DNA from: Candidatus Nanopelagicales bacterium | GTDB taxonomy: Bacteria > Actinomycetota > Actinomycetes > S36-B12 | NCBI GenBank assembly: GCA_036007925.1 | Contig: DASYOJ010000119.1 | Location: 1 to 40,464 of the forward strand | DNA length: 40,464 nucleotides | Reading direction: 5' to 3' | Shown here: positions 1-40,464 of the stretch, one piece after another | Layout: each line of letters starts with the position of its first letter | How positions within the stretch are numbered: position 1 is the first letter of the stretch | Notes under the pieces: model-generated | What the model was told of the DNA's origin: nothing | What the model saw: the letters and a program-made list of their open reading frames with translations, nothing else | Databases searched by the model: none | Translations under genes and position numbers: made by a program

Positions 1-245
1 AGAACGCGTTTGATTCCCTCGAGTGACAAGCCCTCCGCGGACAGTTGCGCGATTTCACGCAGGCGGGCAATGTCTTGTCCGCTGTAAAGCCGGTTGCGAC
101 CACCTACACGAGTGGGCACAACGAGACCGGCGCGGTCGTATTGACGCAGCGTCTGCGGATGCAGTCCCGCCAGTTCGGCCGCAACGGAGATCGCGTAGAC
201 CGGCGCATCCGAGGCCACCGAGAACGATGCTCGCTGCTCAGCCAC
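1..245 (-). CDS. hspR: HspR heat-shock repressor (MerR family), C-terminus cut by window edge
   Basis: Minus-strand translation from GTG at 245 gives VAEQRASFSVASDAPVYAISVAAELAGLHPQTLRQYDRAGLVVPTRVGGRNRLYSGQDIARLREIAQLSAEGLSLEGIKRV, a MerR-type HTH. The start overlaps the dnaJ stop (238-240). It sits last in the dnaK-grpE-dnaJ-hspR order typical of Actinobacteria. Confidence 0.85.
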   Translation of the reverse strand, partial: MAEQRASFSVASDAPVYAISVAAELAGLHPQTLRQYDRAGLVVPTRVGGRNRLYSGQDIARLREIAQLSAEGLSLEGIKRV

Positions 246-1422
246 GTGAACCACCTGCCATCGCGGTCAGGTCCTTGCGGGGGTCCTCACCTGCCGATGC
301 GTCGGCGTACGCCTGCAAGGCCTCGCGGGCTTCATCCGACATGTTCTGCGGGACCGCCACTTCGACGGTGGCGAGTAGATCGCCGTTCTTGCCGTCTTTG
401 CCGCGGATGCCCTTGCCCTTGACGCGGAAGGTTCGACCATTCGATGTTCCTGCGGGGATCTTGACCGTGACTGATCCACCGCGAGGTGTAGGCACGGCGA
501 TCTGGCTACCGAGTGCAGCTTCGGCGAACGTGACCGGAACGGTGATCGTCACATTGTTGCCTTTACGACCGAACACCGCGTGCGCGCTGACATGGACGGT
601 GACGAACAAATCGCCCGCCGGTCCGCCACGCTCGCCAGGAGATCCCTTGCCCTTCAGTCGGATTCGAGAGCCGTCCTTGACTCCGGCGGGGATGCGCGCC
701 TGCACAGTGCGTGTGCTCATGCCACGTCCAGAACCACTGCACGACGTACACGGATCATCAACGAATAGACCGCGACCTCGACATGACGGGCACGGCTCGG
801 CGAACGCGAAGCCACCGGCGTTGCGTGACACCTGGCCGGTGCCGTCGCACGTGGGACACAAACGCGGCACAGTTCCAGCCTTGGCGCCGGTGCCGTTGCA
901 GACCGAACACGGTGCATCGCTGCTCAGGCGAAGCGGAACGGTGACACCGTCGAGAGCATCGTCGAAGGAAAGGGTGAGTTCGCTCTCGAGGTCTTGTCCG
1001 CGACGTGGTTGACGACTACGTCCACCGCCAGCACCACCTCGATTGAACAGACCACCGAGGAAGTCACCGAAACCGCCTCCGCCATCACCGAAGAGGTCTT
1101 CTACGTTGACGTTGTACTGGCCACCGCCAAAACCGCCGCCGCCGTAGCCGCCTCCTCCGCCGAAGCCACCACCGGGGAATCCTCCGCCGGCGAATAGCGC
1201 TCGGGCTTCGTCGTACTCCTTGCGCTTCTTGGAATCGGACAGGACGTCGTACGCCTCGGAAACCTCTTTGAACTTCGCCTCAGCTTTCGCATCACCCGGG
1301 TTCTTATCCGGGTGCAATTCACGCGCGAGGGTCCGGTACTTCTTTTTGAGTTCGGCCTCAGTTGCGTCCTTAGACACACCTAAGGTGGCGTAGAAGTCCT
1401 TCTCCAACCAGTCCTTGTTCAT
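238..1422 (-). CDS. dnaJ: Chaperone DnaJ (Hsp40)
   Basis: 394 aa. J-domain (DFYATLGV...HPDKNPGD), Gly-rich linker and four CxxCxGxG zinc-finger repeats (CSVCNGTG, CPTCDGTG, CPSCRGRG, CTSCSGSG). Confidence 0.96.
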   Translation of the reverse strand: MNKDWLEKDFYATLGVSKDATEAELKKKYRTLARELHPDKNPGDAKAEAKFKEVSEAYDVLSDSKKRKEYDEARALFAGGGFPGGGFGGGGGYGGGGFGGGQYNVNVEDLFGDGGGGFGDFLGGLFNRGGAGGGRSRQPRRGQDLESELTLSFDDALDGVTVPLRLSSDAPCSVCNGTGAKAGTVPRLCPTCDGTGQVSRNAGGFAFAEPCPSCRGRGLFVDDPCTSCSGSGRGMSTRTVQARIPAGVKDGSRIRLKGKGSPGERGGPAGDLFVTVHVSAHAVFGRKGNNVTITVPVTFAEAALGSQIAVPTPRGGSVTVKIPAGTSNGRTFRVKGKGIRGKDGKNGDLLATVEVAVPQNMSDEAREALQAYADASAGEDPRKDLTAMAGGSRG

Positions 1423-1475
1423 ATTCCTTTGCCTCAGCTATGCAGTTCGCAACGCTTCAATTAGGTGAGCCCTGA

Positions 1476-2057
1476 TCAGGTGCCCGCGACCGCAACACGT
1501 GCCGGGCGCAGTACACGACCGGCAAATCGGTAACCCGGTTGGTAGACCGTGGTGACCGTGGGCACCGAGACGGCGTCGTTCTCTTCGCTCGTCAGTGCCT
1601 CGTGCACAGTCGGATCAAATTCCTCACCGGAAGCACCGAACCGCTCAAGACCCAACTTGGTCAGCGCAGCTTCGAACGCTTCGCCAACGGTCCGGAAAGC
1701 ACCTTCGAGTTCGCCATGTTCGCGGGCCCGTTCGATGTCGTCGAGCACCGGGAGGAGCTCGTTGATGGCTCCCGCCACCGCCATCTCCTGCACGACTACG
1801 CGATCACGCTCAACGCGCTTGCGGTAGTTCGCGTACTCCGCATGCACGCGCTGCAAATCTGCTGTGAGTTCAGCGACCTTGGCCTCGACCCCGGCAACGT
1901 CACCTTCGAGTGCACTGGCCGCGGCATCTTCCGCGGCCAGTGCCTCGTTGCGAGCTGCGCTCTCCCGGACTTCGAAGGTCTCCGGATCGATGCGGCGCTT
2001 GTCGCTTACGCGAACGCCTTCGCCGGCTTGTTCTTCTTCATGTCCGGGGTTGCTCAT
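1476..2057 (-). CDS. grpE: Nucleotide exchange factor GrpE
   Basis: 193 aa with a GrpE-like coiled-coil plus C-terminal beta domain ([14 protein letters not shown]...V.Q.GY). ATGA overlap with the dnaK stop at 2054-2057. Confidence 0.93.
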
Positions 2058-3895
2058 TTGGCTTCGTCCTCGTCCACGATCTCCGCGTCGATGACCTCGT
2101 CCTCGGCTGCATCGGCCGCAGCATCCGCTGCGCCTTCTGCCGACTCTGTGCCCTCCTGCTGGGCCATGGTGTACATCGCTGCACCCAAGGCCTGGCTGGC
2201 CTGAGCAACCTTGTCGGTTGCACTCTTCATGGCACCGAGGTCGTTGTCCTCGATCGCCTTCTTGAGTTCATTCAAAGGCTCTTCGACGTTCGCTTTCGCG
2301 TCCGCGGGAACCTTGTCCGCGTTGTCCGCGAGGAACTTCTCGGTCTGGTAAACCAGTGCCTCGGCGTTGTTGCGTACCTCGGCTTCCTCGCGGCGCTGCT
2401 TGTCCTCGTCGGCGTGCTGCTCGGCGTCACGCATCATGCGATCGATGTCTTCCTTGGACAGTGCACTGCCGCCGGAGATCGTCATCGACTGCTCTTTGCC
2501 TGTGGCCATGTCCTTCGCAGACACATGCACGATGCCGTTGGCATCGATGTCGAAGGTGACCTCGACCTGCGGGATTCCGCGAGGTGCCGGCGGAAGACCG
2601 GTCAACTCGAAGGTACCGAGTTGCTTGTTGTACGCGGCCATCTCACGCTCGCCTTGGTACACCTGGATCAGCACCGACGGTTGGTTGTCCTCGGCCGTGG
2701 TGAAAATCTCGCTGCGCTTGGTGGGAATGGTGGTGTTGCGCTCGATGAGTTTGGTCATCACGCCGCCCTTGGTTTCGATGCCGAGGGATAACGGGGTGAC
2801 GTCGAGCAGCAGGACGTCCTTGACGTCGCCGCGCAGAACACCTGCTTGCAGTGCGGCACCGATAGCTACAACCTCATCGGGGTTCACGCCCTTGTTGGCG
2901 TCCTTACCGGTGACTTCCTTGACCAAGTCAGCCACAGCAGGCATACGCGTCGAGCCACCAACCAGAACAACCTGATCGATGTCCTTCACCGAAATACCCG
3001 CGTCCTTGATCACTGCCTCGACCGGAGCCTTGGTGCGCTTCAACAGATCCGCGGTCAAGGATTCGAACTGAGCGCGGCTCAGCGTCTCCTCCAAGTGCAG
3101 CGGACCTTCAGCGCTGGCGGTGATGTACGGGAGGTTGATCGAGGACTGAGTGGAAGACGACAGTTCAATCTTGGCTTTCTCGGCCGCTTCCTGCAGACGC
3201 TGCATGGCCATCTTGTCTTTAGACAGATCAACACCGTGCGCGTTCTTGAACTGAGTGACCATCCAGTTGACGACCGCGTTGTCCCAGTCGTCGCCACCAA
3301 GGTTGTTGTCACCACTCGTGGCCTTGACTTCCACAACACCGTCGCCGATCTCCAGCAACGAAACGTCGAACGTTCCGCCACCGAGGTCGAACACGAGGAT
3401 CGTCTGCTCTTGGTCGCCCTTGTCCAAGCCGTACGCGAGTGCGGCGGAGGTGGGCTCGTTGATGATGCGCAACACGTTCAAACCAGCGATCTCGCCAGCT
3501 TCCTTCGTTGCTTGGCGCTGGGCATCGGAGAAGTACGCGGGGACCGTGATGACGGCGTCGGTGACGGAATCACCGAGGTAGGCCTCAGCGTCGCGCTTCA
3601 ACTTCATCAGGGTTCTGGCACTGATCTCTTGCGCGGTGTACTTCTTTCCGTCGATCTCGATCGTCCAGTCGGTGCCCATGTGGCGCTTGACGGAGCGAAT
3701 CGTGCGATCGATGTTCGTGACGGCTTGGCGCTTGGCGACTTCGCCAACGAGTACCTCGCCGTTCTTGGCGAAGGCGACAACGGACGGGGTAGTCCGCGAG
3801 CCCTCTGCGTTGGCGATGACGACGGGGTCTCCGCCTTCGAGGACCGAGACGACGGAGTTGGTCGTACCCAGGTCGATACCTACTGCTCTAGCCAT
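2054..3895 (-). CDS. dnaK: Chaperone DnaK (Hsp70)
   Basis: Start taken at the internal ATG (3895) giving [18 protein letters not shown], the canonical Hsp70 N-terminus. AAGGAG lies about 11 nt upstream. The ORF-track extension to 3988 lacks homology-like sequence. Confidence 0.97.
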
Positions 3896-4023
3896 GGTGG
3901 CTGTTCTCCTTTTCGTTTCCCGAGATCGGGGGTGTGTTCGTGGTCTTTCGTGGGTGGTGCTGAAGTCAGGTAAGTAAGTGTGCCCCAAGGATCACAACTC
4001 ATGCAAATCGAGAGTCATAACCT

Positions 4024-4042
4024 TTGAGTCGCACCGACTCAA
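4024..4042. promoter_or_regulatory. HAIR (HspR-associated inverted repeat) operator upstream of dnaK
   Basis: TTGAGT-cgcaccg-ACTCAA (6+7+6). On the minus strand it reads ATTGAGT-N7-ACTCAAA, versus the consensus CTTGAGT-N7-ACTCAAG. It lies about 130 nt upstream of the dnaK ATG. Confidence 0.7.
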
Positions 4043-4118
4043 TAGTGACAACAGTGACCGGGCAGGAGACATTCCCCTAAGAACTCGCAATTCGAGTGAT
4101 CTACATCACATACAAGGG

Positions 4119-5462
4119 TCAACTACGCCTGTCGCGCTTGAACCGATCGGTGGCCATCGGGGAATCGGTGAAACGGATCCGGGCCGGAACTTGCCACGGC
4201 TCCAGCGATGCCAGGCAGGCCGCGCGGATCCGACCGCGGATCTGCGCGCGCAGCCCGGGGTCGGACTGCTCGGTGTAGACCGTGGCTGCCACCAGGTGGC
4301 CGGTGAGCGGGGTCGGCTCGGCGGCCACCGCCACATCGAGGACGCCGGGTACCTCGGCGATCACCGATTCCACGGTAGCCGGGTGGACCTTTTGACCCCC
4401 GACGTTGATGGTGTCGTCTCGGCGGCCCAGGAAACGGATGCGATCGCCGTCCACTTCGACCTCATCACCGGTGTCGAACCACCCATCACGGTCGAAGGGA
4501 TCCGGCGCGTTCAAGTAGCCGGCCATCGCGGTGGTCGTGCGGATACGCAAGGTGCCGTCGACCACTCTCCACTGCAGTTCCGGACCTCCGATCGACACCC
4601 AGGTCGACTCGTCTACCGATCGAGACCGAACGATGCCGAGTTCGCTCATGCCGTAGGTTTGTAGCAATCTCACGTGGGGCAGTGCTTCGCGCACCGCGGA
4701 GAGGGTCGAAGCCGGCATCACCTCCGTGCCATAGGTGATCAGCTCAAGGCTCGCAAGCCGCGGCAGCTCCTGCGCTATCGCGAGCATGTTCAAGTAGGTG
4801 GGAGTAGTGGGCAGCACCTGGACACCTTCAGCCTGTATGCGCTCGGCGACCACACGCGGACTCCGATCGGGCATCGTGACGACGCAACCACCGTGCGCGA
4901 GGGTATGCAAGACGGTGTTGACACCCCCGATGTGATCGGACAGTAGGAAGGCTGCAACCTTCGCGGCTGGCCGTTGATCCTCAAACCGAGTCAACAGGCG
5001 GTTGACGTCATGCACCACACCTTTCGGTTCACCACTCGATCCACTGGTGAACAGGACAAGTCCGGGCGCATCCGCGGCGATCAACCGTTGATACGGCACC
5101 GGTGGGTGGGTGTCAGGACCAGAGTCGATACGCACACCGATCGGCTCCAAAGCCAACTCACCGCGCACATGGGCGATATCCCTCAGCCGTGCAACGGTGG
5201 CGACCGGAACCGACGGGTTGATGGGAACGGCCACCATGCCACTGGCCCAACTACCGAGCAGCCCAGCCATCCCGAGTCCACCGTGCTCAGCGCGAACTTC
5301 CAGCGCATCCCCCAACTCCAGGTCGCTCGCATCGATTGCGTAACGAACTTCCTCGCAAGCGGACAACAGTTCCGCGTAGGTCCAGGACCGTGAAGGTTCG
5401 GCGATTGCCTCGCGATCTCCGTAGCCACGAAGCCGATCGAGGAATACGGCGATGCCGCTCAC
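4119..5462 (-). CDS. Short ANL-superfamily adenylating enzyme (acyl-AMP/acyl-carrier-protein ligase-like)
   Basis: 447 aa. Motifs LFTSGSSGEPKGVVH (A3), YGMSELG, WFDTGD and FLGRRDDTINVGGQKVHP. GTGA overlap with the upstream SDR stop (5459-5462). Confidence 0.85.
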   Translation of the reverse strand: MSGIAVFLDRLRGYGDREAIAEPSRSWTYAELLSACEEVRYAIDASDLELGDALEVRAEHGGLGMAGLLGSWASGMVAVPINPSVPVATVARLRDIAHVRGELALEPIGVRIDSGPDTHPPVPYQRLIAADAPGLVLFTSGSSGEPKGVVHDVNRLLTRFEDQRPAAKVAAFLLSDHIGGVNTVLHTLAHGGCVVTMPDRSPRVVAERIQAEGVQVLPTTPTYLNMLAIAQELPRLASLELITYGTEVMPASTLSAVREALPHVRLLQTYGMSELGIVRSRSVDESTWVSIGGPELQWRVVDGTLRIRTTTAMAGYLNAPDPFDRDGWFDTGDEVEVDGDRIRFLGRRDDTINVGGQKVHPATVESVIAEVPGVLDVAVAAEPTPLTGHLVAATVYTEQSDPGLRAQIRGRIRAACLASLEPWQVPARIRFTDSPMATDRFKRDRRS

Positions 5463-6166
5463 GGCCCACCGAGATACATGATCTGCCCGGTCACGAGTTG
5501 GCTGCGCTCATCGAGGAAGAACGACACCGTCCAGTAGACGTCCTCCATGGTGGCTGGCTCCGACGAACTCAGCCGGGCCTGCAAAGCATCCAACGCGCTA
5601 CGCGGCACGCCGGAGGTCAGGTCGGTCGCGATCGCGGACGGCCCGATTGCATTGACCGTGATACCCCACTCGGCAAATTCCCGAGCCATCACTCGAGTCA
5701 GGTGCTCAACAGCCGCCTTACTTGCTCCATAGGCGGCCTCGCCCTCAAGGTGCAGTGGTACGGCAATCGAGGAAAGGTTCACGATCCGCGGCGACGCACT
5801 CTTGCGCAGGGCCCGCAGCGCCTCTCGGGACACCGTGAAGGTACCTACCGTATTTACCTCGAACATCCGAGCGACGGATTCAGTGGATGCCAAAGCAGCC
5901 GCGTTCATGGAGGCTATTCCGGCGTTGTTGACAACGGCGTCCAACCCACCGAAGTGCCGCTGGACGCGCCGGATTCCGGCGCGAACCGATTCAACATCCG
6001 TGACGTCCATTGGGAAGGACAGTTCCCGGGCACCCTCGACTTCCGCGCAGGTCCGGCTCACCGAAGCGACCGCCCAGCCATCGGCCACGAGGCGCTGGGC
6101 CAGGAACTCGCCGATTCCTCGACTCGCTCCAGTGATCAGGGCTACACGGCTCACGAAGCACCTCAC
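5459..6166 (-). CDS. Short-chain dehydrogenase/reductase (FabG-like)
   Basis: 235 aa. Rossmann motif ITGASRGIG, NNAG and catalytic YGASKAAV (YxxxK). GTGA overlap with the upstream ACP stop. Confidence 0.88.
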   Translation of the reverse strand: MRCFVSRVALITGASRGIGEFLAQRLVADGWAVASVSRTCAEVEGARELSFPMDVTDVESVRAGIRRVQRHFGGLDAVVNNAGIASMNAAALASTESVARMFEVNTVGTFTVSREALRALRKSASPRIVNLSSIAVPLHLEGEAAYGASKAAVEHLTRVMAREFAEWGITVNAIGPSAIATDLTSGVPRSALDALQARLSSSEPATMEDVYWTVSFFLDERSQLVTGQIMYLGGP

Positions 6167-6465
6167 CCACCCGAAGGGGTGGCCACTTGCTCGATGACGA
6201 AATCGCGAATGGTGCCGACAGTTCGCAAGGGACTGCGTTCCCGCGACATCGCTGTGTCGCTGGTCAAGGAAACCTCCGCACCGAAGTCCTCGTCGATACG
6301 CGCTTCGATCTCCATGACCACGGATACCAACCCCACGGAATCCAAGAAGGCCTCGGGCCCAATGAGCAAAGTCTCCGAATCCACCTGGGCAACCTCGATG
6401 CCGCGCTCGTCGGCGATCTGTCGAACCACCTCGATGATGACCGCTTCAGCGTCTTCGGGCGTCAC
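6163..6465 (-). CDS. Free-standing acyl/peptidyl carrier protein
   Basis: 100 aa, acidic helical protein with the phosphopantetheine-site-like FLDSVGLVSVVMEIE. GTGA overlap with the upstream methyltransferase stop. Confidence 0.75.
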   Translation of the reverse strand: MTPEDAEAVIIEVVRQIADERGIEVAQVDSETLLIGPEAFLDSVGLVSVVMEIEARIDEDFGAEVSLTSDTAMSRERSPLRTVGTIRDFVIEQVATPSGG

Positions 6466-7157
6466 TGCTGCACGCCTTTGATGGCGATTTCGAAGCCGAG
6501 GGCGAATGGACCGTCCTCGGGTGCGGTGATGACAGTGCGATCGGTCAAGCCTGCGGCTTCGATCAGTGCACGGGCATCAGCCAGCGACAACTTCTCCTCC
6601 ACGATCGACTCCGGTACGCCGTACTTCTCCCGCTCGGCATTGAAGGCGGCGCGGGCGTCGGGGTGCGCATCACGACGCACATCATGGATGACCACCATGC
6701 CATCGGGCGCCACCACACGAGCCATCTCCTTCACCGCCTCGAGCGGATCACGGAAGTGGTGCAAGGTCGAGCGGCTGATCACCAACGCAGCTGACGCGTC
6801 GGGAACGGGGAGTTCGTGAGCATCCCCGAACCGCACTTCCACCTGCGAACTCAACCCTGCTTCGGCCACCGCACGATTCGCCTCGGCAACCATGTCATCG
6901 AAGGAGTCCAGCCCGATGAACTGCAATTGCTCCAGTTCCGGTTCACGGGCAGCTCGGACGAGGAACTGCGCGGTTCCCGTTCCGATATCGACTAAGGTGC
7001 CTGTGCTGTCGCCGCGTTCGGACAGGATCTGCCCCAGCCGCCAGACCAAAGCATCGTCGAAGTGGCGCACGGCATTGGCGGTGTATTCGTCGTACTTGCT
7101 TGCGGAGTAACGGACCGCGAGGTCCTCCTCCATCTTCGGAACGCTTCCTTCGCTCAT
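6462..7157 (-). CDS. Class I SAM-dependent methyltransferase
   Basis: Motif I is LVDIGTGTAQF. Start set at the ATG (7157) in an ATGA overlap with the upstream gene's stop (7154-7157). The ORF track extends to 7181. Confidence 0.82.
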   Translation of the reverse strand: MSEGSVPKMEEDLAVRYSASKYDEYTANAVRHFDDALVWRLGQILSERGDSTGTLVDIGTGTAQFLVRAAREPELEQLQFIGLDSFDDMVAEANRAVAEAGLSSQVEVRFGDAHELPVPDASAALVISRSTLHHFRDPLEAVKEMARVVAPDGMVVIHDVRRDAHPDARAAFNAEREKYGVPESIVEEKLSLADARALIEAAGLTDRTVITAPEDGPFALGFEIAIKGVQQ

Positions 7158-8083
7158 GCCGATGCCTCCTCGTAGCCCCATTTGCGTTTGAGATTCTCCA
7201 GTCCCTCATCACCGAGCACCTCCCTGGCGATGACACCGAGTTCCTCACGGGTCAGGCCGGTGTCTCGCAGGAACTCACCGATCCAATGGTCGAGAGATGC
7301 ACCATCGGTCACCTTGCCCCCGGCGAAGCGGGCCACCAGTTGCTGGGCGTACTCGCGGCGCGCCGGGATCATGATTTCGTCCATCGACACACCCTCAGCG
7401 AGCGCTCTTGTTTCCAGGGTGGGTTGCCGCCACGCATCATCCGTAGTCATCACGACCGGCCAACCGCGCACGTCCACCACCGCGTAGCCGGACAGCGCAT
7501 CGGCCCAATCAGCGATATCGGCAGGTGAACACATGGCGATACGACCGCCGGCAGCTGCGAAGGGGACGAGTCGTTCGGTGTCGATCAACTCGACCATCGC
7601 TTCATGCACCCCCGGATAGATCGGATTCGCGACATCATCGACGATCGCCACGCCCCCGGCGCACAGGAGCTCGGCGGTGGTCAGCAGGTCGTGCAAGGTG
7701 CCCTCGTAGGTGTGATCTCCATCGATGCTGACCATGCGCACGGAGGATGCGCCCAGGGCGGCGAGTTCCGTGCGAATGCGGGTGGCATCGATGTCATTGG
7801 TGTTCCCCATCACCATGCTCGCATTCGTCAGGCCGTAGGACTCGATGTGCGGGCGAACGTGTGCATCATCGAGGTCCAAGCCGAGTACGGGACTGTCCGG
7901 ATCCAGTAATGCCAACAGGATGAGGCTGCGTCCGTGGTGGACACCGAATTCCACGCGAGCGCCTGACGTACCACGCTGCTGTTGACGTGCGTCGATATCG
8001 CAGATCAGTTGCGCAGCTCCGGGCTGCAACCAGCCGTCTACGTTCTCCAGTGAATCCAGGTATTGCCGCACCGCTTCACTCAT
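7154..8083 (-). CDS. SAM-dependent methyltransferase-like protein (Methyltransf_24/TylF-like core) with a C-terminal extension of about 90 aa
   Basis: VEFGVHHGRSLILLA ... SIDGDHTYEGTLHDL resembles the class I MT fold of the O-MT family 3/TylF type. ATG at 8083 is preceded by AAGGAGG at 6 nt spacing. The C-terminal third has no motif I recognise. Confidence 0.65.
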   Translation of the reverse strand: MSEAVRQYLDSLENVDGWLQPGAAQLICDIDARQQQRGTSGARVEFGVHHGRSLILLALLDPDSPVLGLDLDDAHVRPHIESYGLTNASMVMGNTNDIDATRIRTELAALGASSVRMVSIDGDHTYEGTLHDLLTTAELLCAGGVAIVDDVANPIYPGVHEAMVELIDTERLVPFAAAGGRIAMCSPADIADWADALSGYAVVDVRGWPVVMTTDDAWRQPTLETRALAEGVSMDEIMIPARREYAQQLVARFAGGKVTDGASLDHWIGEFLRDTGLTREELGVIAREVLGDEGLENLKRKWGYEEASA

Positions 8084-9266
8084 GGCCAACCTCCTTGAGC
8101 TGAATCAGGACGAGCGAATCAATGTCGTCCCATTGATCCCGGTCGGCGTTCTTCATCCCCCGAACGAAATCGTTGAATTGCTCCTCGGACAGCGAGATCC
8201 CCCGCTCGTGCAGCTCCCGTTCGAATGCCGCTCGCCCGGAACTCGGCCCAAGCACCAAGGCCAGCGGGGGTCCACCGACCTTGTCCGGCTCCCATGGCAG
8301 GTACGTGGTGGGGTTCTTCAAGATGCCGTCCTGATGGACGCCCGCTTCAGTTCGGTAGATGTTCTCGCCCACCAGAGCCTTGTGTAGATGGGTCGGCGGG
8401 CCGGTGCGTGTCGCACCCAAGCGACATGTGTCGTACAAGCGAGACAGGTCCAACATAACCGGACGTTGGTAACGGTCGACGTGAACATCGAGGCACATCG
8501 CCACTTCCTCGAGGGATGCGTTTCCGGCTCGCTCCCCGACCCCGTTCAACGCCACCTGTGCGATATCCGCACCGGCATCGACTCCGGCGACGGTGTTAGC
8601 TACCGCGAGCCCGAGATCATCATGGAAGTGAACCGCGAAGAGCGCTTCTGCTAAGCCGGGAAGTTCATCGAAAAGGTACCCAAGCCGTTCTCGAACATCC
8701 TCGGGGGTGGCGATGCCCACGGTGTCGGTGTAGCCGAGTACGCGAGCACCGGATTCCAGCGCAGCGCGGTACAACCGCACGAGCACCTCCGGTTCGGTGC
8801 GAGTGGCGTCCTCCGGACTGAACGCACAGGTGCCGACGGTTGCCACGGCATGGGCCACGCTCGCGCGAACTGTGGCCTCCAACTGGTCGACATCCATGTG
8901 GAGTTTGTCCCGTCGATGCACGGGACTACTACCCAGGAAGACCGTCACGGCACGGCGTTCGGGCGGCAACTCGCCCAGAGCAACGGCCACCGCGTCGATA
9001 TCGGACTCCCGCGCTCGAGCCAGTCCGGAAATGATGATGCCGTCCACCTCGGCCGCTACCCGTTGGACGGCGGCGAGTTCCCGCTCGGAGTTGGCCGGAA
9101 AGCCGGCGTCGATACTCGCAACACCAAGATCGCGAAGCGCACGCGCGAGTTCGACTTTCCCATCGGCGTCGAGCAGCGATCCGGGCATCTGATCACCTTC
9201 ACGCAAGGTTGTGTCGCTGAAGATGACCGGGCGCGGCCGCTCGTCGATCCGTGAAGCCCTGCTCAT
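8076..9266 (-). CDS. DRE-TIM metallolyase, 2-isopropylmalate/homocitrate synthase-like, lacking the LeuA regulatory domain
   Basis: [13 protein letters not shown] (DTTLRDGEQ motif) and [14 protein letters not shown] (HxH motif). About 397 aa from the ATG at 9266, which forms an ATGA overlap with the upstream stop. Confidence 0.82.
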
Positions 9267-10204
9267 GTCGCGAACTGCCCCATCCGCACGTAGATAAGCC
9301 GATCGGGATCCTGCGATTCGGTGCGTCCGTGCGCGGTTGTCGTGTTGTTGACCGCGAGGATCTCCCCCGGCTGCCAATCCACTCGCTGCTCCAGAGCTTC
9401 ACCGGCTGCGTAGACGGCGTAGACGATCTGCTCGGGAACACGCTCACCCTCGGGAGTGCGGATAACGATCGGCGGAGTGCGTCCTGACTCCTCGTGTAGG
9501 ACATCACCCGCCGTCCCAGCATCGGCGATCTGTTCACCGAACCACACCGGCAGCAGGCTGCTGAGCAGCCGCTCGGTTCCGTCGACACCGGCGACGATCG
9601 CGCTAGTCCGATATTGAGTGGTCACCACATCAGACTCGCGGTTGTACGTCATGGTGGTGTTGTTGGCCTGACAGATGCGATCCACCTCGTCGAGATCCTC
9701 GGTCATGAACGCCTGCCGCCAATCGGATCCTTCGAGTCGACGGTGGTAGACGAGATCATTCGCCCGCAGGTACTCGCGCACTTCCTCGGGCAGTGCTGCC
9801 AACAACTCGGCGCCATCGCACACGGTCGTCTCGCCACCTCCTCCCGCGGGCGGCACCTGGCAGTAGAACCACAAGACCTGTGGTCGCTCCTGGAAGTAGT
9901 ACATCTCCCCGTGCAGTGGAACCGGGAACGTCTGCGTGGATCCCGTTGCTGTCAGGATCGACGATTCGGTGTCGACCGTGGCTCGGTCGAGGGACCCAAA
10001 CCGGAACCCACCACCGCGGTAGTCGTGCCAGTCGGCGCAGATGGCATCGCTGATGGACACGAAATCATCGAGCGACGCATCGAACCCGCGGATCGCAACG
10101 CTTCCGGCGGTACGCAGCGCTCGGGCCACCTCCTGCGGATCGATGTCCGCGAACGACGAATCGTCGGACTCCTTCCTGATGGTCACGAGTGTGTCAGTGG
10201 TCAT
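9263..10204 (-). CDS. TauD/TfdA-family Fe(II)/2-oxoglutarate dioxygenase
   Basis: PLHGEMYY (HxE), GGGETTVCDG and TTAHGR (distal His plus Arg). About 313 aa from the ATG at 10204, which forms an ATGA overlap with the PKS stop. Confidence 0.78.
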   Translation of the reverse strand: MTTDTLVTIRKESDDSSFADIDPQEVARALRTAGSVAIRGFDASLDDFVSISDAICADWHDYRGGGFRFGSLDRATVDTESSILTATGSTQTFPVPLHGEMYYFQERPQVLWFYCQVPPAGGGGETTVCDGAELLAALPEEVREYLRANDLVYHRRLEGSDWRQAFMTEDLDEVDRICQANNTTMTYNRESDVVTTQYRTSAIVAGVDGTERLLSSLLPVWFGEQIADAGTAGDVLHEESGRTPPIVIRTPEGERVPEQIVYAVYAAGEALEQRVDWQPGEILAVNNTTTAHGRTESQDPDRLIYVRMGQFAT

Positions 10205-13200
10205 GTTTGATCCCTTCGCTCGTAACAGATTCCCAATACCGCCCCCGGGGGCCGCAAGAGCATCACCGGCCACAACGTGCTCGCATCGTCGGGTCCAGCC
10301 ACGATCAGCGAGTGCTTCCAGGGATCGCGCGCCATCACCGGCCAGCGGCGGATGTTTCCGCCGAGTCCAGTTCCCACCGCCTTCGCGGCTGCTTCCTTCG
10401 CAACGAGCACTTCGATGGTTCGGGTGACTCCCGATTCGACCATCTCGCTCTCCCGCTCCGTCAGGGCGCGGTCGATCGCGGCTGTATCGCGATCGCTGGC
10501 CTCGATATCAATACCTAGTACCGCTCCAGGACGGGCTGCACCCGCCACGATCATGGACTTGCTGTGGGTCAAGGACACCACCGGGACCCCACCGATCGAT
10601 TCCAGCGGCGGGCAATGCACGTAGGGCGCACCTTCCGTGGTCGTCAGGATCTCGACGTCGGCAGGTTGTAGATCCACTCCGTGGTGATGCAAAACCCACG
10701 CCCGCACCGCATCCTTCATGGCGATTCGGCCCAGCAACCATTCGATCCGTCGGGCTGGCTGCGCCCGCATTCCGTACCAGGAGCGCCGTTCACCGGCGGT
10801 CAGTGATACGTGCGCAAGGACACGCGACCAGATCCCGTACCCCGAAACCAGGAAGTCCGGTTGCACCTCGGTGATGGCCCGCAACGTGACCGGAGGTGGC
10901 CCCACCGGCCAATCGACGCTGAGCATCTCGCGTGCCGGATTCAACAGGTACATCAAGAAACGGGTCGGGAACGCGAAGACCCGTTGCCGTAGACCAACGA
11001 ATCGGGCCACAACGCTTCCGGATCCATCGATGATGTCGATGTCCGCGCACGTGCCGACATCGTCGCTTTCGCGGATACGCACCTCGAACCGAACGGGTGT
11101 GCCCTCAGGGATCAGCGGACCGTAGACCTCGTACGCCTCCGCGAAGTAGGGGAATGCGCCCACGGTCTGTGCGTTGTGCTCGTTGGCCCAAAAGGACACG
11201 AGCTGGCCGCAGGTATCGGCAAGGAACGGATCCATCTCCATGCGGGGACGCAGTGAGTAATCGGGGTGCAGATCCACCCGACGACGACGTCCCCGGGCCC
11301 TCACACGATCCCCTGTCACCTCGTCCACCACTTCCACGGCCCGGAAGGCCGGGCCGTGGAAGAGGCCGGAGTACAGACCCCGCGCCGGGCCTTCGGACCA
11401 ATCATCCGAAGCTCCCGGGGGCGCTGGCAGATAGCGATCGGCGAGCACCACCTGCGCTTCGAAGGCCACGTACTCCGGACCGGCATCCGAGGGATCCGCC
11501 GGTGCGATATGCGGATCGCGGATCACCACCACCCGAACGTCCACGAGATCTTCCCCGGATTGCGTCGCTTCGATTCGGACGGTGGCCTCACCTGCATCGA
11601 GGGCGACCCAGCGGTGAGCGCGCATGTTGCGCACCTGCGTGCAGACCAGGTGATCACCCACAAGATCGCGGGCTGCTTGGGCCACCATCTCCATGCTCGC
11701 GGTGAAGGGGACCACTGCCAACGGTGTCAATGACGAATCGCGCTGTGAGACCACACCACCGATCGCGTGGTGGGCGACGGCGGGATCGGTATCGGAACGG
11801 AAGACCTTGATGTGCGTCGATGAATGAGCCGTGCGCTCCACGCACTCACCGAGTATCCATTCGCGATCGCTGCGGCTCTCTTCGAACAACTCCTCCCCGA
11901 CGATCGCACGCACGGCCGCCGATCCCATCACTGTCTCCTGGGCCTGAACGAACTGACGCATGAGCGTCAGATGGGTCTCCAATGCATGGGCGTGATCACC
12001 GGAACTCGCGCGGCGCGCGATCGGTTCCCCGATGCTTGGCTCCAACTCCAGCAGGTCCACCGGGTCTTCGATCCGGTCCCCGAGAGCGCCGCGGATGCGG
12101 TGCAGCCACGTGACATCGACATCCAGGCCGTGGATCCACAGCGCCGCGAGCGTACGCAGGGAGGTGGTGAGTGTCCCGGCCGCAGAGTCCATGGATAGAA
12201 CAAGAACACCCGTTCCACGCAACACGTCGGTGGAACATGCGCTGAGCATCGTGCCCGGGCCTACTTCCACGAGGCACGTCAATGCCTGTTCTTCGACCAT
12301 CCGGGCGACCGTCGCGGCGAAGTCGACTGGCTTCCACCATTGCTCTGCGAGCAGATCACGGATTGAGTCGGCATCGGCGTCGACCCGTTCCCGGGTGGAA
12401 CACGAGTACCAGGGGAGTCGCGCACGGCGGACGTCGATGTCCTGGTACGCCTCGCGCATCATCTCGGCGCGAGGGGTGAACGCTTCGGTGTGGTAGGCCA
12501 ACGTGAACGGTAGTTCCCCGATCAGTGTCCCCGGAGCGCGCACTGCGGCCAGGAATTCCTCTCGATGCTCGTCGGCAACCCAGACCACGCAGACGTTCGG
12601 TGCGTTTATGTTCGTGATGACGGCCGTGGGTGTCTGTTCGACCACGCTGCGGACGTCTTCAACCGCTCGACCATTGATGGCGAATGTGGCACCGGGCGGC
12701 AGCGGGAATCTCTCGGCAGCGGCAACTTGGACTTCGGTAACCCGCGCGATCGCGGGCATCAACGCATCGGTGCGCATTCCGCTGACCGCACCGCTGATCA
12801 CACCGGCGGCGAATTCCCCACTCGATTGGCCGAGCACCGCCGATGGCGCTACTCCTAGCCGGGCGAGGGTGTCTGCGGATGCCACGCTCGAAACGGCGAG
12901 GCTCTGCGTCCCACCGAACACGCCCGATAGTTCCGACGGATCGGTGGGTGCCAGCGGTTGCGACCACATCTTGGTGGTCATCGGCTGCACGTCCGACGCA
13001 ACCAGAGTGGAATCGAGTTCGACGAACCAATCCTCCACCGATGGCAGGCAGGCTGCGAGGTCCTGGAACATGCCCGGACGCTGGGAACCCTCCCCGGGAC
13101 AAAGGAAACCCACCTTCGGATGCTCGACTGGTACCCCCAAGACGGTGCCGTCGGGGCTGCGGAGTCGGTCCTTCCCGCCATTGATCGCGGTAATGATCCG

Positions 13201-14631
13201 ATCGATCCGGGCCACTGCCTCATCAGCCGACGCAGCTACCAAGCCGGCCCGATGCTCGGAATTCAACGCCGGACGCTTCGACGCGACAGTCGACAACTGC
13301 ACGCCGTCGAGAAGTTCGTCTCGAGCCGCGCTCAGTGACTGGCGAAGCGTTTCGAGATCCGAGCCGCCGAACAGAAGTACTTCGACCGGCCAGTGGGCTG
13401 GAGCGGGTCGGGATTCGCGTCGCGACTCTTCGATGACCACATGCGAATTCGCTCCACCGAAGGCGACGGTGTTGACGCCCATGCGCCGCACGCCACTGCG
13501 TAGGGGCACGGGCGTGAGGGTGGTGGCCGCGACCTGCTCGCTGTTCATCTCGATGCGACGCCGGGGTCCGGTTCCGACTGACGGGGTGATCACCCCGTAG
13601 TGCACGCTCAAGATGGCCTTCATCAATCCGCCCATGCCGCCAGCGGCCAGGGCGTGACCCAAAAGCCCCTTCACCGAACCCACGAGCCAGGGTTGCTCGC
13701 CGCGTAACCGCTCCAGCGTTCGCCACTCGGAACGATCACCGATGTCCGTTCCGATGGCGTGAGCCTCGACTGCGGAGATGTCGTCGGGCCCGAGTCCGCC
13801 GATGCGCCAGGCTTGCTCGATCGCACTGGCCAAGCCCTCGGGCCGAGAAGTCAACAAACCCAAGCTGCGCCCGTCGCTGGATTGACCGACCGCGCGGATG
13901 TCGGCGTATGACTCACCCGCACGGATGTCCGTCGTGCGCTTGAGGACGAGGAAACCAACACCTTCACCGATGAGAGTGCCCACGGCATCGGACATGAAGG
14001 GACGGCATTCATCATCCGCCAACATGTCCACGGCCGCGAAGGACTCTTGGACACCGCGGTCCAACCACGGTCCGACCGCACCCACCAAAACCGCATCGAC
14101 CGTACCCGCGGCCAGCATCAGCCGGCCGGTCTCCACGGCAGCCACGGCCGAAGAGCACGCAGCATCCACCACCTGCTGCGGACCGTGCAGATCCAACTCC
14201 GACGCGATCCGTCCGGCCAGCAGATTGGGGTGAATCGAGGTCACCAGATCGCTGTCCATCTGGTGACCGTGGGCCCATGCTTGTTGCGGACGGCCCAACA
14301 GGGTGGAAGTGCCGACCAGCACAGCGCACGAGCGCCGCAACTGCTCGTCCAGGCCCGCATCGCGAACCGCCCGACGTGCCACATCGACCGCTATCAAGTG
14401 CCACGGCTCACCCACGCGCAGTACCGACGGCGCCGGGAGCGATTCGCGATCCATGACCAACGGTGCGAACCCGCCGAATCGCGGACCCGCGCTTTCCGCG
14501 CGGAGGGTGGGCGCCTGGGACGTCTGCGGCACTCCTCCGACGAGCACCGACCAAAGCCGGTCGAGGTCCGGCGCACCGGGGAAGGTCGCAGCCATGCCCA
14601 CAACGCTCGTCGTGGTGTGCGGATTCGTCAT
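10201..14631 (-). CDS. Iterative type I PKS/PUFA-synthase-like protein B: KS-AT-DH-PPTase
   Basis: KS motifs DAACSS, EAHAIGTDIGD and KGLLGHALAAGG. AT motif GQSSGEF. DH motifs AHHAIGGVV..LAVVP, LFHGPAFR and DTCGQL. C-terminal PPTase motifs WLLGRIAMKDA, LGIDIE and VAKEAAAKA. ATG at 14631 forms an ATGA overlap with protein A's stop. Confidence 0.9.
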   Translation of the reverse strand: MTNPHTTTSVVGMAATFPGAPDLDRLWSVLVGGVPQTSQAPTLRAESAGPRFGGFAPLVMDRESLPAPSVLRVGEPWHLIAVDVARRAVRDAGLDEQLRRSCAVLVGTSTLLGRPQQAWAHGHQMDSDLVTSIHPNLLAGRIASELDLHGPQQVVDAACSSAVAAVETGRLMLAAGTVDAVLVGAVGPWLDRGVQESFAAVDMLADDECRPFMSDAVGTLIGEGVGFLVLKRTTDIRAGESYADIRAVGQSSDGRSLGLLTSRPEGLASAIEQAWRIGGLGPDDISAVEAHAIGTDIGDRSEWRTLERLRGEQPWLVGSVKGLLGHALAAGGMGGLMKAILSVHYGVITPSVGTGPRRRIEMNSEQVAATTLTPVPLRSGVRRMGVNTVAFGGANSHVVIEESRRESRPAPAHWPVEVLLFGGSDLETLRQSLSAARDELLDGVQLSTVASKRPALNSEHRAGLVAASADEAVARIDRIITAINGGKDRLRSPDGTVLGVPVEHPKVGFLCPGEGSQRPGMFQDLAACLPSVEDWFVELDSTLVASDVQPMTTKMWSQPLAPTDPSELSGVFGGTQSLAVSSVASADTLARLGVAPSAVLGQSSGEFAAGVISGAVSGMRTDALMPAIARVTEVQVAAAERFPLPPGATFAINGRAVEDVRSVVEQTPTAVITNINAPNVCVVWVADEHREEFLAAVRAPGTLIGELPFTLAYHTEAFTPRAEMMREAYQDIDVRRARLPWYSCSTRERVDADADSIRDLLAEQWWKPVDFAATVARMVEEQALTCLVEVGPGTMLSACSTDVLRGTGVLVLSMDSAAGTLTTSLRTLAALWIHGLDVDVTWLHRIRGALGDRIEDPVDLLELEPSIGEPIARRASSGDHAHALETHLTLMRQFVQAQETVMGSAAVRAIVGEELFEESRSDREWILGECVERTAHSSTHIKVFRSDTDPAVAHHAIGGVVSQRDSSLTPLAVVPFTASMEMVAQAARDLVGDHLVCTQVRNMRAHRWVALDAGEATVRIEATQSGEDLVDVRVVVIRDPHIAPADPSDAGPEYVAFEAQVVLADRYLPAPPGASDDWSEGPARGLYSGLFHGPAFRAVEVVDEVTGDRVRARGRRRRVDLHPDYSLRPRMEMDPFLADTCGQLVSFWANEHNAQTVGAFPYFAEAYEVYGPLIPEGTPVRFEVRIRESDDVGTCADIDIIDGSGSVVARFVGLRQRVFAFPTRFLMYLLNPAREMLSVDWPVGPPPVTLRAITEVQPDFLVSGYGIWSRVLAHVSLTAGERRSWYGMRAQPARRIEWLLGRIAMKDAVRAWVLHHHGVDLQPADVEILTTTEGAPYVHCPPLESIGGVPVVSLTHSKSMIVAGAARPGAVLGIDIEASDRDTAAIDRALTERESEMVESGVTRTIEVLVAKEAAAKAVGTGLGGNIRRWPVMARDPWKHSLIVAGPDDASTLWPVMLLRPPGAVLGICYERRDQT
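10231..10878 (-). other. Protein B integrated Sfp-type 4'-phosphopantetheinyl transferase domain (approximate)
   Basis: SLTHS, LGIDIE and LVAKEAAAKAVG ((F/W)xxKEAxxKA), plus the N-terminal pseudo-repeat WLLGRIAMKDAV. Confidence 0.8.
10966..11868 (-). other. Protein B PKS-type double-hotdog dehydratase domain (approximate)
   Basis: HHAIGG...P (HxxxGxxxxP-like), GLFHGPAFR (YGPxF-like) and DPFLADTCGQL (DxxxQ). Confidence 0.7.
12241..13119 (-). other. Protein B acyltransferase domain (approximate)
   Basis: FLCPGEGSQ...GQSSGEFAAG nucleophile elbow and LAYHTEAF. Confidence 0.75.
13426..14610 (-). other. Protein B ketosynthase domain (approximate)
   Basis: Active-site Cys in VVDAACSS. Both His motifs are present but deviant (HAIGT instead of HGTGT). 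Confidence 0.8.
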
Positions 14632-17600
14632 CTCGTCCACGGCCCGTCTCCGATCACGATGTCGACGAAACCCGGATCCACTGCAGCCGATGCCGCCTCG
14701 ATAACGAAAGCACGCGCTCCAACTGTCGGCTCGATGACATGGATCCCGCGCTCGCGCAGTAGATCAGCGACGACTTCGCTGACCATGCCCTGCAGGCCGG
14801 TTCCGAACCACGGTCCCCATTGGATGGCGCGCACTCCCGTTACAGGCCAACGCTCGGCCCAACTGGCGGCAAGGACAGTCATGGCCTCATTGGCCGCTGC
14901 GTACGCGGACTGCGCGGGGTTACCGAAGGCTCCCGTCACGCTGCCGAAAACCACCATCCAGGACGGAATATTCTCCGCCCGTGCCAGGGACCGGCATACG
15001 TTGTCCAGGCCGAGCACCTTGGTCTCGATCACCGCGCGAGCATCGGTGAGGTCGAGTTCGACCAGCGGTGCATCCCGCACGATTCCCGATCCGAAGACAA
15101 CGCCGTCAATGCGACCGTGCTCGGTTAGCACCGCATCGATCACCGAATCGACTTGCGCGATATCGCGGACATCCGCCGGCAGCGCTTGCCAACCCTCGGG
15201 CAACTCCCATTCCGCAGCCGATCTGCCGACCACGATCACGGTGCAATCCGGCAGGGCTTCCACTGCGGCACGTGTGATGCCCCGAGCGCCGCCGAAGGCA
15301 AGCACTACGTTCCCCCGAAGCACCGACAGGTCGACGTCACTCACCACCTGCTCGGCGAGGCGCATGTCGATCGAACGAAGCCCCGTCTCCTCGGAAATGC
15401 GGAGTCTGGTGGTCGCATTCTCGCCTCGCTCTGCGGCTACACAGCGGGCGGCGGCGGCGACAGTCCGCACCGGGCCTACCGCCCCTTCGATCACCGACAG
15501 GTCGGACGGCGAGGTTTGCCACCGGGAGAGGGCGTCCATCGCCGATTCGATGAGCACGGCTGCGGCCTTGCTGTGATCGTCAGCGTGTACCTCGCTGGTA
15601 CAGAACGCTTCGCCAGCGACCACCGGCACGTCGACCCACGTGCGCACCCGACGAGGAACCTCCACTTCATCGCCGGAAGATGCTCGTGCTTCGCTGCCGT
15701 CTTCTTGCAGAGCTACGACGATCTCGCGAACGGTGCGCAACCGACTCAAGTCCACGCCCTCGCGCCGCTCGATGCCCAGCCGTTCACGCAGCATGGACAA
15801 GATCTCCACGCGCTTGATGGAATCCACCCCGAGTTCGGATTCCAGGTCCATGTCCGCTCCGATCACACCCGGATCGAACCCGGTGCGATCGCTGATGAGT
15901 GCTACGAGGACTTCCTGGATGTCGGCAGGAGCGCTCGAGTCCGGCATCGACGCGGCGGCAACCGGCTCATCGCGCTTGGGCTCCACGAGAACCTCACGCT
16001 GCGCAACCCCGGGAGTGAGCCGCGGCGTGGGTGGAGTGATGCGTGGGCGGCGAACACCGCCGGATGTCTGGCCGAGGGCCTGGTCCATCACCTGCTCGTG
16101 AACCCGCAGGAAGTCTTGCATCGTGCGCTGGAACTCCACGACCGCATCGCTAGAGCCGATGTTCGTCGCTGCAAGCACCTGCCCGGCGGTCTGCGCCGTC
16201 AGCATCGGCTCCCGGCCGTCGTAATCGCCATCCATCCGACCGCGACGTACGCCTCCACCATCGACGAACCAGGTGGTGTCGTCGGTGCCACGCAGCGCGT
16301 CTTCACCGGGCACCGGGAGTCGACCCTCGAACAGTGCCTGCACGCTGTCCACCGCACCGAGCGTCCACAACTCGCCGATCGCATCGAGGACACCGGACAT
16401 CGGGCGCCCGGGTCGTTCCAGCGGCACGACGCGGGCGTTCGGATCGATCTGTGTGATCAACGACGACGCAGTCGAACCGGGCCCCATTTCGACGAAGACC
16501 GATACCCCTGCCTCGACCGCCCGTTGGACTTGCTCCACGAATCTCACCGGCTGCATCAGGTGGTCGGACATCCGCTGGCGAATCTCTTCGACGCTCGCCG
16601 GGTACGACGCACCATCGGCATTACCGATGACCGTGATCGACGGAGGGGCGAGCCGATAGCCGGCGATTGCGCCCGTCAACGGGCCGATCGCATCGGTCAT
16701 CAATGCCGAATGGAAGGCACCGCCAACGGGAAGGACCACCGCCGATGCTCCAGTGTCCGACGCACGACGCGCAATGTCCTCGACATCAGCGCGGGCTCCG
16801 GAGACCACCATTTGGCGGGGGGCGTTGAAGCACGCCACCGTCGCTTCAGTTCCTGACACCAATTCGGCGGCCGTGTCTGCATCGATCTCAAGGGCCGCCA
16901 TTGTGCCGCGGCCGTCGTCGCTCGCGGCCATTGCGGCGCCGCGCACGCGCGTTAGATCGACCAGGTCCTCGCGACCCAAGACTCCAGCACGGTGCAGCGC
17001 CATGAACTCGCCGTAGGAATGACCGAAGGCAACCGTTGGACGAACACCCAACGAGTCCAGCAAGTCCGCCAAGCCCATGCCGAGCGCAGCGAGGGCGCTT
17101 TGCGCCATCCGGGTATCGGCGATCCTGGAGCGCTGCGCGTCGGCCTCGTGATCGGATCGCGCGCGGAACGGATAGATGGTTTCGATGAGGTTGTAGGGCA
17201 GTTCATCACCGATAAGCGCATCGACCAGCGCAAGTGTCCGGCGAAGGTCCGGAAGATAGACCGAGGCCTCGCGCAGGCTATTGATCCGTTGCGCGGCCTG
17301 TCCCGGGAAGATCTCGGCGACGTTCGGAGGTGTGGTCACCTCGACGAGGTCGCTGTAGTCGTCTTCCTTCCATCGGGTTGCACATTCGCGCAGTTGCCCT
17401 GCCGCATCGAGCGGATCGAGCATCACGAGCGCGAAGCGCCACGGCCCACTCGCAGCGCGCGCCGCACCGTGGGCGACGTTTCGAGGAATGCTGCCGCGGA
17501 TCTCCAACTCCGCCGCCAACCGTTCGGCCTGCTGCGCGGCATCACTCGGCGTACTGGCTCCGATCACCAGCAACTCGGCTGGCCAGCGCTGTGCACCGAC

Positions 17601-20600
17601 AGCCGCGCCATCAGCTGATTCCAAGACCACGTGGGTGTTGGTTCCACCGAAACCAAAGGCGCTGACCGCGGCGAAGCGCGCCGGATCGAGCCACGGCACG
17701 GACTTGTCGTACAGGACCACCGAGCCGGCCTCGTCCCGAAGCGAGTCGATAGGTGCCTGGACGCTCGGCTGCCCTGGTCGTACCCCGTGATGCAAGGCCA
17801 TGGCCGCCTTCATCAGGCCCAGCACCCCGGCACCAGCCTTCGCGTGACCCATCTGTGCCTTGATCGAACCGACCGAACACGATGTGGACGACAACCCACG
17901 AACCTCACTGATCGTGGTGATCTCCGTTCGATCACCGACAACCGTCCCGGTGCCGTGCGCTTCATAGAGCCCCACCTGTGCAGGCTCGACATCGCAACTG
18001 TCATAGGCACGGCGCAGCGCGAGTTGCTGACCGGAGCTTTGTGGAGCAGTCAGGCTCAAGCCGCGACCATCCGAACTCGAGCCACTACCGCGGATGACCG
18101 CGTAGATGCGATCCCCATCTCGCCTGGCGTCCTCGAGGCGCTTGAGCACGAGAATTCCCACCGCTTCGCCGATCACGATGCCATCAGCGGACTCATCGAA
18201 CACATGGGCTCGATCTCTCGGTGACAACGCGTGGCTTGCGGCAAACGACAAGTACACGCGCGGCGCCATCGCGGTATCCGCGCCGCCGGTGATGACGACA
18301 TCGGTCCGACCGGTTTCCAACTCACGGATAGCAGCCTCGACCGCAGCTAAGGACGATGCGCACGCCGAATCGACGGTGTGATTCGGCCCCTTGAAGTCGA
18401 AGCGGTTGGCGATGCGTCCGGTCGTTACGTTGTTCAAGAAGCCGGGGAAGGACTCTTCGGTCCAACTCGGGAGTCTGCTCCATGCTTGTTCCTCCACGGC
18501 TGCACTGACACTGGAAAGCATCGCCCGTGCGGCGTACCCCTCGCCGATATCGCCACTGCTCGAGGACATTCCGACGATCACCCCGACTCGGGATCGATCG
18601 ACGCGACTGGCGTCGAACCCGGCGTCGGCCAAGGCTCGACGTGTTACCTCCAGGGCGATCAACTGTGCCGGTTCGATGTGCGCAAGGGCCGTGGGCGGGG
18701 TGCCAAAGCGCATGGGGTCGAAGGGGATCGGATCGATGAAGCCGCCATGAACGGCCACCGTCGGATCCGGGGCTGCCGGATCAGGATCGAGTACCCGCGC
18801 TGGATCGAATCGCTCGGGGGGAATCGGTCGAGTGGCCACCCGCTGCTGCACCACGGTGTCCCAGAAACCAGCAAGATCACTGGAATCGGGAGCTACGACG
18901 GACATCCCGACGATGGCCACCGGGACCGACTTGATGGCATCTGCGCGATGTGGCGCTTTCGTATCCCAGGTCGCATCGATCACCTCCCGGCCTCCGGCTA
19001 GGACGTCTTCGTGCAGCGCAGCGATGTTGGTCACGTGCGCGTGCATCGTCGCAACATCCCCGAGCATGTACATGCCTTCACGCAACTGCCGATCGCGGTC
19101 GACCGAGACAACCGCCTCCCCCTCACGGATCTCGGCGCGGCTTGCCATGCGCAGCCGTCCGAGGGTGAGGGCTTCGAGGTGACTCGATCGGGTTTCCGGA
19201 TCCACACCGGTCAGTTCGCGAGCTCGTGCTTCGAACTCCGAAACGAAACCGCTCATCGCAACTCGCGTGGAGTGGCCCACCGCGGTGGTGACCGTGCTCG
19301 TGCGATCGCACGACAACGCAACATCTTGGAACAATTGAGGAATCGCCCCACTGCTGACCGCTTCCTCAGTGAACAAGTACGCGGTTCCCATCAGCAAGCC
19401 GACGGACACTCGATCGAGGAGGCCGCCGAGTTCCCAGGATGCGAGCGTGGCAGCCGCCGCCGAACTCACCGAATCGTGGATGCCCCCTGCAAGGAAGACC
19501 GAGGCCTGCGCGGACTCATCTGCTCGGAGTAGATCGGCGATCTCATGGAGCGCCGACTGCCACAAGACCGCACTCGAGAGCGGGCCGACATGGCCGCCGC
19601 ACTCGTACCCTTCGAGGACGAAGCGTCGAACCCCCGCTTTCCACAGCAAAGACACGATCCGTGCAGTTGGAGCGTGCGCATAGGTGATGATCCCGTGCGA
19701 TTCGAGATCGAGCACCTGATCGGGGCGGGCGCCGGCAACCACCGCAACCGAAGGCCGGGTACGCAGCACCGCTTCATGTTGCGGCTGCCAGATGTCCTGC
19801 GGCGCGAAGCCGAGCATGCCAACACCCCACGCGCGATCGGCGAGTTCCGCGCTCGTCTCGCTGAGTACGTCATTTGCTGCCGGGCCCCGCTTGAGAGCAA
19901 GGGCCACGAGCGGCAACGCACCTTCCTGCGCCACCGCACTCGCGAATCCCGGGACATCGCTGACTCTGGTCATCGGCCCTTGAACGAGCGGTGCCCCAAG
20001 GCCTAGTTCCCCGCACAGCGGCGAACCACTTCCGAGCAGACTCTCGGCGCGCGCCGCAAGCGCCGCTTCGGGATCGAGCCGGTAGCCCGACAGCACCGTA
20101 GATAGCGGCCGATCGACGTTCTGCCACGCGATCGCCAGCCCCTGACCCACGGGAATGAGATCGGAGAAAACATCCCGCCAACCCCACGGCAAGTCCTCAC
20201 TTCCACGATCGAAATCCGCCACCAGCGATGCTTGGACCTCCTGGGCAACGGGCAGGTTTCCCCGCAGCAGGAAACGCACTTGCCTGTCTGCTGGTCCGAG
20301 CGCCACCGCTTCGGTTCCATCAAGGTCGCGCACGGTACTGCGTAGCCCGGTGATCCGCGCTTGGCTTGTCAACACCAACTCATCGCGCAACACCACACCA
20401 GCAGCACCTGCAGTTCGCAGTGCTGCGGCAATGGACGGACTGATCGCACCGAAGGCGAGCACCTCACGTGCCCCTACTTTGCGCGCTTGCTGTAGGAGGA
20501 TCGCGGTAGATGTCGATCCGATCGCTCCGCCGGATTCCGACCCGCGCACAACCACGTGATCGTCGCTCGCGAACAACTCGACGATGCGCTGCGCATCGGT

Positions 20601-20936
20601 GACTTCGAGCCATGCCTGCGCACCAGTCGAAGCGAGTTGCTCGCGGATCGACATCCAATCGTCAACAGGATCAGCCCACGAATCGCTCACGATCACGCTC
20701 ACGCCCGGAGCAGCCTCTGGCTGAATCTGTGTCCACTGCGATGGCGTCACTCGGAGAACGAAGCGATCGCACTGCTTGCTCATCAATCGGATGTCGATGA
20801 GGCGATCACGGATCGCGGTGTTCGCCAGATCGAGGCCCGGTGTCACCTCTGCCGACGAGCACGAGCGCACCCACTCCTGGATTCGGATGACGTCCCCCGG
20901 CGGCGAATCGGGAACGCGTAGCGCAACGGTGATCAC
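14628..20936 (-). CDS. PUFA-synthase-like type I PKS protein A: degenerate NMO-like domain, PfaD-like ER, KS, AT, ACP, KR
   Basis: 2102 aa. ER motifs LVQGPMTRVSD, LEGYECGGHVG and FLAGGI. KS motifs VDSACASS, YEAHGTGT and IKAQMGHAKAGAG. AT motifs GHSYGEF and GAFHS. ACP motif LGVDSIKRVEIL. KR motifs FGGARGITRA and S...YAAAN. GTGA overlap with the GT stop at 20933-20936. Confidence 0.93.
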   Translation of the reverse strand: MITVALRVPDSPPGDVIRIQEWVRSCSSAEVTPGLDLANTAIRDRLIDIRLMSKQCDRFVLRVTPSQWTQIQPEAAPGVSVIVSDSWADPVDDWMSIREQLASTGAQAWLEVTDAQRIVELFASDDHVVVRGSESGGAIGSTSTAILLQQARKVGAREVLAFGAISPSIAAALRTAGAAGVVLRDELVLTSQARITGLRSTVRDLDGTEAVALGPADRQVRFLLRGNLPVAQEVQASLVADFDRGSEDLPWGWRDVFSDLIPVGQGLAIAWQNVDRPLSTVLSGYRLDPEAALAARAESLLGSGSPLCGELGLGAPLVQGPMTRVSDVPGFASAVAQEGALPLVALALKRGPAANDVLSETSAELADRAWGVGMLGFAPQDIWQPQHEAVLRTRPSVAVVAGARPDQVLDLESHGIITYAHAPTARIVSLLWKAGVRRFVLEGYECGGHVGPLSSAVLWQSALHEIADLLRADESAQASVFLAGGIHDSVSSAAAATLASWELGGLLDRVSVGLLMGTAYLFTEEAVSSGAIPQLFQDVALSCDRTSTVTTAVGHSTRVAMSGFVSEFEARARELTGVDPETRSSHLEALTLGRLRMASRAEIREGEAVVSVDRDRQLREGMYMLGDVATMHAHVTNIAALHEDVLAGGREVIDATWDTKAPHRADAIKSVPVAIVGMSVVAPDSSDLAGFWDTVVQQRVATRPIPPERFDPARVLDPDPAAPDPTVAVHGGFIDPIPFDPMRFGTPPTALAHIEPAQLIALEVTRRALADAGFDASRVDRSRVGVIVGMSSSSGDIGEGYAARAMLSSVSAAVEEQAWSRLPSWTEESFPGFLNNVTTGRIANRFDFKGPNHTVDSACASSLAAVEAAIRELETGRTDVVITGGADTAMAPRVYLSFAASHALSPRDRAHVFDESADGIVIGEAVGILVLKRLEDARRDGDRIYAVIRGSGSSSDGRGLSLTAPQSSGQQLALRRAYDSCDVEPAQVGLYEAHGTGTVVGDRTEITTISEVRGLSSTSCSVGSIKAQMGHAKAGAGVLGLMKAAMALHHGVRPGQPSVQAPIDSLRDEAGSVVLYDKSVPWLDPARFAAVSAFGFGGTNTHVVLESADGAAVGAQRWPAELLVIGASTPSDAAQQAERLAAELEIRGSIPRNVAHGAARAASGPWRFALVMLDPLDAAGQLRECATRWKEDDYSDLVEVTTPPNVAEIFPGQAAQRINSLREASVYLPDLRRTLALVDALIGDELPYNLIETIYPFRARSDHEADAQRSRIADTRMAQSALAALGMGLADLLDSLGVRPTVAFGHSYGEFMALHRAGVLGREDLVDLTRVRGAAMAASDDGRGTMAALEIDADTAAELVSGTEATVACFNAPRQMVVSGARADVEDIARRASDTGASAVVLPVGGAFHSALMTDAIGPLTGAIAGYRLAPPSITVIGNADGASYPASVEEIRQRMSDHLMQPVRFVEQVQRAVEAGVSVFVEMGPGSTASSLITQIDPNARVVPLERPGRPMSGVLDAIGELWTLGAVDSVQALFEGRLPVPGEDALRGTDDTTWFVDGGGVRRGRMDGDYDGREPMLTAQTAGQVLAATNIGSSDAVVEFQRTMQDFLRVHEQVMDQALGQTSGGVRRPRITPPTPRLTPGVAQREVLVEPKRDEPVAAASMPDSSAPADIQEVLVALISDRTGFDPGVIGADMDLESELGVDSIKRVEILSMLRERLGIERREGVDLSRLRTVREIVVALQEDGSEARASSGDEVEVPRRVRTWVDVPVVAGEAFCTSEVHADDHSKAAAVLIESAMDALSRWQTSPSDLSVIEGAVGPVRTVAAAARCVAAERGENATTRLRISEETGLRSIDMRLAEQVVSDVDLSVLRGNVVLAFGGARGITRAAVEALPDCTVIVVGRSAAEWELPEGWQALPADVRDIAQVDSVIDAVLTEHGRIDGVVFGSGIVRDAPLVELDLTDARAVIETKVLGLDNVCRSLARAENIPSWMVVFGSVTGAFGNPAQSAYAAANEAMTVLAASWAERWPVTGVRAIQWGPWFGTGLQGMVSEVVADLLRERGIHVIEPTVGARAFVIEAASAAVDPGFVDIVIGDGPWTR
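14802..15314 (-). other. Protein A ketoreductase catalytic subdomain (approximate)
   Basis: VVLAFGGARGITRA Rossmann motif and the S/Y/N triad in SVTGAFGNPAQSAYAAANEA. Confidence 0.8.
15702..15923 (-). other. Protein A single ACP domain, PUFA type (approximate)
   Basis: DLESELGVDSIKRVEILSML. The Ser codon is at 15819-15821. Confidence 0.85.
16437..17324 (-). other. Protein A acyltransferase domain (approximate)
   Basis: FPGQAAQ, GHSYGEF and GAFHS (malonyl-type HAFH-like). Confidence 0.85.
17619..18926 (-). other. Protein A ketosynthase domain (approximate)
   Basis: Catalytic Cys codon at 18360-18362 (DSACASS), plus HGTGT and GHAKAGAG. Confidence 0.88.
18987..20003 (-). other. Protein A enoyl reductase domain, PfaD/nitronate-monooxygenase type (approximate)
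   Basis: GPM motif, ECGGHVG, AGGI and MGTAYL. Confidence 0.8.
20352..20714 (-). other. Protein A degenerate NMO/TIM-barrel-like repeat (approximate)
   Basis: HVVVRGSESGGAIGSTSTAILLQQ ... VLAFGAISPSIAAALRTAGAAGVVL parallels the true ER segment RFVLEGYECGGHVGPLSSAVLWQS ... VFLAGGIHDS. It has Ala in place of the GGH histidine and FGA in place of AGG. Confidence 0.55.
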
Positions 20937-22213
20937 GCGACCGCCCTGCTTCCCAGCAGATGGTCGATGAGGAAGTCGGCCCCGGTGCGGACTCCGTCGT
21001 CGTGGGCGATGGATTCGGCGAGGTCCTGCGCGCGGGTGCGGTAACGGGGTTCATCCACGGCATTGCCGATCGCCCGAGCCAGCGATTCGACCTTCAGTTC
21101 CTGGATCGGGAGCGATGCCGGAGCTACCCCCAAGGCCAGTGCGCGATATCCCCAGAAGGGTTGATCCAGACAGAACGGAACCACTACCTGCGGAACGCCG
21201 GCGCGGTAGGCGGCAGCGCTGGATCCCACCCCGCCGTGGTGAACGAACGCCCGTACCCGCGGCAGCAGCCAGTCATGCGGGAGTCGGTCCACCACCAAGA
21301 CATCATCACCACGGACCGAATCCGGATCGAAGGCACCCCATCCACTCAACAGCAGGACTCGTTGACCGGCCCGACGGGCCGCCTCGACCACGGTGCGCGC
21401 CAACGCCCGCGGATCGGGAGCGACCACGCTGGAGAATCCGACCGCGATCGGCGCATCTCCTCCTTCGAGGAACTGCCTCACCTCATGCGGCGGTTGCCAG
21501 GATCCATCAGCGGGCAACCGCCAGTAGCCGACCACTCGCGCCTGCTGTGGCCAGTCCGGTGGTTGCGGAATCACCGCCGGGCTGACACCCACCACAGTGG
21601 GCAGTGCGCGCAAGCGTCGAAGGCTCTGCCTGCTGGATTGAATCGGCAGCCCAAGACGTTCGGCCTCCGCGCCCATGATCTGCACCATCGGACCCGAGCC
21701 CAGCCGATTCAGCGCATCAACAGCCCAGTGACCGAAACGCTGCCCCACGGGTCCGAACCGGGACCAACCCGGCTGCCACAGCGGAGGAAGGGTGCGCGTT
21801 GGCAGTGAGGGGAAGATCGAGGCGACCGCGGCTGGGATGTGCCGCTGATGGGCGAAAGGCGCAGCCCACGCCATCGAGTAGTCCAAGATCACCTTGTCCG
21901 AGGAGTCGATGCAATACGTGATCGCGCGCGCGAGTTGCGCGGTGAAATACGGAAGCGCCTTGCCGTAGAAGCCCGCGATGGAGCGAATGCCCCGGCCCGG
22001 CTCACGAAATGCTCGACCCTCGTCGGTTTCGTAGAAGGCTCGAGTGTCGCCCGGCATCGGGTAGAAGCTCATGCCGCGCTCGATGCACGATGCGCGGTAG
22101 TTCATGTGCGTAGCCATGCGAATGTCCACGCCTTGCTCGACCAGCCCGGTGGCCAACGCGATCATCGGCTCGACATCACCGTTGGTGCCGACGGTCAGCA
22201 CGGTGATCCGCAT
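20933..22213 (-). CDS. GT1-family glycosyltransferase (MGT/UDP-glycosyltransferase-like)
   Basis: 426 aa. MRITVLTVGTNGDVEP N-terminus and the donor-binding HHGGVGSSAAAYRAGVPQVVVPFCLDQPFWG. Confidence 0.88.
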   Translation of the reverse strand: MRITVLTVGTNGDVEPMIALATGLVEQGVDIRMATHMNYRASCIERGMSFYPMPGDTRAFYETDEGRAFREPGRGIRSIAGFYGKALPYFTAQLARAITYCIDSSDKVILDYSMAWAAPFAHQRHIPAAVASIFPSLPTRTLPPLWQPGWSRFGPVGQRFGHWAVDALNRLGSGPMVQIMGAEAERLGLPIQSSRQSLRRLRALPTVVGVSPAVIPQPPDWPQQARVVGYWRLPADGSWQPPHEVRQFLEGGDAPIAVGFSSVVAPDPRALARTVVEAARRAGQRVLLLSGWGAFDPDSVRGDDVLVVDRLPHDWLLPRVRAFVHHGGVGSSAAAYRAGVPQVVVPFCLDQPFWGYRALALGVAPASLPIQELKVESLARAIGNAVDEPRYRTRAQDLAESIAHDDGVRTGADFLIDHLLGSRAVA

Positions 22214-22225
22214 GGCCGTTCCCTG

Positions 22226-22504
22226 CTACGGCCGCGATGGCGCGGCGGCCAGCGCATCGACGATTTCGGCGACGCTGAGATCCGATCGCGCCTTGCCGTC
22301 AGCTTCCAACAGCGCCTCTAGTTCCAAGACGACATCCAACCGATCCTCGGTGGTGGCGAGAACGTGCACGATGTCCACGGAAGACAACTGCAGGTCAGCC
22401 ACCAGCAACGTGGTGTCAGTGATGTCGACGTCGTCGTAGCCCAAACCGAGGAGAGTCGCACCGAGCACATCGGTGAGTGTCTCGCGGGCGAGGTCGGCGC
22501 TCAC
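22226..22504 (-). CDS. Free-standing carrier protein (ACP-like, deviant SSV motif)
   Basis: 92 aa, acidic. ADLQLSSVDIVHVLATTEDRL sits at the helix II position where DSL is usual. GTGA overlap with the flippase stop. Confidence 0.65.
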   Translation of the reverse strand: MSADLARETLTDVLGATLLGLGYDDVDITDTTLLVADLQLSSVDIVHVLATTEDRLDVVLELEALLEADGKARSDLSVAEIVDALAAAPSRP

Positions 22505-24150
22505 GATGTCTTCCCGGTATTCCCGGCCTTCCCGGGATCCGTCGCGATCACCGGTCGCTTCAGGAAGTAGGTCCAGAAACCGGAATCAACATGCAACTTG
22601 CGCTTGACCCACCACCACATGGCGCTCTGGGCAACGATCATGCTTATCAGGGTCGAGAACGCCGCACCGATCATGTCGAATGCGGGCACCAGCACGATCA
22701 ACAGTGCAACGTCCAGGAATATCTGCCCGCCGTAGATGACGCTAACGTCTCTCCCGCGCCCGGTCATGATCAGCAGGTAGCCGCTCGGGCCGAAGGCCAG
22801 CGAGACGAACTGGGCCGCCAACAAGATGGCCAGAGGTGCGCGGGCGTCGGCGAAACCCTCGCCGTACAAACGCAAGATCGGTCCGGCGGCGATCAACAGC
22901 ACTACCACCACCACGATCGCGGGTATCAAGATGAGCCGGAAGTAGTTGCGGACTACGTACTGCACCAGGTCCACTCGGCCGACCGCGAAGAACGGCGCGA
23001 AGAACGGAACAGCGCCCGCGTAAGCGGCCGAAGGCAGATTGCCCAGGATCTCCGCGACGGTGATCGCGGCGGAGTAGGCCGCCACCGTGTCGCTTCCCTT
23101 AAAGATGGCGAGTGCATAGAGGTCCGCGCGGTACAGCAAGATCACCAGCGCCGACATCAATAGCACCGGCGGCCCCGACTTGACCCAGGTCTTCCAATCG
23201 GCCATGTCGACGCCGATGCTGGATCGGAAACCCTTCGGTAGTCCGCCTCGCATCCCGAACCACTGCAGGAACAAAGCCAGCAGAGTGGTTCCGACGAGCA
23301 CGAGCATCAGATCGCCGGTGGTCAGCGAGTTCGCGAAGGCGACCACGATCCCCGCGACGGCCATGGACAACAGCGGTGCGACGAGTTGCCCCGGGAACGC
23401 ACTCCACGCCGGGCGCGCCAGGTTCACCAGGAATGAGCCCCACAGTTGACTCATCCCCAAGATGCCGGCGAACACACCGCCGAGGACCACTGCTCGGAAG
23501 TCGTCTCCGGCATCGCGGTCCAAGAACGCAAGGCCCAGGGCCAAGATCGCGATCAGGATGCTGATCGCGATGGTCACGGCACTCGAGGCAATGATCAAGC
23601 CGCGTACTTTGCTGAAATCATTCTGCTGCTGGTAGACGGTTTGGAATCGACCGAGCGATGTGGCCATTCCCAAGTGGGGCACGTAGGCCAACGCCATCGC
23701 GGTGCCCGCGATCAGCGAGAAGTAGCCGAAGGCGGATTGGCCGAGCCAGTTCGCATACAGGATTGAGGCGACCTGGGCGATGACCACTGCGGGCGCGAGC
23801 ACCAGGATCGTCTTGAGGTAGCTCGAGCGCTCCCGATCGTGGATCTCGTCGATGGACCACTGGGATGGGTCCCGGTCAGCGAGGTGTGGCCCGGCGATCG
23901 CGGACTTGATGCGGCCGCTCTCATCGCGCGTGAACTGGATCAGGCCCTGCTGGTGCAATTCCTCGAGGAAATCGTGCGTTGCTCGCTCATCTTCGGCTAC
24001 CGCGTCCGCGACATCGGCGACGGCTACGTGGCTTCCGTGAGACAAGGTCCGCAAGATCGAGCGGTGCTTGTCGGTGTGATGACCCGTCGACCGGCTACGC
24101 GCATGGCCGAAGTGCTCCAGCGCGGGATCGGTGGGCTTGAGGAAGGTCAT
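22501..24150 (-). CDS. MOP-superfamily (Wzx/polysaccharide-biosynthesis-type) flippase with an N-terminal winged-helix-like domain of about 120 aa
   Basis: 549 aa. The N-terminus (HRSILRTLSHGSHVAVADVADAVAEDERATHDFLEELHQQGLIQFTRDESGRI) looks like a wHTH. The remainder is 12 or more hydrophobic helices with a Polysacc_synt-like start (YANWLGQSAFGYFSLI). Confidence 0.75.
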   Translation of the reverse strand: MTFLKPTDPALEHFGHARSRSTGHHTDKHRSILRTLSHGSHVAVADVADAVAEDERATHDFLEELHQQGLIQFTRDESGRIKSAIAGPHLADRDPSQWSIDEIHDRERSSYLKTILVLAPAVVIAQVASILYANWLGQSAFGYFSLIAGTAMALAYVPHLGMATSLGRFQTVYQQQNDFSKVRGLIIASSAVTIAISILIAILALGLAFLDRDAGDDFRAVVLGGVFAGILGMSQLWGSFLVNLARPAWSAFPGQLVAPLLSMAVAGIVVAFANSLTTGDLMLVLVGTTLLALFLQWFGMRGGLPKGFRSSIGVDMADWKTWVKSGPPVLLMSALVILLYRADLYALAIFKGSDTVAAYSAAITVAEILGNLPSAAYAGAVPFFAPFFAVGRVDLVQYVVRNYFRLILIPAIVVVVVLLIAAGPILRLYGEGFADARAPLAILLAAQFVSLAFGPSGYLLIMTGRGRDVSVIYGGQIFLDVALLIVLVPAFDMIGAAFSTLISMIVAQSAMWWWVKRKLHVDSGFWTYFLKRPVIATDPGKAGNTGKTS

Positions 24151-24163
24151 TTTTGTTCACCAC

Positions 24164-24201
24164 AACACCCCCGACGATCATGTGCGATCGCCAGGGGTGT
24201 T
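24164..24201. promoter_or_regulatory. Nested inverted repeat immediately upstream of the flippase start
   Basis: AACACCCC ... GGGGTGTT (8 bp arms) encloses CGATC-gcacat-GATCG. It lies in the 63-bp gap between the small gene (ends 24214) and the flippase ATG (24150). No U-tract follows. Confidence 0.35.
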
Positions 24202-24213
24202 CGCGTGGATCGG

Positions 24214-24504
24214 TTAGCCGACGTGCTTGGCCCAGGCGTCGAGGAACACCGTGGCGTCCTCGATCGGCAGGATCTCGGTCTCCGAGCCGTCGAAAAGCGG
24301 ATTACCACGGACCCAGCCAGCGAGTTCGTAACTCGAGTCGGCGTTGATCACGTAGACGTGACCGCCACTCAGCAGCACGTAGGCCGCCTCGATCTCGCCC
24401 GCAGCCATCGCCTTCTTCAATTCGTCGGAGCGGTAGCCCGCCTCGCCGCCGGAATGGTCGTACTTCACGTCGCCGTGACGACGGTTGATGATCATGAATT
24501 TCAT
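24214..24504 (-). CDS. Small (96 aa) hypothetical protein, possibly a ferredoxin-like fold (muconolactone-isomerase-like)
   Basis: Start taken at MKFMIINRRH, preceded by GGAGG at 7 nt spacing. The size and the pattern ...NPLF....E..P are reminiscent of muconolactone isomerase. That functional call is weak. Confidence 0.55.
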   Translation of the reverse strand: MKFMIINRRHGDVKYDHSGGEAGYRSDELKKAMAAGEIEAAYVLLSGGHVYVINADSSYELAGWVRGNPLFDGSETEILPIEDATVFLDAWAKHVG

Positions 24505-24647
24505 GGGTTTGCCTCCTAGTGGTATCCCAACCCTAGGGCCGGATCCGCGTCGTGAAAAGTGAGTTTCGAACATTTAACAAGCCGGTCATCTCGCGTCTAG
24601 GCGAAACCCCACAAATCCGGGTCTTTCGAAACCCGGAGCCCGCTCGA

Positions 24648-25532
24648 TCAACCGCCGAGCAGGACATTCACCAACGCCGGCGCATCCTCCAATTGGGGCT
24701 GATGGCCTACCCCGGGTAGTTCGACCGTCCGCCCGTCCCATCGGGCGGCGAGCGCGCGCTGCTGCTCGACCGGCCAGCCGTCGTCGTTCGCACCCCACAC
24801 CACCCGAACGGGTGGACAGGGCTCCGGGGGCTCGATTGCGCCGGTTTCCAGCAGGATGCGGGCGCCTTCATCGAGGGCGACGGAGTCGTAATCGCGCCAC
24901 CGAGTTCGCTCGAATTCAGCCACGGCCGGGGCCACTTCGGGTGCGCCGGCCGCACGTTCGAGGCCGAGTTTGCGCTCCCACAGGGCGTCGCGGTCCACCC
25001 GTGGGAGAAAGCGACGGATCAACGGGAACACACCGGCGCGGTGCGCCGGCAGCGCCGCCGGGCCTGAACATAGGAGCGTGATCGAGGACCAATCGCACTC
25101 CCCAGCTGCCTGTTGGGCGATCAGGCCCCCGAGGGAGTGGCCGACGAGATGGCCCGGCCCCAACGACCATCGAGATCGCACCTGCTCGGCCACCGCACAA
25201 CAATCTGCAGCCATCGCCTCCAGGGAACAGTCCTGCGGAATCTTCGCCGAACTCGATTCGCGCTGCCCGCGAAGGTCGAACGCCACGGCGCCTCGCCCCT
25301 GCTCGGCAAGCAGCGACATCACCCCATAGAAGTCCTCTTTGCTCGACAGGTACCCCGGCACGAAGCAGAACCATTCGGCCGCTGCGTCCATACCGACGGC
25401 AGTAGCGGCTAACGGGCCGCGGGCGGTAGGGACGGACATCCGCACCGCACCGGCCGGCAGTCGCAGTCGGGCTTCGTGCGGGTCGGCGGCTTTGTGCACA
25501 TTCCCTCCAGGTGACGGAGGCTGCATGCCCAC
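24648..25532 (-). CDS. Alpha/beta-fold hydrolase
   Basis: 294 aa with nucleophile elbow VGHSLGG and FVPGY (HG-like oxyanion region). The exact start is uncertain. Confidence 0.8.
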   Translation of the reverse strand: MGMQPPSPGGNVHKAADPHEARLRLPAGAVRMSVPTARGPLAATAVGMDAAAEWFCFVPGYLSSKEDFYGVMSLLAEQGRGAVAFDLRGQRESSSAKIPQDCSLEAMAADCCAVAEQVRSRWSLGPGHLVGHSLGGLIAQQAAGECDWSSITLLCSGPAALPAHRAGVFPLIRRFLPRVDRDALWERKLGLERAAGAPEVAPAVAEFERTRWRDYDSVALDEGARILLETGAIEPPEPCPPVRVVWGANDDGWPVEQQRALAARWDGRTVELPGVGHQPQLEDAPALVNVLLGG

Positions 25533-25588
25533 CTCCTCGGGAGTCCGCTAGCCCATGTGATCCGCGGCAAATCTAGTAGCGTGCTCAG

Positions 25589-27775
25589 GTGCCCTCAGCA
25601 GTTCAAACACCCATCATCATCGTGGCTGCGATCGCCACAATCGTCGCCTTCGCGCTCTTCTTCCGCACGCTCGCGGGGATGGTGCGCACCTACCGGGGCG
25701 GTCAGCCGGTGAGTCGCAGCGATAACCCAGGCCAGCGCACCGCCACCCTGCTGCGCGAAGTGCTCCTTGCCAGCCGCCTGAAGCAGCAGCCCGTCGGTGC
25801 GATCGTCGCCGGTGCGCACTGGATCGTGCTCGTCGCCTTCGGCGTCTTGTTCCTCACACTCATCACCGCGTACGGGCAGTTGCTCAACCCCGACTTCGCG
25901 CTGCCGATCATCGGTCACTTCCCACCCTTCAACTGGTTGGTCGAAGGTCTTGCGTGGTTGATGGTGATCTCGATCCTGTTCTTGATCATCACTCGTCTGC
26001 GTCAGCTGCCAAGCTCCCAGGGACGCAAGTCACGCTTCTTCGGTTCGACGATGTGGCAGGCCTACTACGTCGAGATCACCATCCTGCTCGTCGGTATCGC
26101 TGTCATCTCACTGCGCGCAATGGAATACGCGCTCGGTACCGAACAGGGCGAAACGTGGGCTACCGCCGCGAACTTCCCGTTCACCGCCTGGATCGGCTCG
26201 TCACTCACCGGGCTATCCATCAGTGCCCTCGAGACGGGCATCGTGATCATGGCGTTCGTCAAGATTGCGGTCTCTCTTGCGTGGCTGATCACCGTTGCTG
26301 TGCAACCGACTATGGGCGTTGCCTGGCACCGCTTCCTCGCGTTCTTCAACGTGTGGTTCCAGCGCAATGCCGACGGCAAGCCCGCACTGGGCCCGCTACT
26401 TCCCATCTCAATCAAGGGCGAACCAATCGATTTCGAGAACATTGACGATCTCGACGACGACGCCAGCTTGGGCGTCGGCACCATCGGGGATATGACGTGG
26501 AAAGCGTTGCTCGATGTCAACACCTGCACCGAATGCGGACGCTGCCAAAGCCAATGCCCGGCCTGGAACACCGAAAAGCCACTAAGCCCGAAACTTTTGA
26601 CCCTCGCGCTGCGCGAGCAATCCCATGCCGCCGCGCCGTGGTTGAAGGCGTCCGCCGATGCACGAGCAGACGTGCACGAAGACGTTCTCGGTATTGCCGA
26701 ACGGCAACTCATCGCCGAGGGTGAAGGCGATCCGTGGGCGCAGGCATCCGGCGGTGTGATGAGCCCGGACGTGTTGTGGAGTTGCACCACCTGCGGAGCC
26801 TGCGTTCAGCAGTGCCCGGTGGACATCGCGCATGTGGATCACATCGTGGACATGCGCCGCTATCAGGTATTGATGGCGAGCGAATTCCCCAACGAGCTCA
26901 ACGGTCTGTTCAAGAACATCGAAACCAAGGGCAACCCGTGGGGCATGAACTCCTCTGATCGCAATGCCTGGATCGAAGAGGTCGATTTCCCGGTCCGCGT
27001 TTTCGGCATGGAGGGCGAGGACGCCATCCCCGACGACGTCGAGTACCTGTTCTGGGTCGGCTGCGCCGGTGCCTACGAGGATCGCGCGAAGCAAACCACC
27101 AAGGCCGTTGCCGAGCTGTTGACCATGGCTGGCGTGGAATTCATGGTGCTCGGTGAAGGTGAGACGTGTAACGGTGATCCTGCACGCCGCGCCGGCAATG
27201 AGTTCCTCTTTCAGATGCAGGCGATGCAAAACGTGGAGGTGCTGAACGAGATCAAGTCCAAGCGGATCGTCGTCACCTGCCCGCACTGCCTGAACACCCT
27301 GGGACGGGAGTACCCACAGATGGGCGGCCACTACGAGGTGGTGCACCACACCGAACTGCTCAACAAACTCGTGGACGATGGCAAGCTCAAGACCGTTAAG
27401 CCGGTCGACCGCTCGGTCACTTACCACGATCCGTGCTACCTAGGACGCCACAACGACGTCATCACCCCGCCGCGCGAACTCATTGTCGATACCGGTGCAT
27501 CGCTCACCGAGATGCCCCGCCACGGCAAGCAATCGTTCTGCTGCGGTGCCGGTGGAGCGCGCATGTGGATGGAGGAGAAAATCGGAACGGCGGTCAACAA
27601 GACCCGTGCCGACGAAGCCATCGCCACCGGCGCGCAGACAGTTGCCGTCGCTTGCCCGTTCTGCTCGGTGATGATGAGCGATGCCGTCGCTTCCCGGCAG
27701 CAAGACGGTCAGGCCGAAGGGGTCGAGGTCACCGACATTGCACGGCTGATGTTGCAGGCGGCCAAGTCCGAGTAA
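25589..27775 (+). CDS. Membrane-anchored Fe-S oxidoreductase (HdrD/GlpC-like; mycobacterial Rv0338c-like)
   Basis: 728 aa. About 6 N-terminal TM helices, two 4Fe-4S motifs (CTECGRCQSQCP, CTTCGACVQQCP) and two Cys-rich CCG domains (CPHCLNTL, DPCYLGRH, FCCGAGG, CPFCSVM). GTG start. Confidence 0.88.
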   Translation: MPSAVQTPIIIVAAIATIVAFALFFRTLAGMVRTYRGGQPVSRSDNPGQRTATLLREVLLASRLKQQPVGAIVAGAHWIVLVAFGVLFLTLITAYGQLLNPDFALPIIGHFPPFNWLVEGLAWLMVISILFLIITRLRQLPSSQGRKSRFFGSTMWQAYYVEITILLVGIAVISLRAMEYALGTEQGETWATAANFPFTAWIGSSLTGLSISALETGIVIMAFVKIAVSLAWLITVAVQPTMGVAWHRFLAFFNVWFQRNADGKPALGPLLPISIKGEPIDFENIDDLDDDASLGVGTIGDMTWKALLDVNTCTECGRCQSQCPAWNTEKPLSPKLLTLALREQSHAAAPWLKASADARADVHEDVLGIAERQLIAEGEGDPWAQASGGVMSPDVLWSCTTCGACVQQCPVDIAHVDHIVDMRRYQVLMASEFPNELNGLFKNIETKGNPWGMNSSDRNAWIEEVDFPVRVFGMEGEDAIPDDVEYLFWVGCAGAYEDRAKQTTKAVAELLTMAGVEFMVLGEGETCNGDPARRAGNEFLFQMQAMQNVEVLNEIKSKRIVVTCPHCLNTLGREYPQMGGHYEVVHHTELLNKLVDDGKLKTVKPVDRSVTYHDPCYLGRHNDVITPPRELIVDTGASLTEMPRHGKQSFCCGAGGARMWMEEKIGTAVNKTRADEAIATGAQTVAVACPFCSVMMSDAVASRQQDGQAEGVEVTDIARLMLQAAKSE

Positions 27776-27782
27776 ATCGACT

Positions 27783-27801
27783 GGGATGCATATCGCATCC
27801 C
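27783..27801. terminator. Hairpin after the Fe-S gene, overlapping the toxin-antitoxin promoter region
   Basis: GGGATGC-atatc-GCATCCC, 8 nt after the TAA stop. It could act as a terminator and/or as the antitoxin operator. Confidence 0.45.
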
Positions 27802-27808
27802 ATCTTGG

Positions 27809-27814
27809 TATATT
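27809..27814 (+). promoter_or_regulatory. Candidate -10 hexamer TATATT for a leaderless antitoxin transcript
   Basis: TATATT ends 6 nt before the ATG at 27821, and there is no Shine-Dalgarno sequence between them. Confidence 0.4.
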
Positions 27815-27820
27815 TTGCTC

Positions 27821-28054
27821 ATGTCAACGCAGATTGCCGTCCGCCTGCCCGATCACATGGTTCACGAACTCGATCAACTCGTGGCCGACGGAACAGCACC
27901 GAGCCGAGCATCCGTCGTCGAAGAAGCTCTCCGCCGGGAACTGCGCCGCTACCTCGCCGAACGCGACCTGCGCATTTTGGAAGCAACCGGCGAGGACACC
28001 GACCTACTGGCGGCAACGGATTGGGCCATCAAGCACTTTTCGATGGACGACTAA
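27821..28054 (+). CDS. Ribbon-helix-helix (CopG/MazE-like) antitoxin
   Basis: MSTQIAVRLPDHMVHELDQLVADGTAPSRASVVEEALRRELR is an RHH signature. The TAATG overlap at 28052-28056 couples it to the toxin. Confidence 0.8.
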   Translation: MSTQIAVRLPDHMVHELDQLVADGTAPSRASVVEEALRRELRRYLAERDLRILEATGEDTDLLAATDWAIKHFSMDD

Positions 28055-28362
28055 TGCGCCCAATTCACATTGCTTTTCTCGACAAGCCGCGCCCGGTTGT
28101 AATTCTCACCCGTGAGTTGCTTGTCGGTCGCATGAAGAAGGTGACGATCGCGCCGATCACATCAAGAATTCGCGGTATCGCCACCGAGGTTGCAGTGGGT
28201 CCTGCCAACGGAATCGATCGAGCAAGCGTGATTTCATGCGACAACATCACGACTGTCGACTTCACGACTCTGGGCGACAAGGTTGGTCAGTTGCTACCGG
28301 CCCAAGAACACGAATTAGCCATGGCGATTTCAATCGCCTTCGATCTGGCCCGCGCGTCCTAG
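28054..28362 (+). CDS. PemK/MazF-family toxin endoribonuclease
   Basis: 102 aa. DKPRPVVILTRE ... VTIAPITSRIRGIATEV ... SVISCDNITTVD matches the MazF/PemK pattern. This is only the 3' end of the long ORF-track frame 27433-28362. Confidence 0.8.
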   Translation: MRPIHIAFLDKPRPVVILTRELLVGRMKKVTIAPITSRIRGIATEVAVGPANGIDRASVISCDNITTVDFTTLGDKVGQLLPAQEHELAMAISIAFDLARAS

Positions 28363-28366
28363 ATCC

Positions 28367-28942
28367 TCACACGTCGGTGCGGTGGAAATTCGCGAAGGAT
28401 CGCGACGGCGTGGGTCCACGCTGACCTTGATAGCGAGATCCGTACTTCTCCGACCCGTACGGGTGCTCCGCGGGTGAGGACAACCGGAACAGGCACAACT
28501 GGCCGATCTTCATGCCCGGGTAGAGCTTGATGGGCAACGTCGCGACGTTCGACAACTCGAGGGTCACATGGCCGGAGAACCCCGGGTCGATGAAACCTGC
28601 GGTCGAATGCGTGAGCAGACCGAGTCGGCCGAGTGAGGACTTGCCTTCGAGTCGGCCGGCAACGTCGTCAGGAAGCGAGACCACCTCGTACGTGGAACCG
28701 AGTACGAATTCACCGGGGTGCAGGATGAACGCCTCATCGCCTTCGGTCTCCAGCAGGCGGGTGAGGTCCTCTTGCTCGGTTGACGGATCGATGTGCGGGT
28801 ACTTGTGGTTCTCGAAGACCCGGAACCAACGATCCAAACGAACGTCGATGCTCGACGGCTGGATCATCGCTTCGTCGTACGGATCCATCTGGACACGTCC
28901 AGCGGAGATTTCAGCCTTAAGGTCGCGGTCGCTCAGCAGCAC
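28367..28942 (-). CDS. dcd: dCTP deaminase (dUMP-forming type in actinobacteria)
   Basis: 191 aa. LLSDRDLK...[11 protein letters not shown]...[11 protein letters not shown]...P......[28 protein letters not shown] start. Confidence 0.93.
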
Positions 28943-28951
28943 GGCGAAAGG

Positions 28952-29413
28952 CTAGCGGAGACCCTCGCCGTCGCCCTCCAAGATCGCAACATCGACCAAG
29001 TCCTGCGCGCGACCGCTCGCCCTCTTATTCGCCTTCAGGCCTTCACGTCCAATGAAGGGCACCTGCGTGCCATCCATCTCGATCTCAAGCCGGTCCTGCC
29101 AGCAGGTCTCGAAATCCACACCAGTAGGTGACGTCAATAGGTCGACTCTGTTGGGCGGATACCCCAACTGGATCACCATGTCGGACTGAGTGAAGTCCTC
29201 GACACTTAAGTCCAGCTCACCAAATCCGGACTCATCAAGGGCCTTCAACAGTGCACGGGCATTCGGCGATTCCGCCCAGACCCACACATCAAGATCTTTG
29301 GTCAAACGAGGGTGCCCATGGGCCGCGAGTGCCCAGCCACCAACAATCAGATACCTGACATCATTGCGAGCGAAGCACTCGAGCAACTCGTGGAAGTCTC
29401 GGCTCAGTTTCAC
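28952..29413 (-). CDS. Nucleotidyltransferase-fold protein (AbiEii/DUF6036-like)
   Basis: 153 aa. VRYLIVGGWALAAHGHPRLTKDLDVWV is a typical minimal NTase G-G...DxD core. GTG start. Confidence 0.7.
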   Translation of the reverse strand: MKLSRDFHELLECFARNDVRYLIVGGWALAAHGHPRLTKDLDVWVWAESPNARALLKALDESGFGELDLSVEDFTQSDMVIQLGYPPNRVDLLTSPTGVDFETCWQDRLEIEMDGTQVPFIGREGLKANKRASGRAQDLVDVAILEGDGEGLR

Positions 29414-29552
29414 GTGTCCACCCCTCCACCTCTCGACGAAGTTCGACTAGTGCCTGCAGCCGTTCCTCGACAGGTCGCGTGAGCCAATAATCGATGTCCA
29501 AATCTGGGACGTGCATGGACTTCTTGGTCACCACGCGCGAGATGGCATTCAC
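29361..29552 (-). CDS. Small partner protein of the NTase (putative antitoxin-like)
   Basis: 63 aa. DIDYWLTRPVEERLQALVELRREVEGW....RLPRVARVL resembles small proteins I recall upstream of such NTases. It overlaps the NTase gene by 53 nt. Confidence 0.45.
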   Translation of the reverse strand: MNAISRVVTKKSMHVPDLDIDYWLTRPVEERLQALVELRREVEGWTRETEPRLPRVARVLRSQ

Positions 29553-29589
29553 GGCTCAAGAGTACCCGCATTTTCGGGCACAAAGAGTG

Positions 29590-30279
29590 TCACTTCGAGC
29601 GCCGGTAGGCCCCTGGCGTCAGCCCGAGTACCGACCGGAACTGCCGGGTGAATGAGGCTTGGTCGTAGAAGCCGCATTCGGCGGAGATATCACCCATAGA
29701 CATCGACGTCGCCGTGATGAGTTGCACCGCGTGCTCCAAACGCAAGCGTTGCAAGAGCTTCTGCGGCGGAATACCGAGAGTTCGCCGGCACAGCCGCTCC
29801 AACTGCGGACTCGATAATCCAGCAACGTCGGCCATCTGCGCCACGCGCCAGCCAGCGTGAATGTCACGGCGGACCGCCGCGATCACTTGGGCTAGCCCGG
29901 CGTGCGCGCTATTCACCTGAGATTGCAGATCGATCGATAGCACCGCAACGCCAACGACATCCTCCTCGACGCGTAGCGCTGACTTATTCGTGACGTACCA
30001 ACCCAAGGAACCATCTGCTCGCACGATCAATTCCAACTGCCCGCGCAGCGGGGTTCCTGTGGCCAGAACTTCGGCATCTTGCGCGGCATAGGACGCAGCC
30101 ATCTCCGGTGCGAAGAGATCATCGACTCGTAGCCCGAGGATCTGCTCAGCCGGTAGGCCCACCCGATCGCAGAATCCGGCGTTCACGAACACGTACCTGC
30201 CGTCGGTGTCTTTGGCCGAGGCCATGACCTGGGGTATGCCTTCCACCAGTTCGGCAAAGACTCGCAAAGCCTCGATCAT
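29590..30279 (-). CDS. PAS-domain AraC/XylS-family transcriptional regulator
   Basis: 229 aa. N-terminal PAS-like region (DGRYVFVNAGFCDRVGLPAEQILG...) and C-terminal AraC HTH (LRLEHAVQLI...SMGDISAECGFYDQASFTRQFR). Divergent from putA. Confidence 0.85.
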   Translation of the reverse strand: MIEALRVFAELVEGIPQVMASAKDTDGRYVFVNAGFCDRVGLPAEQILGLRVDDLFAPEMAASYAAQDAEVLATGTPLRGQLELIVRADGSLGWYVTNKSALRVEEDVVGVAVLSIDLQSQVNSAHAGLAQVIAAVRRDIHAGWRVAQMADVAGLSSPQLERLCRRTLGIPPQKLLQRLRLEHAVQLITATSMSMGDISAECGFYDQASFTRQFRSVLGLTPGAYRRSK

Positions 30280-30386
30280 GGTGCCGCTCCCCAGGTAGCG
30301 CTAGGCTGAAGGAGGCTCGAAAGAGTTACCTCGTGTTGATGGTGATGGTGATGTAACCCATGTCCCCACGACAACGAGAAGGTGTG

Positions 30387-30554
30387 ATGAACGAACCATC
30401 GAAAGATCAATCCAGACCCCGGCAGTTCGACTATCAAGAACGCTGGCATGGCTGGGGATCACCCGTCGGCCTGGGCATCTTCGCCCTGGCCATCAGTGGC
30501 TCCTTGTTCCTGCTTGCTGCCGGGCTCGGTCTGTTCCTCGTCGGAATCGACTAG
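30387..30554 (+). CDS. Small (55 aa) single-pass membrane protein, hypothetical
   Basis: ATG preceded by GAAGG. C-terminal hydrophobic helix VGLGIFALAISGSLFLLAAGLGLFLVG. An alternative ATG lies at 30360. Confidence 0.35.
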   Translation: MNEPSKDQSRPRQFDYQERWHGWGSPVGLGIFALAISGSLFLLAAGLGLFLVGID

Positions 30555-30559
30555 TCGCA

Positions 30560-30593
30560 GGTGTGCGGTGGGGCCCACGCCCCGCCGCACACC
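30560..30593 (+). promoter_or_regulatory. 15-bp-stem hairpin in the putA upstream/leader region
   Basis: GGTGTGCGGTGGGGC-ccac-GCCCCGCCGCACACC (14 Watson-Crick pairs plus 1 G-U). It starts 6 nt after the small-ORF stop and has no U-tract. Confidence 0.5.
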
Positions 30594-30647
30594 GGGCACC
30601 TTCCGGATCGGCAGGCTTTGTATTAATTCGACAGCCACGGGGCCACT

Positions 30648-33600
30648 GTGGCACAAGACAGCCAAGCGTGGGCCCAGCAGCATCGGGCTATGAGCGCTCC
30701 GAGCATCGACCGCCCCGCTTCCACCCCGAAATTGCCTTCCGATGAGGTCCTCATCGTCAAGGCGCAGGCCCGTGCCCTGGCCCTACTCGAGGCTTCGCTT
30801 GCCGATACTTCACGCGCCGAGGCCTCGTCCTCGAAGCGGCTAGCGCGGCTGCTCGCCGACGATGCCGGACGCGACCTGCTGCTCGACCTCACCGACCAGG
30901 TACTGCGCATCCGCGACCGCAAACGAGCCGCCGAGCGTTTGCACGATCTCACCGCCGGTGGAGTGCCCGCCTCCCTCGGCGGCATCGATCGCCTCGGGTT
31001 GGCAACCCTCGGCAAAGTTGCACCCGCTATGCCCTGGGTGAGCGAACAGGCCGTTGACTGGCGTATCGGTAAGGACACCGCCGACGTCATCCTCGCCGCG
31101 GAGGAGCCGACCTTCACCAAGTACGTCGATCGGCGCACCGGTGAGGGTTTTCGCATCAACCTGAACATCCTGGGCGAAGCAATCCTCGGCAACGACGAAG
31201 CTGAGGCCCGCGCCGCGAAGGTTCTCGGACGCATCCGTCGCCCGGATGTGGACTACGTCTCGGTGAAGATCTCGGCAATCTGCGCGAACCTGGATGTCCT
31301 CGCTGAGGCTGATTCCCTCGCTCGCATCGAAACCCAACTCATCGAGTTGTACCGCGCCGCGCGTGATTCACAGCCGCGCACTTTCGTGAACTTGGACATG
31401 GAGGAATACCGGGATCTCGAACTGAGTTTGCGTTCCTTCATGGATGTTCTCGATCGCGAGGAGTTCGACGATCTGGAAGCCGGCATCGTGTTGCAGGCGT
31501 ACATTCCCGACTCCCGCGCGGCATTGGAGACCTTGGTCAACTGGGCGAACGCTCGTTACGCGCGCACCGGAACCGGGATCAAGATCCGTTTGGTCAAGGG
31601 TGCCAACCTCGCGATGGAAGCGGTCGAAGCCGAACTGCACGACTGGCAGTGCGCGCCCTATCCGACAAAGGCCGATGTCGATGCGAACTACAAGGCAATG
31701 CTCGATTACGCCCTCACCGAAGCCACACCCGGTGCGCTGCGCATCGGAGTTGCCAGCCACAATCTGTTCGAGGTTGCGTGGGCGCTGACCTTGCGCGATG
31801 AGCTCGGTGCGCATGACCGAATCGAGATCGAGATGCTCGAAGGCATGGCCCCACCGCAATCGCGAGCAGTTCGTAACGACGCCGGCAACCTGCTGCTGTA
31901 CTCGCCGATCGTCGAGGCGTCCGAGCGCGATGCGTCGATCGCCTACCTTTCCCGCCGGCTCGATGAGAACTCCTCACCGGAGAACTTCTTGCGCGCGCTG
32001 TTCGACATCACGCCCGGCAGCCCGCAGTGGGACGAACAAGCCGAGCGCTTTCGAGCCTCGGTCGCTCAGCGCCACTCGATCACCGACCAAAGTCGGCGTA
32101 ACCAGAACCGCAACGCACCCGTGGAGCGTTTTCCGGTCGATGGTTCCTTCCACAACGTGCCCGATACCGACTTCACCGTCGCCGCCAACCGCGAGTGGCT
32201 GCAACGCCACCTGGACAACTACATATCCACCCCGCCGGCGCTCGTGGAATCCATCGAGGAGGTCGACACCGCGATCGCCCGCGCTAAGCGAGCGCAGGAA
32301 GAGTGGGCCCGCACGAGTTGGGCGGCCCGACGGGTGGTCCTCGCCCAGGTCGCCGAGACGCTCGAGGAGCGTCGCGGCGAAGCCATCGCCGCCGAAGCCC
32401 ACGTGATGGGCAAGACGGTCCGCGAGTCCGATCCGGAAATCAGCGAGGGCATCGACTTCGTGCAATACGCCGCGCGCTTGACCGTGGCCCATGAGCAATA
32501 CGAGAAGCAAGGCCTGTCCTGGCAGCCGCACCCGGTGACGGTCGTTGCCGGGCCGTGGAACTTCCCCTACGCGATCCCGCTCAGCGGATTGGTGCACGCG
32601 ATCGCCGCTGGCGGCGCCGCGATCCTCAAGCCGGCACCCGAAGCCCGCGAAGTAGGTGCGCTTCTGGTCGATTCGCTCCACCAAGCCGGTGTTCCCGAGG
32701 ACCTCGTCCAACTCGCCTGCACCCCGGACAACGAGGTCGGTCAGCGGCTCATCACGCACGAGGACGTCGATCTGGTGATGCTCACCGGTTCCCTGGAAAC
32801 GGCCGATCTGTTCACGTCCTGGAAGCCGGACATCCGGATGAACGCTGAAACCAGCGGCAAGAACGCGATGGTCATCACTGCCGCCGCCGATATCGATCAG
32901 TCGATCAAGGACCTGGTGAAGAGCGCATTCGGTCACGCCGGTCAGAAATGCTCGGCCGCGAGCCTGGCGATCATCGAAGCCAGCGTCTACGACGATCCGA
33001 CCTTCCACATCCGCCTCGCCGATGCAGTACGCAGCTTGAAGGTGGGTCCTGCCACCGATTTGTCGACGATCATGGGTCCGCTCATCGCACCACCGCGCGG
33101 ACCACTGCAGCGCGCACTCACCTCCCTCGAACCAGGTGAAAGCTGGCTCGTCGAGCCCACGCAGATCGACGAAACAACGTGGACCCCCGGCGTTCGCAAA
33201 GATGTGCGACCGGGTTCTTGGTTTCACTTGACCGAATGCTTCGGCCCAGTCCTCGGGTTGATGCGCGCGGACAACCTCGCGCACGCGGTCGAACTGCAAA
33301 ACGCACCCATCTACGGGCTTACCGGTGGCATTCAGTCACTCGACCCGAAGGAAATCGACTACTGGCGCGAGCACGTGCAGTGCGGCAACGCCTACATCAA
33401 CCGACACATCACCGGCGCGATTGTGCGGCGCCAACCGTTCGGGGGGTGGAAGCGCAGCTCGGTCGGTGCGGGCACCAAGCCCGGCGGCCCCGATCACCTC
33501 AACTCCTATGGAAGTTGGACGCGAACGGGCAATATTTCAACGCCGAACGGGCAGTCTGAGAACGCGAACGGGCAGTCTGGGAACGCGAACGGGCAGTTTC

Positions 33601-34049
33601 TTGACACCGAAAGGGCAATCGCCGACTACCGCAGTGCGTGGAGTTCGTACTTCGCCCTCGAACACGACCCCACCGGCCTGGCCTGTGAGAGCAACGTGTT
33701 GCGCTATCGACCGCTGGATTTGGTCATCGCGCGCGTGGCTTCCATGGACGGCGACGACGTCACCTTGCTCAAAGCAGCATCGCAAGTGACCGGGACCCCC
33801 ATCGAATTCAGCACCCCGGACACGGAGTCCGATGCAGCTCTTGCAGCTCGTTTGTCGTGTCTGGCAGGAGACATCCGCTTGCGCTTGCTGACACCCACCA
33901 ACGACGACGTCCTGCGCGCCGCGCACACCGCGGGTGTAACCATCGACGATGCTTCCCTCACCGGGCTCGGTCGCATCGATGTACTGCGCCTACTGAAGGA
34001 GCAGGCGATCTCGCAGACGCTGCACCGCTACGGACGGCTCACGCGATAA
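30648..34049 (+). CDS. putA: Bifunctional proline dehydrogenase / L-glutamate-gamma-semialdehyde (P5C) dehydrogenase PutA
   Basis: 1133 aa from the GTG at 30648 (alternative ATG at 30690, MSAPSIDRP). It has a PRODH barrel, then an ALDH domain (GKNAMVITAAAD, catalytic GQKCSAAS), then a C-terminal ALDH-like domain. There is no N-terminal RHH domain. Confidence 0.93.
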   Translation: MAQDSQAWAQQHRAMSAPSIDRPASTPKLPSDEVLIVKAQARALALLEASLADTSRAEASSSKRLARLLADDAGRDLLLDLTDQVLRIRDRKRAAERLHDLTAGGVPASLGGIDRLGLATLGKVAPAMPWVSEQAVDWRIGKDTADVILAAEEPTFTKYVDRRTGEGFRINLNILGEAILGNDEAEARAAKVLGRIRRPDVDYVSVKISAICANLDVLAEADSLARIETQLIELYRAARDSQPRTFVNLDMEEYRDLELSLRSFMDVLDREEFDDLEAGIVLQAYIPDSRAALETLVNWANARYARTGTGIKIRLVKGANLAMEAVEAELHDWQCAPYPTKADVDANYKAMLDYALTEATPGALRIGVASHNLFEVAWALTLRDELGAHDRIEIEMLEGMAPPQSRAVRNDAGNLLLYSPIVEASERDASIAYLSRRLDENSSPENFLRALFDITPGSPQWDEQAERFRASVAQRHSITDQSRRNQNRNAPVERFPVDGSFHNVPDTDFTVAANREWLQRHLDNYISTPPALVESIEEVDTAIARAKRAQEEWARTSWAARRVVLAQVAETLEERRGEAIAAEAHVMGKTVRESDPEISEGIDFVQYAARLTVAHEQYEKQGLSWQPHPVTVVAGPWNFPYAIPLSGLVHAIAAGGAAILKPAPEAREVGALLVDSLHQAGVPEDLVQLACTPDNEVGQRLITHEDVDLVMLTGSLETADLFTSWKPDIRMNAETSGKNAMVITAAADIDQSIKDLVKSAFGHAGQKCSAASLAIIEASVYDDPTFHIRLADAVRSLKVGPATDLSTIMGPLIAPPRGPLQRALTSLEPGESWLVEPTQIDETTWTPGVRKDVRPGSWFHLTECFGPVLGLMRADNLAHAVELQNAPIYGLTGGIQSLDPKEIDYWREHVQCGNAYINRHITGAIVRRQPFGGWKRSSVGAGTKPGGPDHLNSYGSWTRTGNISTPNGQSENANGQSGNANGQFLDTERAIADYRSAWSSYFALEHDPTGLACESNVLRYRPLDLVIARVASMDGDDVTLLKAASQVTGTPIEFSTPDTESDAALAARLSCLAGDIRLRLLTPTNDDVLRAAHTAGVTIDDASLTGLGRIDVLRLLKEQAISQTLHRYGRLTR
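33546..33599 (+). repeat. In-frame 21-bp tandem repeat (about 2.6 copies) inside putA
   Basis: aacgggcagtctgRgaacgcg starts at 33546, 33567 and 33588. It encodes NGQSENA-NGQSGNA-NGQF in the linker before the C-terminal domain. Confidence 0.9.
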
Positions 34050-34053
34050 GGCT

Positions 34054-34446
34054 TCAGCCGGTGATGTCCGAGATGTCATCTGGTGCATCGGCGGCGCACT
34101 CGGCGAGCGCGTCCATCGGAACGGTCGACAACGCCGCCTGGTTCGTCGCCCTCAGGACCACCGGCGCCTTGATGCCGTCGTCGTAGGCCTGCAACCACCG
34201 ACCAGCGCACACACCCCAGCGATCTCCTGGCTTCAAGCCGGCGAATCCGAACTCCGGGCGTGGGGTGCTGAGATCATTACCCACCGACTTCTGGTGCTCG
34301 AGAAACTCCTCGGTCACTACCGCGCACACAGTGTGCGACCCGAGATCGTCAGGACCGGTATTGGTGTACCCGTCGCGGTAGAAGCCGGTTAACGGTTCCA
34401 GGCTGCACACTTCGAGGGGCTCGCCCAAGACGTTGTTTTGCTCCAT
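34054..34446 (-). CDS. DUF2237-family protein
   Basis: 130 aa. PLTGFYRDGYTNTGPDDLGSHTVCAVVTEEFL is the conserved DUF2237 core. Confidence 0.8.
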   Translation of the reverse strand: MEQNNVLGEPLEVCSLEPLTGFYRDGYTNTGPDDLGSHTVCAVVTEEFLEHQKSVGNDLSTPRPEFGFAGLKPGDRWGVCAGRWLQAYDDGIKAPVVLRATNQAALSTVPMDALAECAADAPDDISDITG

Positions 34447-34510
34447 AAGAGCAGGGTAGGAGGCCTTGAGTGTCCTCGCTAGACTTGGGTTCCCAGCCGA
34501 CAGGCTGCAC

Positions 34511-34581
34511 GCGGGTGTAGTTCAATGGCAGAACATCAGCTTCCCAAGCTGACAGCGCGGGTTCGATTCCCGTCACCCGCT
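34511..34581 (+). tRNA. tRNA-Gly (anticodon CCC)
   Basis: Cloverleaf folded by hand. Acceptor GCGGGTG/CACCCGC, D arm GTTC-AATGGCA-GAAC, anticodon arm TCAGC-TTCCCAA-GCTGA, T arm GCGGG-TTCGATT-CCCGT. 3' CCA is not encoded. Confidence 0.9.
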
Positions 34582-34591
34582 CCCATAAAGC

Positions 34592-34630
34592 ACGCAAGTG
34601 GCCCCTCGTCAACCGAGGGGCCACTTGCGT
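34592..34630. terminator. Perfect 17-bp-stem hairpin between tRNA-Gly and the convergent fasciclin gene (bidirectional terminator candidate)
   Basis: ACGCAAGTGGCCCCTCG-tcaac-CGAGGGGCCACTTGCGT. Confidence 0.7.
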
Positions 34631-34651
34631 AGGAACTGCAGTTTCGCGTGA

Positions 34652-35287
34652 TTACGGGGCGAACGGCAACATCACCGCGTCAACACCGTGGGCAATCTGC
34701 TTATTGCCTTCGTTGATGTCTACCGCATCCAAGATCACCTTCGCGTTCTTGAACTTCGGTGCGTAGTCGCGCAGACGAATGGAAGGAGCGTCGGAGACGA
34801 GCACCTTCGTGTTCTTGCCTTCATCGGCGGTAGCGAGCACCGCGCCATTACTGGCGAGAGCATCTGCTGAGGTGATCGTGCTTCCGGGAATCACGTGATA
34901 CAGCAAAACTGTCTCGACGGTGTCGATTCCCAGTCCAGCAACGGCATCAAACGCATCCGACTCAGAGGTGATCTTGTGACCAGCCAAAGCTGAAGCAAGG
35001 TTCTTGAATGCCTTATCCGTCGGTGCGAAAACGGTGAGTGCGGTGTCGCCATCGGCCAAGAGAGCCACCGGGGAATCGGGCTTGGCTTCCAGCACGGCCT
35101 CGACGGCCTTGGTCAGGATGTCGTAATTGCCACTTGAGCGATCAAACGATGCGTTTCCGACATCGAGAACACTGGCAAGGGACTTATTGCCTTCGGCTGC
35201 TTGCACACCCGGAGCACCGATAACGGCACCGAGGGCCAGTGCTCCTGCTGCTGCAACAGCTGCAGACTTCAAACGGGACTTCTTCAT
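34652..35287 (-). CDS. Secreted fasciclin (FAS1) domain protein, MPT70/MPB70-like
   Basis: 211 aa. Signal peptide MKKSRLKSAAVAAAGALALGAVIGAPGVQA, FAS1 motifs TVFAPTDKAF and YHVIPG. GAGGA RBS. Confidence 0.88.
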   Translation of the reverse strand: MKKSRLKSAAVAAAGALALGAVIGAPGVQAAEGNKSLASVLDVGNASFDRSSGNYDILTKAVEAVLEAKPDSPVALLADGDTALTVFAPTDKAFKNLASALAGHKITSESDAFDAVAGLGIDTVETVLLYHVIPGSTITSADALASNGAVLATADEGKNTKVLVSDAPSIRLRDYAPKFKNAKVILDAVDINEGNKQIAHGVDAVMLPFAP

Positions 35288-35376
35288 GTCTTTTCCTCAC
35301 TGCACGTTCGCGTGAACCTAGCCGCCACGCGATGTATCTACCCCTACTTCGCTTGGCAGTGGGTGTTTGGATGCAC

Positions 35377-36138
35377 CTACGTTGAAAAACGTTCGAGCCA
35401 TGCCGATCGGATCATGCGAAGTCCCACTGCGATGAGCACGACTGCAAAGAGTGCTTGCACGAGCAAGCCACTGACGGATACTGCAATGGCGGCACCAAGC
35501 ACACTCCCCGGTGCCGCAGCAATCCCGAAACGAAGACCGGTTGGCCAATCGGTGGCGCCGTCACGCGACTGTCGCCAAGCCCCCATGAGAGCGATCGGTG
35601 CCATCACCGCCAGTGATGTCCCTGCTGCCAATTGCTGCGGGAAGTCAAAGAAGGTCACCAGGATCGGGATGAGAATGATTCCGCCACCGATCCCGAACAA
35701 GGCAGACAACACACCCATGCCAACGCCACCGACGAGGTAGCCGACTGCCACCACAGCGGTCAGATCGGGGATAGCGCCGCCGATGGTGGACTGCGGCCAC
35801 AGCAAACGGATCGCAACGGCGATCAACACCAGCCCGAAGCCGATTTGCAAACGGACATCCGACGTGCGCTGGACCAGGTTGCTGCCCAGCCATGACCCAG
35901 CAAGCCCACCGGCCAGGATGAACAGCCCGGGTAGCCAGGCCACCTGATCGGCGAGGGCGTAGGTGAGGGCACCTGCTAACGCGGCGAGGACGACCATGAC
36001 CAGGCTCGTGGCCTGCGCTCGCTTTTGCGTGAAGTGCAGCAAGAGCACAAGAAGCGGAACCACGATGATTCCGCCGCCAACACCGAATGCTCCGGAGAAG
36101 GCACCGGCGCCGAAGCCGATCAGCAGGTCGCGCGCCAC
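35377..36138 (-). CDS. TauE/SafE (DUF81) family anion exporter/permease
   Basis: 253 aa polytopic protein with duplicated G-rich motifs (GAFGVGGGIIVVPLL and LFGIGGGIILIPIL). Confidence 0.82.
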   Translation of the reverse strand: MARDLLIGFGAGAFSGAFGVGGGIIVVPLLVLLLHFTQKRAQATSLVMVVLAALAGALTYALADQVAWLPGLFILAGGLAGSWLGSNLVQRTSDVRLQIGFGLVLIAVAIRLLWPQSTIGGAIPDLTAVVAVGYLVGGVGMGVLSALFGIGGGIILIPILVTFFDFPQQLAAGTSLAVMAPIALMGAWRQSRDGATDWPTGLRFGIAAAPGSVLGAAIAVSVSGLLVQALFAVVLIAVGLRMIRSAWLERFST

Positions 36139-36158
36139 GGACGCAGTCTGCTACTAAC

Positions 36159-36192
36159 GTGAATGGGGCGCCCCGAAGGACGCCCCATTCAC
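36159..36192. terminator. 12-bp-stem GC-rich hairpin downstream of the 36208-36675 gene
   Basis: GTGAATGGGGCG-ccccgaagga-CGCCCCATTCAC. No U-tract. Confidence 0.5.
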
Positions 36193-36207
36193 CAGACTTT
36201 CGGTTCT

Positions 36208-36675
36208 CTACGAGCTTGCTGCCACTGCCCGCTCGGCCGTCTTGAACTTGATGTAGGCCGAGGAAGATGCGTTCCACAGCAGCCACAAGATGACAACTTC
36301 GAAGGCGATGGAGACGAGTGCCACCCACTGCCCACCGAAAAGGGCTCCAATCGCACTGAGCAGACTCAGCACCACGAACACGGTGATCAGGATGCGTGCC
36401 CAGTTGTGGCCCTTGCCGAGGGACATCGCAACGATCACTCGGATCACCGCGATACCGATCAACACGAAGCCGGAGATAAGGACGCCTGCAGTGATTGCAC
36501 CGGCGGAAACATTGCTGATGCCCTCTTGATCGAGAATGTTTGTGATCTCATCACGAACGGTTGAATTCAAGGTGGCAAACCCACTCAGCAGGATGCCGAC
36601 GCCCACGATGATGTAGAAGACAGCCGCAATCCACTGCAGAACCACGGCGATGGTCAAACTCACTGGTCTATTCAT
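36208..36675 (-). CDS. Hypothetical integral membrane protein (about 4 TM)
   Basis: 155 aa, strongly hydrophobic (LTIAVVLQWIAAVFYIIVGVGILL...). I recognise no family motif. Confidence 0.6.
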   Translation of the reverse strand: MNRPVSLTIAVVLQWIAAVFYIIVGVGILLSGFATLNSTVRDEITNILDQEGISNVSAGAITAGVLISGFVLIGIAVIRVIVAMSLGKGHNWARILITVFVVLSLLSAIGALFGGQWVALVSIAFEVVILWLLWNASSSAYIKFKTAERAVAASS

Positions 36676-36693
36676 GCGCTGACCGTAGCGAAA

Positions 36694-36729
36694 TCGTTCC
36701 CGTGATGGGGGTAACTCGCCGGGGAACGA
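36694..36729 (-). terminator. Candidate intrinsic terminator after dprE2
   Basis: On the minus strand: TCGTTCCCCG...CGGGAACGA (8-9 bp stem with one bulge, 17-nt loop), followed by TTTCG. Confidence 0.35.
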
Positions 36730-36736
36730 CTCATGA

Positions 36737-37495
36737 CTATTGCGGCAATTTGCGGAAAACCGGGCGGGGGACGGTCTTCACCGCTCCCATCAGGTACCGC
36801 AACGGGCCGGGGGCGTAAATGGTGTGTTTGCCCTTGCGTAAGCCCTGGACGATGGCCGCGCCAACCACCTCCGGATCGGTGGTCATCGGCGCTTCCGGCA
36901 AGCCCTCGCTCATCCGGGTGCGCACCATGCCGGGGCGAACGACAAGCACCGAGGCACCCGAGCCGACAAGTGCGTCACCGAGTCCTTGGGCAAACGCGTC
37001 CAAACCGGCCTTGGTCGAGCCGTAGACGTAGTTGGAGCGTCGCGCACGATCACCGGCAACGCTAGACAGCACCACCAACCTGCCGTGACCTTGTTGACGC
37101 AAGCGGCGGGCTACATGCAAACCCGCGCTCACTGCTCCGGTGTAGTTGACGGTAGCCATGTGAACGGCTTGTGCCGGATCAGCCTCGGCCTGCAGTTGAT
37201 CGCCGAGGACCCCGAAAGCCATAATCACGATATCGATATCGGACGTGTCGAAGACCTGATCGATGAAGGCTCCGTGCCCGTCGGTGTCTTGCGCATCGAA
37301 CTGTGCGACCTCAACGGTGGGCACGCCGATGCTCGTGAGTCGAGATGCGGCCTCATCAAGCCCTGGTGACGCGCGACCAGCGAGTACTACCCGGCGCAGT
37401 CGATTGCGCGGGAGTGCTTCGATGGTTGCTCGGGCTATTTCACTCGAACCACCAAGAACGAGAACGGATTGAACCTCACCGAGTGCATCGATCAC
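36737..37495 (-). CDS. dprE2: Decaprenylphospho-2-keto-erythro-pentofuranose 2-reductase DprE2 (SDR)
   Basis: Start at the GTG (37495) in a GTGA overlap with the dprE1 stop, giving VIDALGEVQSVLVLGGSSEIA like Rv3791 ([22 protein letters not shown]). YGSTKAGLD catalytic motif. Confidence 0.88.
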   Translation of the reverse strand: MIDALGEVQSVLVLGGSSEIARATIEALPRNRLRRVVLAGRASPGLDEAASRLTSIGVPTVEVAQFDAQDTDGHGAFIDQVFDTSDIDIVIMAFGVLGDQLQAEADPAQAVHMATVNYTGAVSAGLHVARRLRQQGHGRLVVLSSVAGDRARRSNYVYGSTKAGLDAFAQGLGDALVGSGASVLVVRPGMVRTRMSEGLPEAPMTTDPEVVGAAIVQGLRKGKHTIYAPGPLRYLMGAVKTVPRPVFRKLPQ

Positions 37496-38865
37496 AGCGA
37501 CAGCCTTCTTCCTAGGTCGGAGGTGAATACACCGCGCGGATCCATCCGATCTCGCACAGCCTGCCATTCACCTAGCCGCGGGTACGTGGCGGCCAACATC
37601 GCTGGCGATTGACGCGAATCCTTAGCCAAGTACAGCCGGCCACCTTCCGCAGCGACGAGTTCATCGAGTTCATCGAGCACCGACGCAAGCCGGTCGTTAC
37701 CCGCTGGCACATCCGCAGCGAGCGTCCACCCTGGTTGCGGAAAGGACAACGGTGCCGGATTGGCCGGACCGAACCTCTTGAGCACAGTGAGGAAACTCGG
37801 CGCTCCGACATCACGCAACCGGGCAAGAGTGCGCTCCACCAACCACCCAGCGGAATCGGGAACAACAAACTGGTATTGCAGGAAGCCACGGGGCCCGTAG
37901 ATGCGATTCCAATCGCGTACTCCATCGAGGGGATGGAAGAAAGCTGGTATCGACACCAACTCAGCAGCGCGATTCTTCGGATGTTTACGAAACCACGCCT
38001 CATTGAAAGCGCGCACGGTGGCTGTGTTGAGTAGCCCTCCCGGAACGACCGGGGGAGCAGAGGGCAACGAAGGGGTTGCGTACTCCAAGGTCGATGCGGG
38101 CGTCGTGGCGGCTACCTGGTCGCTCGTTGCATGATCTCCGCGCGTCAAAACGCCTCGTCCCGACGACGCCACCGAATCGATCCAAGCGACCGAATAGCGA
38201 TAGTCGTCATCGCCTTCGATCATCCGTGTCATCACATCGTCAAGATCGGTGCACCGGATGGTGTCGACACTCATCTGCGACGTCTCGATTGGCAACAGAC
38301 GGAACGTTGCTTCGACAATCACACCGGTGAGCCCCATCCCCCCGACGGTCGCCCAGAACATCTCCGCGGTGTCGGGATCATCCGGGCTGACGTCCCACAA
38401 CTCACCGCGGCCGTCGACCACCCGCATCGCCGTCACGTGGGACCCGAAACTGCCTTCCACATGGTGGTTCTTGCCGTGAATGTCCGCCGCGATGGCGCCC
38501 CCGACAGTCACAAAGCGGGTACCTGCCGTGACAGGAACAAAGAAGCCAGCCGGGACGATCGAGCGCAAGAGGTCATCGACGCTGACACCGGCATCGGCCG
38601 TGACAGTGCCGGCGTCAATGTCCAGGTCGAAGGAGCGCAGTTGGGTCATATCAAAAACACTCGCCCCACCACTTTGCGCGGCATCGCCGTAACTGCGCCC
38701 CAAACCGCGCGCTAAGACTCCGCGCGGACCTGCTGTGCGGACGTGTTCGGCAATCTCACCGGGTGAATGAGGTGTAACTACACGCGCAGCGCTTGGCGCT
38801 GTTCGTCCCCACCCGGTAAGAAGAACGGTGTTGTCATCTCCAGTGAGCGGCGATGTCGAGTTCAT
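37492..38865 (-). CDS. dprE1: Decaprenylphosphoryl-beta-D-ribose 2'-oxidase DprE1 (FAD)
   Basis: Start at the ATG (38865) in an ATGA overlap. LTGWGRTAPS, ARGLGRSYGD, VTVGGAIAADIHGKNHH, FWATVGGMGLTG, FLQYQFVVP and GGRLYLAKDSR are collinear with M. tuberculosis Rv3790. Confidence 0.93.
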   Translation of the reverse strand: MNSTSPLTGDDNTVLLTGWGRTAPSAARVVTPHSPGEIAEHVRTAGPRGVLARGLGRSYGDAAQSGGASVFDMTQLRSFDLDIDAGTVTADAGVSVDDLLRSIVPAGFFVPVTAGTRFVTVGGAIAADIHGKNHHVEGSFGSHVTAMRVVDGRGELWDVSPDDPDTAEMFWATVGGMGLTGVIVEATFRLLPIETSQMSVDTIRCTDLDDVMTRMIEGDDDYRYSVAWIDSVASSGRGVLTRGDHATSDQVAATTPASTLEYATPSLPSAPPVVPGGLLNTATVRAFNEAWFRKHPKNRAAELVSIPAFFHPLDGVRDWNRIYGPRGFLQYQFVVPDSAGWLVERTLARLRDVGAPSFLTVLKRFGPANPAPLSFPQPGWTLAADVPAGNDRLASVLDELDELVAAEGGRLYLAKDSRQSPAMLAATYPRLGEWQAVRDRMDPRGVFTSDLGRRLSL

Positions 38866-39782
38866 ACGCCCAACGCTCCCAGGCCGAACAGCGTCAGCCA
38901 GGCCAAGCCAAGGACAAGCAAAACCCGATCCTTCAGTGCAATGTCCTCGGGTGCTTCGGCCTCGCCTCGGTCCACACTCACGCCGTACCGCAAGATCGCG
39001 AGCACGAATGGCAACACACTCCATTCCGCCCACGGGAAACTCGACGGAGTTGCCGCCACATCAAACGCCCACAGGCAATACGAAGTAATTGCAACCGCAG
39101 CCGCTACTCCCCATACGAAACGTAAGTAGCCCAGGGTGTAGCCGTCGAGACTTCTACGCTTCGGGGAGTCGTCGTCCTCGTTTCCTTCACGAACGAAACG
39201 GTCCAGTTCGCTGTATCGCTTGCCCGCCGCCATGAACAACGATCCGAATCCAGCCACGATCAAGAACCACTGGGAGATCGGCAGACCCGAGGCCGCACCA
39301 CCAGCGATCGCGCGCAGCAGAAAACCCATGGCGAGTAACGCAAGTTCGATGACCGGCTCGTGCTTGAGTCCCAACGAGTAGGCAAGCGTGAAAATCGCGT
39401 ACGCGACGACAACACCGAGCAGTGCAAAGGAGATAAAGGCGGAGAGCACCAACGACGACGCAGCCAGGACAACAGCTGCGCTGATAGCTGCCGGAACCGG
39501 CAGGTGTCCCGCGGGGATCGGTCGCGAGGACTTTCGCGGGTGAAGTCGATCGGCTTCTATGTCACGAACGTCATTAACAAGGTACGTCGCACTCGAGATA
39601 AGGCAAAAGGCAACGAACGCCCCGACACTCGGCAGCAAGATGTCGGGAACAAAGAGCTGACCGGCCGCCAGTGGCGCAGCGAAAACCAGGACGTTCTTTG
39701 CCCATTGGCGCGGTCGCATCGCCACAACGAGTGCGGTGGCGAAATTCCGGCCGTCGGTGGAGCGATCCACAGTGTCGGTCAC
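38862..39782 (-). CDS. ubiA: Decaprenyl-phosphate 5-phosphoribosyltransferase (UbiA family, Rv3806c-like)
   Basis: 306 aa polytopic protein. RPRQWAKNVLVFAAPLAAG and NDVRDIEADRLHPRKSSRPI (NDxxDxxxD). Confidence 0.88.
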   Translation of the reverse strand: MTDTVDRSTDGRNFATALVVAMRPRQWAKNVLVFAAPLAAGQLFVPDILLPSVGAFVAFCLISSATYLVNDVRDIEADRLHPRKSSRPIPAGHLPVPAAISAAVVLAASSLVLSAFISFALLGVVVAYAIFTLAYSLGLKHEPVIELALLAMGFLLRAIAGGAASGLPISQWFLIVAGFGSLFMAAGKRYSELDRFVREGNEDDDSPKRRSLDGYTLGYLRFVWGVAAAVAITSYCLWAFDVAATPSSFPWAEWSVLPFVLAILRYGVSVDRGEAEAPEDIALKDRVLLVLGLAWLTLFGLGALGV

Positions 39783-40282
39783 GAGTAGATCACTTCGCGT
39801 TCGGCATGCATTCCTGGCTCAGAGTCACCGATGATGCGGGCTATCTGGGGAACAACAAGCAGCCAGGTAATGACATGCAAAGAGGTGAGCCACAGAAGAG
39901 TTGACACCGGGACGTCAGCCGGTGCGAAGACCAGCGGCGTAAGTGACAGTAAGGCGACGAGTGTCCCCACCCAGAACACGATTCGACCAGCGAAGTTCCA
40001 CCCGCGAACTACCAGCGACGCGATCGCGCCGACCTCAGCGGCGATGATCGGCACGAGCAACACCGCGAACCACGGCACGGTTTGCAGGCTTCCGGCTATC
40101 TCGACCTGCATCGGAACGCCGATCAACCGGGCGAAGCCGTAGATGGCGAGCGAGAGGACACCGGACCACGCACCGGTCACCAGGGCGGCGTAGGCCATCG
40201 TGCGAACACCGGGCCGAGCAGAACTCGGTGGGGCCACCGGGGTCACCGAATCGGACCACCCACCGCGCGCCATGGCCCCCAT
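39779..40282 (-). CDS. Hypothetical 4-TM membrane protein, first gene of the DPA operon
   Basis: 167 aa. 4-nt overlap with the ubiA-like start. No PAP2 motifs (KxxxxxxRP, PSGH, SRxxxxxHxxxD) are visible. Confidence 0.6.
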   Translation of the reverse strand: MGAMARGGWSDSVTPVAPPSSARPGVRTMAYAALVTGAWSGVLSLAIYGFARLIGVPMQVEIAGSLQTVPWFAVLLVPIIAAEVGAIASLVVRGWNFAGRIVFWVGTLVALLSLTPLVFAPADVPVSTLLWLTSLHVITWLLVVPQIARIIGDSEPGMHAEREVIYS

Positions 40283-40381
40283 TGTGGCGGCAGGTCAGCC
40301 GCTCGTCAGGTGCGCCCATCGGCAACCGCGTGATTCGTTGCCTGCTTGCTCTTGCAATCGCCGAGAATCGGGTGCATCATG

Positions 40382-40401
40382 AAGTTACTGGTGAGTAACT
40401 T
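40382..40401. promoter_or_regulatory. Perfect 8-4-8 palindrome, candidate repressor operator upstream of the fadE-like gene
   Basis: AAGTTACT-ggtg-AGTAACTT ends 28 nt upstream of the ATG at 40430. Confidence 0.45.
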
Positions 40402-40429
40402 AGCCCGCCGATGGACGAGGTGAGAGGTC

Positions 40430-40464
40430 ATGTCGCACTACAAGAGCAACGTTCGGGATCTGGA
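40430..40464 (+). CDS. Acyl-CoA dehydrogenase (FadE5-like), N-terminal 11 codons only
   Basis: MSHYKSNVRDL matches my recollection of the mycobacterial FadE5 N-terminus (MSHYKSNVRDQ...). GAGGTGAGAGG RBS upstream. Confidence 0.5.
   Translation, partial: MSHYKSNVRDL

Follow-up and report, generated by a model that had tools for sequence, protein, structure and literature searches.

The operon and its conservation

We read the region 4119-25532, on the minus strand, as a functional 14-gene biosynthetic operon of an uncultured, freshwater-type or Nanopelagicales-type actinobacterium, with an iterative secondary-lipid synthase of the Type M/N/O/P class of Shulse and Allen at its core and an eight-step glycolipid pathway deduced from the core and helper enzymes; taken as a whole, this reading is moderately probable. 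The operon is genuine and conserved, and its probable product is a sugar-bearing long-chain lipid. All features described below lie on the minus strand of the window, the whole 40,464-nt stretch of DNA analysed here.

A preliminary description of this DNA had recognised 12 co-directional genes. These stood, but the upstream end really lies at 25532, adding orf96 and an alpha/beta hydrolase gene. All eleven junctions quoted earlier were found when the sequence was read on the minus strand: GTGA overlaps at 22501, 20933, 6462, 6163 and 5459, ATGA overlaps at 14628, 10201, 9263 and 7154, the overlap ATGAGTGA at 8076-8083 between the IPMS-like and MT1 genes, and a sole gap of 12 nt at 22214-22225. 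The stop-start overlaps bear out a single biosynthetic operon of co-directional, translationally coupled genes. On homologous metagenome contigs, gene calls made independently gave the same protein lengths (92, 426, 2102, 313, 396, 309, 231, 100 and 447 aa), thus supporting the start codons originally assigned, and the large ORFs are not disrupted: several independent assemblies have them intact and at unchanged length. Two junctions are less secure: the 6163 overlap, since the short-chain dehydrogenase (SDR) of the homologous contigs is 231 aa long and starts 9 nt past the cp2 stop, and that of synthase B, for which GTG 14640 is a possible start in place of ATG 14631.

Gene order is identical in four lineages, whose B proteins are 94, 85, 74 and 51% identical; in the most distant, the Thermoleophilia MAG L001 (51%), the hydrolase alone is relocated and the downstream flank is different. 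With dN/dS values of 0.03-0.17 in 13 of the 13 genes tested (the hydrolase was left out), these genes are under purifying selection. The term orphan, used previously, holds in that there is no known product, but the gene set is not unique, recurring in the four lineages and, in parts, more widely. The Fe-S/CCG gene and dnaK-grpE-dnaJ flanking the operon were confirmed as real. The mycobacterial framing given to this neighbourhood was not retained: the host is not a Mycobacterium, and the closest genome is a Candidatus Nanopelagicales MAG.

The synthase core belongs to a described class

The earlier domain calls for A, B, GT1, TauD, the IPMS-like enzyme, the methyltransferases, the SDR and the ligase were reproduced with Pfam and NCBIfam. 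Synthase A (14628..20936, 2102 aa) comprises a degenerate ER-like segment, an FMN-type ER (NMO/FabK/PfaD-like), KS, MAT, one ACP and KR. Its N-terminal 300 aa are ER-like, match NMO at E 1.8e-4 and carry GGA in place of GGH; they are the degenerate NMO-like domain noted before. The second, fused FMN-type ER keeps an intact GGH motif. The translation holds the KS motifs DSACASS, EAHGTGT and GHAKAGAG, the AT motif GHSYGE, the KR motif YAAAN and the PUFA-type ACP motif LGVDSIKRVEIL that had been reported. Identity of A to its Frankia, Streptomyces and Roseicyclus partners is 38-41% over 1500-1800 aa, and to the Chryseobacterium partner about 36% over about 1630 aa.

Synthase B (10201..14631, 1476-1479 aa) consists of KS, AT, a PKS-type DH (Pfam PS-DH) and an integrated PPTase (Pfam ACPS). 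In a 20-sequence family alignment, Cys159/His291/His326 of the KS, Ser603/His714 of the AT, His955/Asp1139 of the DH and Asp1375/Glu1377/Lys1412-Glu1413 of the PPTase were invariant, so that the catalytic residues are intact, and VSLTH in the PPTase matches the hShxH (P1b') type given for Types M-T (PMC3098273). Domain scans and the family alignment revealed no tandem ACPs, CLF or FabA-type DH in A or B, in agreement with the iterative FAS/PKS-like lipid synthase core, with ER and a single ACP and lacking CLF and a FabA-type DH pair, that had been proposed.

Shulse and Allen (2011; PMC3098273, Table S1) list, gene by gene, an ER-KS-MAT-ACP-KR protein, a KS-AT-PPTase protein and a discrete ACP in Frankia, Renibacterium, Actinosynnema, S. 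avermitilis, Chryseobacterium, Chitinophaga, Dinoroseobacter, Parvularcula and Gloeobacter. The enzyme combination had been thought unprecedented; however, the core pair with its discrete ACP was already catalogued in that table, and what is new here is the set of helper enzymes around a known core enzyme pair. Of 80 GTDB loci, which span many phyla, nearly all had an A-partner match, mostly at 31-42% identity, and the recurrent neighbours of the synthase pair were a hydrolase (25 loci, the commonest), an ACP (17) and a GT1 (14). Loci of Frankia and Baekduia likewise hold hydrolase, ACP and GT1 beside the pair.

The large subunit of the pair is shared with Azotobacter ArsA (Type P), which is the sole biochemical anchor of the core class: within Types M, N, O and P a known product was found for ArsA only, and for no Type M, N or O cluster. 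In work of Miyanaga from 2008, ArsA and ArsD reportedly make C22-C26 saturated acids from malonyl-CoA. Secondary citations agree with this, ArsA supplying the saturated alkyl chains of phenolic lipids.

Helper enzymes

The TauD/TfdA-family Fe(II)/2-oxoglutarate dioxygenase (9263..10204, 313 aa; Pfam TauD E 8e-27) has At3g21360 and 9yut as its best solved relatives, the latter being the sulfoquinovose dioxygenase SqoD (PMC12951627), and homologues (32-38%) adjoin the same synthase type in loci L075, L108, L111 and L030. It is followed by an IPMS/homocitrate-synthase-like DRE-TIM Claisen-condensing enzyme (8076..9266, 396 aa; HMGL-like E 9e-65 plus HCS_D2), in which the LeuA regulatory domain is absent and for which all NCBIfam LeuA/NifV models fell below cut-off. 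Among solved structures it is closest to the N. meningitidis IPMS catalytic domain (3rmj, E 2e-66), its metal and catalytic motifs are retained in altered form, and together with orf96 it is among the most conserved products of the cluster, with 70% identity to L001.

A homologue (39-45%) of MT2, a class I SAM methyltransferase of UbiE/BioC-like type by Pfam and NCBIfam (6462..7157, 231 aa), lies directly 3' of an IPMS-like gene in at least eight more distant loci, several of which adjoin A/B-type genes, TauD, SDR or GT genes. An IPMS-like gene followed by MT2, often with TauD, thus recurs as a sub-cassette within this class of synthases, which is new here. In L075 the MT2 homologue stands downstream of a citrate-synthase-like gene, and the Roseicyclus marinus gene run is A, TauD, GT_PLOD-like, Citrate_synt, MT2, B' (Citrate_synt PF00285 E 2e-24), so that an unrelated family with the same type of reaction has the same neighbours. 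The recurrent cassette and the Roseicyclus citrate synthase together suggest that a Claisen condensation with a 2-oxoacid belongs to the chemistry. The other methyltransferase, MT1 (7154..8083, 309 aa), is Methyltransf_24/CmcI-rhamnosyl-O-methyltransferase-like by Pfam; it is the least conserved gene (29-86% identity across lineages), a search for a PDB relative returned none, and in L106 a similar Methyltransf_24 gene lies directly 3' of a GT1 gene.

The GT1, the MOP-type transporter and the second ligase/carrier-protein arm recognised earlier are present in the operon. The GT1-family glycosyltransferase (20933..22213, 426 aa; Pfam EryCIII-like_C, Glyco_transf_28 and UDPGT) has yeast sterol 3-beta-glucosyltransferase (5xvm/5gl5, E 5e-40) as its best full-length solved relative. 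Upstream lies a 549-aa membrane protein (22501..24150), kept in all four lineages at 52-91%, in which about 110 soluble N-terminal residues with weak winged-helix matches precede a putative MOP/Wzx/MurJ-like transporter body. This body has about 10-12 hydrophobic segments between residues 115 and 511, but the wHTH and MatE matches that bear on the earlier designation as a wHTH-flippase were below cut-off (MatE 22.7 bits, HVO_A0114 and SpoVB all falling short); the L088 orthologue gave a weak Polysacc_synt match.

Directly upstream of the transporter gene, orf96 (24214..24504) encodes a conserved 96-aa protein, placed likewise in L001, L002-5 and L088, with 67-85% amino-acid identity and dN/dS of 0.06-0.14; a Pfam search gave no match even at E<=5, and a single-sequence AlphaFold model (pLDDT 59.8) was unusable. 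The alpha/beta hydrolase (24648..25532, 294 aa; Pfam Abhydrolase_6/1 and a weak Thioesterase match) is a candidate chain-release or acyl-transfer enzyme. In the 94% relatives its gene precedes the operon, and in L001 (35% identity) it comes after the ligase gene; the protein is only weakly related to the family-typical hydrolase (HMM E 6e-10).

Both carrier proteins of the preliminary description fell below Pfam cut-offs, yet a DSxx-type motif with an invariant Ser occurs in both, and this Ser is in register when their profiles are aligned (cp2 against cp1/ACP, hhalign 72%, E 3e-5). The discrete carrier protein cp1 (22226..22504, 92 aa; PP-binding E 0.011) is the counterpart of the discrete ACP found in Type M/N/O clusters; its invariant Ser42 lines up with the DS motif in ACPs encoded after the synthase pair in loci of Dyadobacter and Solimonas, and tblastn gave 34-42% to such ACPs in L009, L015, L026 and L030. 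The second, cp2 (6163..6465, 100 aa), had no match in a Pfam search and carries an invariant LDSVGLV motif, with dN/dS of 0.12. For the FabG-like SDR (5459..6166, 231-235 aa; adh_short E 2e-47) all FabG models were below cut-off, as were the best matches, fatty-acyl and amino-acid adenylating enzymes, of the short ANL (adenylate-forming) ligase (4119..5462, 447 aa; AMP-binding and AMP-binding_C), a candidate cp2 loader. Actinosynnema mirum (Type M) has an ACS-ACP gene ahead of the same synthase pair (PMC3098273, Table S1).

Proposed pathway and alternative readings

The earlier suggestion of a reduced long-chain lipid that receives a sugar and is exported, together with a second unit bound to a carrier, fits all the evidence found. 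The glycolipid logic is supported by the recurrence of hydrolase, ACP and GT1 by the synthase pair and by the sterol glucosyltransferase, to which the GT is closest among solved structures. Activation of cp1, cp2 and the ACP of A would fall to the PPTase domain of B, and cp2 would receive a carboxylic-acid primer from the ANL ligase, a step that ACS-ACP would perform in Actinosynnema. Full KS/KR/DH/ER cycles of A and B would then turn malonyl units into a long, largely saturated acyl chain. The IPMS-like enzyme may condense a thioester enolate, most likely the long acyl thioester itself, with a 2-oxoacid, releasing an alkyl-(citra)malate-type head group that MT2 would methylate and TauD hydroxylate. 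A hydroxyl would be glycosylated by the GT1, with O-methylation by MT1, probably on the sugar; the alpha/beta hydrolase may release or transfer the acyl chain, and the MOP-type protein would flip the glycolipid outward. Beyond TauD and the tertiary alcohol of the alkylmalate, no obvious source of a glycosyl-acceptor hydroxyl, reductase included, was found in the operon.

The IPMS-like enzyme could equally furnish a small alkylmalate as primer or decoration. In a full scheme of this kind, which we think unlikely, the enzyme uses acetyl-CoA and a 2-oxoacid to form a small 2-alkylmalate, whose free carboxylate MT2 then protects by methyl esterification (BioC logic), the ligase puts the half-ester on cp2, A and B extend it, and the hydrolase is BioH-like or a thioesterase; the product would be a long chain with a branched, hydroxylated and methyl-esterified omega-terminal end. 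The tight pairing of the IPMS-like gene with MT2, the weak BioC/UbiE-type matches of MT2, the ligase and second carrier protein in the operon and the Actinosynnema ACS-ACP favour it, and to our knowledge all known DRE-TIM Claisen enzymes (LeuA, CimA, HCS) use acetyl-CoA as nucleophile. However, the enzyme beside the same partner genes in Roseicyclus is of the citrate-synthase family, fungal alkylcitrate synthases condense long acyl chains, and several IPMS-like/MT2 loci have no ligase within the available sequence. Far less credible is an adjacency of two unrelated units, a lipid synthase operon from transporter to B and a small-molecule or amino-acid operon from TauD to ligase. The distal genes do resemble primary-metabolism families (LeuA-like, FabG-like, acyl-CoA-ligase-like), but the LeuA and FabG models are all below cut-off, stop-start overlaps occur at the B/TauD junction and every later one, the 12-gene order is unchanged down to 51% identity despite the different downstream flank of the most distant relative, and in other lineages A and B are intermingled with TauD, MT2 and IPMS-like or CS-like genes, so that this reading is largely refuted.

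The preliminary description had seen a hybrid of PUFA synthase and enediyne PKSE; a true hybrid of this kind would make a polyunsaturated or polyene chain. The ACP motif of A, the C-terminal PPTase of B and a match of A to the PfaA model TIGR02813 at 1e-200 speak for it, but that match scored 669 bits against a cut-off of 1010, an ER with intact GGH is fused to A, and tandem ACPs, CLF and FabA-type DH are missing. A PKSE, moreover, is one KS-AT-ACP-KR-DH-PPTase protein without ER, whereas here there are two proteins with the ER in A, and the idea that the integrated PPTase points to PKSE was not supported: of the 1040 matches found in searches, many share the KS-AT-DH-PPTase domain set. The exact two-protein architecture being a published class (PMC3098273), with a large subunit common to ArsA and its saturated alkyl chains, the hybrid is unnecessary and very improbable. 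Somewhat less improbable, though still doubtful, is that the same pathway yields a secreted specialised metabolite (a glycolipid of biosurfactant or antibiotic-like type) rather than a structural lipid of the envelope: the L108 exporter is an ABC transporter and not a MOP protein, the cluster is patchy in distribution and moves between classes of Actinomycetota, and PUFA-like synthases are known to supply secreted hybrids, zeamines and chitinimines among them (PMC13291983). Against this, strong purifying selection retains the cluster in several related uncultured lineages, and the known products of the wider synthase group, heterocyst glycolipids and cyst phenolic lipids, are envelope components.

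Organisation and conservation of the operon

The ORF table shows co-directional ORFs on the minus strand in an unbroken chain from 24150 down to 4119, and the junctions listed in the preliminary description (five GTGA and four ATGA overlaps, one 8-nt overlap and one 12-nt gap) were all found as given. The extent of 12 genes (4119-24150) proved too short; in all close relatives a 96-aa gene (orf96, 24214-24504) and an alpha/beta hydrolase gene (24648-25532) lie upstream of the transporter gene, and the unit spans 4119-25532 with 14 genes. Promoter and terminator scans at both operon ends gave no informative signal.

Relatives 94% identical to synthase B were found in metagenomes and MAGs only, the sole GTDB species representative to carry one being a Candidatus Nanopelagicales MAG; the window is accordingly not of mycobacterial origin. 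One metagenome contig of 33 kb (L002) runs collinear to window positions 214-24601 at 85% nucleotide identity, and its annotation continues after the ligase gene with HSP70, GrpE, DnaJ and MerR. The flanks proposed earlier for the cluster, dnaK on one side and an Fe-S/CCG gene on the other, are thereby borne out; the latter encodes an Fe-S (4Fe-4S dicluster) and CCG-domain protein on the plus strand (25589-27775), which is divergent, forms the upstream border of the cluster and is the Rv0338c-like gene of the preliminary description. A relative at 51% identity, from a Thermoleophilia/Miltoncostaeaceae MAG (L001), carries the same 13 genes in unchanged order, with the hydrolase gene downstream of the ligase gene and without dnaK following, and gene order is also kept in two further lineages at 85% and 74% identity. 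Between the window and L002, dN/dS (Nei-Gojobori) was 0.03-0.17 in all 13 genes compared, the hydrolase being left out, and these low values take in both carrier proteins as well as the 96-aa ORF. Several independent assemblies give the large ORFs the same lengths, undisrupted. Shared gene order, low dN/dS and equal ORF lengths together show that 4119-25532 is a real and functional unit, mobile as a block.

In tblastn searches only four close lineages have the complete set made up of the transporter, orf96 and the seven distal genes, and parts of the assemblage are found more widely. Within 21 kb the fully syntenic operon holds the synthase and every gene put forward for tailoring, glycosylation or export, and this compactness makes it a handy unit for heterologous expression. 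It would offer a first look at the specialised envelope lipids of uncultured Nanopelagicales-type actinobacteria.

Domain composition of the two synthases

Pfam and NCBIfam reproduced the domain list that had been read from the sequence for both synthases, GT1 and the distal genes. In the 2102-aa synthase A (14628-20936) the Pfam order is NMO/ER, KS (ketoacyl-synt), AT (Acyl_transf_1), one PP-binding domain and KR; its ACP motif, read from the translation, is LGVDSIKRVEIL, and the KR motif YAAAN is likewise readable. With a single PP-binding match there is no tandem ACP. Residues 1-300 (20037-20936, minus strand) form a degenerate second copy of the FMN-type ER ahead of the intact one, with a sub-threshold NMO match and with ECGGH changed to ESGGA (GGH to GGA). 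Synthase B (10201-14631; 1476-1479 aa), which overlaps the stop codon of A, comprises KS, AT, a PKS-type DH (PS-DH) and an ACPS-type PPTase, and in the translations of A and B both KS Cys-His-His triads and both AT GxSxG motifs can be read. The KS of synthase B retains Cys-His-His and is followed by an AT, so that there is no CLF pairing, and its DH is of the PKS type (PF14765/PF21089), not the FabA type. In an alignment of 20 B-family sequences the KS Cys and both His, the AT Ser and His, the DH His and Asp, and the PPTase Asp, Glu and Lys-Glu are all invariant. The PPTase motif, VSLTH, fits hShxH (P1b') rather than (F/S)NxSH.

A search with synthase B gave 1040 matches, and among those listed are many KS-AT-DH-PPTase proteins of approximately 1400-1650 aa together with many NMO-KS-AT-ACP-KR proteins of 2300-2500 aa, the latter from Streptomyces, Actinomadura, Frankia, Baekduia, proteobacteria, planctomycetes and others. 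From a scan of GTDB genomes the 80 best loci were retained; nearly all of these 80 carry an A-type partner match (tblastn), mostly at 31-42% identity, which is also the identity of synthase A to its Frankia, Chryseobacterium and Roseicyclus counterparts. The Azotobacter ars locus was not among the 80. Structure searches with the whole synthases returned generic modular PKS/FAS KS-AT structures only and were not discriminating.

The core has the architecture of a described synthase class

Table S1 of Shulse and Allen 2011 describes a core of ER-KS-MAT-ACP(1-3)-KR, followed by KS-AT-PPTase and then an ACP, for secondary-lipid synthases of Type M (three Frankia strains, Renibacterium, Actinosynnema, S. 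avermitilis), Type N (Chryseobacterium, Chitinophaga) and Type O (Dinoroseobacter, Parvularcula, Gloeobacter), and the paper assigns the hShxH PPTase motif to Types M-T (PMC3098273). Type P, with Azotobacter ArsA/ArsD and Beijerinckia, combines ER-KS-MAT-ACP-KR with a PPTase protein (PMC3098273). The architectural elements of the M/N/O/P pattern have counterparts in the window: synthase A shows the order of the large subunit, the adjacent synthase B the KS-AT-PPTase subunit with VSLTH as the P1b'-type motif, and the small carrier protein cp1 (22226-22504) corresponds to the discrete ACP, though encoded upstream and not after B. Because the same domain order is listed there and B also has hShxH, the operon core is of the described Type M/N/O/P architecture.

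Thus the "PUFA/PKSE hybrid" of the preliminary description, put forward as unprecedented, is not supported, the architecture having been catalogued already (PMC3098273); the overall reading, in which a lipid synthase is joined by glycosylation and export functions and by a second arm of carrier-bound chemistry, stands, with the novelty of its core overstated. What is new is a strictly syntenic 14-gene variant, in uncultured actinobacteria, of a known synthase class without an assigned product. Types M, N and O share with the window the three-part core of ER-KS-MAT-ACP(n)-KR, KS-AT-PPTase and discrete ACP and the same type of PPTase motif, and among their neighbours the hydrolase and GT1 recur at Frankia-type loci and TauD and MT2 at a Roseobacter-group locus. 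They differ in that synthase A of the window has a single ACP, that its discrete ACP lies upstream instead of after B, and that the operon adds seven genes (TauD, IPMS-like, two methyltransferases, cp2, SDR and ligase) as well as a MOP transporter and the 96-aa gene. No function can be transferred from Types M/N/O, none of which has a known product, and literature searches yielded no relevant characterised glycolipid from this class; queries with literal domain strings yielded nothing. These types are widespread, in Frankia, Streptomyces, Bacteroidota, roseobacters, planctomycetes and acidobacteria, and have been without an assigned product since the 2011 catalogue, and reviews as of 2026 count only a handful of specialised lipids of this kind as known.

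The core does not fit a canonical Pfa synthase, as it lacks tandem ACPs, CLF and a FabA-type DH pair and as synthase A scores 669 bits against the PfaA model TIGR02813, where the cut-off is 1010. The enediyne PKSE is one KS-AT-ACP-KR-DH-PPTase polypeptide that has neither an ER nor a further KS-AT, and makes a conjugated polyene. The window resembles it in its iterative KS-AT...DH arrangement with a C-terminal integrated PPTase; however, its domains are divided between two proteins, an ER and another KS-AT are present, and the architecture fits another described class, so that the core does not fit PKSE either. With regard to the enediyne E3/E4/E5 and hot-dog thioesterase (E10) cassette, domain-family scans of the operon matched no 4HBT-type thioesterase and gave all genes except the 96-aa ORF another assignment.

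In the ArsABCD phenolic-lipid system of Azotobacter vinelandii, ArsA (Type P) is listed as ER-KS-MAT-ACP-KR with one ACP, and ArsD as the PPTase protein (PMC3098273). Domain order and ACP number of ArsA are exactly those of synthase A, and ArsD, like B, carries the PPTase. The full domain order of ArsD is probably KS-AT-DH-PPTase. Of the whole class only ArsA has a known product: it provides the long alkyl chain found in cyst phenolic lipids, and this chain stays on the ACP and is passed directly to downstream condensing enzymes. In Ars these are two type III PKSs whose genes lie between arsA and arsD, whereas in the window A and B overlap directly, a Pfam scan of the operon found no type III PKS (chalcone/stilbene-synthase) domain, the candidate downstream condensing enzyme is the IPMS-like protein and the product is predicted to be glycosylated. 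In the heterocyst glycolipid (Hgl, Type F) pathway a PUFA-like iterative synthase likewise builds a very long chain, which then receives a sugar and is exported into an envelope layer, and by this analogy the window operon plausibly works in a similar overall manner. Hgl differs in its parts: ER, KS and CLF-AT are separate proteins, the ACPs are in tandem, and there is an ACP-TE/reductase protein (PMC3098273); all of these, together with its exporter type, are absent from the window operon.

Carrier proteins, hydrolase, GT1, transporter and orf96

The two carrier proteins of the preliminary description fall below Pfam thresholds, yet both contain a DS-type motif whose Ser is invariant, alignment of the two profiles brings these Ser residues into register, and the Ser of cp1 aligns to the ACPs of related loci. 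The ORFs flanking the synthase pair in related loci were clustered with near-identical copies left out, and the recurrent neighbours were an alpha/beta hydrolase (25 loci), an ACP of approximately 100 aa (17 loci), GT1 (14 loci), a phosphodiesterase-family protein (9 loci) and a membrane-anchored methyltransferase (8 loci). At Frankia and Baekduia loci B is followed by a small ORF, a hydrolase gene and one to three GT1 genes. As the same neighbours recur by the synthase pair elsewhere, cp1, the hydrolase and GT1 of the window are family-typical.

The closest solved relative of GT1 (20933-22213) over its full length is a sterol 3-beta-glucosyltransferase, a kinship that fits a lipid acceptor; the closest solved hydrolases were uninformative for the window hydrolase. 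Parallels with RhlA/RhlB (hydrolase/GT1) and BioC/BioH (MT2/hydrolase) are analogies only. For the 549-aa transporter (22501-24150), earlier described as a wHTH-flippase, approximately 10-12 hydrophobic segments do follow a soluble N-terminus, but all wHTH and flippase matches were sub-threshold. The minus-strand gene orf96 (24214-24504) is among the best-conserved of the cluster, at 67-85% identity where synthase B is at 51-74%. Pfam assigned it to no family even at E<=5, and its AlphaFold model is of low confidence (pLDDT 59.8).

The distal genes and a candidate Claisen step

By Pfam and NCBIfam the distal genes encode a TauD-type enzyme (9263-10204), a protein with HMGL-like and HCS_D2 domains (IPMS-like, 8076-9266), a Methyltransf_24/CmcI-like methyltransferase (MT1, 7154-8083), a class I methyltransferase (MT2, 6462-7157), a FabG-like SDR and a short AMP-binding ligase (4119-5462), the carrier protein cp2 being encoded among them. 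The IPMS-like protein (396 aa) consists of HMGL-like and HCS_D2 only, without the LeuA C-terminal regulatory domain, and its DRE-TIM motifs for metal binding and catalysis are retained, though altered. The protein lies below all NCBIfam equivalog cut-offs (best NF002086, 355.6 bits against 532), and with this score and no regulatory domain it was rejected as an equivalog of 2-isopropylmalate, homocitrate or citramalate synthase.

In a metagenome scan with the IPMS-like protein, orthologues were confined to four close lineages, and at least eight more distant loci (45-49% identity) have an IPMS-like gene followed directly by an MT2 homologue. Several of these loci adjoin A/B-type synthase genes, TauD, SDR, GT1 with a CmcI-like methyltransferase, or an ABC exporter. 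Other relatives lie on long contigs that lack cluster genes, beside aldolase, topoisomerase, TPR proteins and sulfotransferases; since relatives also sit in such unrelated contexts, the subfamily has been recruited to these clusters and is not dedicated to them. Two more distant clusters on metagenome contigs, L106:913-11868 and L108:1238-17710, encode AT-DH(-PPTase) proteins, IPMS-like and MT2, TauD, SDR, several glycosyltransferases, a CmcI-like methyltransferase and an ABC exporter, which suggests a wider uncharacterised family of glycolipid clusters.

The cultured Roseicyclus marinus CCMM001 has a different enzyme in this position. In its cluster (L075:10509-17893) the order is A, TauD, GT_PLOD-like, a citrate-synthase-family gene, MT2 and then AT-DH-PPTase, and the citrate-synthase-family gene (12256-13383; PF00285, E 2e-24), between the A-type synthase and AT-DH-PPTase, lies directly upstream of MT2. 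A 664-aa ORF at this site was considered as a split-B/MT2 fusion and rejected, its N-terminal 430 aa being a spurious Arg/Gly-rich extension; the true genes are GT_PLOD-like, citrate-synthase-like and a stand-alone MT2. Thus two unrelated families, IPMS-like in the window and the at least eight further loci and citrate-synthase-like in Roseicyclus, occupy the place directly upstream of MT2 and near TauD. Both condense a thioester enolate with a 2-oxoacid. From two unrelated Claisen families beside the same partners we infer that a 2-oxoacid Claisen step is an inherent part of the chemistry in this synthase group. Also new is the repeated occurrence of a Claisen enzyme, a methyltransferase and a dioxygenase as a trio, which together with the synthase gives a testable handle on these orphan lipids. 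Literature searches for an IPMS-like enzyme in a PKS cluster found nothing relevant.

What the Claisen enzyme would act upon admits two readings. LeuA, CimA and homocitrate synthases and the fungal alkylcitrate synthases alike join a thioester enolate to a 2-oxoacid by Claisen condensation, LeuA differing from the window protein by its regulatory domain. We know of no DRE-TIM enzyme that uses a long acyl thioester; the fungal alkylcitrate synthases are precedent for a long acyl thioester as nucleophile, and by analogy with them such a thioester may serve the IPMS-like enzyme, which would then act as the off-loading step. Alternatively, the IPMS-like enzyme would make a small alkylmalate, which MT2 masks as a half-ester and the ligase loads on cp2 as a primer; the Type M cluster of Actinosynnema has an ACS-ACP gene that is a precedent for ligase and cp2 (PMC3098273). 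Off-loading in its full form, with the IPMS-like enzyme, interchangeable with a citrate-synthase-family enzyme, terminating an ArsA-type chain by condensing the ACP-bound very-long acyl group with a 2-oxoacid to give new alkyl-(citra)malate glycolipids, strikes us as rather unlikely. If true, these bacterial glycolipids would be a class not known before, bearing methyl-ester, hydroxyl and sugar groups, and uncultured aquatic actinobacteria would flip them to the envelope. The operon has a minority chance of leading to a new alkylmalate-type glycolipid class.

For the remaining distal enzymes, kinship gives partial guidance. MT1 resembles rhamnosyl-O-methyltransferase/CmcI enzymes, and in L106 a similar methyltransferase follows GT1; with this likeness and gene order, sugar O-methylation is the favoured role for MT1, for which no solved relative was found. 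Among solved bacterial structures TauD comes nearest to the sulfoquinovose dioxygenase SqoD (E 7e-11), an enzyme that cleaves a sulfonate from a sugar and is too distant to give TauD a substrate. A gene of the TauE/SafE sulfite-exporter family lies approximately 10 kb from the cluster (35377-36138, minus strand) and is notable solely through the kinship of TauD with SqoD.

Window genes outside the cluster

An ORF of 309 aa on the plus strand (27433-28362), probably over-extended at its 5' end, matches a PemK/MazF-type toxin domain over its C-terminal 90 residues or so. A bifunctional PutA-type proline dehydrogenase/aldehyde dehydrogenase gene (30648-34049, plus strand) has upstream of it, on the opposite strand, a gene for an AraC-family regulator with a PAS domain (29590-30279). 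The sole Rfam or ARAGORN match in the window is a tRNA-Gly(CCC) on the plus strand (34511-34583).

Follow-up and report, generated by a model that had tools for sequence, protein, structure and literature searches.

Seven minus-strand genes lie where an initial annotation had placed them within the window, the whole 40,464-nucleotide stretch of DNA that we analysed. Open reading frame calls confirmed their positions, every motif quoted for them was found again (SGSSGEPKG, DSVGL, TGASRGIG, YxxxK, DIGTGT, DTTLREGDQ, HFHDD and HGE...AHGR) and the catalytic motifs of all seven are intact. Their superfamily assignments hold by Pfam and, for the carrier protein, by profile search, AlphaFold model and Foldseek. 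Gene junctions from CP2, an upstream small carrier-like gene, through the ANL adenylate-forming ligase gene overlap by 4–14 nt, in keeping with the tight coupling first described. Together they occupy the 3' end of a single accessory operon that runs from a flippase gene to the ANL gene, and they are coupled in translation.

The whole cluster sits inside a 21.5-kb accessory island (4046..25572, unstranded) that two congeneric genomes, G227 and G144, lack. In both of them the CCG Fe-S protein gene directly adjoins the dnaK region, and no homologue of window positions 4046–25572 is present at that site. Of 301 genomes of the order, just two have a close homologue of TauD (E ≤ 1e-20). The nine-gene order of PKS-A, PKS-B and the seven recurs in other contigs at 50–98% protein identity; a variant labelled Thermoleophilia retains all of it at 50–70% identity. 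In this Thermoleophilia-type variant the gene immediately 3' of the ANL gene encodes an alpha/beta hydrolase, which here lies elsewhere in the island (24648..25532, minus strand; Abhydrolase_6/1, Pfam) and is a candidate enzyme for releasing the chain or transferring an acyl group.

Upstream of the seven genes is a two-protein, PUFA-synthase-like, fatty-acid-like megasynthase. By Pfam, PKS-A (14628..20936, minus strand) has the architecture NMO/ER-KS-AT-ACP-KR and PKS-B (10201..14640, minus strand) KS-AT-DH-DH-PPTase; neither contains a TE or reductase domain, or a loading module. The operon also encodes a GT1-family glycosyltransferase (20933..22213, minus strand; EryCIII-like_C, Glyco_transf_28 and UDPGT in Pfam), the second small carrier-like protein CP2 (22226..22504, minus strand; weak PP-binding match, E 0.011) and a MOP/MATE-like flippase (22501..24150, minus strand; weak MatE match in Pfam). 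CP2 homologues are present in sister loci, and lie 3' of PKS-B in L046 and L059. A conserved 96-aa protein, small96 (24214..24504, minus strand), has no match in Pfam or NCBIfam; homologues ahead of PKS-A-like genes in other phyla are 40–46% identical (L009, L023, L026, L046, L059 and L075).

The TauD/TfdA-family Fe(II)/2-oxoglutarate dioxygenase (9263..10204, minus strand; 313 aa; PF02668, 8e-27) is a conserved cross-phylum partner of the PUFA-synthase-like gene. It adjoins a PKS-A-like gene (34–39% identity) in 14 sister loci from several phyla, including an Allorhizobium genome, and in 12 of these a GT_PLOD-like glycosyltransferase gene follows directly. Loci that combine TauD, the PKS-A-like gene and a glycosyltransferase exist without ANL and ACP. 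H98, E100, H292, R302 and R307, and with them the iron triad and the 2-oxoglutarate-binding arginine, are invariant across 25 TauD homologues. The AF2 model (pLDDT 90) matches At3g21360 best (TM 0.74), and its Foldseek neighbours include the lipid-acting ScoE/Rv0097 enzymes (TM about 0.55), with 10–15% identity to ScoE-type enzymes in structural alignments; this fold search did not discriminate substrate classes.

The Claisen-condensing enzyme of the IPMS/homocitrate-synthase (DRE-TIM) family (8076..9266, minus strand; HMGL-like 9e-65, HCS_D2 2e-15), taken as 396 aa and not as the 433-aa maximal ORF, is an extra copy: the genome has just one further HMGL-like gene, of 29% identity. It falls below all NCBIfam equivalog cut-offs. 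Catalytic residues are retained, and the substrate pocket is unlike that of IPMS, MAM synthase or HCS, with the changes H167T and N250G. The LeuA_dimer regulatory domain is indeed absent (Pfam), as first noted. However, this absence is not in itself diagnostic of the secondary-metabolic role it was thought to fit, because planctomycete homologues of ~413 aa, the closest non-cluster relatives, share the architecture, and the one such context examined contains no PKS.

The Claisen enzyme and MT1 form an obligate pair. MT1 (6462..7157, minus strand; 231 aa) is a class-I SAM methyltransferase (Methyltransf_11 9e-19; Methyltransf_25/31). All 13 sister loci with enough flanking sequence carry both members, six with an IPMS-like gene and seven with a divergent citrate-synthase-like (CS-like) gene in its place; their methyltransferase, mostly directly adjacent, is 36–47% identical to MT1. 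The sister loci were gathered by TauD homology, so that the link of the pair to TauD is ascertainment-biased, and comparison of the MT1 and TauD trees requires at least 2–3 partner switches. The exchange of Claisen enzymes has taken place in situ. Locus L027 and the Nostoc locus L015 share 87–88% nucleotide identity over TauD and MT1, ABC transporter genes and a GMC oxidoreductase gene, and between these conserved flanks L027 has a CS-like gene (PF00285) where L015 has an IPMS-like one. The CS-like proteins retain the citrate synthase His/His/Asp and the oxaloacetate-binding motifs. In cyanobacterial loci the TauD, Claisen enzyme and MT1 trio stands beside a modular PKS-NRPS with a terminal TE, and the trio could therefore make a free small molecule and not the end of a lipid.

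Two methyltransferases are present, as initially described, but they belong to unrelated families and differ in evolutionary behaviour, MT1 being of the Methyltransf_11 type and MT24 of the Methyltransf_24 family. The structures closest to MT1, at weak scores, are D-glucose O-methyltransferase and RebM; its nearest solved relatives are thus sugar O-methyltransferases, which counts against a role in acid methylation. MT24 (7154..8083, minus strand; about 309 aa) is CmcI/rhamnosyl-O-methyltransferase-like (PF13578 8e-12, PF04989 2e-6), with no match in NCBIfam and no PDB sequence match. Its start is an ATG at 8083 with AAGGAGG upstream; the listed start was a TTG at 8089. Among the loci compared it is confined to the actinobacterial version of the cluster, and between two variants it is 33% identical where neighbouring genes reach 50–70%. 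MT24 is lineage-specific and fast-evolving.

The remaining three genes, ACP, SDR and ANL, form a portable cassette, found with its gene order conserved in polysaccharide loci. The divergent discrete acyl carrier protein (6163..6465, minus strand; 100 aa) has no Pfam PP-binding match. A profile search nevertheless found chains of both ACP and DltC, the serine being aligned and the best E 0.03, and the AF2 model (pLDDT 90) has four helices with S43, the serine of the DSVGL motif, at the start of helix II; ACPs dominate its top 50 Foldseek matches. The FabG-like SDR (5459..6166, minus strand; 235 aa; adh_short 2e-47) contains TGASRGIG, NNAG and YGASK, and the solved structures closest to it are for the most part 3-oxoacyl-ACP reductases. 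The ANL ligase (4119..5462, minus strand; 447 aa; AMP-binding 3e-35, AMP-binding_C) is encoded last in the operon and third in cassette order. Its homologues of ~450 aa number in the thousands (43–48% identity), and all its NCBIfam matches are far under cut-offs, among them a weak full-length match to the 2-oxoglutaryl-ACP ligase AmcH.

Of 12 independent PKS-free loci, nine retain the ACP-SDR-ANL order. In the nine, the SDR ahead of ANL is 39–47% identical to ours, and the ~100-aa protein preceding the SDR in cassette loci is 29–43% identical to our carrier protein. Three of five contexts examined contain glycosyltransferases and three of five a DegT aminotransferase; single loci also have a Wzt ABC transporter, pyruvyl transferase, acyltransferases or polysaccharide deacetylase. 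Cassette identity to these glycan contexts is 43–47%, and PKS, TauD-type, IPMS-like and MT1 homologues are absent from their examined sequence. The conserved module in non-PKS glycan loci that the initial annotation had named as speaking against its own reading is found for three of the seven genes, ACP, SDR and ANL.

Gene neighbourhoods show three separate evolutionary associations: TauD, the Claisen enzyme with MT1, and ACP-SDR-ANL. The explanation we favour, an evenly balanced judgement, is that the operon builds a glycosylated long-chain lipid on the megasynthase and exports it, and that its seven distal genes combine three modules in a mosaic and do not make up one branch. We infer every substrate and product in this scheme. 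TauD would most likely hydroxylate the acyl chain, giving the glycosyltransferase a site. The IPMS-like enzyme would condense acetyl-CoA with a 2-oxo-dicarboxylate, either oxaloacetate or one like it, to citrate or a close analogue, and MT1 would methylate this acid, which would become a polar end of the lipid. With the cassette borrowed from polysaccharide loci, ANL may charge its own ACP with a small oxo-acid and the SDR reduce the oxoacyl to a hydroxyacyl-ACP; the acyl group would then move to either the sugar or a glycolipid hydroxyl group, and the window contains no recognisable acyltransferase for that transfer. MT24 probably O-methylates the sugar.

Formation of citrate from acetyl-CoA and oxaloacetate is a reaction known for both the IPMS/HCS and citrate synthase families. 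Because citrate synthase variants can also yield citramalate or alkylcitrates, the product common to IPMS-like and CS-like enzymes need not be citrate. We propose that the IPMS-like protein is a citrate-type synthase whose product is citrate or an acid closely similar to it; it would amount to a Re-type citrate synthase. Re-citrate synthases fall within the IPMS/HCS family, and annotation frequently labels them IPMS or HCS (PMC12016533, PMC8027424). The citrate- or alkylmalate-type head group suggested at the outset gains indirect support from the 13/13 co-occurrence with MT1 and the IPMS-like/CS-like interchange.

It is possible, albeit unlikely, that the cassette and the Claisen pair work in line to prime the megasynthase: the citrate-type acid, methylated by MT1, would be loaded by ANL onto the 100-aa ACP, adjusted by the SDR and used to start the loader-less PUFA-like synthase. 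The scheme proposed for the bolagladin pathway has a citrate starter that is made and activated by a citrate synthase, an O-methyltransferase and an acyl-CoA ligase (PMC7756705). The missing loading module, the translational coupling of all the genes and the weak AmcH match are consistent with such priming. However, Claisen/MT1-bearing sister clusters without the cassette argue that the pair does not generally need this ligase, cassettes in glycan loci without a Claisen enzyme suggest that the cassette substrate is probably a common metabolite, and the window, unlike the bolagladin system, holds no KSIII.

We consider more doubtful still a reading in which the product of the megasynthase is itself the substrate of the Claisen enzyme. 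TauD might alpha-hydroxylate the released acid, a dehydrogenase convert it to the 2-oxo acid and the IPMS-like enzyme add acetyl-CoA, giving a long-chain alkylmalate; or the acyl thioester might attack oxaloacetate to give an alkylcitrate, which would also free the chain from a thioesterase-less synthase. Beyond the absence of TE and reductase domains, H167T and N250G point towards a larger pocket, as in MAM synthases, whose substrates include long 2-oxo acids; each cluster annotated in detail has an oxidoreductase, an SDR in ours and GFO_IDH or GMC in the others; and acyl-CoA donors are used by the alkylcitrate synthases of fungi, which are CS-family enzymes. By contrast, we know of no IPMS-family enzyme that uses a long acyl donor and no CS-family enzyme that uses a long 2-oxo acid, so neither sub-route is chemistry known for both interchangeable families. 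Moreover, the CS-like proteins keep their oxaloacetate-binding motifs, an alpha/beta hydrolase or lipase is at hand for release, and three clusters (L009, L031 and L037) must release the chain by another route because they lack the Claisen/MT1 pair.

Least probable is the single second carrier-tethered branch first put forward, in which ANL loads an acid onto the ACP, TauD hydroxylates it, the SDR oxidises or reduces it and both methyltransferases methylate it on the carrier: the genes are adjacent and coupled, numerous TauD/CAS-like enzymes act on substrates bound to a carrier and ScoE/Rv0097 are structural neighbours of TauD, but identity to ScoE-type enzymes is only 10–15%, the IPMS-like enzyme is left without a role, and TauD and the cassette travel separately, with many TauD and MT1 loci lacking the cassette and many cassette loci lacking a TauD-type or MT1 homologue.

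We return to the mosaic of three modules acting on one glycosylated lipid. The IPMS-like enzyme probably supplies a citrate-like acid to bacterial glycolipids of an uncharacterised family. The proposed citrate-type synthase and MT1 resemble the dedicated citrate synthase and O-methyltransferase of the bolagladins, which build a tricarboxylic tail (PMC7756705).

The seven co-directional minus-strand genes that the initial annotation had placed at 4119-10204 are all there, and so is every motif it quoted. They encode an ANL ligase (4119-5462; Pfam AMP-binding, E 3e-35, and AMP-binding_C), a classical short-chain dehydrogenase (SDR, 5459-6166; adh_short, 2e-47), a 100-residue carrier protein (6163-6465; no Pfam match), the class-I methyltransferase MT1 (6462-7157; Methyltransf_11, 9e-19), the Methyltransf_24/CmcI-like methyltransferase MT24 (7154-8083; 8e-12), an IPMS/HCS-like protein (8076-9266; HMGL-like 9e-65, HCS_D2 2e-15, LeuA_dimer absent) and a TauD dioxygenase (9263-10204; 8e-27). 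None of the seven proteins reaches a curated equivalog cut-off in an NCBIfam scan, which returned no match at all for MT24 or the carrier protein. Upstream on the same strand are genes for the megasynthase proteins PKS-B (1479 residues; Pfam domains KS-AT-DH-DH-PPTase) and PKS-A (2102 residues; NMO/ER-KS-AT-ACP-KR), a GT1 glycosyltransferase, a second small carrier-like protein (CP2), a MOP-type flippase, a 96-residue protein (small96) and an alpha/beta hydrolase. Consecutive genes from CP2 (22226-22504) to the ANL ligase overlap by 4-14 nt, start codon against stop codon; the sole exception is a 12-nt gap ahead of the GT1 gene.

The window is an actinobacterial contig of 62-65% G+C. Two congeneric genomes have the dnaK region directly next to the gene for a CCG-domain Fe-S protein, and nothing in them matches window positions 4046-25572. 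The cluster from hydrolase to ANL ligase is therefore a 21.5-kb accessory island. No integrase or tRNA gene was seen at its edges. Among 301 genomes of the order, just 2 encode a close TauD homologue (E ≤ 1e-20), and within the genus the count is 2 of 10; a scan of the genome contigs with TauD returned three near-identical loci only.

Several metagenome contigs (86-96% identity) keep the nine-gene order (PKS-A, PKS-B and the seven genes), as does, at 50-70% identity, a second variant whose ANL ligase belongs to a protein cluster labelled Miltoncostaeaceae (class Thermoleophilia). In this Thermoleophilia-type variant the alpha/beta hydrolase gene directly follows the ANL gene. That position speaks for the hydrolase as a pathway member; it would be a candidate for chain release or acyl transfer. 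Two contigs 94-96% identical to the cluster (L002 and L003) are deposited in genomes labelled 'uncultured Rubrivirga sp.'. Rubrivirga is a non-actinobacterial genus, and this label is probably a binning or labelling error.

The initial annotation suggested that the seven genes form one carrier-tethered branch. We retrieved 80 metagenome loci with a TauD profile and ten further contexts by exact-protein look-up, and compared every open reading frame in them with the proteins encoded by the island. As TauD was the seed for the loci, only the associations of MT1 with a Claisen enzyme and of the carrier protein with SDR and ANL ligase are free of that bias. The comparison reveals that the seven-gene 'sub-cluster' is a mosaic of three separate associations.

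The first of these is a cassette of carrier protein, SDR and ANL ligase. Pfam PP-binding gives no match to the 100-residue protein even at E ≤ 1. A profile of its orthologues retrieves acyl carrier proteins (ACPs) and D-alanyl carrier proteins from the PDB (best E 0.03), aligning its DSV serine with their DSL serine. Its AF2 model (pLDDT 90) has four helices, the second of which begins at S43 of the DSVGL motif, and the top 50 Foldseek matches are mostly ACPs. On profile and predicted fold, this is a genuine but divergent carrier protein, and a PPTase domain is available at the PKS-B C terminus. The SDR has the classical motifs and the Ser-Tyr-Lys set; its nearest structures are mostly FabG, and it scores 145 bits against cut-offs of 296-298. 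The ANL ligase has thousands of homologues of ∼450 residues at 43-48% identity.

The cassette travels. The order carrier protein (∼100 residues), SDR and ANL ligase recurs in 9 of 12 independent loci, and the SDR is adjacent in all 12. The hosts are Desulfonatronum, a 1.27-Mb contig, a Myxococcales MAG, two Actinomycetota and four further Desulfobacterota genomes (L098 6979-9329, L099 6994-9356 and L100 7005-9335; also L103, L104, L109-L111 and L114), with identities to the window proteins of 29-43% (ACP), 39-47% (SDR) and 35-47% (ANL). A phylum-wide search with the ANL ligase found only three other Actinomycetota genomes. In five cassette contexts that we examined, the neighbours include a Wzt-type ABC transporter, polysaccharide pyruvyl transferase, GT2 and GT4 glycosyltransferases, hexapeptide acyltransferase, Acyl_transf_3, DegT aminotransferases and polysaccharide deacetylase, and a DegT aminotransferase adjoins the cassette in three of the five. 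None of these five contexts contains a PKS, a TauD-type homologue or a Claisen enzyme. For ACP, SDR and ANL ligase this is the very finding that the initial annotation had said would refute its single-branch idea: the cassette occurs in glycan loci that have no PKS.

These Desulfobacterota, Myxococcales and Actinomycetota loci resemble glycan acyl-decoration sets, in which an ACP, a ligase and a reductase sit among glycosyltransferases and aminotransferases. RfbK-O of Vibrio cholerae O1, which we take to supply the perosamine N-acyl group with an ACP and an AMP-ligase, is likened here by gene content; unlike such sets, the window cassette lies in a lipid cluster rather than a polysaccharide locus. 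Our leading, though tentative, proposal is that the ANL ligase would load a small oxo-acid on the ACP, the SDR would reduce it, and the hydroxyacyl group would be donated to a sugar. The window holds no recognisable acyltransferase for that group. Less probably, the cassette might instead deliver a primer to the synthase. A literature search for an ACP/ligase route to 3-hydroxybutanoyl glycans was uninformative, and we found no account of the chemistry of the cassette, which appears to be uncharacterised. If sugar decoration is indeed its job, then the ACP, FabG-like SDR and ANL ligase are a portable acyl-decoration cassette of glycan loci with apparently undescribed chemistry.

The second association concerns TauD. 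In 14 loci, one of them in an Allorhizobium genome, homologues (34-39% identity) adjoin PKS-A-like genes, and in 12 loci a GT_PLOD-like glycosyltransferase of 254-259 residues directly follows TauD. Three of the TauD/PKS-A loci (L009, L031 and L037) have no Claisen enzyme, MT1, ANL ligase or ACP. TauD thus goes with the synthase and with glycosylation, and not with the ANL/ACP pair alongside which it had been grouped.

Membership of the TauD/TfdA family is clear (PF02668, 95.3 bits against a gathering threshold of 27) and the fold is confirmed. The iron triad H98, E100 and H292 and the 2-oxoglutarate-binding R302/R307 are invariant among the homologues. The closest fold is that of At3g21360 (TM 0.74), followed by ScoE, Rv0097, TauD, CarC and AtsK (TM ∼0.55), and this search does not separate substrate classes. 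An isonitrile-forming role like that of ScoE and Rv0097 was rejected: structural-alignment identity is 10-15% at TM ∼0.55 and the partner genes are missing, with no NRPS or ScoD-like thioesterase gene detected among the scanned window proteins. Because it constantly adjoins a procollagen-lysine-hydroxylase-type glycosyltransferase, we suggest, with less assurance than for the cassette, that TauD most likely hydroxylates the lipid chain, and that the hydroxyl would be the site for glycosylation.

Other neighbours were seen around these genes. In the cyanobacterium Anthocerotibacter panamensis (L011, 6112-10903) a TauD homologue (32% identity) lies among Sulfotransfer_3 genes with no adjoining PKS, and therefore the wider TauD clade occurs in other contexts. 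The small96 protein (24214-24504, minus strand) has no family match; Allorhizobium and five metagenome loci encode 40-46% identical proteins ahead of their PKS-A-like genes. One metagenome locus (L046) has a second small96 paralogue ahead of its Claisen-enzyme gene, here a citrate-synthase-like (CS-like) one. At 8823-9923 and 18067-20049 this locus also encodes a class-3 lipase, between PKS-A and TauD, and a GT28-YdjC fusion protein; the fusion suggests a deacetylated amino-sugar glycolipid.

The third association pairs MT1 with a Claisen enzyme. Wherever MT1 homologues (36-47% identity) occur in sister loci with enough flanking sequence, a Claisen enzyme is also present, mostly directly adjacent. 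The partner is of two kinds (IPMS-like at 45-47% identity in L015, L024, L028, L029, L034 and L038; a divergent PF00285 CS-like protein in L013, L023, L027, L033, L046, L055 and L059). Mapped on the trees of MT1 and TauD, the partner types require at least two to three switches.

One such switch can be seen in place. Locus L027 and Nostoc locus L015 share 87% DNA identity across TauD and MT1 (L027 4177-6026, L015 4054-5935), 88% across an ABC ATPase and permease (7190-8897 and 6166-7873) and 87% across a GMC oxidoreductase (10134-11783 and 9513-11161). Between permease and oxidoreductase, the same slot holds a gene for a 394-residue CS-like protein in L027 (8949-10133) and for a 410-residue IPMS-like protein in L015 (8001-9233), and no DNA identity between these two genes was detected. 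This is in-situ non-orthologous displacement, which argues that the CS-like and IPMS-like proteins perform one job. The CS-like proteins keep the citrate synthase His/His/Asp set and oxaloacetate motifs (GPxHxGA, GFGHPLF..DPR, PNxD and a later Arg). In NCBIfam they match the citryl-CoA lyase and citrate synthase II models best, at scores far below cut-off, and the L013 protein has no PDB match at E ≤ 1e-10. Judged by these motifs, the displacement is consistent with functional equivalence to Si-citrate synthase. An IS1-family transposase fragment lies between the modular PKS and TauD-MT1 in L015 (Nostoc sp. CCY 9925, 3616-3909) and is absent from L024, which is 95% identical to L015.

What, then, is the IPMS-like enzyme? 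This 396-residue protein has the HMGL-like and HCS_D2 domains only and is an extra copy, the genome's one other HMGL-like gene product being 29% identical. Its closest relatives in sequence and structure are LeuA and plant methylthioalkylmalate (MAM) synthase (PDB 3RMJ and 6E1J; E 2e-66 and 4e-60). Aligned to 3RMJ, 6E1J and 6KTQ it keeps the DRE-TIM catalytic set (LREGDQ, HFHDD and SPED), with the Arg, the Asp/Glu, the His-x-His metal site and the Glu of the ED motif. The substrate pocket is another matter. At Mycobacterium tuberculosis positions 167/250/251/252 (a provisional mapping; we take His167, Asn250 and Pro252 to form the ketoisovalerate pocket) it has Thr, Gly, Tyr and Thr, whereas IPMS has His, Asn, Ile/Leu and Pro and MAM synthase has Val, Ala, Cys and Pro. 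This S/T...G-F/Y-P/T signature is common to all cluster-linked relatives and to planctomycete relatives of ∼413 residues; the gene context of the nearest non-cluster protein, which is planctomycete, gave no functional clue. LeuA identity is ruled out by score (355.6 bits with the best model, NF002086; cut-off 532), by the missing C-terminal LeuA_dimer regulatory domain and by the pocket residues. Homocitrate synthase identity is ruled out by cut-offs (nifV, 252.9 against 462.9) and by loss of the Arg that holds the distal carboxylate of 2-oxoglutarate in 6KTQ, here an Ala. By sequence, then, the protein is not LeuA, homocitrate synthase or MAM synthase.

To our knowledge, the conversion of acetyl-CoA and oxaloacetate to citrate is the sole reaction known for both the citrate synthase and the IPMS/HCS families. 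Citrate is achiral and Re- and Si-type enzymes yield an identical product, so that the two types would be freely exchangeable; one gene slot shared by an IPMS-like and a Si-family protein, as in L015 and L027, is what such a pair of routes would lead one to expect. From the shared reaction and the achiral product we therefore propose a citrate-synthase role for the IPMS-like enzyme: it may condense acetyl-CoA with oxaloacetate to give citrate or a close analogue, and MT1 may methylate that citrate-type acid. We hold these two steps as a joint claim that falls just short of an even chance. Enzymes of the Re-citrate synthase type are themselves IPMS/HCS-family members, and databases commonly label them IPMS or HCS (PMC12016533, PMC8027424). 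The Re-citrate synthase of the Clostridium kluyveri type shares with the window protein the DRE-TIM fold and the absence of the LeuA regulatory domain; however, the known enzymes serve the TCA cycle of anaerobes, whereas the window gene belongs to a biosynthetic cluster. In cyanobacterial loci the trio of TauD, MT1 and Claisen enzyme adjoins a modular assembly line (KR-ACP, C-A-PCP, KS-AT-KR-ACP-TE), and in L027 it adjoins a PfaD-like ER and an aminotransferase. The trio may therefore supply a unit to various assembly lines, or a free small molecule.

The remaining gene, that for MT24, is found only in actinobacterial versions of the cluster. MT24 has no match among PDB sequences at E ≤ 1, and no homologue was found in the cassette-bearing Desulfonatronum genome. 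MT24 identity between the two variants is 33%, against 50-70% for the genes beside it. In L020 it is 75% identical and its neighbours are 87-93% identical; MT24 (7154-8083, minus strand) evolves much faster than the genes around it. Its role is probably O-methylation of a sugar.

Taken as a whole, the cluster might represent a widespread, uncharacterised class of glycolipids, assembled by a PUFA-synthase-like system, carrying a methylated citrate-type head or tail whose citrate comes from a dedicated enzyme of either of two unrelated, interchangeable types (Re or Si), and spanning Actinomycetota, Alphaproteobacteria, Cyanobacteria and uncultured lineages. We offer this as a speculative outline that is less likely than not to hold in its entirety. 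If true, it would be the first demonstration of an IPMS-family enzyme at work in the assembly of a lipid natural product, and a natural case in which isofunctional enzymes replace one another within a biosynthetic cluster. It makes a testable prediction, namely that the IPMS-like and CS-like proteins are isofunctional and make one small acid, most simply citrate. The comparison also defines a recurrent accessory set for one family of PUFA-synthase-like 'secondary lipid' clusters (TauD, Claisen enzyme and methyltransferase, glycosyltransferases and the 96-residue partner). For genome mining, it indicates that tightly coupled 'sub-clusters' can be mosaics whose parts should be interpreted separately.

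How does the cluster compare with known systems? A literature search found no characterised cluster with this accessory set and no characterised homologous cluster. By Pfam, the adjacent PKS genes encode a PfaD-type ER, KS, AT, ACP, KR, tandem DH and PPTase, as expected of a PUFA-synthase-like system. The Pfa-like 'secondary lipid' clusters (the types of Shulse & Allen 2011; PMC3098273, PMC13291983), to which the heterocyst glycolipid Hgl and Azotobacter phenolic-lipid Ars clusters also belong, have the same iterative set with a glycosyltransferase and an exporter, and a long-chain specialised lipid is the predicted product in common; few of their products are known (PMC3098273, PMC13291983). 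Unlike those clusters, the window has its domains fused into two proteins and an accessory set of TauD dioxygenase, Claisen enzyme with methyltransferase, and ACP-SDR-ANL cassette.

A precedent for the Claisen-methyltransferase pair is bolagladin, in which a dedicated citrate synthase (BolR), an O-methyltransferase (BolS) and a ligase (BolB), with the KSIII BolM/BolP, form a tricarboxylic-tail module; synthase, methyltransferase and ligase together cap a fatty chain with a methoxy-dicarboxylate (PMC7756705). Both clusters enlist a central-metabolism Claisen enzyme and a methyltransferase for a lipid, with a ligase and, in the window, a carrier protein nearby, and a polar carboxylate terminus would be the outcome in each. 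There are also differences. Claisen enzyme, methyltransferase and ligase are present in the window, but KSIII and NRPS are absent and assembly would fall to a PUFA-like synthase. The ligase comes from a separate portable cassette, and sister clusters with the Claisen/MT1 pair lack it. Finally, the window enzyme is of the IPMS/HCS family and not, as in bolagladin, of the Si-citrate synthase family, although a CS-like protein does occur in sister clusters.

Follow-up and report, generated by a model that had tools for sequence, protein, structure and literature searches.

Organization of the locus

The window, i.e. the whole 40,464-nucleotide stretch of contig DASYOJ010000119.1 (Candidatus Nanopelagicales bacterium) that was analysed, contains two adjacent multidomain genes, termed A and B; all features described here are encoded on the reverse strand. 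Gene B (10201..14640; ORF list, translation, and Pfam) is one uninterrupted ORF specifying 1479 aa, with its domains in the order KS (Cys162/His294/His329), AT (Ser606/His717), DH (His958/Asp1142), and PPTase (His1359/Asp1378/Glu1416/Lys1420). Its stop codon occupies 10201-10203, and its start is either a GTG at 14640 or the ATG at 14631 chosen in a preliminary description of this DNA; the latter overlaps the stop codon of gene A, located directly upstream, as ATGA. The motifs quoted in that description were all found again, i.e. DAACSS (aa 159), EAHAIGTDIGD (aa 292), GQSSG (aa 604), and AYHT (aa 715), followed in the C-terminal region by WLLGRIAMKDA (aa 1301), SLTHS (aa 1356), LGIDIE (aa 1375), and VAKEAAAKA (aa 1413). 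Full-length homologues of B (1474-1481 aa) share 94, 85, and 73% identity with it, and the catalytic residues of all four domains are present in B and conserved both across phyla in the family alignment and in 61 relatives.

Gene A (14628..20936; Pfam and NCBIfam) encodes a protein of 2102 aa with the layout ER (NMO/FabK-like)-KS-AT (malonyl type)-ACP-KR. It begins with a PfaD/FabK-type ER, as in the ArsA/PfaDA layout, and its best named match is PfaA (669 bits, NCBIfam); it shares 39% identity with its counterpart in Streptosporangium and 37% with an ArsA-like protein of Beijerinckia. The malonyl-type AT of A has the Gln in FPGQAAQ, GHSYGE, the Arg in TRVRG, and GAFHS. Its ACP (aa 1676-1740; 15717..15911), identified by Pfam (PP-binding, 8.7e-09) and by the motif LGVDSIKRVEI with Ser1706, is the sole carrier domain encoded by the two genes and is presumed to be the substrate of the B PPTase.

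A probable free carrier protein of 92 aa (22226..22504; DLQLSSVD) gave weak profile matches (Pfam PP-binding, E = 0.011 and 16.4 bits, below the cut-off; NCBIfam ACP, E = 0.005; PDB ACP, E = 0.63). A small protein that is ACP-like by motif or weak Pfam match is likewise encoded close to the A/B pair in loci L005, L008, and L009. In the tailoring sub-cluster, a protein of 100 aa (6163..6465) is a possible free carrier by its motif (FLDSVGLV) and size; it has no Pfam match, its PDB ACP matches have E-values of 0.29 and 0.44, and L009 contains a protein of the same size at the equivalent position. The upstream part of the cluster (20933..25532; Pfam) comprises genes for a GT1 glycosyltransferase (20933-22213), a MATE/flippase-like membrane protein (22501-24150), and an alpha/beta-hydrolase (24648-25532). 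The same functional classes adjoin the A/B pair of Streptosporangium, and an alpha/beta-hydrolase is found near the pair in Solimonas and Pirellulales as well. The small carrier, hydrolase, and glycosyltransferase are weakly similar between the window and Streptosporangium, and the 'conserved core' of accessory genes is, as judged from sequence, a set of recurring functional classes rather than of demonstrated orthologues.

Ketosynthase and acyltransferase domains of B

The KS domain (aa 10-410; 13411..14613) matches PF00109/PF02801 (E-values of 1.5e-35 and 5.8e-24) and retains the invariants of the family alignment, i.e. Cys162, His294, Asp302, Glu305, Lys324, and His329. The earlier view that this KS keeps its Cys and is not a CLF was borne out, Cys/His/His being intact after alignment. 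Its His motifs had been called deviant; this holds for the first, in which HGTGT is replaced by HAIGT, but not for the second (GLLGH, His329), which is normal, as is the preceding Lys. HAIGT was found only in B's own freshwater-actinobacterial lineage, and in the family alignment the N-terminal half of the KS of this lineage has a deletion of ~35-45 residues. Both features would be compatible with a KS that does not elongate, i.e. a CLF- or KS'-like structural or chain-length partner or a priming decarboxylase, such that only the DH and PPTase would be catalytic, as in ArsD. A second KS-AT is absent from the ArsA/ArsD pair, the N-terminal ~400 aa of many relatives are no longer recognized by a KS profile, and in one relative of the family alignment (P0016) the active-site Cys is replaced by Ser. 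We nevertheless consider such a role unlikely for B, in which all six of the above residues are kept; among the 55-56 aligned relatives in which these columns are occupied, 54-55 also retain Cys/His/His, and the KS is, together with the PPTase domain, the most conserved part of the protein.

The AT domain (aa 506-850; 12091..13125) was characterized by Pfam (PF00698, E = 2.2e-15), by alignment with the AT of A and with FabD, and by column counts in the 61 relatives. Ser606 and His717 form its dyad, the elbow reads GQSSG, and an LAYH motif is present. Of the two motifs that the preliminary description had singled out as unusual, GQSSG and AYHT, both are present, but the second is better read as xAxH (LAYH); AYHT itself is typical of the aligned non-actinobacterial members, and Streptomyces-type members have GFHT or GFHS. 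The GQSSG elbow is confined to the lineage of B, the relatives having GHSxG (canonically GHSxGE), and this lineage has lost the elbow His, which stabilises the malonyl-enzyme intermediate (PMC12895367). The equivalents of FabD Arg117 and Gln11 are also absent from the B AT, in which the Gln11 column is Glu and the Arg117 column is hydrophobic. Since the malonyl-binding Arg and Gln are lacking, this AT probably does something other than load malonate and is probably PfaB-like, handling long acyl chains; this supports the earlier suggestion that it may select a non-malonyl unit or serve in transfer or off-loading. PfaB, a terminal long-chain acyltransferase, likewise has a KS-type domain followed by an AT without the malonyl-binding Arg and Gln (PMC12895367). 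The analogy is partial, because PfaB has a GYSxG elbow and a dead KS' without Cys/His/His, whereas B has GQSSG and an intact KS.

That the B AT is instead a second malonyl-CoA:ACP transacylase serving the B KS appears quite improbable. The Ser-His dyad is intact, the relatives carry the canonical elbow, and malonyl specificity has been predicted for the AT domains of both the PfaA-like and PfaBC-like proteins of a different pfa-like cluster (PMC13291983). However, the Arg117 column is I/F/V/L and the Gln11 column E/L/V in all 61 relatives, while the AT of A keeps both residues; in addition, 6-7 residues are inserted after the Arg column, and the lineage of the window also lacks the elbow His.

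Dehydratase, linker, and relationship to other synthases

The DH domain (aa 931-1245; 10906..11850) is a PKS-type double hotdog with His958 (HHAIGG), LFHGPAF, and Asp1142-x3-Gln1146, identified by Pfam (PS-DH, E = 2.9e-11, and PKS_DH_N), Foldseek, and column counts. The top Foldseek matches were PksJ DH1 and CurF DH (E = 4e-18, TM to target 0.78), and His958 and Asp1142 are kept in every aligned relative.

The AT-DH linker (aa 851-930; 11851..12090) gave no Pfam PP-binding match at an E-value limit of 10 (HMMER filters drop most matches above ~0.1), and a motif scan of it revealed no DS[LIVM] carrier-like motif. It contains one conserved helix (about aa 883-914), and in the family alignment the conserved pre-DH helix and the start of the DH are only 17 residues apart. 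In the AF2 model, the linker is of low confidence and disordered, with one long helix and not a four-helix bundle; a true ACP is inserted at this position only in P0016 (alignment A1). Pfam, motif, alignment, and structure model are in agreement with the earlier statement that B has no carrier domain of its own. Because B has no carrier domain, its PPTase, KS, AT, and DH would have to act in trans on the ACP of A (Ser1706), which favours the earlier proposal of PPTase action in trans on this ACP and possibly on the two small carriers.

The PPTase domain matches 634 representative clusters at E <= 1e-10, and nearly all of its closest multidomain relatives are (KS/KS')-AT-(ACP)-DH-PPTase proteins. 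The 147 closest representatives are proteins of this kind, fragments thereof, or PPTase-only sequences, none of them with a KR. The relatives P0016, P0122, and P0125 are KS-AT-ACP-DH-PPTase proteins, as are about nine of the 147 representatives. A search with the B-like protein of Streptosporangium yielded at least 1234 protein clusters at E <= 1e-20, and all 120 of the matches listed, mostly from Streptomyces and Kitasatospora, have the B layout. A large PfaA-like gene with the ER-KS-AT-(ACP)-KR layout of A directly precedes and overlaps the B-like gene in Streptosporangium, Pirellulales, and L009 (73% identity); in Solimonas, the PfaA-like gene is adjacent without overlapping, and no ER was listed.

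A fused PfaDA homologue beside a PfaBC homologue with a PPTase is an arrangement known from the literature (PMC13291983, PMC3098273), and no biochemistry was found there for any KS-AT-DH-PPTase protein. The descriptions cover Renibacterium salmoninarum, placed under Type M (PMC3098273) with Frankia, Actinosynnema, and S. avermitilis, and hybrid clusters of Aquimarina and Flavobacterium; the two-gene arrangement and domain content of the window match them (PMC13291983, PMC3098273). The same layout occurs in Streptosporangium, and the listed Streptomyces and Kitasatospora relatives have the domain set of B. Judged from the descriptions in these two papers, the window would be of Type M. It differs in its tailoring genes and in the sequence of B, whose identity to members from outside its own uncultured lineage is only ~30% and which has HAIGT, GQSSG, and a shortened N-terminal half of the KS.

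An enediyne PKSE is a single iterative type I polypeptide that includes an ACP and a KR of its own and lacks an ER (KS-AT-ACP-KR-DH-PPTase), and a relationship between PKSEs and PUFA synthases is generally accepted. The preliminary description had read A and B as a PKSE domain set split over two proteins; such an enediyne/polyene synthase would make a conjugated polyene precursor. A and B together do contain all PKSE domains, B ends in the same DH-PPTase pair with a PPTase of the Sfp type, which in both cases would prime the ACP of the synthase to which it belongs, and its KS-AT-ACP-DH-PPTase relatives correspond to a PKSE minus the KR. However, the reading found no support and is very improbable. 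B has neither ACP nor KR; A has PfaA as its best match and begins with an ER, which is unexpected in a polyene-forming PKSE; and there are two KS-AT pairs instead of one. A KR stands between AT and DH in 0 of the 147 nearest PPTase-domain representatives. The scanned ORFs of the window matched only ordinary enzyme families, with no sign of an enediyne cassette, a hotdog thioesterase, or enediyne accessory genes, and the neighbouring glycosyltransferase, flippase-like protein, and hydrolase suggest a lipid or glycolipid. B is set apart from PKSEs by its layout and its relatives. A C-terminal PPTase in cis, given as characteristic of PKSEs in the preliminary description, is not specific to them; it is also present in ArsD-like DH-PPTase proteins and in PfaBC-PPTase fusions (PMC13291983; PMC3098273).

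The PPTase domain and the proposed synthase

The PPTase domain (aa 1252-1479; 10204..10887; Pfam ACPS and 4PPT_N, AF2, Foldseek, and conservation) had been recognized as Sfp-type in the preliminary description, and PF01648 (ACPS) bears this out, scoring 25.0 bits in whole B, exactly the gathering cut-off, and 30.0 bits in the excised domain, which also has a weak 4PPT_N match (E = 0.006). The key residues are Arg1305/Lys1309 in the N-terminal half, His1359, Asp1378/Glu1380, and Glu1416/Lys1420; the catalytic residues are kept in 59-61 of the 61 relatives, with Glu1380 being E in 53 and Q in 6. The AF2 model (pLDDT 93.6) has an Sfp-type fold, and Foldseek matched AASDHPPT (4e-11), Sfp (2.6e-10), followed by PptAb and PptT, over the full length, while AcpS covered half the length only; a separate AcpS match fell in the N-terminal half. 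The motifs P1a (x(G/D)xP; EGAP, 1336-1339) and P1b' (hShxH; VSLTH, 1355-1359), reported for Types M-T, are both present. Identity of the domain to successively more distant homologues is 97, 88, 76, 51, and 36%, equal to the conservation of the KS. By sequence and model, B ends in an intact Sfp-type PPTase. Despite the score at the cut-off and the failure of precomputed Pfam annotations to include the domain in the four closest homologues, we give almost no credence to a decayed relic, with priming left to a separate PPTase encoded at another site in the genome, given the conserved catalytic residues, the KS-like identity values, the confident fold, and the absence of another PPTase among the scanned ORFs of the window.

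The closest known system is the ArsA/ArsD type I FAS of the phenolic-lipid ars cluster of Azotobacter vinelandii (Type P of Shulse & Allen), also found on plasmid pBIND02 of Beijerinckia indica. The large Beijerinckia subunit has the ER-KS-AT-ACP-KR layout of A (37% identity), and the DH-PPTase protein aligns with the C-terminal half of B (27% identity over 485 aa, E = 1e-31). In Azotobacter, ArsA makes fatty acyl chains of C22-C26, and its modification is ascribed to the PPTase ArsD, which acts in trans on the ACP of the other subunit (PMC4824345, PMC3098273). The DH-PPTase of the ArsD-like Beijerinckia protein is not preceded by a KS-AT, unlike that of B. In the ars cluster, the chain passes directly to two type III PKSs, genes for which are absent from the window; the window has instead the glycosyltransferase, flippase-like protein, hydrolase, and tailoring sub-cluster. 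In evolutionary terms, B reads as if a KS-AT module had been placed in front of an ArsD-like DH-PPTase.

PfaC shares with B an active KS and a dehydratase function but has a KS-CLF and two FabA-type DH domains. As B lacks a CLF and contains a single PKS-type DH, the formation of cis-polyenes (PUFAs) is unlikely. Marine PUFA synthases normally rely on a stand-alone PPTase (PfaE). The same is true of the heterocyst glycolipid synthase (Hgl), whose PPTase is HetI and for which a DH-PPTase fusion is not known. The organization of Hgl also differs (HglE, HglD, and HglC = KS-CLF-AT). Hgl (Type F of Shulse & Allen) is, however, PUFA-synthase-like, its product being a very long chain, mostly saturated or hydroxylated, that is then glycosylated, and in the window a glycosyltransferase adjoins the synthase; this resemblance would be one of product logic only.

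We conclude with fair confidence that B forms the second subunit of a long-chain lipid synthase that resembles PUFA synthases and is made up of two proteins, and that it is not part of a split enediyne synthase. A and B most likely constitute one iterative, fully reducing FAS/PKS-type synthase ('secondary lipid synthase'), to which A would supply the ER, a KS, the malonyl-loading AT, the single ACP, and the KR, and B the sole DH, a second catalytically complete KS, a non-malonyl AT, and the PPTase. The ATGA overlap suggests that both are translated from one message. The B PPTase would convert the apo-ACP of A (Ser1706) to the holo form in trans and would probably prime the small free carrier proteins as well. 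The ACP of A would then shuttle the growing chain between the KS, KR, and ER of A and the DH of B, which every fully reducing cycle would need; the KS of B would probably take over elongation in part of the chain-length range, and its AT would most likely handle the long acyl chain in PfaB-like terminal acyl transfer or off-loading. Completion and export of the product may then fall to the alpha/beta-hydrolase, glycosyltransferase, and flippase-like protein. The most likely product is a long acyl chain, for the most part saturated or hydroxylated, that becomes incorporated into a glycolipid. The layout of B has already been described and is very common in Actinobacteria, and B is a further member of this known kind.

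Domain order and catalytic residues of B

Gene B (window 10201..14640, reverse strand) is a single 1479-codon ORF, as judged from the ORF list and its translation. Pfam identified, in this order, a ketosynthase (KS; aa 13–355, 1.5e-35 and 5.8e-24), a KS-AT linker domain, an acyltransferase (AT; aa 512–808, 2.2e-15), a PKS-type dehydratase (DH; PKS_DH_N at 947–1037 and PS-DH at 1091–1221), and an ACPS/PPTase match (aa 1375–1437; 25.0 bits in the whole protein, exactly the Pfam cut-off). There are two start candidates, GTG at 14640 and the ATG at 14631 chosen in the preliminary description; with the ATG, the start of B overlaps the stop codon of A, the gene upstream, as ATGA. The motifs quoted in that description were all found where it had placed them. 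The catalytic residues of B are intact, as detailed below using two family alignments, one of B and 15 full-length homologues from several phyla (A1) and one of 61 relatives (A4).

In the family alignments, the KS of B retains Cys162, His294, Lys324, His329, Asp302, and Glu305, and the Cys/His/His residues are kept in 54–55 of the 55–56 A4 relatives with a residue at those columns. Since this triad is kept and Cys162 is nearly invariant in the family, a chain-length factor is ruled out, in agreement with the initial reading of the domain. The same reading considered the KS His motifs deviant; this holds for the first (HAIGT for HGTGT), which is confined to the lineage of the window (4–5 sequences), but the second is not unusual. 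Approximately 35–45 residues are absent from the N-terminal half of the KS in B and its four closest homologues and present in all other A1 members; the deletion site lies at A1 columns 153–195, i.e. at about aa 100–165 of B (window about 14150–14340). In A1, a relative of 1817 aa (P0016) has Ser at the position of the active-site Cys (DAASASS), as well as the deviant motif EGHALGV. Many full-length members (P0150, P0155, P0159, P0168, P0183, P0199, and others) carry an N-terminal region of ~400 residues with no KS-profile match, which suggests a KS' that has degenerated as in PfaB; within the family, the KS thus appears to have stayed intact in some lineages and to have decayed in others.

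The AT of B keeps the Ser606/His717 dyad. It was aligned with the AT of A and with an approximate Escherichia coli FabD sequence. The AT of A retains the malonyl-binding Gln (FPGQAAQ), GHSYGE, the Arg (TRVRG), and GAFHS. In B and every relative, the Gln column (FabD alignment and the 61 relatives of A4) is occupied by E, L, or V, and the Arg column by I, F, V, or L, followed by an insertion of 6–7 residues; Arg633 of B, which is not conserved, lies two columns off the Arg column. The elbow GQSSG, with Gln replacing His, is restricted to the window lineage, the relatives having GHSxG. Judged by these columns, the AT of B appears to be non-malonyl in character, and its earlier classification as non-canonical is borne out by the missing malonyl-binding Arg and motif-I Gln.

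The DH retains His958, LFHGPAF, and Asp1142-x3-Gln1146, and none of the relatives aligned in A4 lacks His958 or Asp1142. An AF2 model of aa 840–1479 (pLDDT 83, pTM 0.80) was searched with Foldseek, and the DH matched the PKS double-hotdog dehydratases PksJ DH1 and CurF DH (E about 1e-17, TM to target about 0.78). This 640-residue linker-DH-PPTase model retrieved DH structures only, so a PPTase-only model (aa 1250–1479; mean pLDDT 93.6) was made and searched.

In the PPTase, the motifs SLTH(1359)S, GID(1378)IE(1380), and VAKE(1416)AAAK(1420) are accompanied by Arg1305/Lys1309 in the N-terminal half; we take the motif residues to be equivalent to H90, D107/E109 (GxDxE), and E151/K155 of Sfp. His1359, Asp1378, Glu1416, and Lys1420 are conserved in 59–61 of the 61 relatives, the Glu1380 column contains E in 53 and Q in 6 of them, and the W/F position of the (W/F)xxKE(A/S)xxK motif is Leu or Val in the window lineage. 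The excised C-terminal 249 residues scored 30.0 bits against ACPS (PF01648) and gave an additional weak 4PPT_N match (E 0.006). The PPTase model aligned over its full length with AASDHPPT (E 4e-11), Sfp (2.6e-10), PptAb, and PptT (TM about 0.65–0.7); AcpS-type entries covered half of it (~120 columns), and its N-terminal half matches Bacillus subtilis AcpS. The predicted fold is therefore that of an Sfp-type enzyme, i.e. a chain of ~230 aa with two AcpS-like halves (pseudo-dimer), as the preliminary description had proposed from the motifs. Its identity to successively more distant homologues (97, 88, 76, 51, and about 36%) is as high as that of the KS in a domain-by-domain comparison, which rules out a decaying relic.

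An ACP is absent from B. The AT-DH linker (80 residues) gave no Pfam match at an E limit of 10, a scan in which the HMMER filters drop most matches above about 0.1; only 17 residues separate the conserved pre-DH helix from the DH start in A1; and the linker is modelled as low-confidence coil and one long helix, with no four-helix bundle. A cryptic ACP was rejected on all three grounds, and the single ACP of the pair resides on A (LGVDSIKRVEI, Ser1706). The PPTase would thus act in trans, as had been anticipated.

Gene A, neighbouring genes, and relatives of B

Gene A (window 14628..20936, reverse strand) encodes a 2102-aa protein with the Pfam layout ER (NMO/FabK-like)-KS-AT-ACP-KR, and its best named family in NCBIfam is PfaA, at 669 bits, under the cut-off of that model. 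A and B form a conserved gene pair with a stop/start overlap, and the same two-gene pair occurs in Streptosporangium, in Pirellulales, and on the contig encoding a B homologue of 73% identity (L009). The upstream neighbours on the same strand encode a GT1 glycosyltransferase, a 92-aa protein with weak ACP-like matches (Pfam PP-binding E 0.011, NCBIfam ACP E 0.005), a MATE/flippase-like membrane protein, and an alpha/beta-hydrolase. Directly downstream of B is a tailoring sub-cluster of seven genes (window 4119–10273, reverse strand), namely those for a TauD-family dioxygenase, an isopropylmalate/homocitrate-synthase-like enzyme (under all NCBIfam cut-offs), two SAM methyltransferases, one of which is CmcI-like, a 100-aa protein that is ACP-like in motif and size only (its PDB ACP matches being non-significant), an SDR, and a short adenylate-forming ligase. 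The PDB matches of the TauD-like protein (At3g21360 and a TauD/TfdA protein) and of the ligase (FadD13 and adenylation domains) are generic, and the tailoring gene set as a whole matched no known pathway. The ligase gene is followed by dnaK-grpE-dnaJ at the downstream end of the cluster, and L009 preserves the gene order over the whole stretch that runs from the flippase-like to the ligase gene.

Three consecutive genes on the reverse strand (window 36737–39782) encode an SDR, a FAD_binding_4/ALO oxidase, and a UbiA-family prenyltransferase, presumably a decaprenylphosphoryl-arabinose type trio of DprE2-like SDR, DprE1-like oxidase, and prenyltransferase; this trio fits an actinobacterial host. 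A 1133-aa PutA-like bifunctional protein (proline dehydrogenase and aldehyde dehydrogenase; window 30648–34049, forward strand) and the divergent, adjoining PAS-AraC regulator (window 29590–30279, reverse strand) are unrelated to the lipid cluster. The only RNA gene found in the window by Rfam and tRNA scans is tRNA-Gly (CCC) at 34511–34583 on the forward strand. An ORF at window 27433–28362 (forward strand) contains a PemK/MazF-like toxin domain in its last 85 residues only and overlaps the 3' end of the gene for a CCG/4Fe-4S protein (25589–27775); the real toxin gene is probably much shorter than the ORF, and an antitoxin may be encoded just upstream of it.

The close relatives of B (94, 85, 73, and 51% identical) are all metagenomic, and beyond them identity falls to ~30%. 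Their genomes are labelled Candidatus Nanopelagicales, Actinomycetota, or Rubrivirga, and near-identical contigs bear conflicting labels ('uncultured Rubrivirga sp.' versus 'Candidatus Nanopelagicales' or 'Actinomycetota bacterium'; L001, L003, and L004 versus L002). The Rubrivirga label is probably a binning error, Actinomycetota being favoured because of the actinobacterial-type gene content represented by the DprE-like trio. Distant relatives with the KS-AT-DH-PPTase layout were found in Solimonas, Fontimonas, Pirellulales, and Streptosporangium. In all three loci inspected, the gene directly before the B-like one is large and PfaA-like (overlapping it in Streptosporangium and Pirellulales, adjacent in Solimonas), and an alpha/beta-hydrolase gene and often a small ACP gene are located nearby. 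The small carrier, hydrolase, and glycosyltransferase show weak or no similarity to the Streptosporangium counterparts, so that only a recurrence of functional classes is claimed, not orthology.

B belongs to a very large family. The Streptosporangium B-like protein retrieved at least 1234 protein clusters at E <= 1e-20, and the KS-AT-DH-PPTase layout was present in 120 of the 120 clusters listed, most of them belonging to Streptomyces and Kitasatospora. With the PPTase domain alone as query, an exhaustive HMMER search yielded 1731 representative clusters (50% identity) at E <= 1e-3 and 634 at E <= 1e-10; a word-indexed search with the DH-PPTase half alone returned 9 proteins. Domains in the best 147 representatives were assigned with local HMMs made from the A and B domains, profiles that could miss divergent KR or ACP domains. 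Nearly all of the multi-domain proteins among them are (KS or degenerate KS')-AT-(ACP)-DH-PPTase, and none of the 147 contained a KR detectable with these HMMs. P0016 has a genuine ACP (GIDSIKRIE) between AT and DH, exactly at the position of the linker in B, and is thus KS-AT-ACP-DH-PPTase; AT-ACP-DH-PPTase or ACP-DH-PPTase arrangements also occur in two fragments (P0122 and P0125, with the ACP-DH-PPTase order of P0016) and in ~9 of these 147 nearest representatives.

Relationship to known synthases

A/B has the published arrangement of PfaDA + PfaBC-PPTase, in which adjacent genes encode ER-KS-AT-ACP-KR and then KS-AT-DH-PPTase (PMC13291983). PPTases of cluster Types M–T are characterized by the motifs P1a, x(G/D)xP, and P1b', hShxH, and lack the P0 motif hRxhLS (PMC3098273). 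In B, P1a reads EGAP (1336–1339), with Gly1337 and Pro1339 invariant or nearly so in A1, P1b' reads VSLTH (1355–1359), and no P0 motif was seen upstream within the PPTase domain. Type M of Shulse and Allen includes Renibacterium together with Frankia, Actinosynnema, and Streptomyces avermitilis (PMC3098273). By published layout and PPTase motifs, A/B can be assigned to the PfaDA + PfaBC-PPTase secondary lipid synthases, as a putative Type M-like member. No report of a product for this layout was found in the literature searched.

The ars (Type P) systems share part of this organization. A tblastn search of plasmids with the DH-PPTase half of B identified a locus on pBIND02 of Beijerinckia indica (L011), which is listed as the Type P (ars) cluster (PMC3098273). 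It encodes a 2674-aa ER-KS-AT-ACP-KR protein, 37% identical to A, and a DH-PPTase protein of 629 aa whose alignment to B spans 485 residues (27% identity, E 1e-31), together with two type III PKS genes and a glycosyltransferase gene. The latter (L011 13671–15047) directly follows the DH-PPTase gene and precedes an ABC/RND-type export set, a pairing of glycosyltransferase and exporter that echoes that of the window. The C22–C26 chain of the Azotobacter vinelandii phenolic lipids is made by the fatty acid synthase ArsA, for which ArsD is described as the modifying PPTase (PMC4824345, PMC3098273), and this provides a precedent for a DH-PPTase protein acting in trans on an ER-KS-AT-ACP-KR protein. 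B differs from the Beijerinckia DH-PPTase protein in the additional KS-AT fused before DH-PPTase. The type III PKS genes (ArsB/ArsC) that lie between the two FAS genes in ars clusters are present in L011, but no chalcone-synthase-like ORF was found among the window ORFs scanned.

PfaB of marine PUFA synthases was recently shown to be a terminal long-chain acyltransferase, and its AT has neither the malonyl-binding Arg nor the motif-I Gln (PMC12895367); the same is true of the AT of B. Because of this shared loss of the Arg, the AT of B is read as chain-transferring. PfaB differs, however, in having a GYSxG elbow and a dead KS' devoid of Cys/His/His, where B has GQSSG and an intact KS triad.

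The preliminary description had interpreted A and B as an enediyne PKSE domain set split over two proteins. PKSE is a single KS-AT-ACP-KR-DH-PPTase polypeptide; in contrast, B contains neither ACP nor KR, and both are carried by A, which has an ER as well. The named relatives of B are PfaA-like or 'beta-ketoacyl synthase N-terminal-like' proteins, no PKSE was recognized by layout among the best 147 PPTase-domain representatives, which are free of KR, and DynE8 was not among the 60 PDB matches listed. No enediyne cassette gene (E3/E4/E5 or the hotdog thioesterase E10) was found among the window ORFs scanned, nearly all of which belong to other families, the few unmatched ones being small; some cassette proteins may have no Pfam model. 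The PKSE interpretation is thus disfavoured, B being set apart by its layout, and it was in this main frame that the preliminary description erred, its points on the in-trans PPTase, missing ACP, active KS, and non-canonical AT having stood. The DH-PPTase pair common to B and PKSE may reflect shared ancestry.

Proposed roles of A and B and their implications

As a PfaDA + PfaBC-PPTase type system, A and B would constitute one iterative, fully reducing synthase, in which the PPTase of B would prime the ACP of A and perhaps also the free carriers, the DH of B would serve every cycle, its KS would extend part of the chain-length range, and its AT would transfer or release the finished chain. The chain produced would be long and mostly saturated or hydroxylated, and it would be glycosylated and exported, as suggested by the ER, the single PKS-type DH with no FabA-type DH or isomerase, and the glycosyltransferase and flippase-like genes.

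A more elaborate scenario, which we regard as a long shot, is that in this uncultured freshwater lineage of Actinobacteria the KS-AT of B is a hand-off device rather than a redundant elongation module. Through its non-malonyl AT (GQSSG, no Arg), B would pass the finished very-long chain from the ACP of A to the 92-aa free carrier, also primed by the in-cis PPTase; the chain would then be linked to a small acid formed on the 100-aa second carrier by the ligase, SDR, two methyltransferases, and IPMS-like and TauD-like enzymes, and the product would be glycosylated and flipped outward. If true, the envelope glycolipid made in this way would belong to a new class, and a function would for the first time be assigned to the very large KS-AT-DH-PPTase family.

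Among proteins of its kind, which are known, widespread, and biochemically uncharacterized, B is a new and divergent member; its architecture in itself will not surprise specialists. The analysis sets right a tempting annotation: when a KS-AT-DH protein ends in a PPTase, this is not a sign of an enediyne synthase and marks instead a large family, the PUFA-synthase-like secondary lipid synthases, with its 634 representative clusters at 50% identity. How the two subunits divide the work can be read cleanly from residues in this window, with the malonyl-type AT, ACP, KR, and ER on A and the non-malonyl AT, the only DH, and the PPTase on B, and the link to ArsA/ArsD supplies an experimentally grounded model of how such pairs work. 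Expression of A/B would give the first product for the family and a test of whether one in-cis PPTase serves several carriers.

Follow-up and report, generated by a model that had tools for sequence, protein, structure and literature searches.

The FMN-dependent enoyl reductases (ERs) FabK and PfaD are homodimers, FabK being a free-standing protein of about 315 aa. Megasynthases are also known to keep inactivated paralogues beside their active counterparts as structural partners, such as the pseudo-KR and pseudo-ME domains of animal FAS, the structural subdomain of the KR in PKS, or KS-CLF pairs; to our knowledge, no pseudo-domain of the FabK/nitronate monooxygenase (NMO) fold has been described. 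Thraustochytrid PUFA synthases contain two paralogous TIM-barrel ER units, ERb and ERc, which form a heterodimer; one of them folds and takes up FMN only with the help of its partner: without its scERc partner, scERb is insoluble and FMN-free (PMC13311796). ERb and ERc are both PfaD-type; each retains a catalytic His and FMN, and the two reside on separate polypeptides (PMC13311796).

In bacteria, a fused pfaDA together with a pfaBC homologue with a PPTase domain has already been described, and this layout was likened to the Renibacterium salmoninarum cluster (PMC13291983), which Shulse and Allen (2011) place in type M (PMC3098273). The secondary lipid synthase layout also occurs in Aquimarina and Flavobacterium (PMC3098273, PMC13291983). 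The two-gene core of these clusters, ER-KS-AT-ACP-KR followed by KS-AT-DH with a C-terminal PPTase, is identical to that of the window (the whole 40,464-nucleotide stretch of DNA analysed here), and relatives of the window synthase belong to lineages related to those of types M, N, and O. The domain order, which a preliminary description of this DNA had not recognised, therefore has a precedent. The searchable text of PMC3098273 and PMC13291983, figures aside, makes no mention of a second degenerate ER-like domain, and we found no published description in the literature of a dead FabK-like domain paired with an ER.

Synthases A and B form an iterative two-protein system for secondary-lipid/polyketide synthesis, with the domain order pseudoER-ER-KS-AT-ACP-KR in the first and KS-AT-DH-PPTase in the second (Table 1). 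Synthase A starts with a GTG codon that overlaps the stop codon of the glycosyltransferase gene upstream of it (GTGA, 20933-20936), and the two genes are apparently translationally coupled. The first 13 nt of the synthase B gene coincide with the last 13 of synthase A. Thirteen orthologues of synthase A, about 90% identical, have the same length as the window protein, and in most of 80 related loci a synB-like gene follows downstream.

Table 1. Features of the synthase locus (window coordinates; residues are those of synthase A).
Feature	Position	Strand	Residues or length	Remarks
Synthase A gene	14628-20936	minus	2102 aa	ORF
Putative pseudo-ER (N-domain)	20022..20936	minus	1-305	FabK/NMO-like TIM barrel and lid
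Degenerate motif III	20517..20546	minus	131-140	RGSESGGAIG vs FabK EGxExGGHxG; Glu replaced by Arg, His by Ala
FGAIS	20439..20453	minus	162-166	In place of phosphate-binding xGGIG
AAGVVLRDELVLTSQA	20358..20405	minus	178-193	Equivalent of FabK GAxAVQMGTRF...ES; Gly-Thr clamp replaced
FabK-type ER, catalytic	18942..20021	minus	306-665	Pfam NMO and NCBIfam FabK
Intact ER motif III	19584..19613	minus	442-451	EGYECGGHVG; catalytic His449
Ketosynthase (KS)	17766..18923	minus	672-1057	DSACASS, EAHGTGT, GH motifs
Acyltransferase (AT)	16464..17135	minus	1268-1491	GHSYG
ACP, single	15717..15911	minus	1676-1740	PP-binding
Ketoreductase (KR)	14808..15311	minus	1876-2043	
Synthase B, KS-AT-DH-PPTase	10201..14640	minus	1479 aa	Partner gene of the two-gene core
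Glycosyltransferase (GT28/EryCIII-like)	20933..22213	minus		

The preliminary description had pointed to a degenerate NMO-like repeat at the N-terminus of synthase A, around residues 75-195, in which the string AWLEVTDAQRIVELFASDDHVVVRGSESGGAIGSTSTAILLQQ...VLAFGAISPSIAAALRTAGAAGVVL parallels RRFVLEGYECGGHVGPLSSAVLWQS...VFLAGGIHDS...LLMGTAYL of the ER, with GGH changed to GGA (A138) and AGG to FGA in the first copy. Both strings are present, at residues ~107-183 and ~437-521, respectively, and the similarity is real and stronger than stated; it is not limited to that segment, as residues 1-305 are a whole FabK/NMO-like TIM barrel with its lid and no mere short repeat. Taken alone, the N-terminal 310 aa of the window protein match Pfam NMO weakly (E=1.9e-4; 21.4 bits, below the cut-off of 28 bits), FabK structures at E=0.04-0.2, and, by BLASTP, the ER over 37 aa (E=0.002). 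A profile built from 25 N-domains aligns with residues 26-304 of the 314 in Thermotoga maritima FabK (5gvh; E=1.1e-35), Pfam NMO is matched by 21 of these 25 members (best E=1.3e-16), and hhalign aligns the N-domain and ER profiles over 212 columns (96.2% probability, E=2.1e-9). The AlphaFold2 model of the N-domain (pLDDT 82, pTM 0.83) displays eight alternating strand/helix units, and its top Foldseek matches are FabK structures (2z6i, 5gvj, 9pl0; E ~1e-10, TM ~0.66). By homology and by fold, the N-domain goes back to a FabK-like, FMN-dependent TIM-barrel enzyme, and it occupies the position of the ~80-aa N-terminal subdomain of PfaD.

The adjacent ER is in cis, as previously noted, but FabK-type rather than PfaD-type. 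Searched against the PDB, its profile finds FabK (E=1e-22) but no PfaD chain, even with the threshold relaxed to E<=1; more broadly, structures of PfaD and trans-AT PKS ERs (4Z9R, 4YX6, 6LKC, 4CW5, 4Z38), which share the superfamily and, as FMN-dependent enoyl reductases, likewise work for synthases of the PUFA/PKS type, give no sequence match at E<=1 from either the N-domain or the ER profile. NCBIfam assigns the ER to FabK TIGR03151 alone (2e-16), and Foldseek gives TM scores by target length of 0.86-0.89 for FabK versus about 0.5-0.6 for PfaD/trans-AT ERs (~0.5 for the PfaD structures 4z9r, 4yx6, and 6lkc). By the criteria that separate FabK from PfaD, namely the motif I insertion and a lid Met versus Trp (PMC13311796), motif I of the ER is QGPMTRV, without the PfaD insertion, and its lid residue is Met. 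FabK (2Z6I, 5GVH, 7L00, 9PL0) is thus the nearest solved relative of both the N-domain and the ER in sequence and fold, lid included. The ER retains the QGxM, ExGGH, AGGI, and GT motifs and the lid Met of FabK; its invariant residues are M322, E442, H449, G484-G485, G517, and M624, T518 being kept as well, and it preserves every residue that is replaced in the N-domain, except Asn.

Of the FabK residues, the Met, Asn, Glu, His, Gly-Thr, and lid Met are all missing from the first unit. These positions were mapped in 105 N-domains via the FabK profile alignment, using a published list of FMN-contact residues (PMC13311796). The motif I Met is replaced by Pro in 90%, the Asn of GVN by R/K/Y/C, the Glu before motif III by Lys (80%) or Arg (13%), the catalytic His by diverse residues (R31/L21/W18/F10/K10), the Gly-Thr phosphate clamp by Asp (89%) followed by Ser, and the lid Met276 by Pro (78%). 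The loss of catalytic and cofactor residues is family-wide, and the N-domain is, on these replacements, very probably non-catalytic, as first suspected. It is highly unlikely to be an active flavoenzyme with non-canonical residues, be it a second ER specificity or a FabX-like dehydrogenase/isomerase: the FabK-like fold is complete, lid included, GxExGG and GGIG are kept in most relatives, and FabX structures are among the Foldseek matches of the N-domain model, but six independent FMN/catalysis positions are replaced throughout the family, one phosphate-binding Gly being an acidic Asp, the window copy has in addition lost GGIG, and no FabX-like Cys cluster is apparent in the window sequence.

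What the family conserves most sits on the barrel's C-terminal face and in the lid, at the FMN/substrate site of FabK. The conserved set comprises G132, E134, GG136-137, Q149 (100%), GG(I)G (G100/G93/I66/G88), D184 (89%), Q186 (91%), E192 (96%), G207, E209 (95%), R221 (99%), R225 (94%), and G264-Q265 (96-97%), in addition to K131 (80%). This distribution suggests a re-purposed pocket and not a pure scaffold. The N-domain could, with a lower but appreciable likelihood, be a binding module for NAD(P)H, the phosphopantetheine arm, an acyl chain, or the ACP, which might gate enoyl-reduced elongation cycles or present substrate to the ER. Family-specific and nearly invariant are K131, Q149, D184, Q186, E192, E209, R221, R225, and GQ. 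These residues, the phosphate-binding GGIG loop retained in most relatives, and the sharing of R221, R225, and the GQ motif with the FabK lid in the profile alignment are in line with such a role. However, the sequence alone points to no ligand, and these conserved residues could make up the surface in contact with the ER. The window protein has moreover changed again: GGIG is G-A-I-S, and AAGVVLRDELVLTSQA departs from the family consensus LD(S)Q...ES, with R184, E186, and Q192 in place of Asp, Gln, and Glu. As purifying selection persists although these pocket positions are altered, it is doubtful, for this lineage at least, that the pocket has a function.

We favour, at a probability of about 0.6, the reading of residues 1-305 as a pseudo-ER, a non-catalytic intramolecular partner that takes the place of the other subunit in a FabK-type dimer; of the docking or dimerisation roles initially envisaged, dimerisation or scaffolding would be the best reading. 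The AlphaFold2 model of residues 1-680 reaches a pTM of 0.88 (pLDDT 83), an indirect measure of packing between the two domains; since this value is unexpected for two freely hinged domains of ~330 aa, we infer that the N-domain packs against the ER in a dimer-like manner. An ancestral FabK-like barrel would have kept its fold and lid while losing the residues for FMN binding and substrate protonation. In the model, a short linker of a few residues connects it to the fully equipped FabK-type ER, on which it would pack as an intramolecular pseudo-dimer; a single chain would then contain the partner that free-standing TIM-barrel ERs acquire through dimerisation. The pairing may stabilise the ER and orient it beside the KS-AT-ACP-KR core. 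This proposal is modelled on the published view of ER pairing as an organiser of the megasynthase (PMC13311796); unlike ERb and ERc, the window units are of FabK type and lie side by side in one polypeptide, one of them being apparently dead. Such synthases are already dimeric through their KS, which makes the need for a cis partner of the ER less than obvious.

The same N-terminal extension, which the preliminary description suggested looking for in homologues, is found 5' of the ER in the same ORF at all 76 loci in which an ER with QGPMTRV[ST]D occurs in a single ORF, these loci being drawn from at least 591 matching genome loci spread over many phyla. N-domain matches form 387 cluster representatives at 50% identity; in the 150 representatives listed, nearly all matches lie near the N-terminus, many in proteins of 2000-3100 aa. 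The pairing of pseudo-ER and ER is present in hundreds of bacterial species, with relatives in Chryseobacterium, Chitinophaga, Gloeobacter, Lentzea, and Micromonospora. Computed against one orthologue ~90% identical, dN/dS amounts to 0.155 in the N-domain, 0.081 in the ER, 0.039 in the KS, and 0.16-0.23 in inter-domain regions. The N-domain is under purifying selection and constantly co-occurs with the QGPMTRV-type ER clade. That it is a leftover of an ER duplication or fusion, without function and in decay, is hardly credible: it is the least conserved globular part (84-89% identity versus 91-96% for ER and KS) and the window copy is 21-28% identical to its relatives, but this reading is contradicted by the selection and retention data, as well as by the many invariant residues and the confident fold prediction.

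The ancient internal duplication initially proposed is possible but unproven. The N-domain profile scores 126 bits against FabK and 20-52 bits against the family's ER domains, and the ER profile 84 bits against FabK and at most 19 bits against N-domains, each domain thus scoring higher against FabK than against the other. Either an early duplication with later divergence or a fusion joining two distinct FabK-like genes would fit these scores.

The window also encodes tailoring functions (the glycosyltransferase, TauD-like and HMGL-like proteins, two methyltransferases, an SDR, and an AMP-ligase), a set confined to close relatives in the comparison of related loci, and the synthase product is probably glycosylated and otherwise tailored. 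Synthase A has one ACP, as first described; a nearby 92-aa ORF may be a candidate for a further discrete carrier protein.

The whole 305-residue N-domain in front of the catalytic enoyl reductase (ER, residues 306-665) of synthase A is a FabK-like TIM barrel and belongs to the NMO/FabK superfamily (PF03060). The preliminary description had proposed an NMO-like degenerate repeat at this place; the two sequence strings that it quoted are both present in synthase A, as are the His-to-Ala and AGG-to-FGA differences of the first copy, and the similarity covers the entire region rather than a short stretch. Taken by itself, the N-terminal 310 aa of the window copy scores weakly, matching Pfam NMO at E=1.9e-4 (21.4 bits, versus a gathering score of 28), FabK structures at E=0.04-0.2 and, in BLASTP, the ER over only 37 residues (E=0.002). 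Profile and fold evidence from the family is nonetheless decisive, so that the N-terminal similarity is both confirmed and enlarged. A profile of 25 N-domains (A1) matches Thermotoga maritima FabK (5gvh) at E=1.1e-35 over residues 26-304 of 314, with other FabK and NMO structures next; PF03060 is matched singly by 21 of these 25 relatives, and hhalign aligns the N-domain and ER profiles with 96.2% probability (E=2.1e-9). The AlphaFold2 model of the N-domain (pLDDT 82, pTM 0.83) is a (beta/alpha)8 barrel with eight strand/helix units and a lid, whose top Foldseek matches (E about 1e-10, TM about 0.66) are to FabK structures of four species, NMO also being among the top matches. A word-indexed search with the N-domain recovered a single protein, the nearest named relative, which is an 85% identical fragment from a Candidatus Nanopelagicales MAG; the family becomes visible by exhaustive HMMER search, in which 387 cluster representatives (50% identity clusters) match. 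Among the 150 matches listed, nearly all lie near the N-terminus, many of them in proteins of 2000-3100 aa.

The first copy had also been thought probably non-catalytic, and this reading holds. When 105 N-domains were aligned to the profile, with positions mapped via the 5gvh alignment and FMN-contact and catalytic residues taken from the structure of the thraustochytrid scERb/scERc reductase (PMC13311796), proper alignment did not restore these residues but showed most of them replaced across the family, with Ala138 at the catalytic position in the window.

Residues of the N-domain at FMN-contact and catalytic positions of FabK-type reductases (synthase A numbering)
Position	Family (105 N-domains)	Window copy
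Motif I Met	Pro 90%	unaligned (first 15 residues; VPDSPPG, no Met past start)
GVN Asn	R/K/Y/C	R62
Glu before motif III	Lys 80% / Arg 13%	R131
Catalytic His	R31/L21/W18/F10/K10	A138
Motif III GG	retained	retained
Phosphate-binding Gly-Thr clamp	Asp 89% then Ser	R184-D185
xGGIG loop	retained in most relatives	GAIS
Lid Met276	Pro 78%	P262

His is absent from the five commonest residues listed at the catalytic position, and motif III of the window copy reads SESGGA, versus xE(A/S)GGH in FabK. The N-domain has neither the catalytic His nor the full set of FMN contacts of a functional FabK-type ER. As most of these positions are replaced family-wide but kept in the adjacent ER, the residue pattern strongly indicates that the N-domain is without FMN-dependent reductase activity.

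The adjacent ER retains Q319-G-P-M322, E442, E445-C-G-G-H449, A483-G-G485, G517-T518 and M624, that is, motif I QGxM, ExGGH, AGGI, GT and the lid Met of the FabK type, FabK being its nearest solved relatives. It had been called PfaD-type, a class that is ruled out by several lines of evidence. With the ER profile, FabK is matched at E=1e-22; none of the matches at E<=1 is a PfaD chain. In NCBIfam, the only match is to the FabK model TIGR03151 (2e-16), with no PfaD-family model at E<=0.001; since the TIGR03151 score is far under the equivalog cut-off of 453 bits, the ER is a FabK-like domain rather than a FabK orthologue. When the two-domain model was searched with Foldseek against the library chain by chain, TM-scores on target length were 0.86-0.89 for FabK, 0.56-0.59 for trans-AT PKS ERs and about 0.5 for PfaD, which ranked 42-49 with 11-12% identity. 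Hallmarks of PfaD are an N-terminal subdomain of about 80 aa, an insertion in motif I (G-AMAxG) and a lid Trp (PMC13311796); the ER instead has QGPMTRV without insertion, a lid Met (GMYMLGD) and a 305-aa FabK-like domain in front. Judged by sequence and modelled fold, it is FabK-type, not PfaD-type. By bit score, FabK is for each of the two barrels a closer match than the other barrel, which is compatible with internal duplication and independent fusion alike.

Retention of the N-domain was followed in a set of loci chosen through two ER motifs (from the N+ER alignment) and not through the N-domain. Scanning of species-representative genomes gave at least 591 confirmed loci with fused ER-KS 'secondary lipid' synthases in Bacteroidota, Actinomycetota, Cyanobacteria, Myxococcota, Planctomycetota, Proteobacteria and other phyla. 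The N-domain lies upstream of the ER within the same ORF in 76/76 loci with the motif in one ORF, and no ER-clade member without it was found among these 76 loci or the database proteins. Between synthase A and one orthologue about 90% identical to it, dN/dS is 0.155 for the N-domain, 0.081 for the ER, 0.039 for the KS and 0.16-0.23 for three inter-domain regions. The N-domain also has nearly invariant residues of its own (Q149, D184, Q186, E192, G207, E209, R221, R225 and G264-Q265), which sit in post-strand loops and the lid according to the secondary structure of the model. With D184R, Q186E, E192Q and GGIG changed to GAIS, the window copy is, by its residues, an unusually degenerate member. 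Database entries labelled 'nitronate monooxygenase' (P0062, P0067, P0069, P0070 and similar ones), about 540 aa long, were considered as stand-alone N-domain+ER proteins and rejected: behind a full pseudo-ER, their ER breaks off at profile position 150-200, and they probably stem from megasynthase genes that were frameshifted or mis-called.

Those TIM-barrel ERs that have been characterised work as dimers. In the thraustochytrid PUFA synthase, scERb is insoluble and flavin-free unless paired with scERc (PMC13311796). The AlphaFold2 model of residues 1-680 of synthase A has a pTM of 0.88, which implies that the two barrels are arranged in a definite way. By analogy, the best explanation is that the dead barrel and the active ER would form a pseudo-dimer within one chain, of putative geometry, the ER being stabilised and positioned by its dead partner. 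The main rival is that the N-domain serves as a binding module, in favour of which its remodelled pocket is conserved. A bolder proposal joins both ideas: pseudo-ER and ER would be an obligate intramolecular heterodimer, and the new pocket of the dead barrel (candidate residues K131/Q149/D184/Q186/E209/R221/R225/GQD) would be a docking site for the ACP or the acyl chain and would thereby set the elongation cycles that include enoyl reduction. We consider it unlikely; if true, hundreds of uncharacterised lipid clusters would each encode an iterative synthase with a programming device built in. The pseudo-dimer would extend the view of TIM-barrel ERs as enzymes that function in pairs. Construct boundaries for expression follow from the domain map, and expressing the ER by itself may give misfolded protein, scERb without scERc being a case in point.

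The corrected domain map of the synthase A class is pseudoER-ER-KS-AT-ACP-KR, in which a conserved, dead FabK barrel takes up about the first 300 residues. The length of synthase A is shared by thirteen orthologues of about 90% identity. Canonical Pfa synthases carry tandem ACPs in PfaA, four to six in number, pair a KS with a CLF and have PfaD as a separate protein. The window system, in contrast, has one ACP and a fused ER, and no CLF was detected; the single KS of synthase B is no chain-length factor, since its Cys motif and its two His motifs are all present (DAACSS, EAHAIGT, GH). As judged by Pfam architectures, synthases A and B (ER-KS-AT-ACP-KR; KS, AT, DH and C-terminal PPTase) match instead the layout of a fused pfaDA with a pfaBC-PPTase, a secondary lipid synthase. 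The domain order, which had not been recognised at first, is already described in two articles: one reports a fused pfaDA with a PPTase-bearing pfaBC homologue and likens it to a Renibacterium salmoninarum cluster (PMC13291983), and Shulse & Allen place R. salmoninarum under type M, and Chryseobacterium/Chitinophaga and Gloeobacter under types N and O (PMC3098273). The relatives recovered here include the genera Chryseobacterium, Chitinophaga and Gloeobacter. No biochemically characterised fused ER-KS 'secondary lipid' synthase was found, and in the article text searched on tandem, pseudo or double ER domains, ER-KS-AT and pfaDA, no description of the N-domain came up. The pseudo-ER is a real and widespread, apparently undescribed pseudo-enzyme domain in a known but uncharacterised class of secondary-lipid synthases; the dead barrel neither reveals the product nor defines a new kind of system.

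Features of the window and of synthases A and B
Feature	Position	Strand	Remarks
dnaK-grpE-dnaJ	238-3988	minus	housekeeping, left flank
TauD-like dioxygenase, HMGL-like (homocitrate/isopropylmalate-synthase-like) enzyme, two methyltransferases, SDR, AMP-dependent ligase, alpha/beta-hydrolase	4119-10273 and 24648-25532	minus	tailoring genes
Glycosyltransferase, MATE-like transporter			further tailoring genes
Synthase B	10201-14640	minus	KS-AT-DH + C-terminal PPTase (Pfam)
4'-phosphopantetheinyl transferase (ACPS) of synthase B	residues 1375-1437; C-terminus of synthase B at 10201-10900	minus
Synthase A	14628-20936	minus	2102 aa
N-terminal stretch under study	residues 1-650 of synthase A
NMO-family domain (best match)	residues 383-573; envelope about 310-660		Pfam
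KS	residues 672-1057		Pfam
AT	residues 1268-1491		Pfam
ACP	residues 1676-1740		Pfam, one only
KR	residues 1876-2043		Pfam
Synthase A end / synthase B start	14628-14640		13-nt overlap
Glycosyltransferase stop / synthase A GTG start	20933-20936		overlap GTGA
92-aa ORF	22226-22504	minus	between MATE-like gene and glycosyltransferase
CCG/4Fe-4S oxidoreductase gene	25589-27775
ORF with PemK/MazF-like toxin domain	27433-28362	plus	domain at residues 217-301
PAS-AraC regulator	29590-30279		beside PutA
Bifunctional PutA (proline dehydrogenase + aldehyde dehydrogenase)	30648-34049	plus	housekeeping, right flank
SDR, FAD_binding_4/ALO oxidase, UbiA prenyltransferase-family protein	36737-39782	minus	in a row

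Stop/start overlaps at both junctions suggest that the genes for the glycosyltransferase, synthase A and synthase B are translationally coupled. The earlier remark that only one ACP is present stands for synthase A, which has a single PP-binding domain. The nearby 92-aa ORF contains the sequence DLQLSSVDIV and has a PP-binding match below the cut-off (E=0.011), and the matching position (1833-2111) of L081, the one close orthologue contig recovered, also has a called gene of 92 aa. This ORF may encode a carrier protein of its own, in which case the remark would need qualifying. The two-gene core of synthases A and B is conserved in most related loci and the tailoring genes are not: no TauD-like, HMGL-like, methyltransferase, SDR, ligase or hydrolase gene was found beside synthase-A homologues in 80 other loci. 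Some tailoring genes recur on L081, and no link between them and a known product was found; what the cluster makes may be a glycolipid.

The long N-terminal part of the ORF with the PemK/MazF-like domain, which overlaps the CCG/4Fe-4S oxidoreductase gene at its end, is probably spurious. The row of SDR, oxidase and UbiA-family genes resembles the DprE2/DprE1/UbiA arabinan-precursor genes of Actinomycetota, a likeness that fits an actinobacterial origin.
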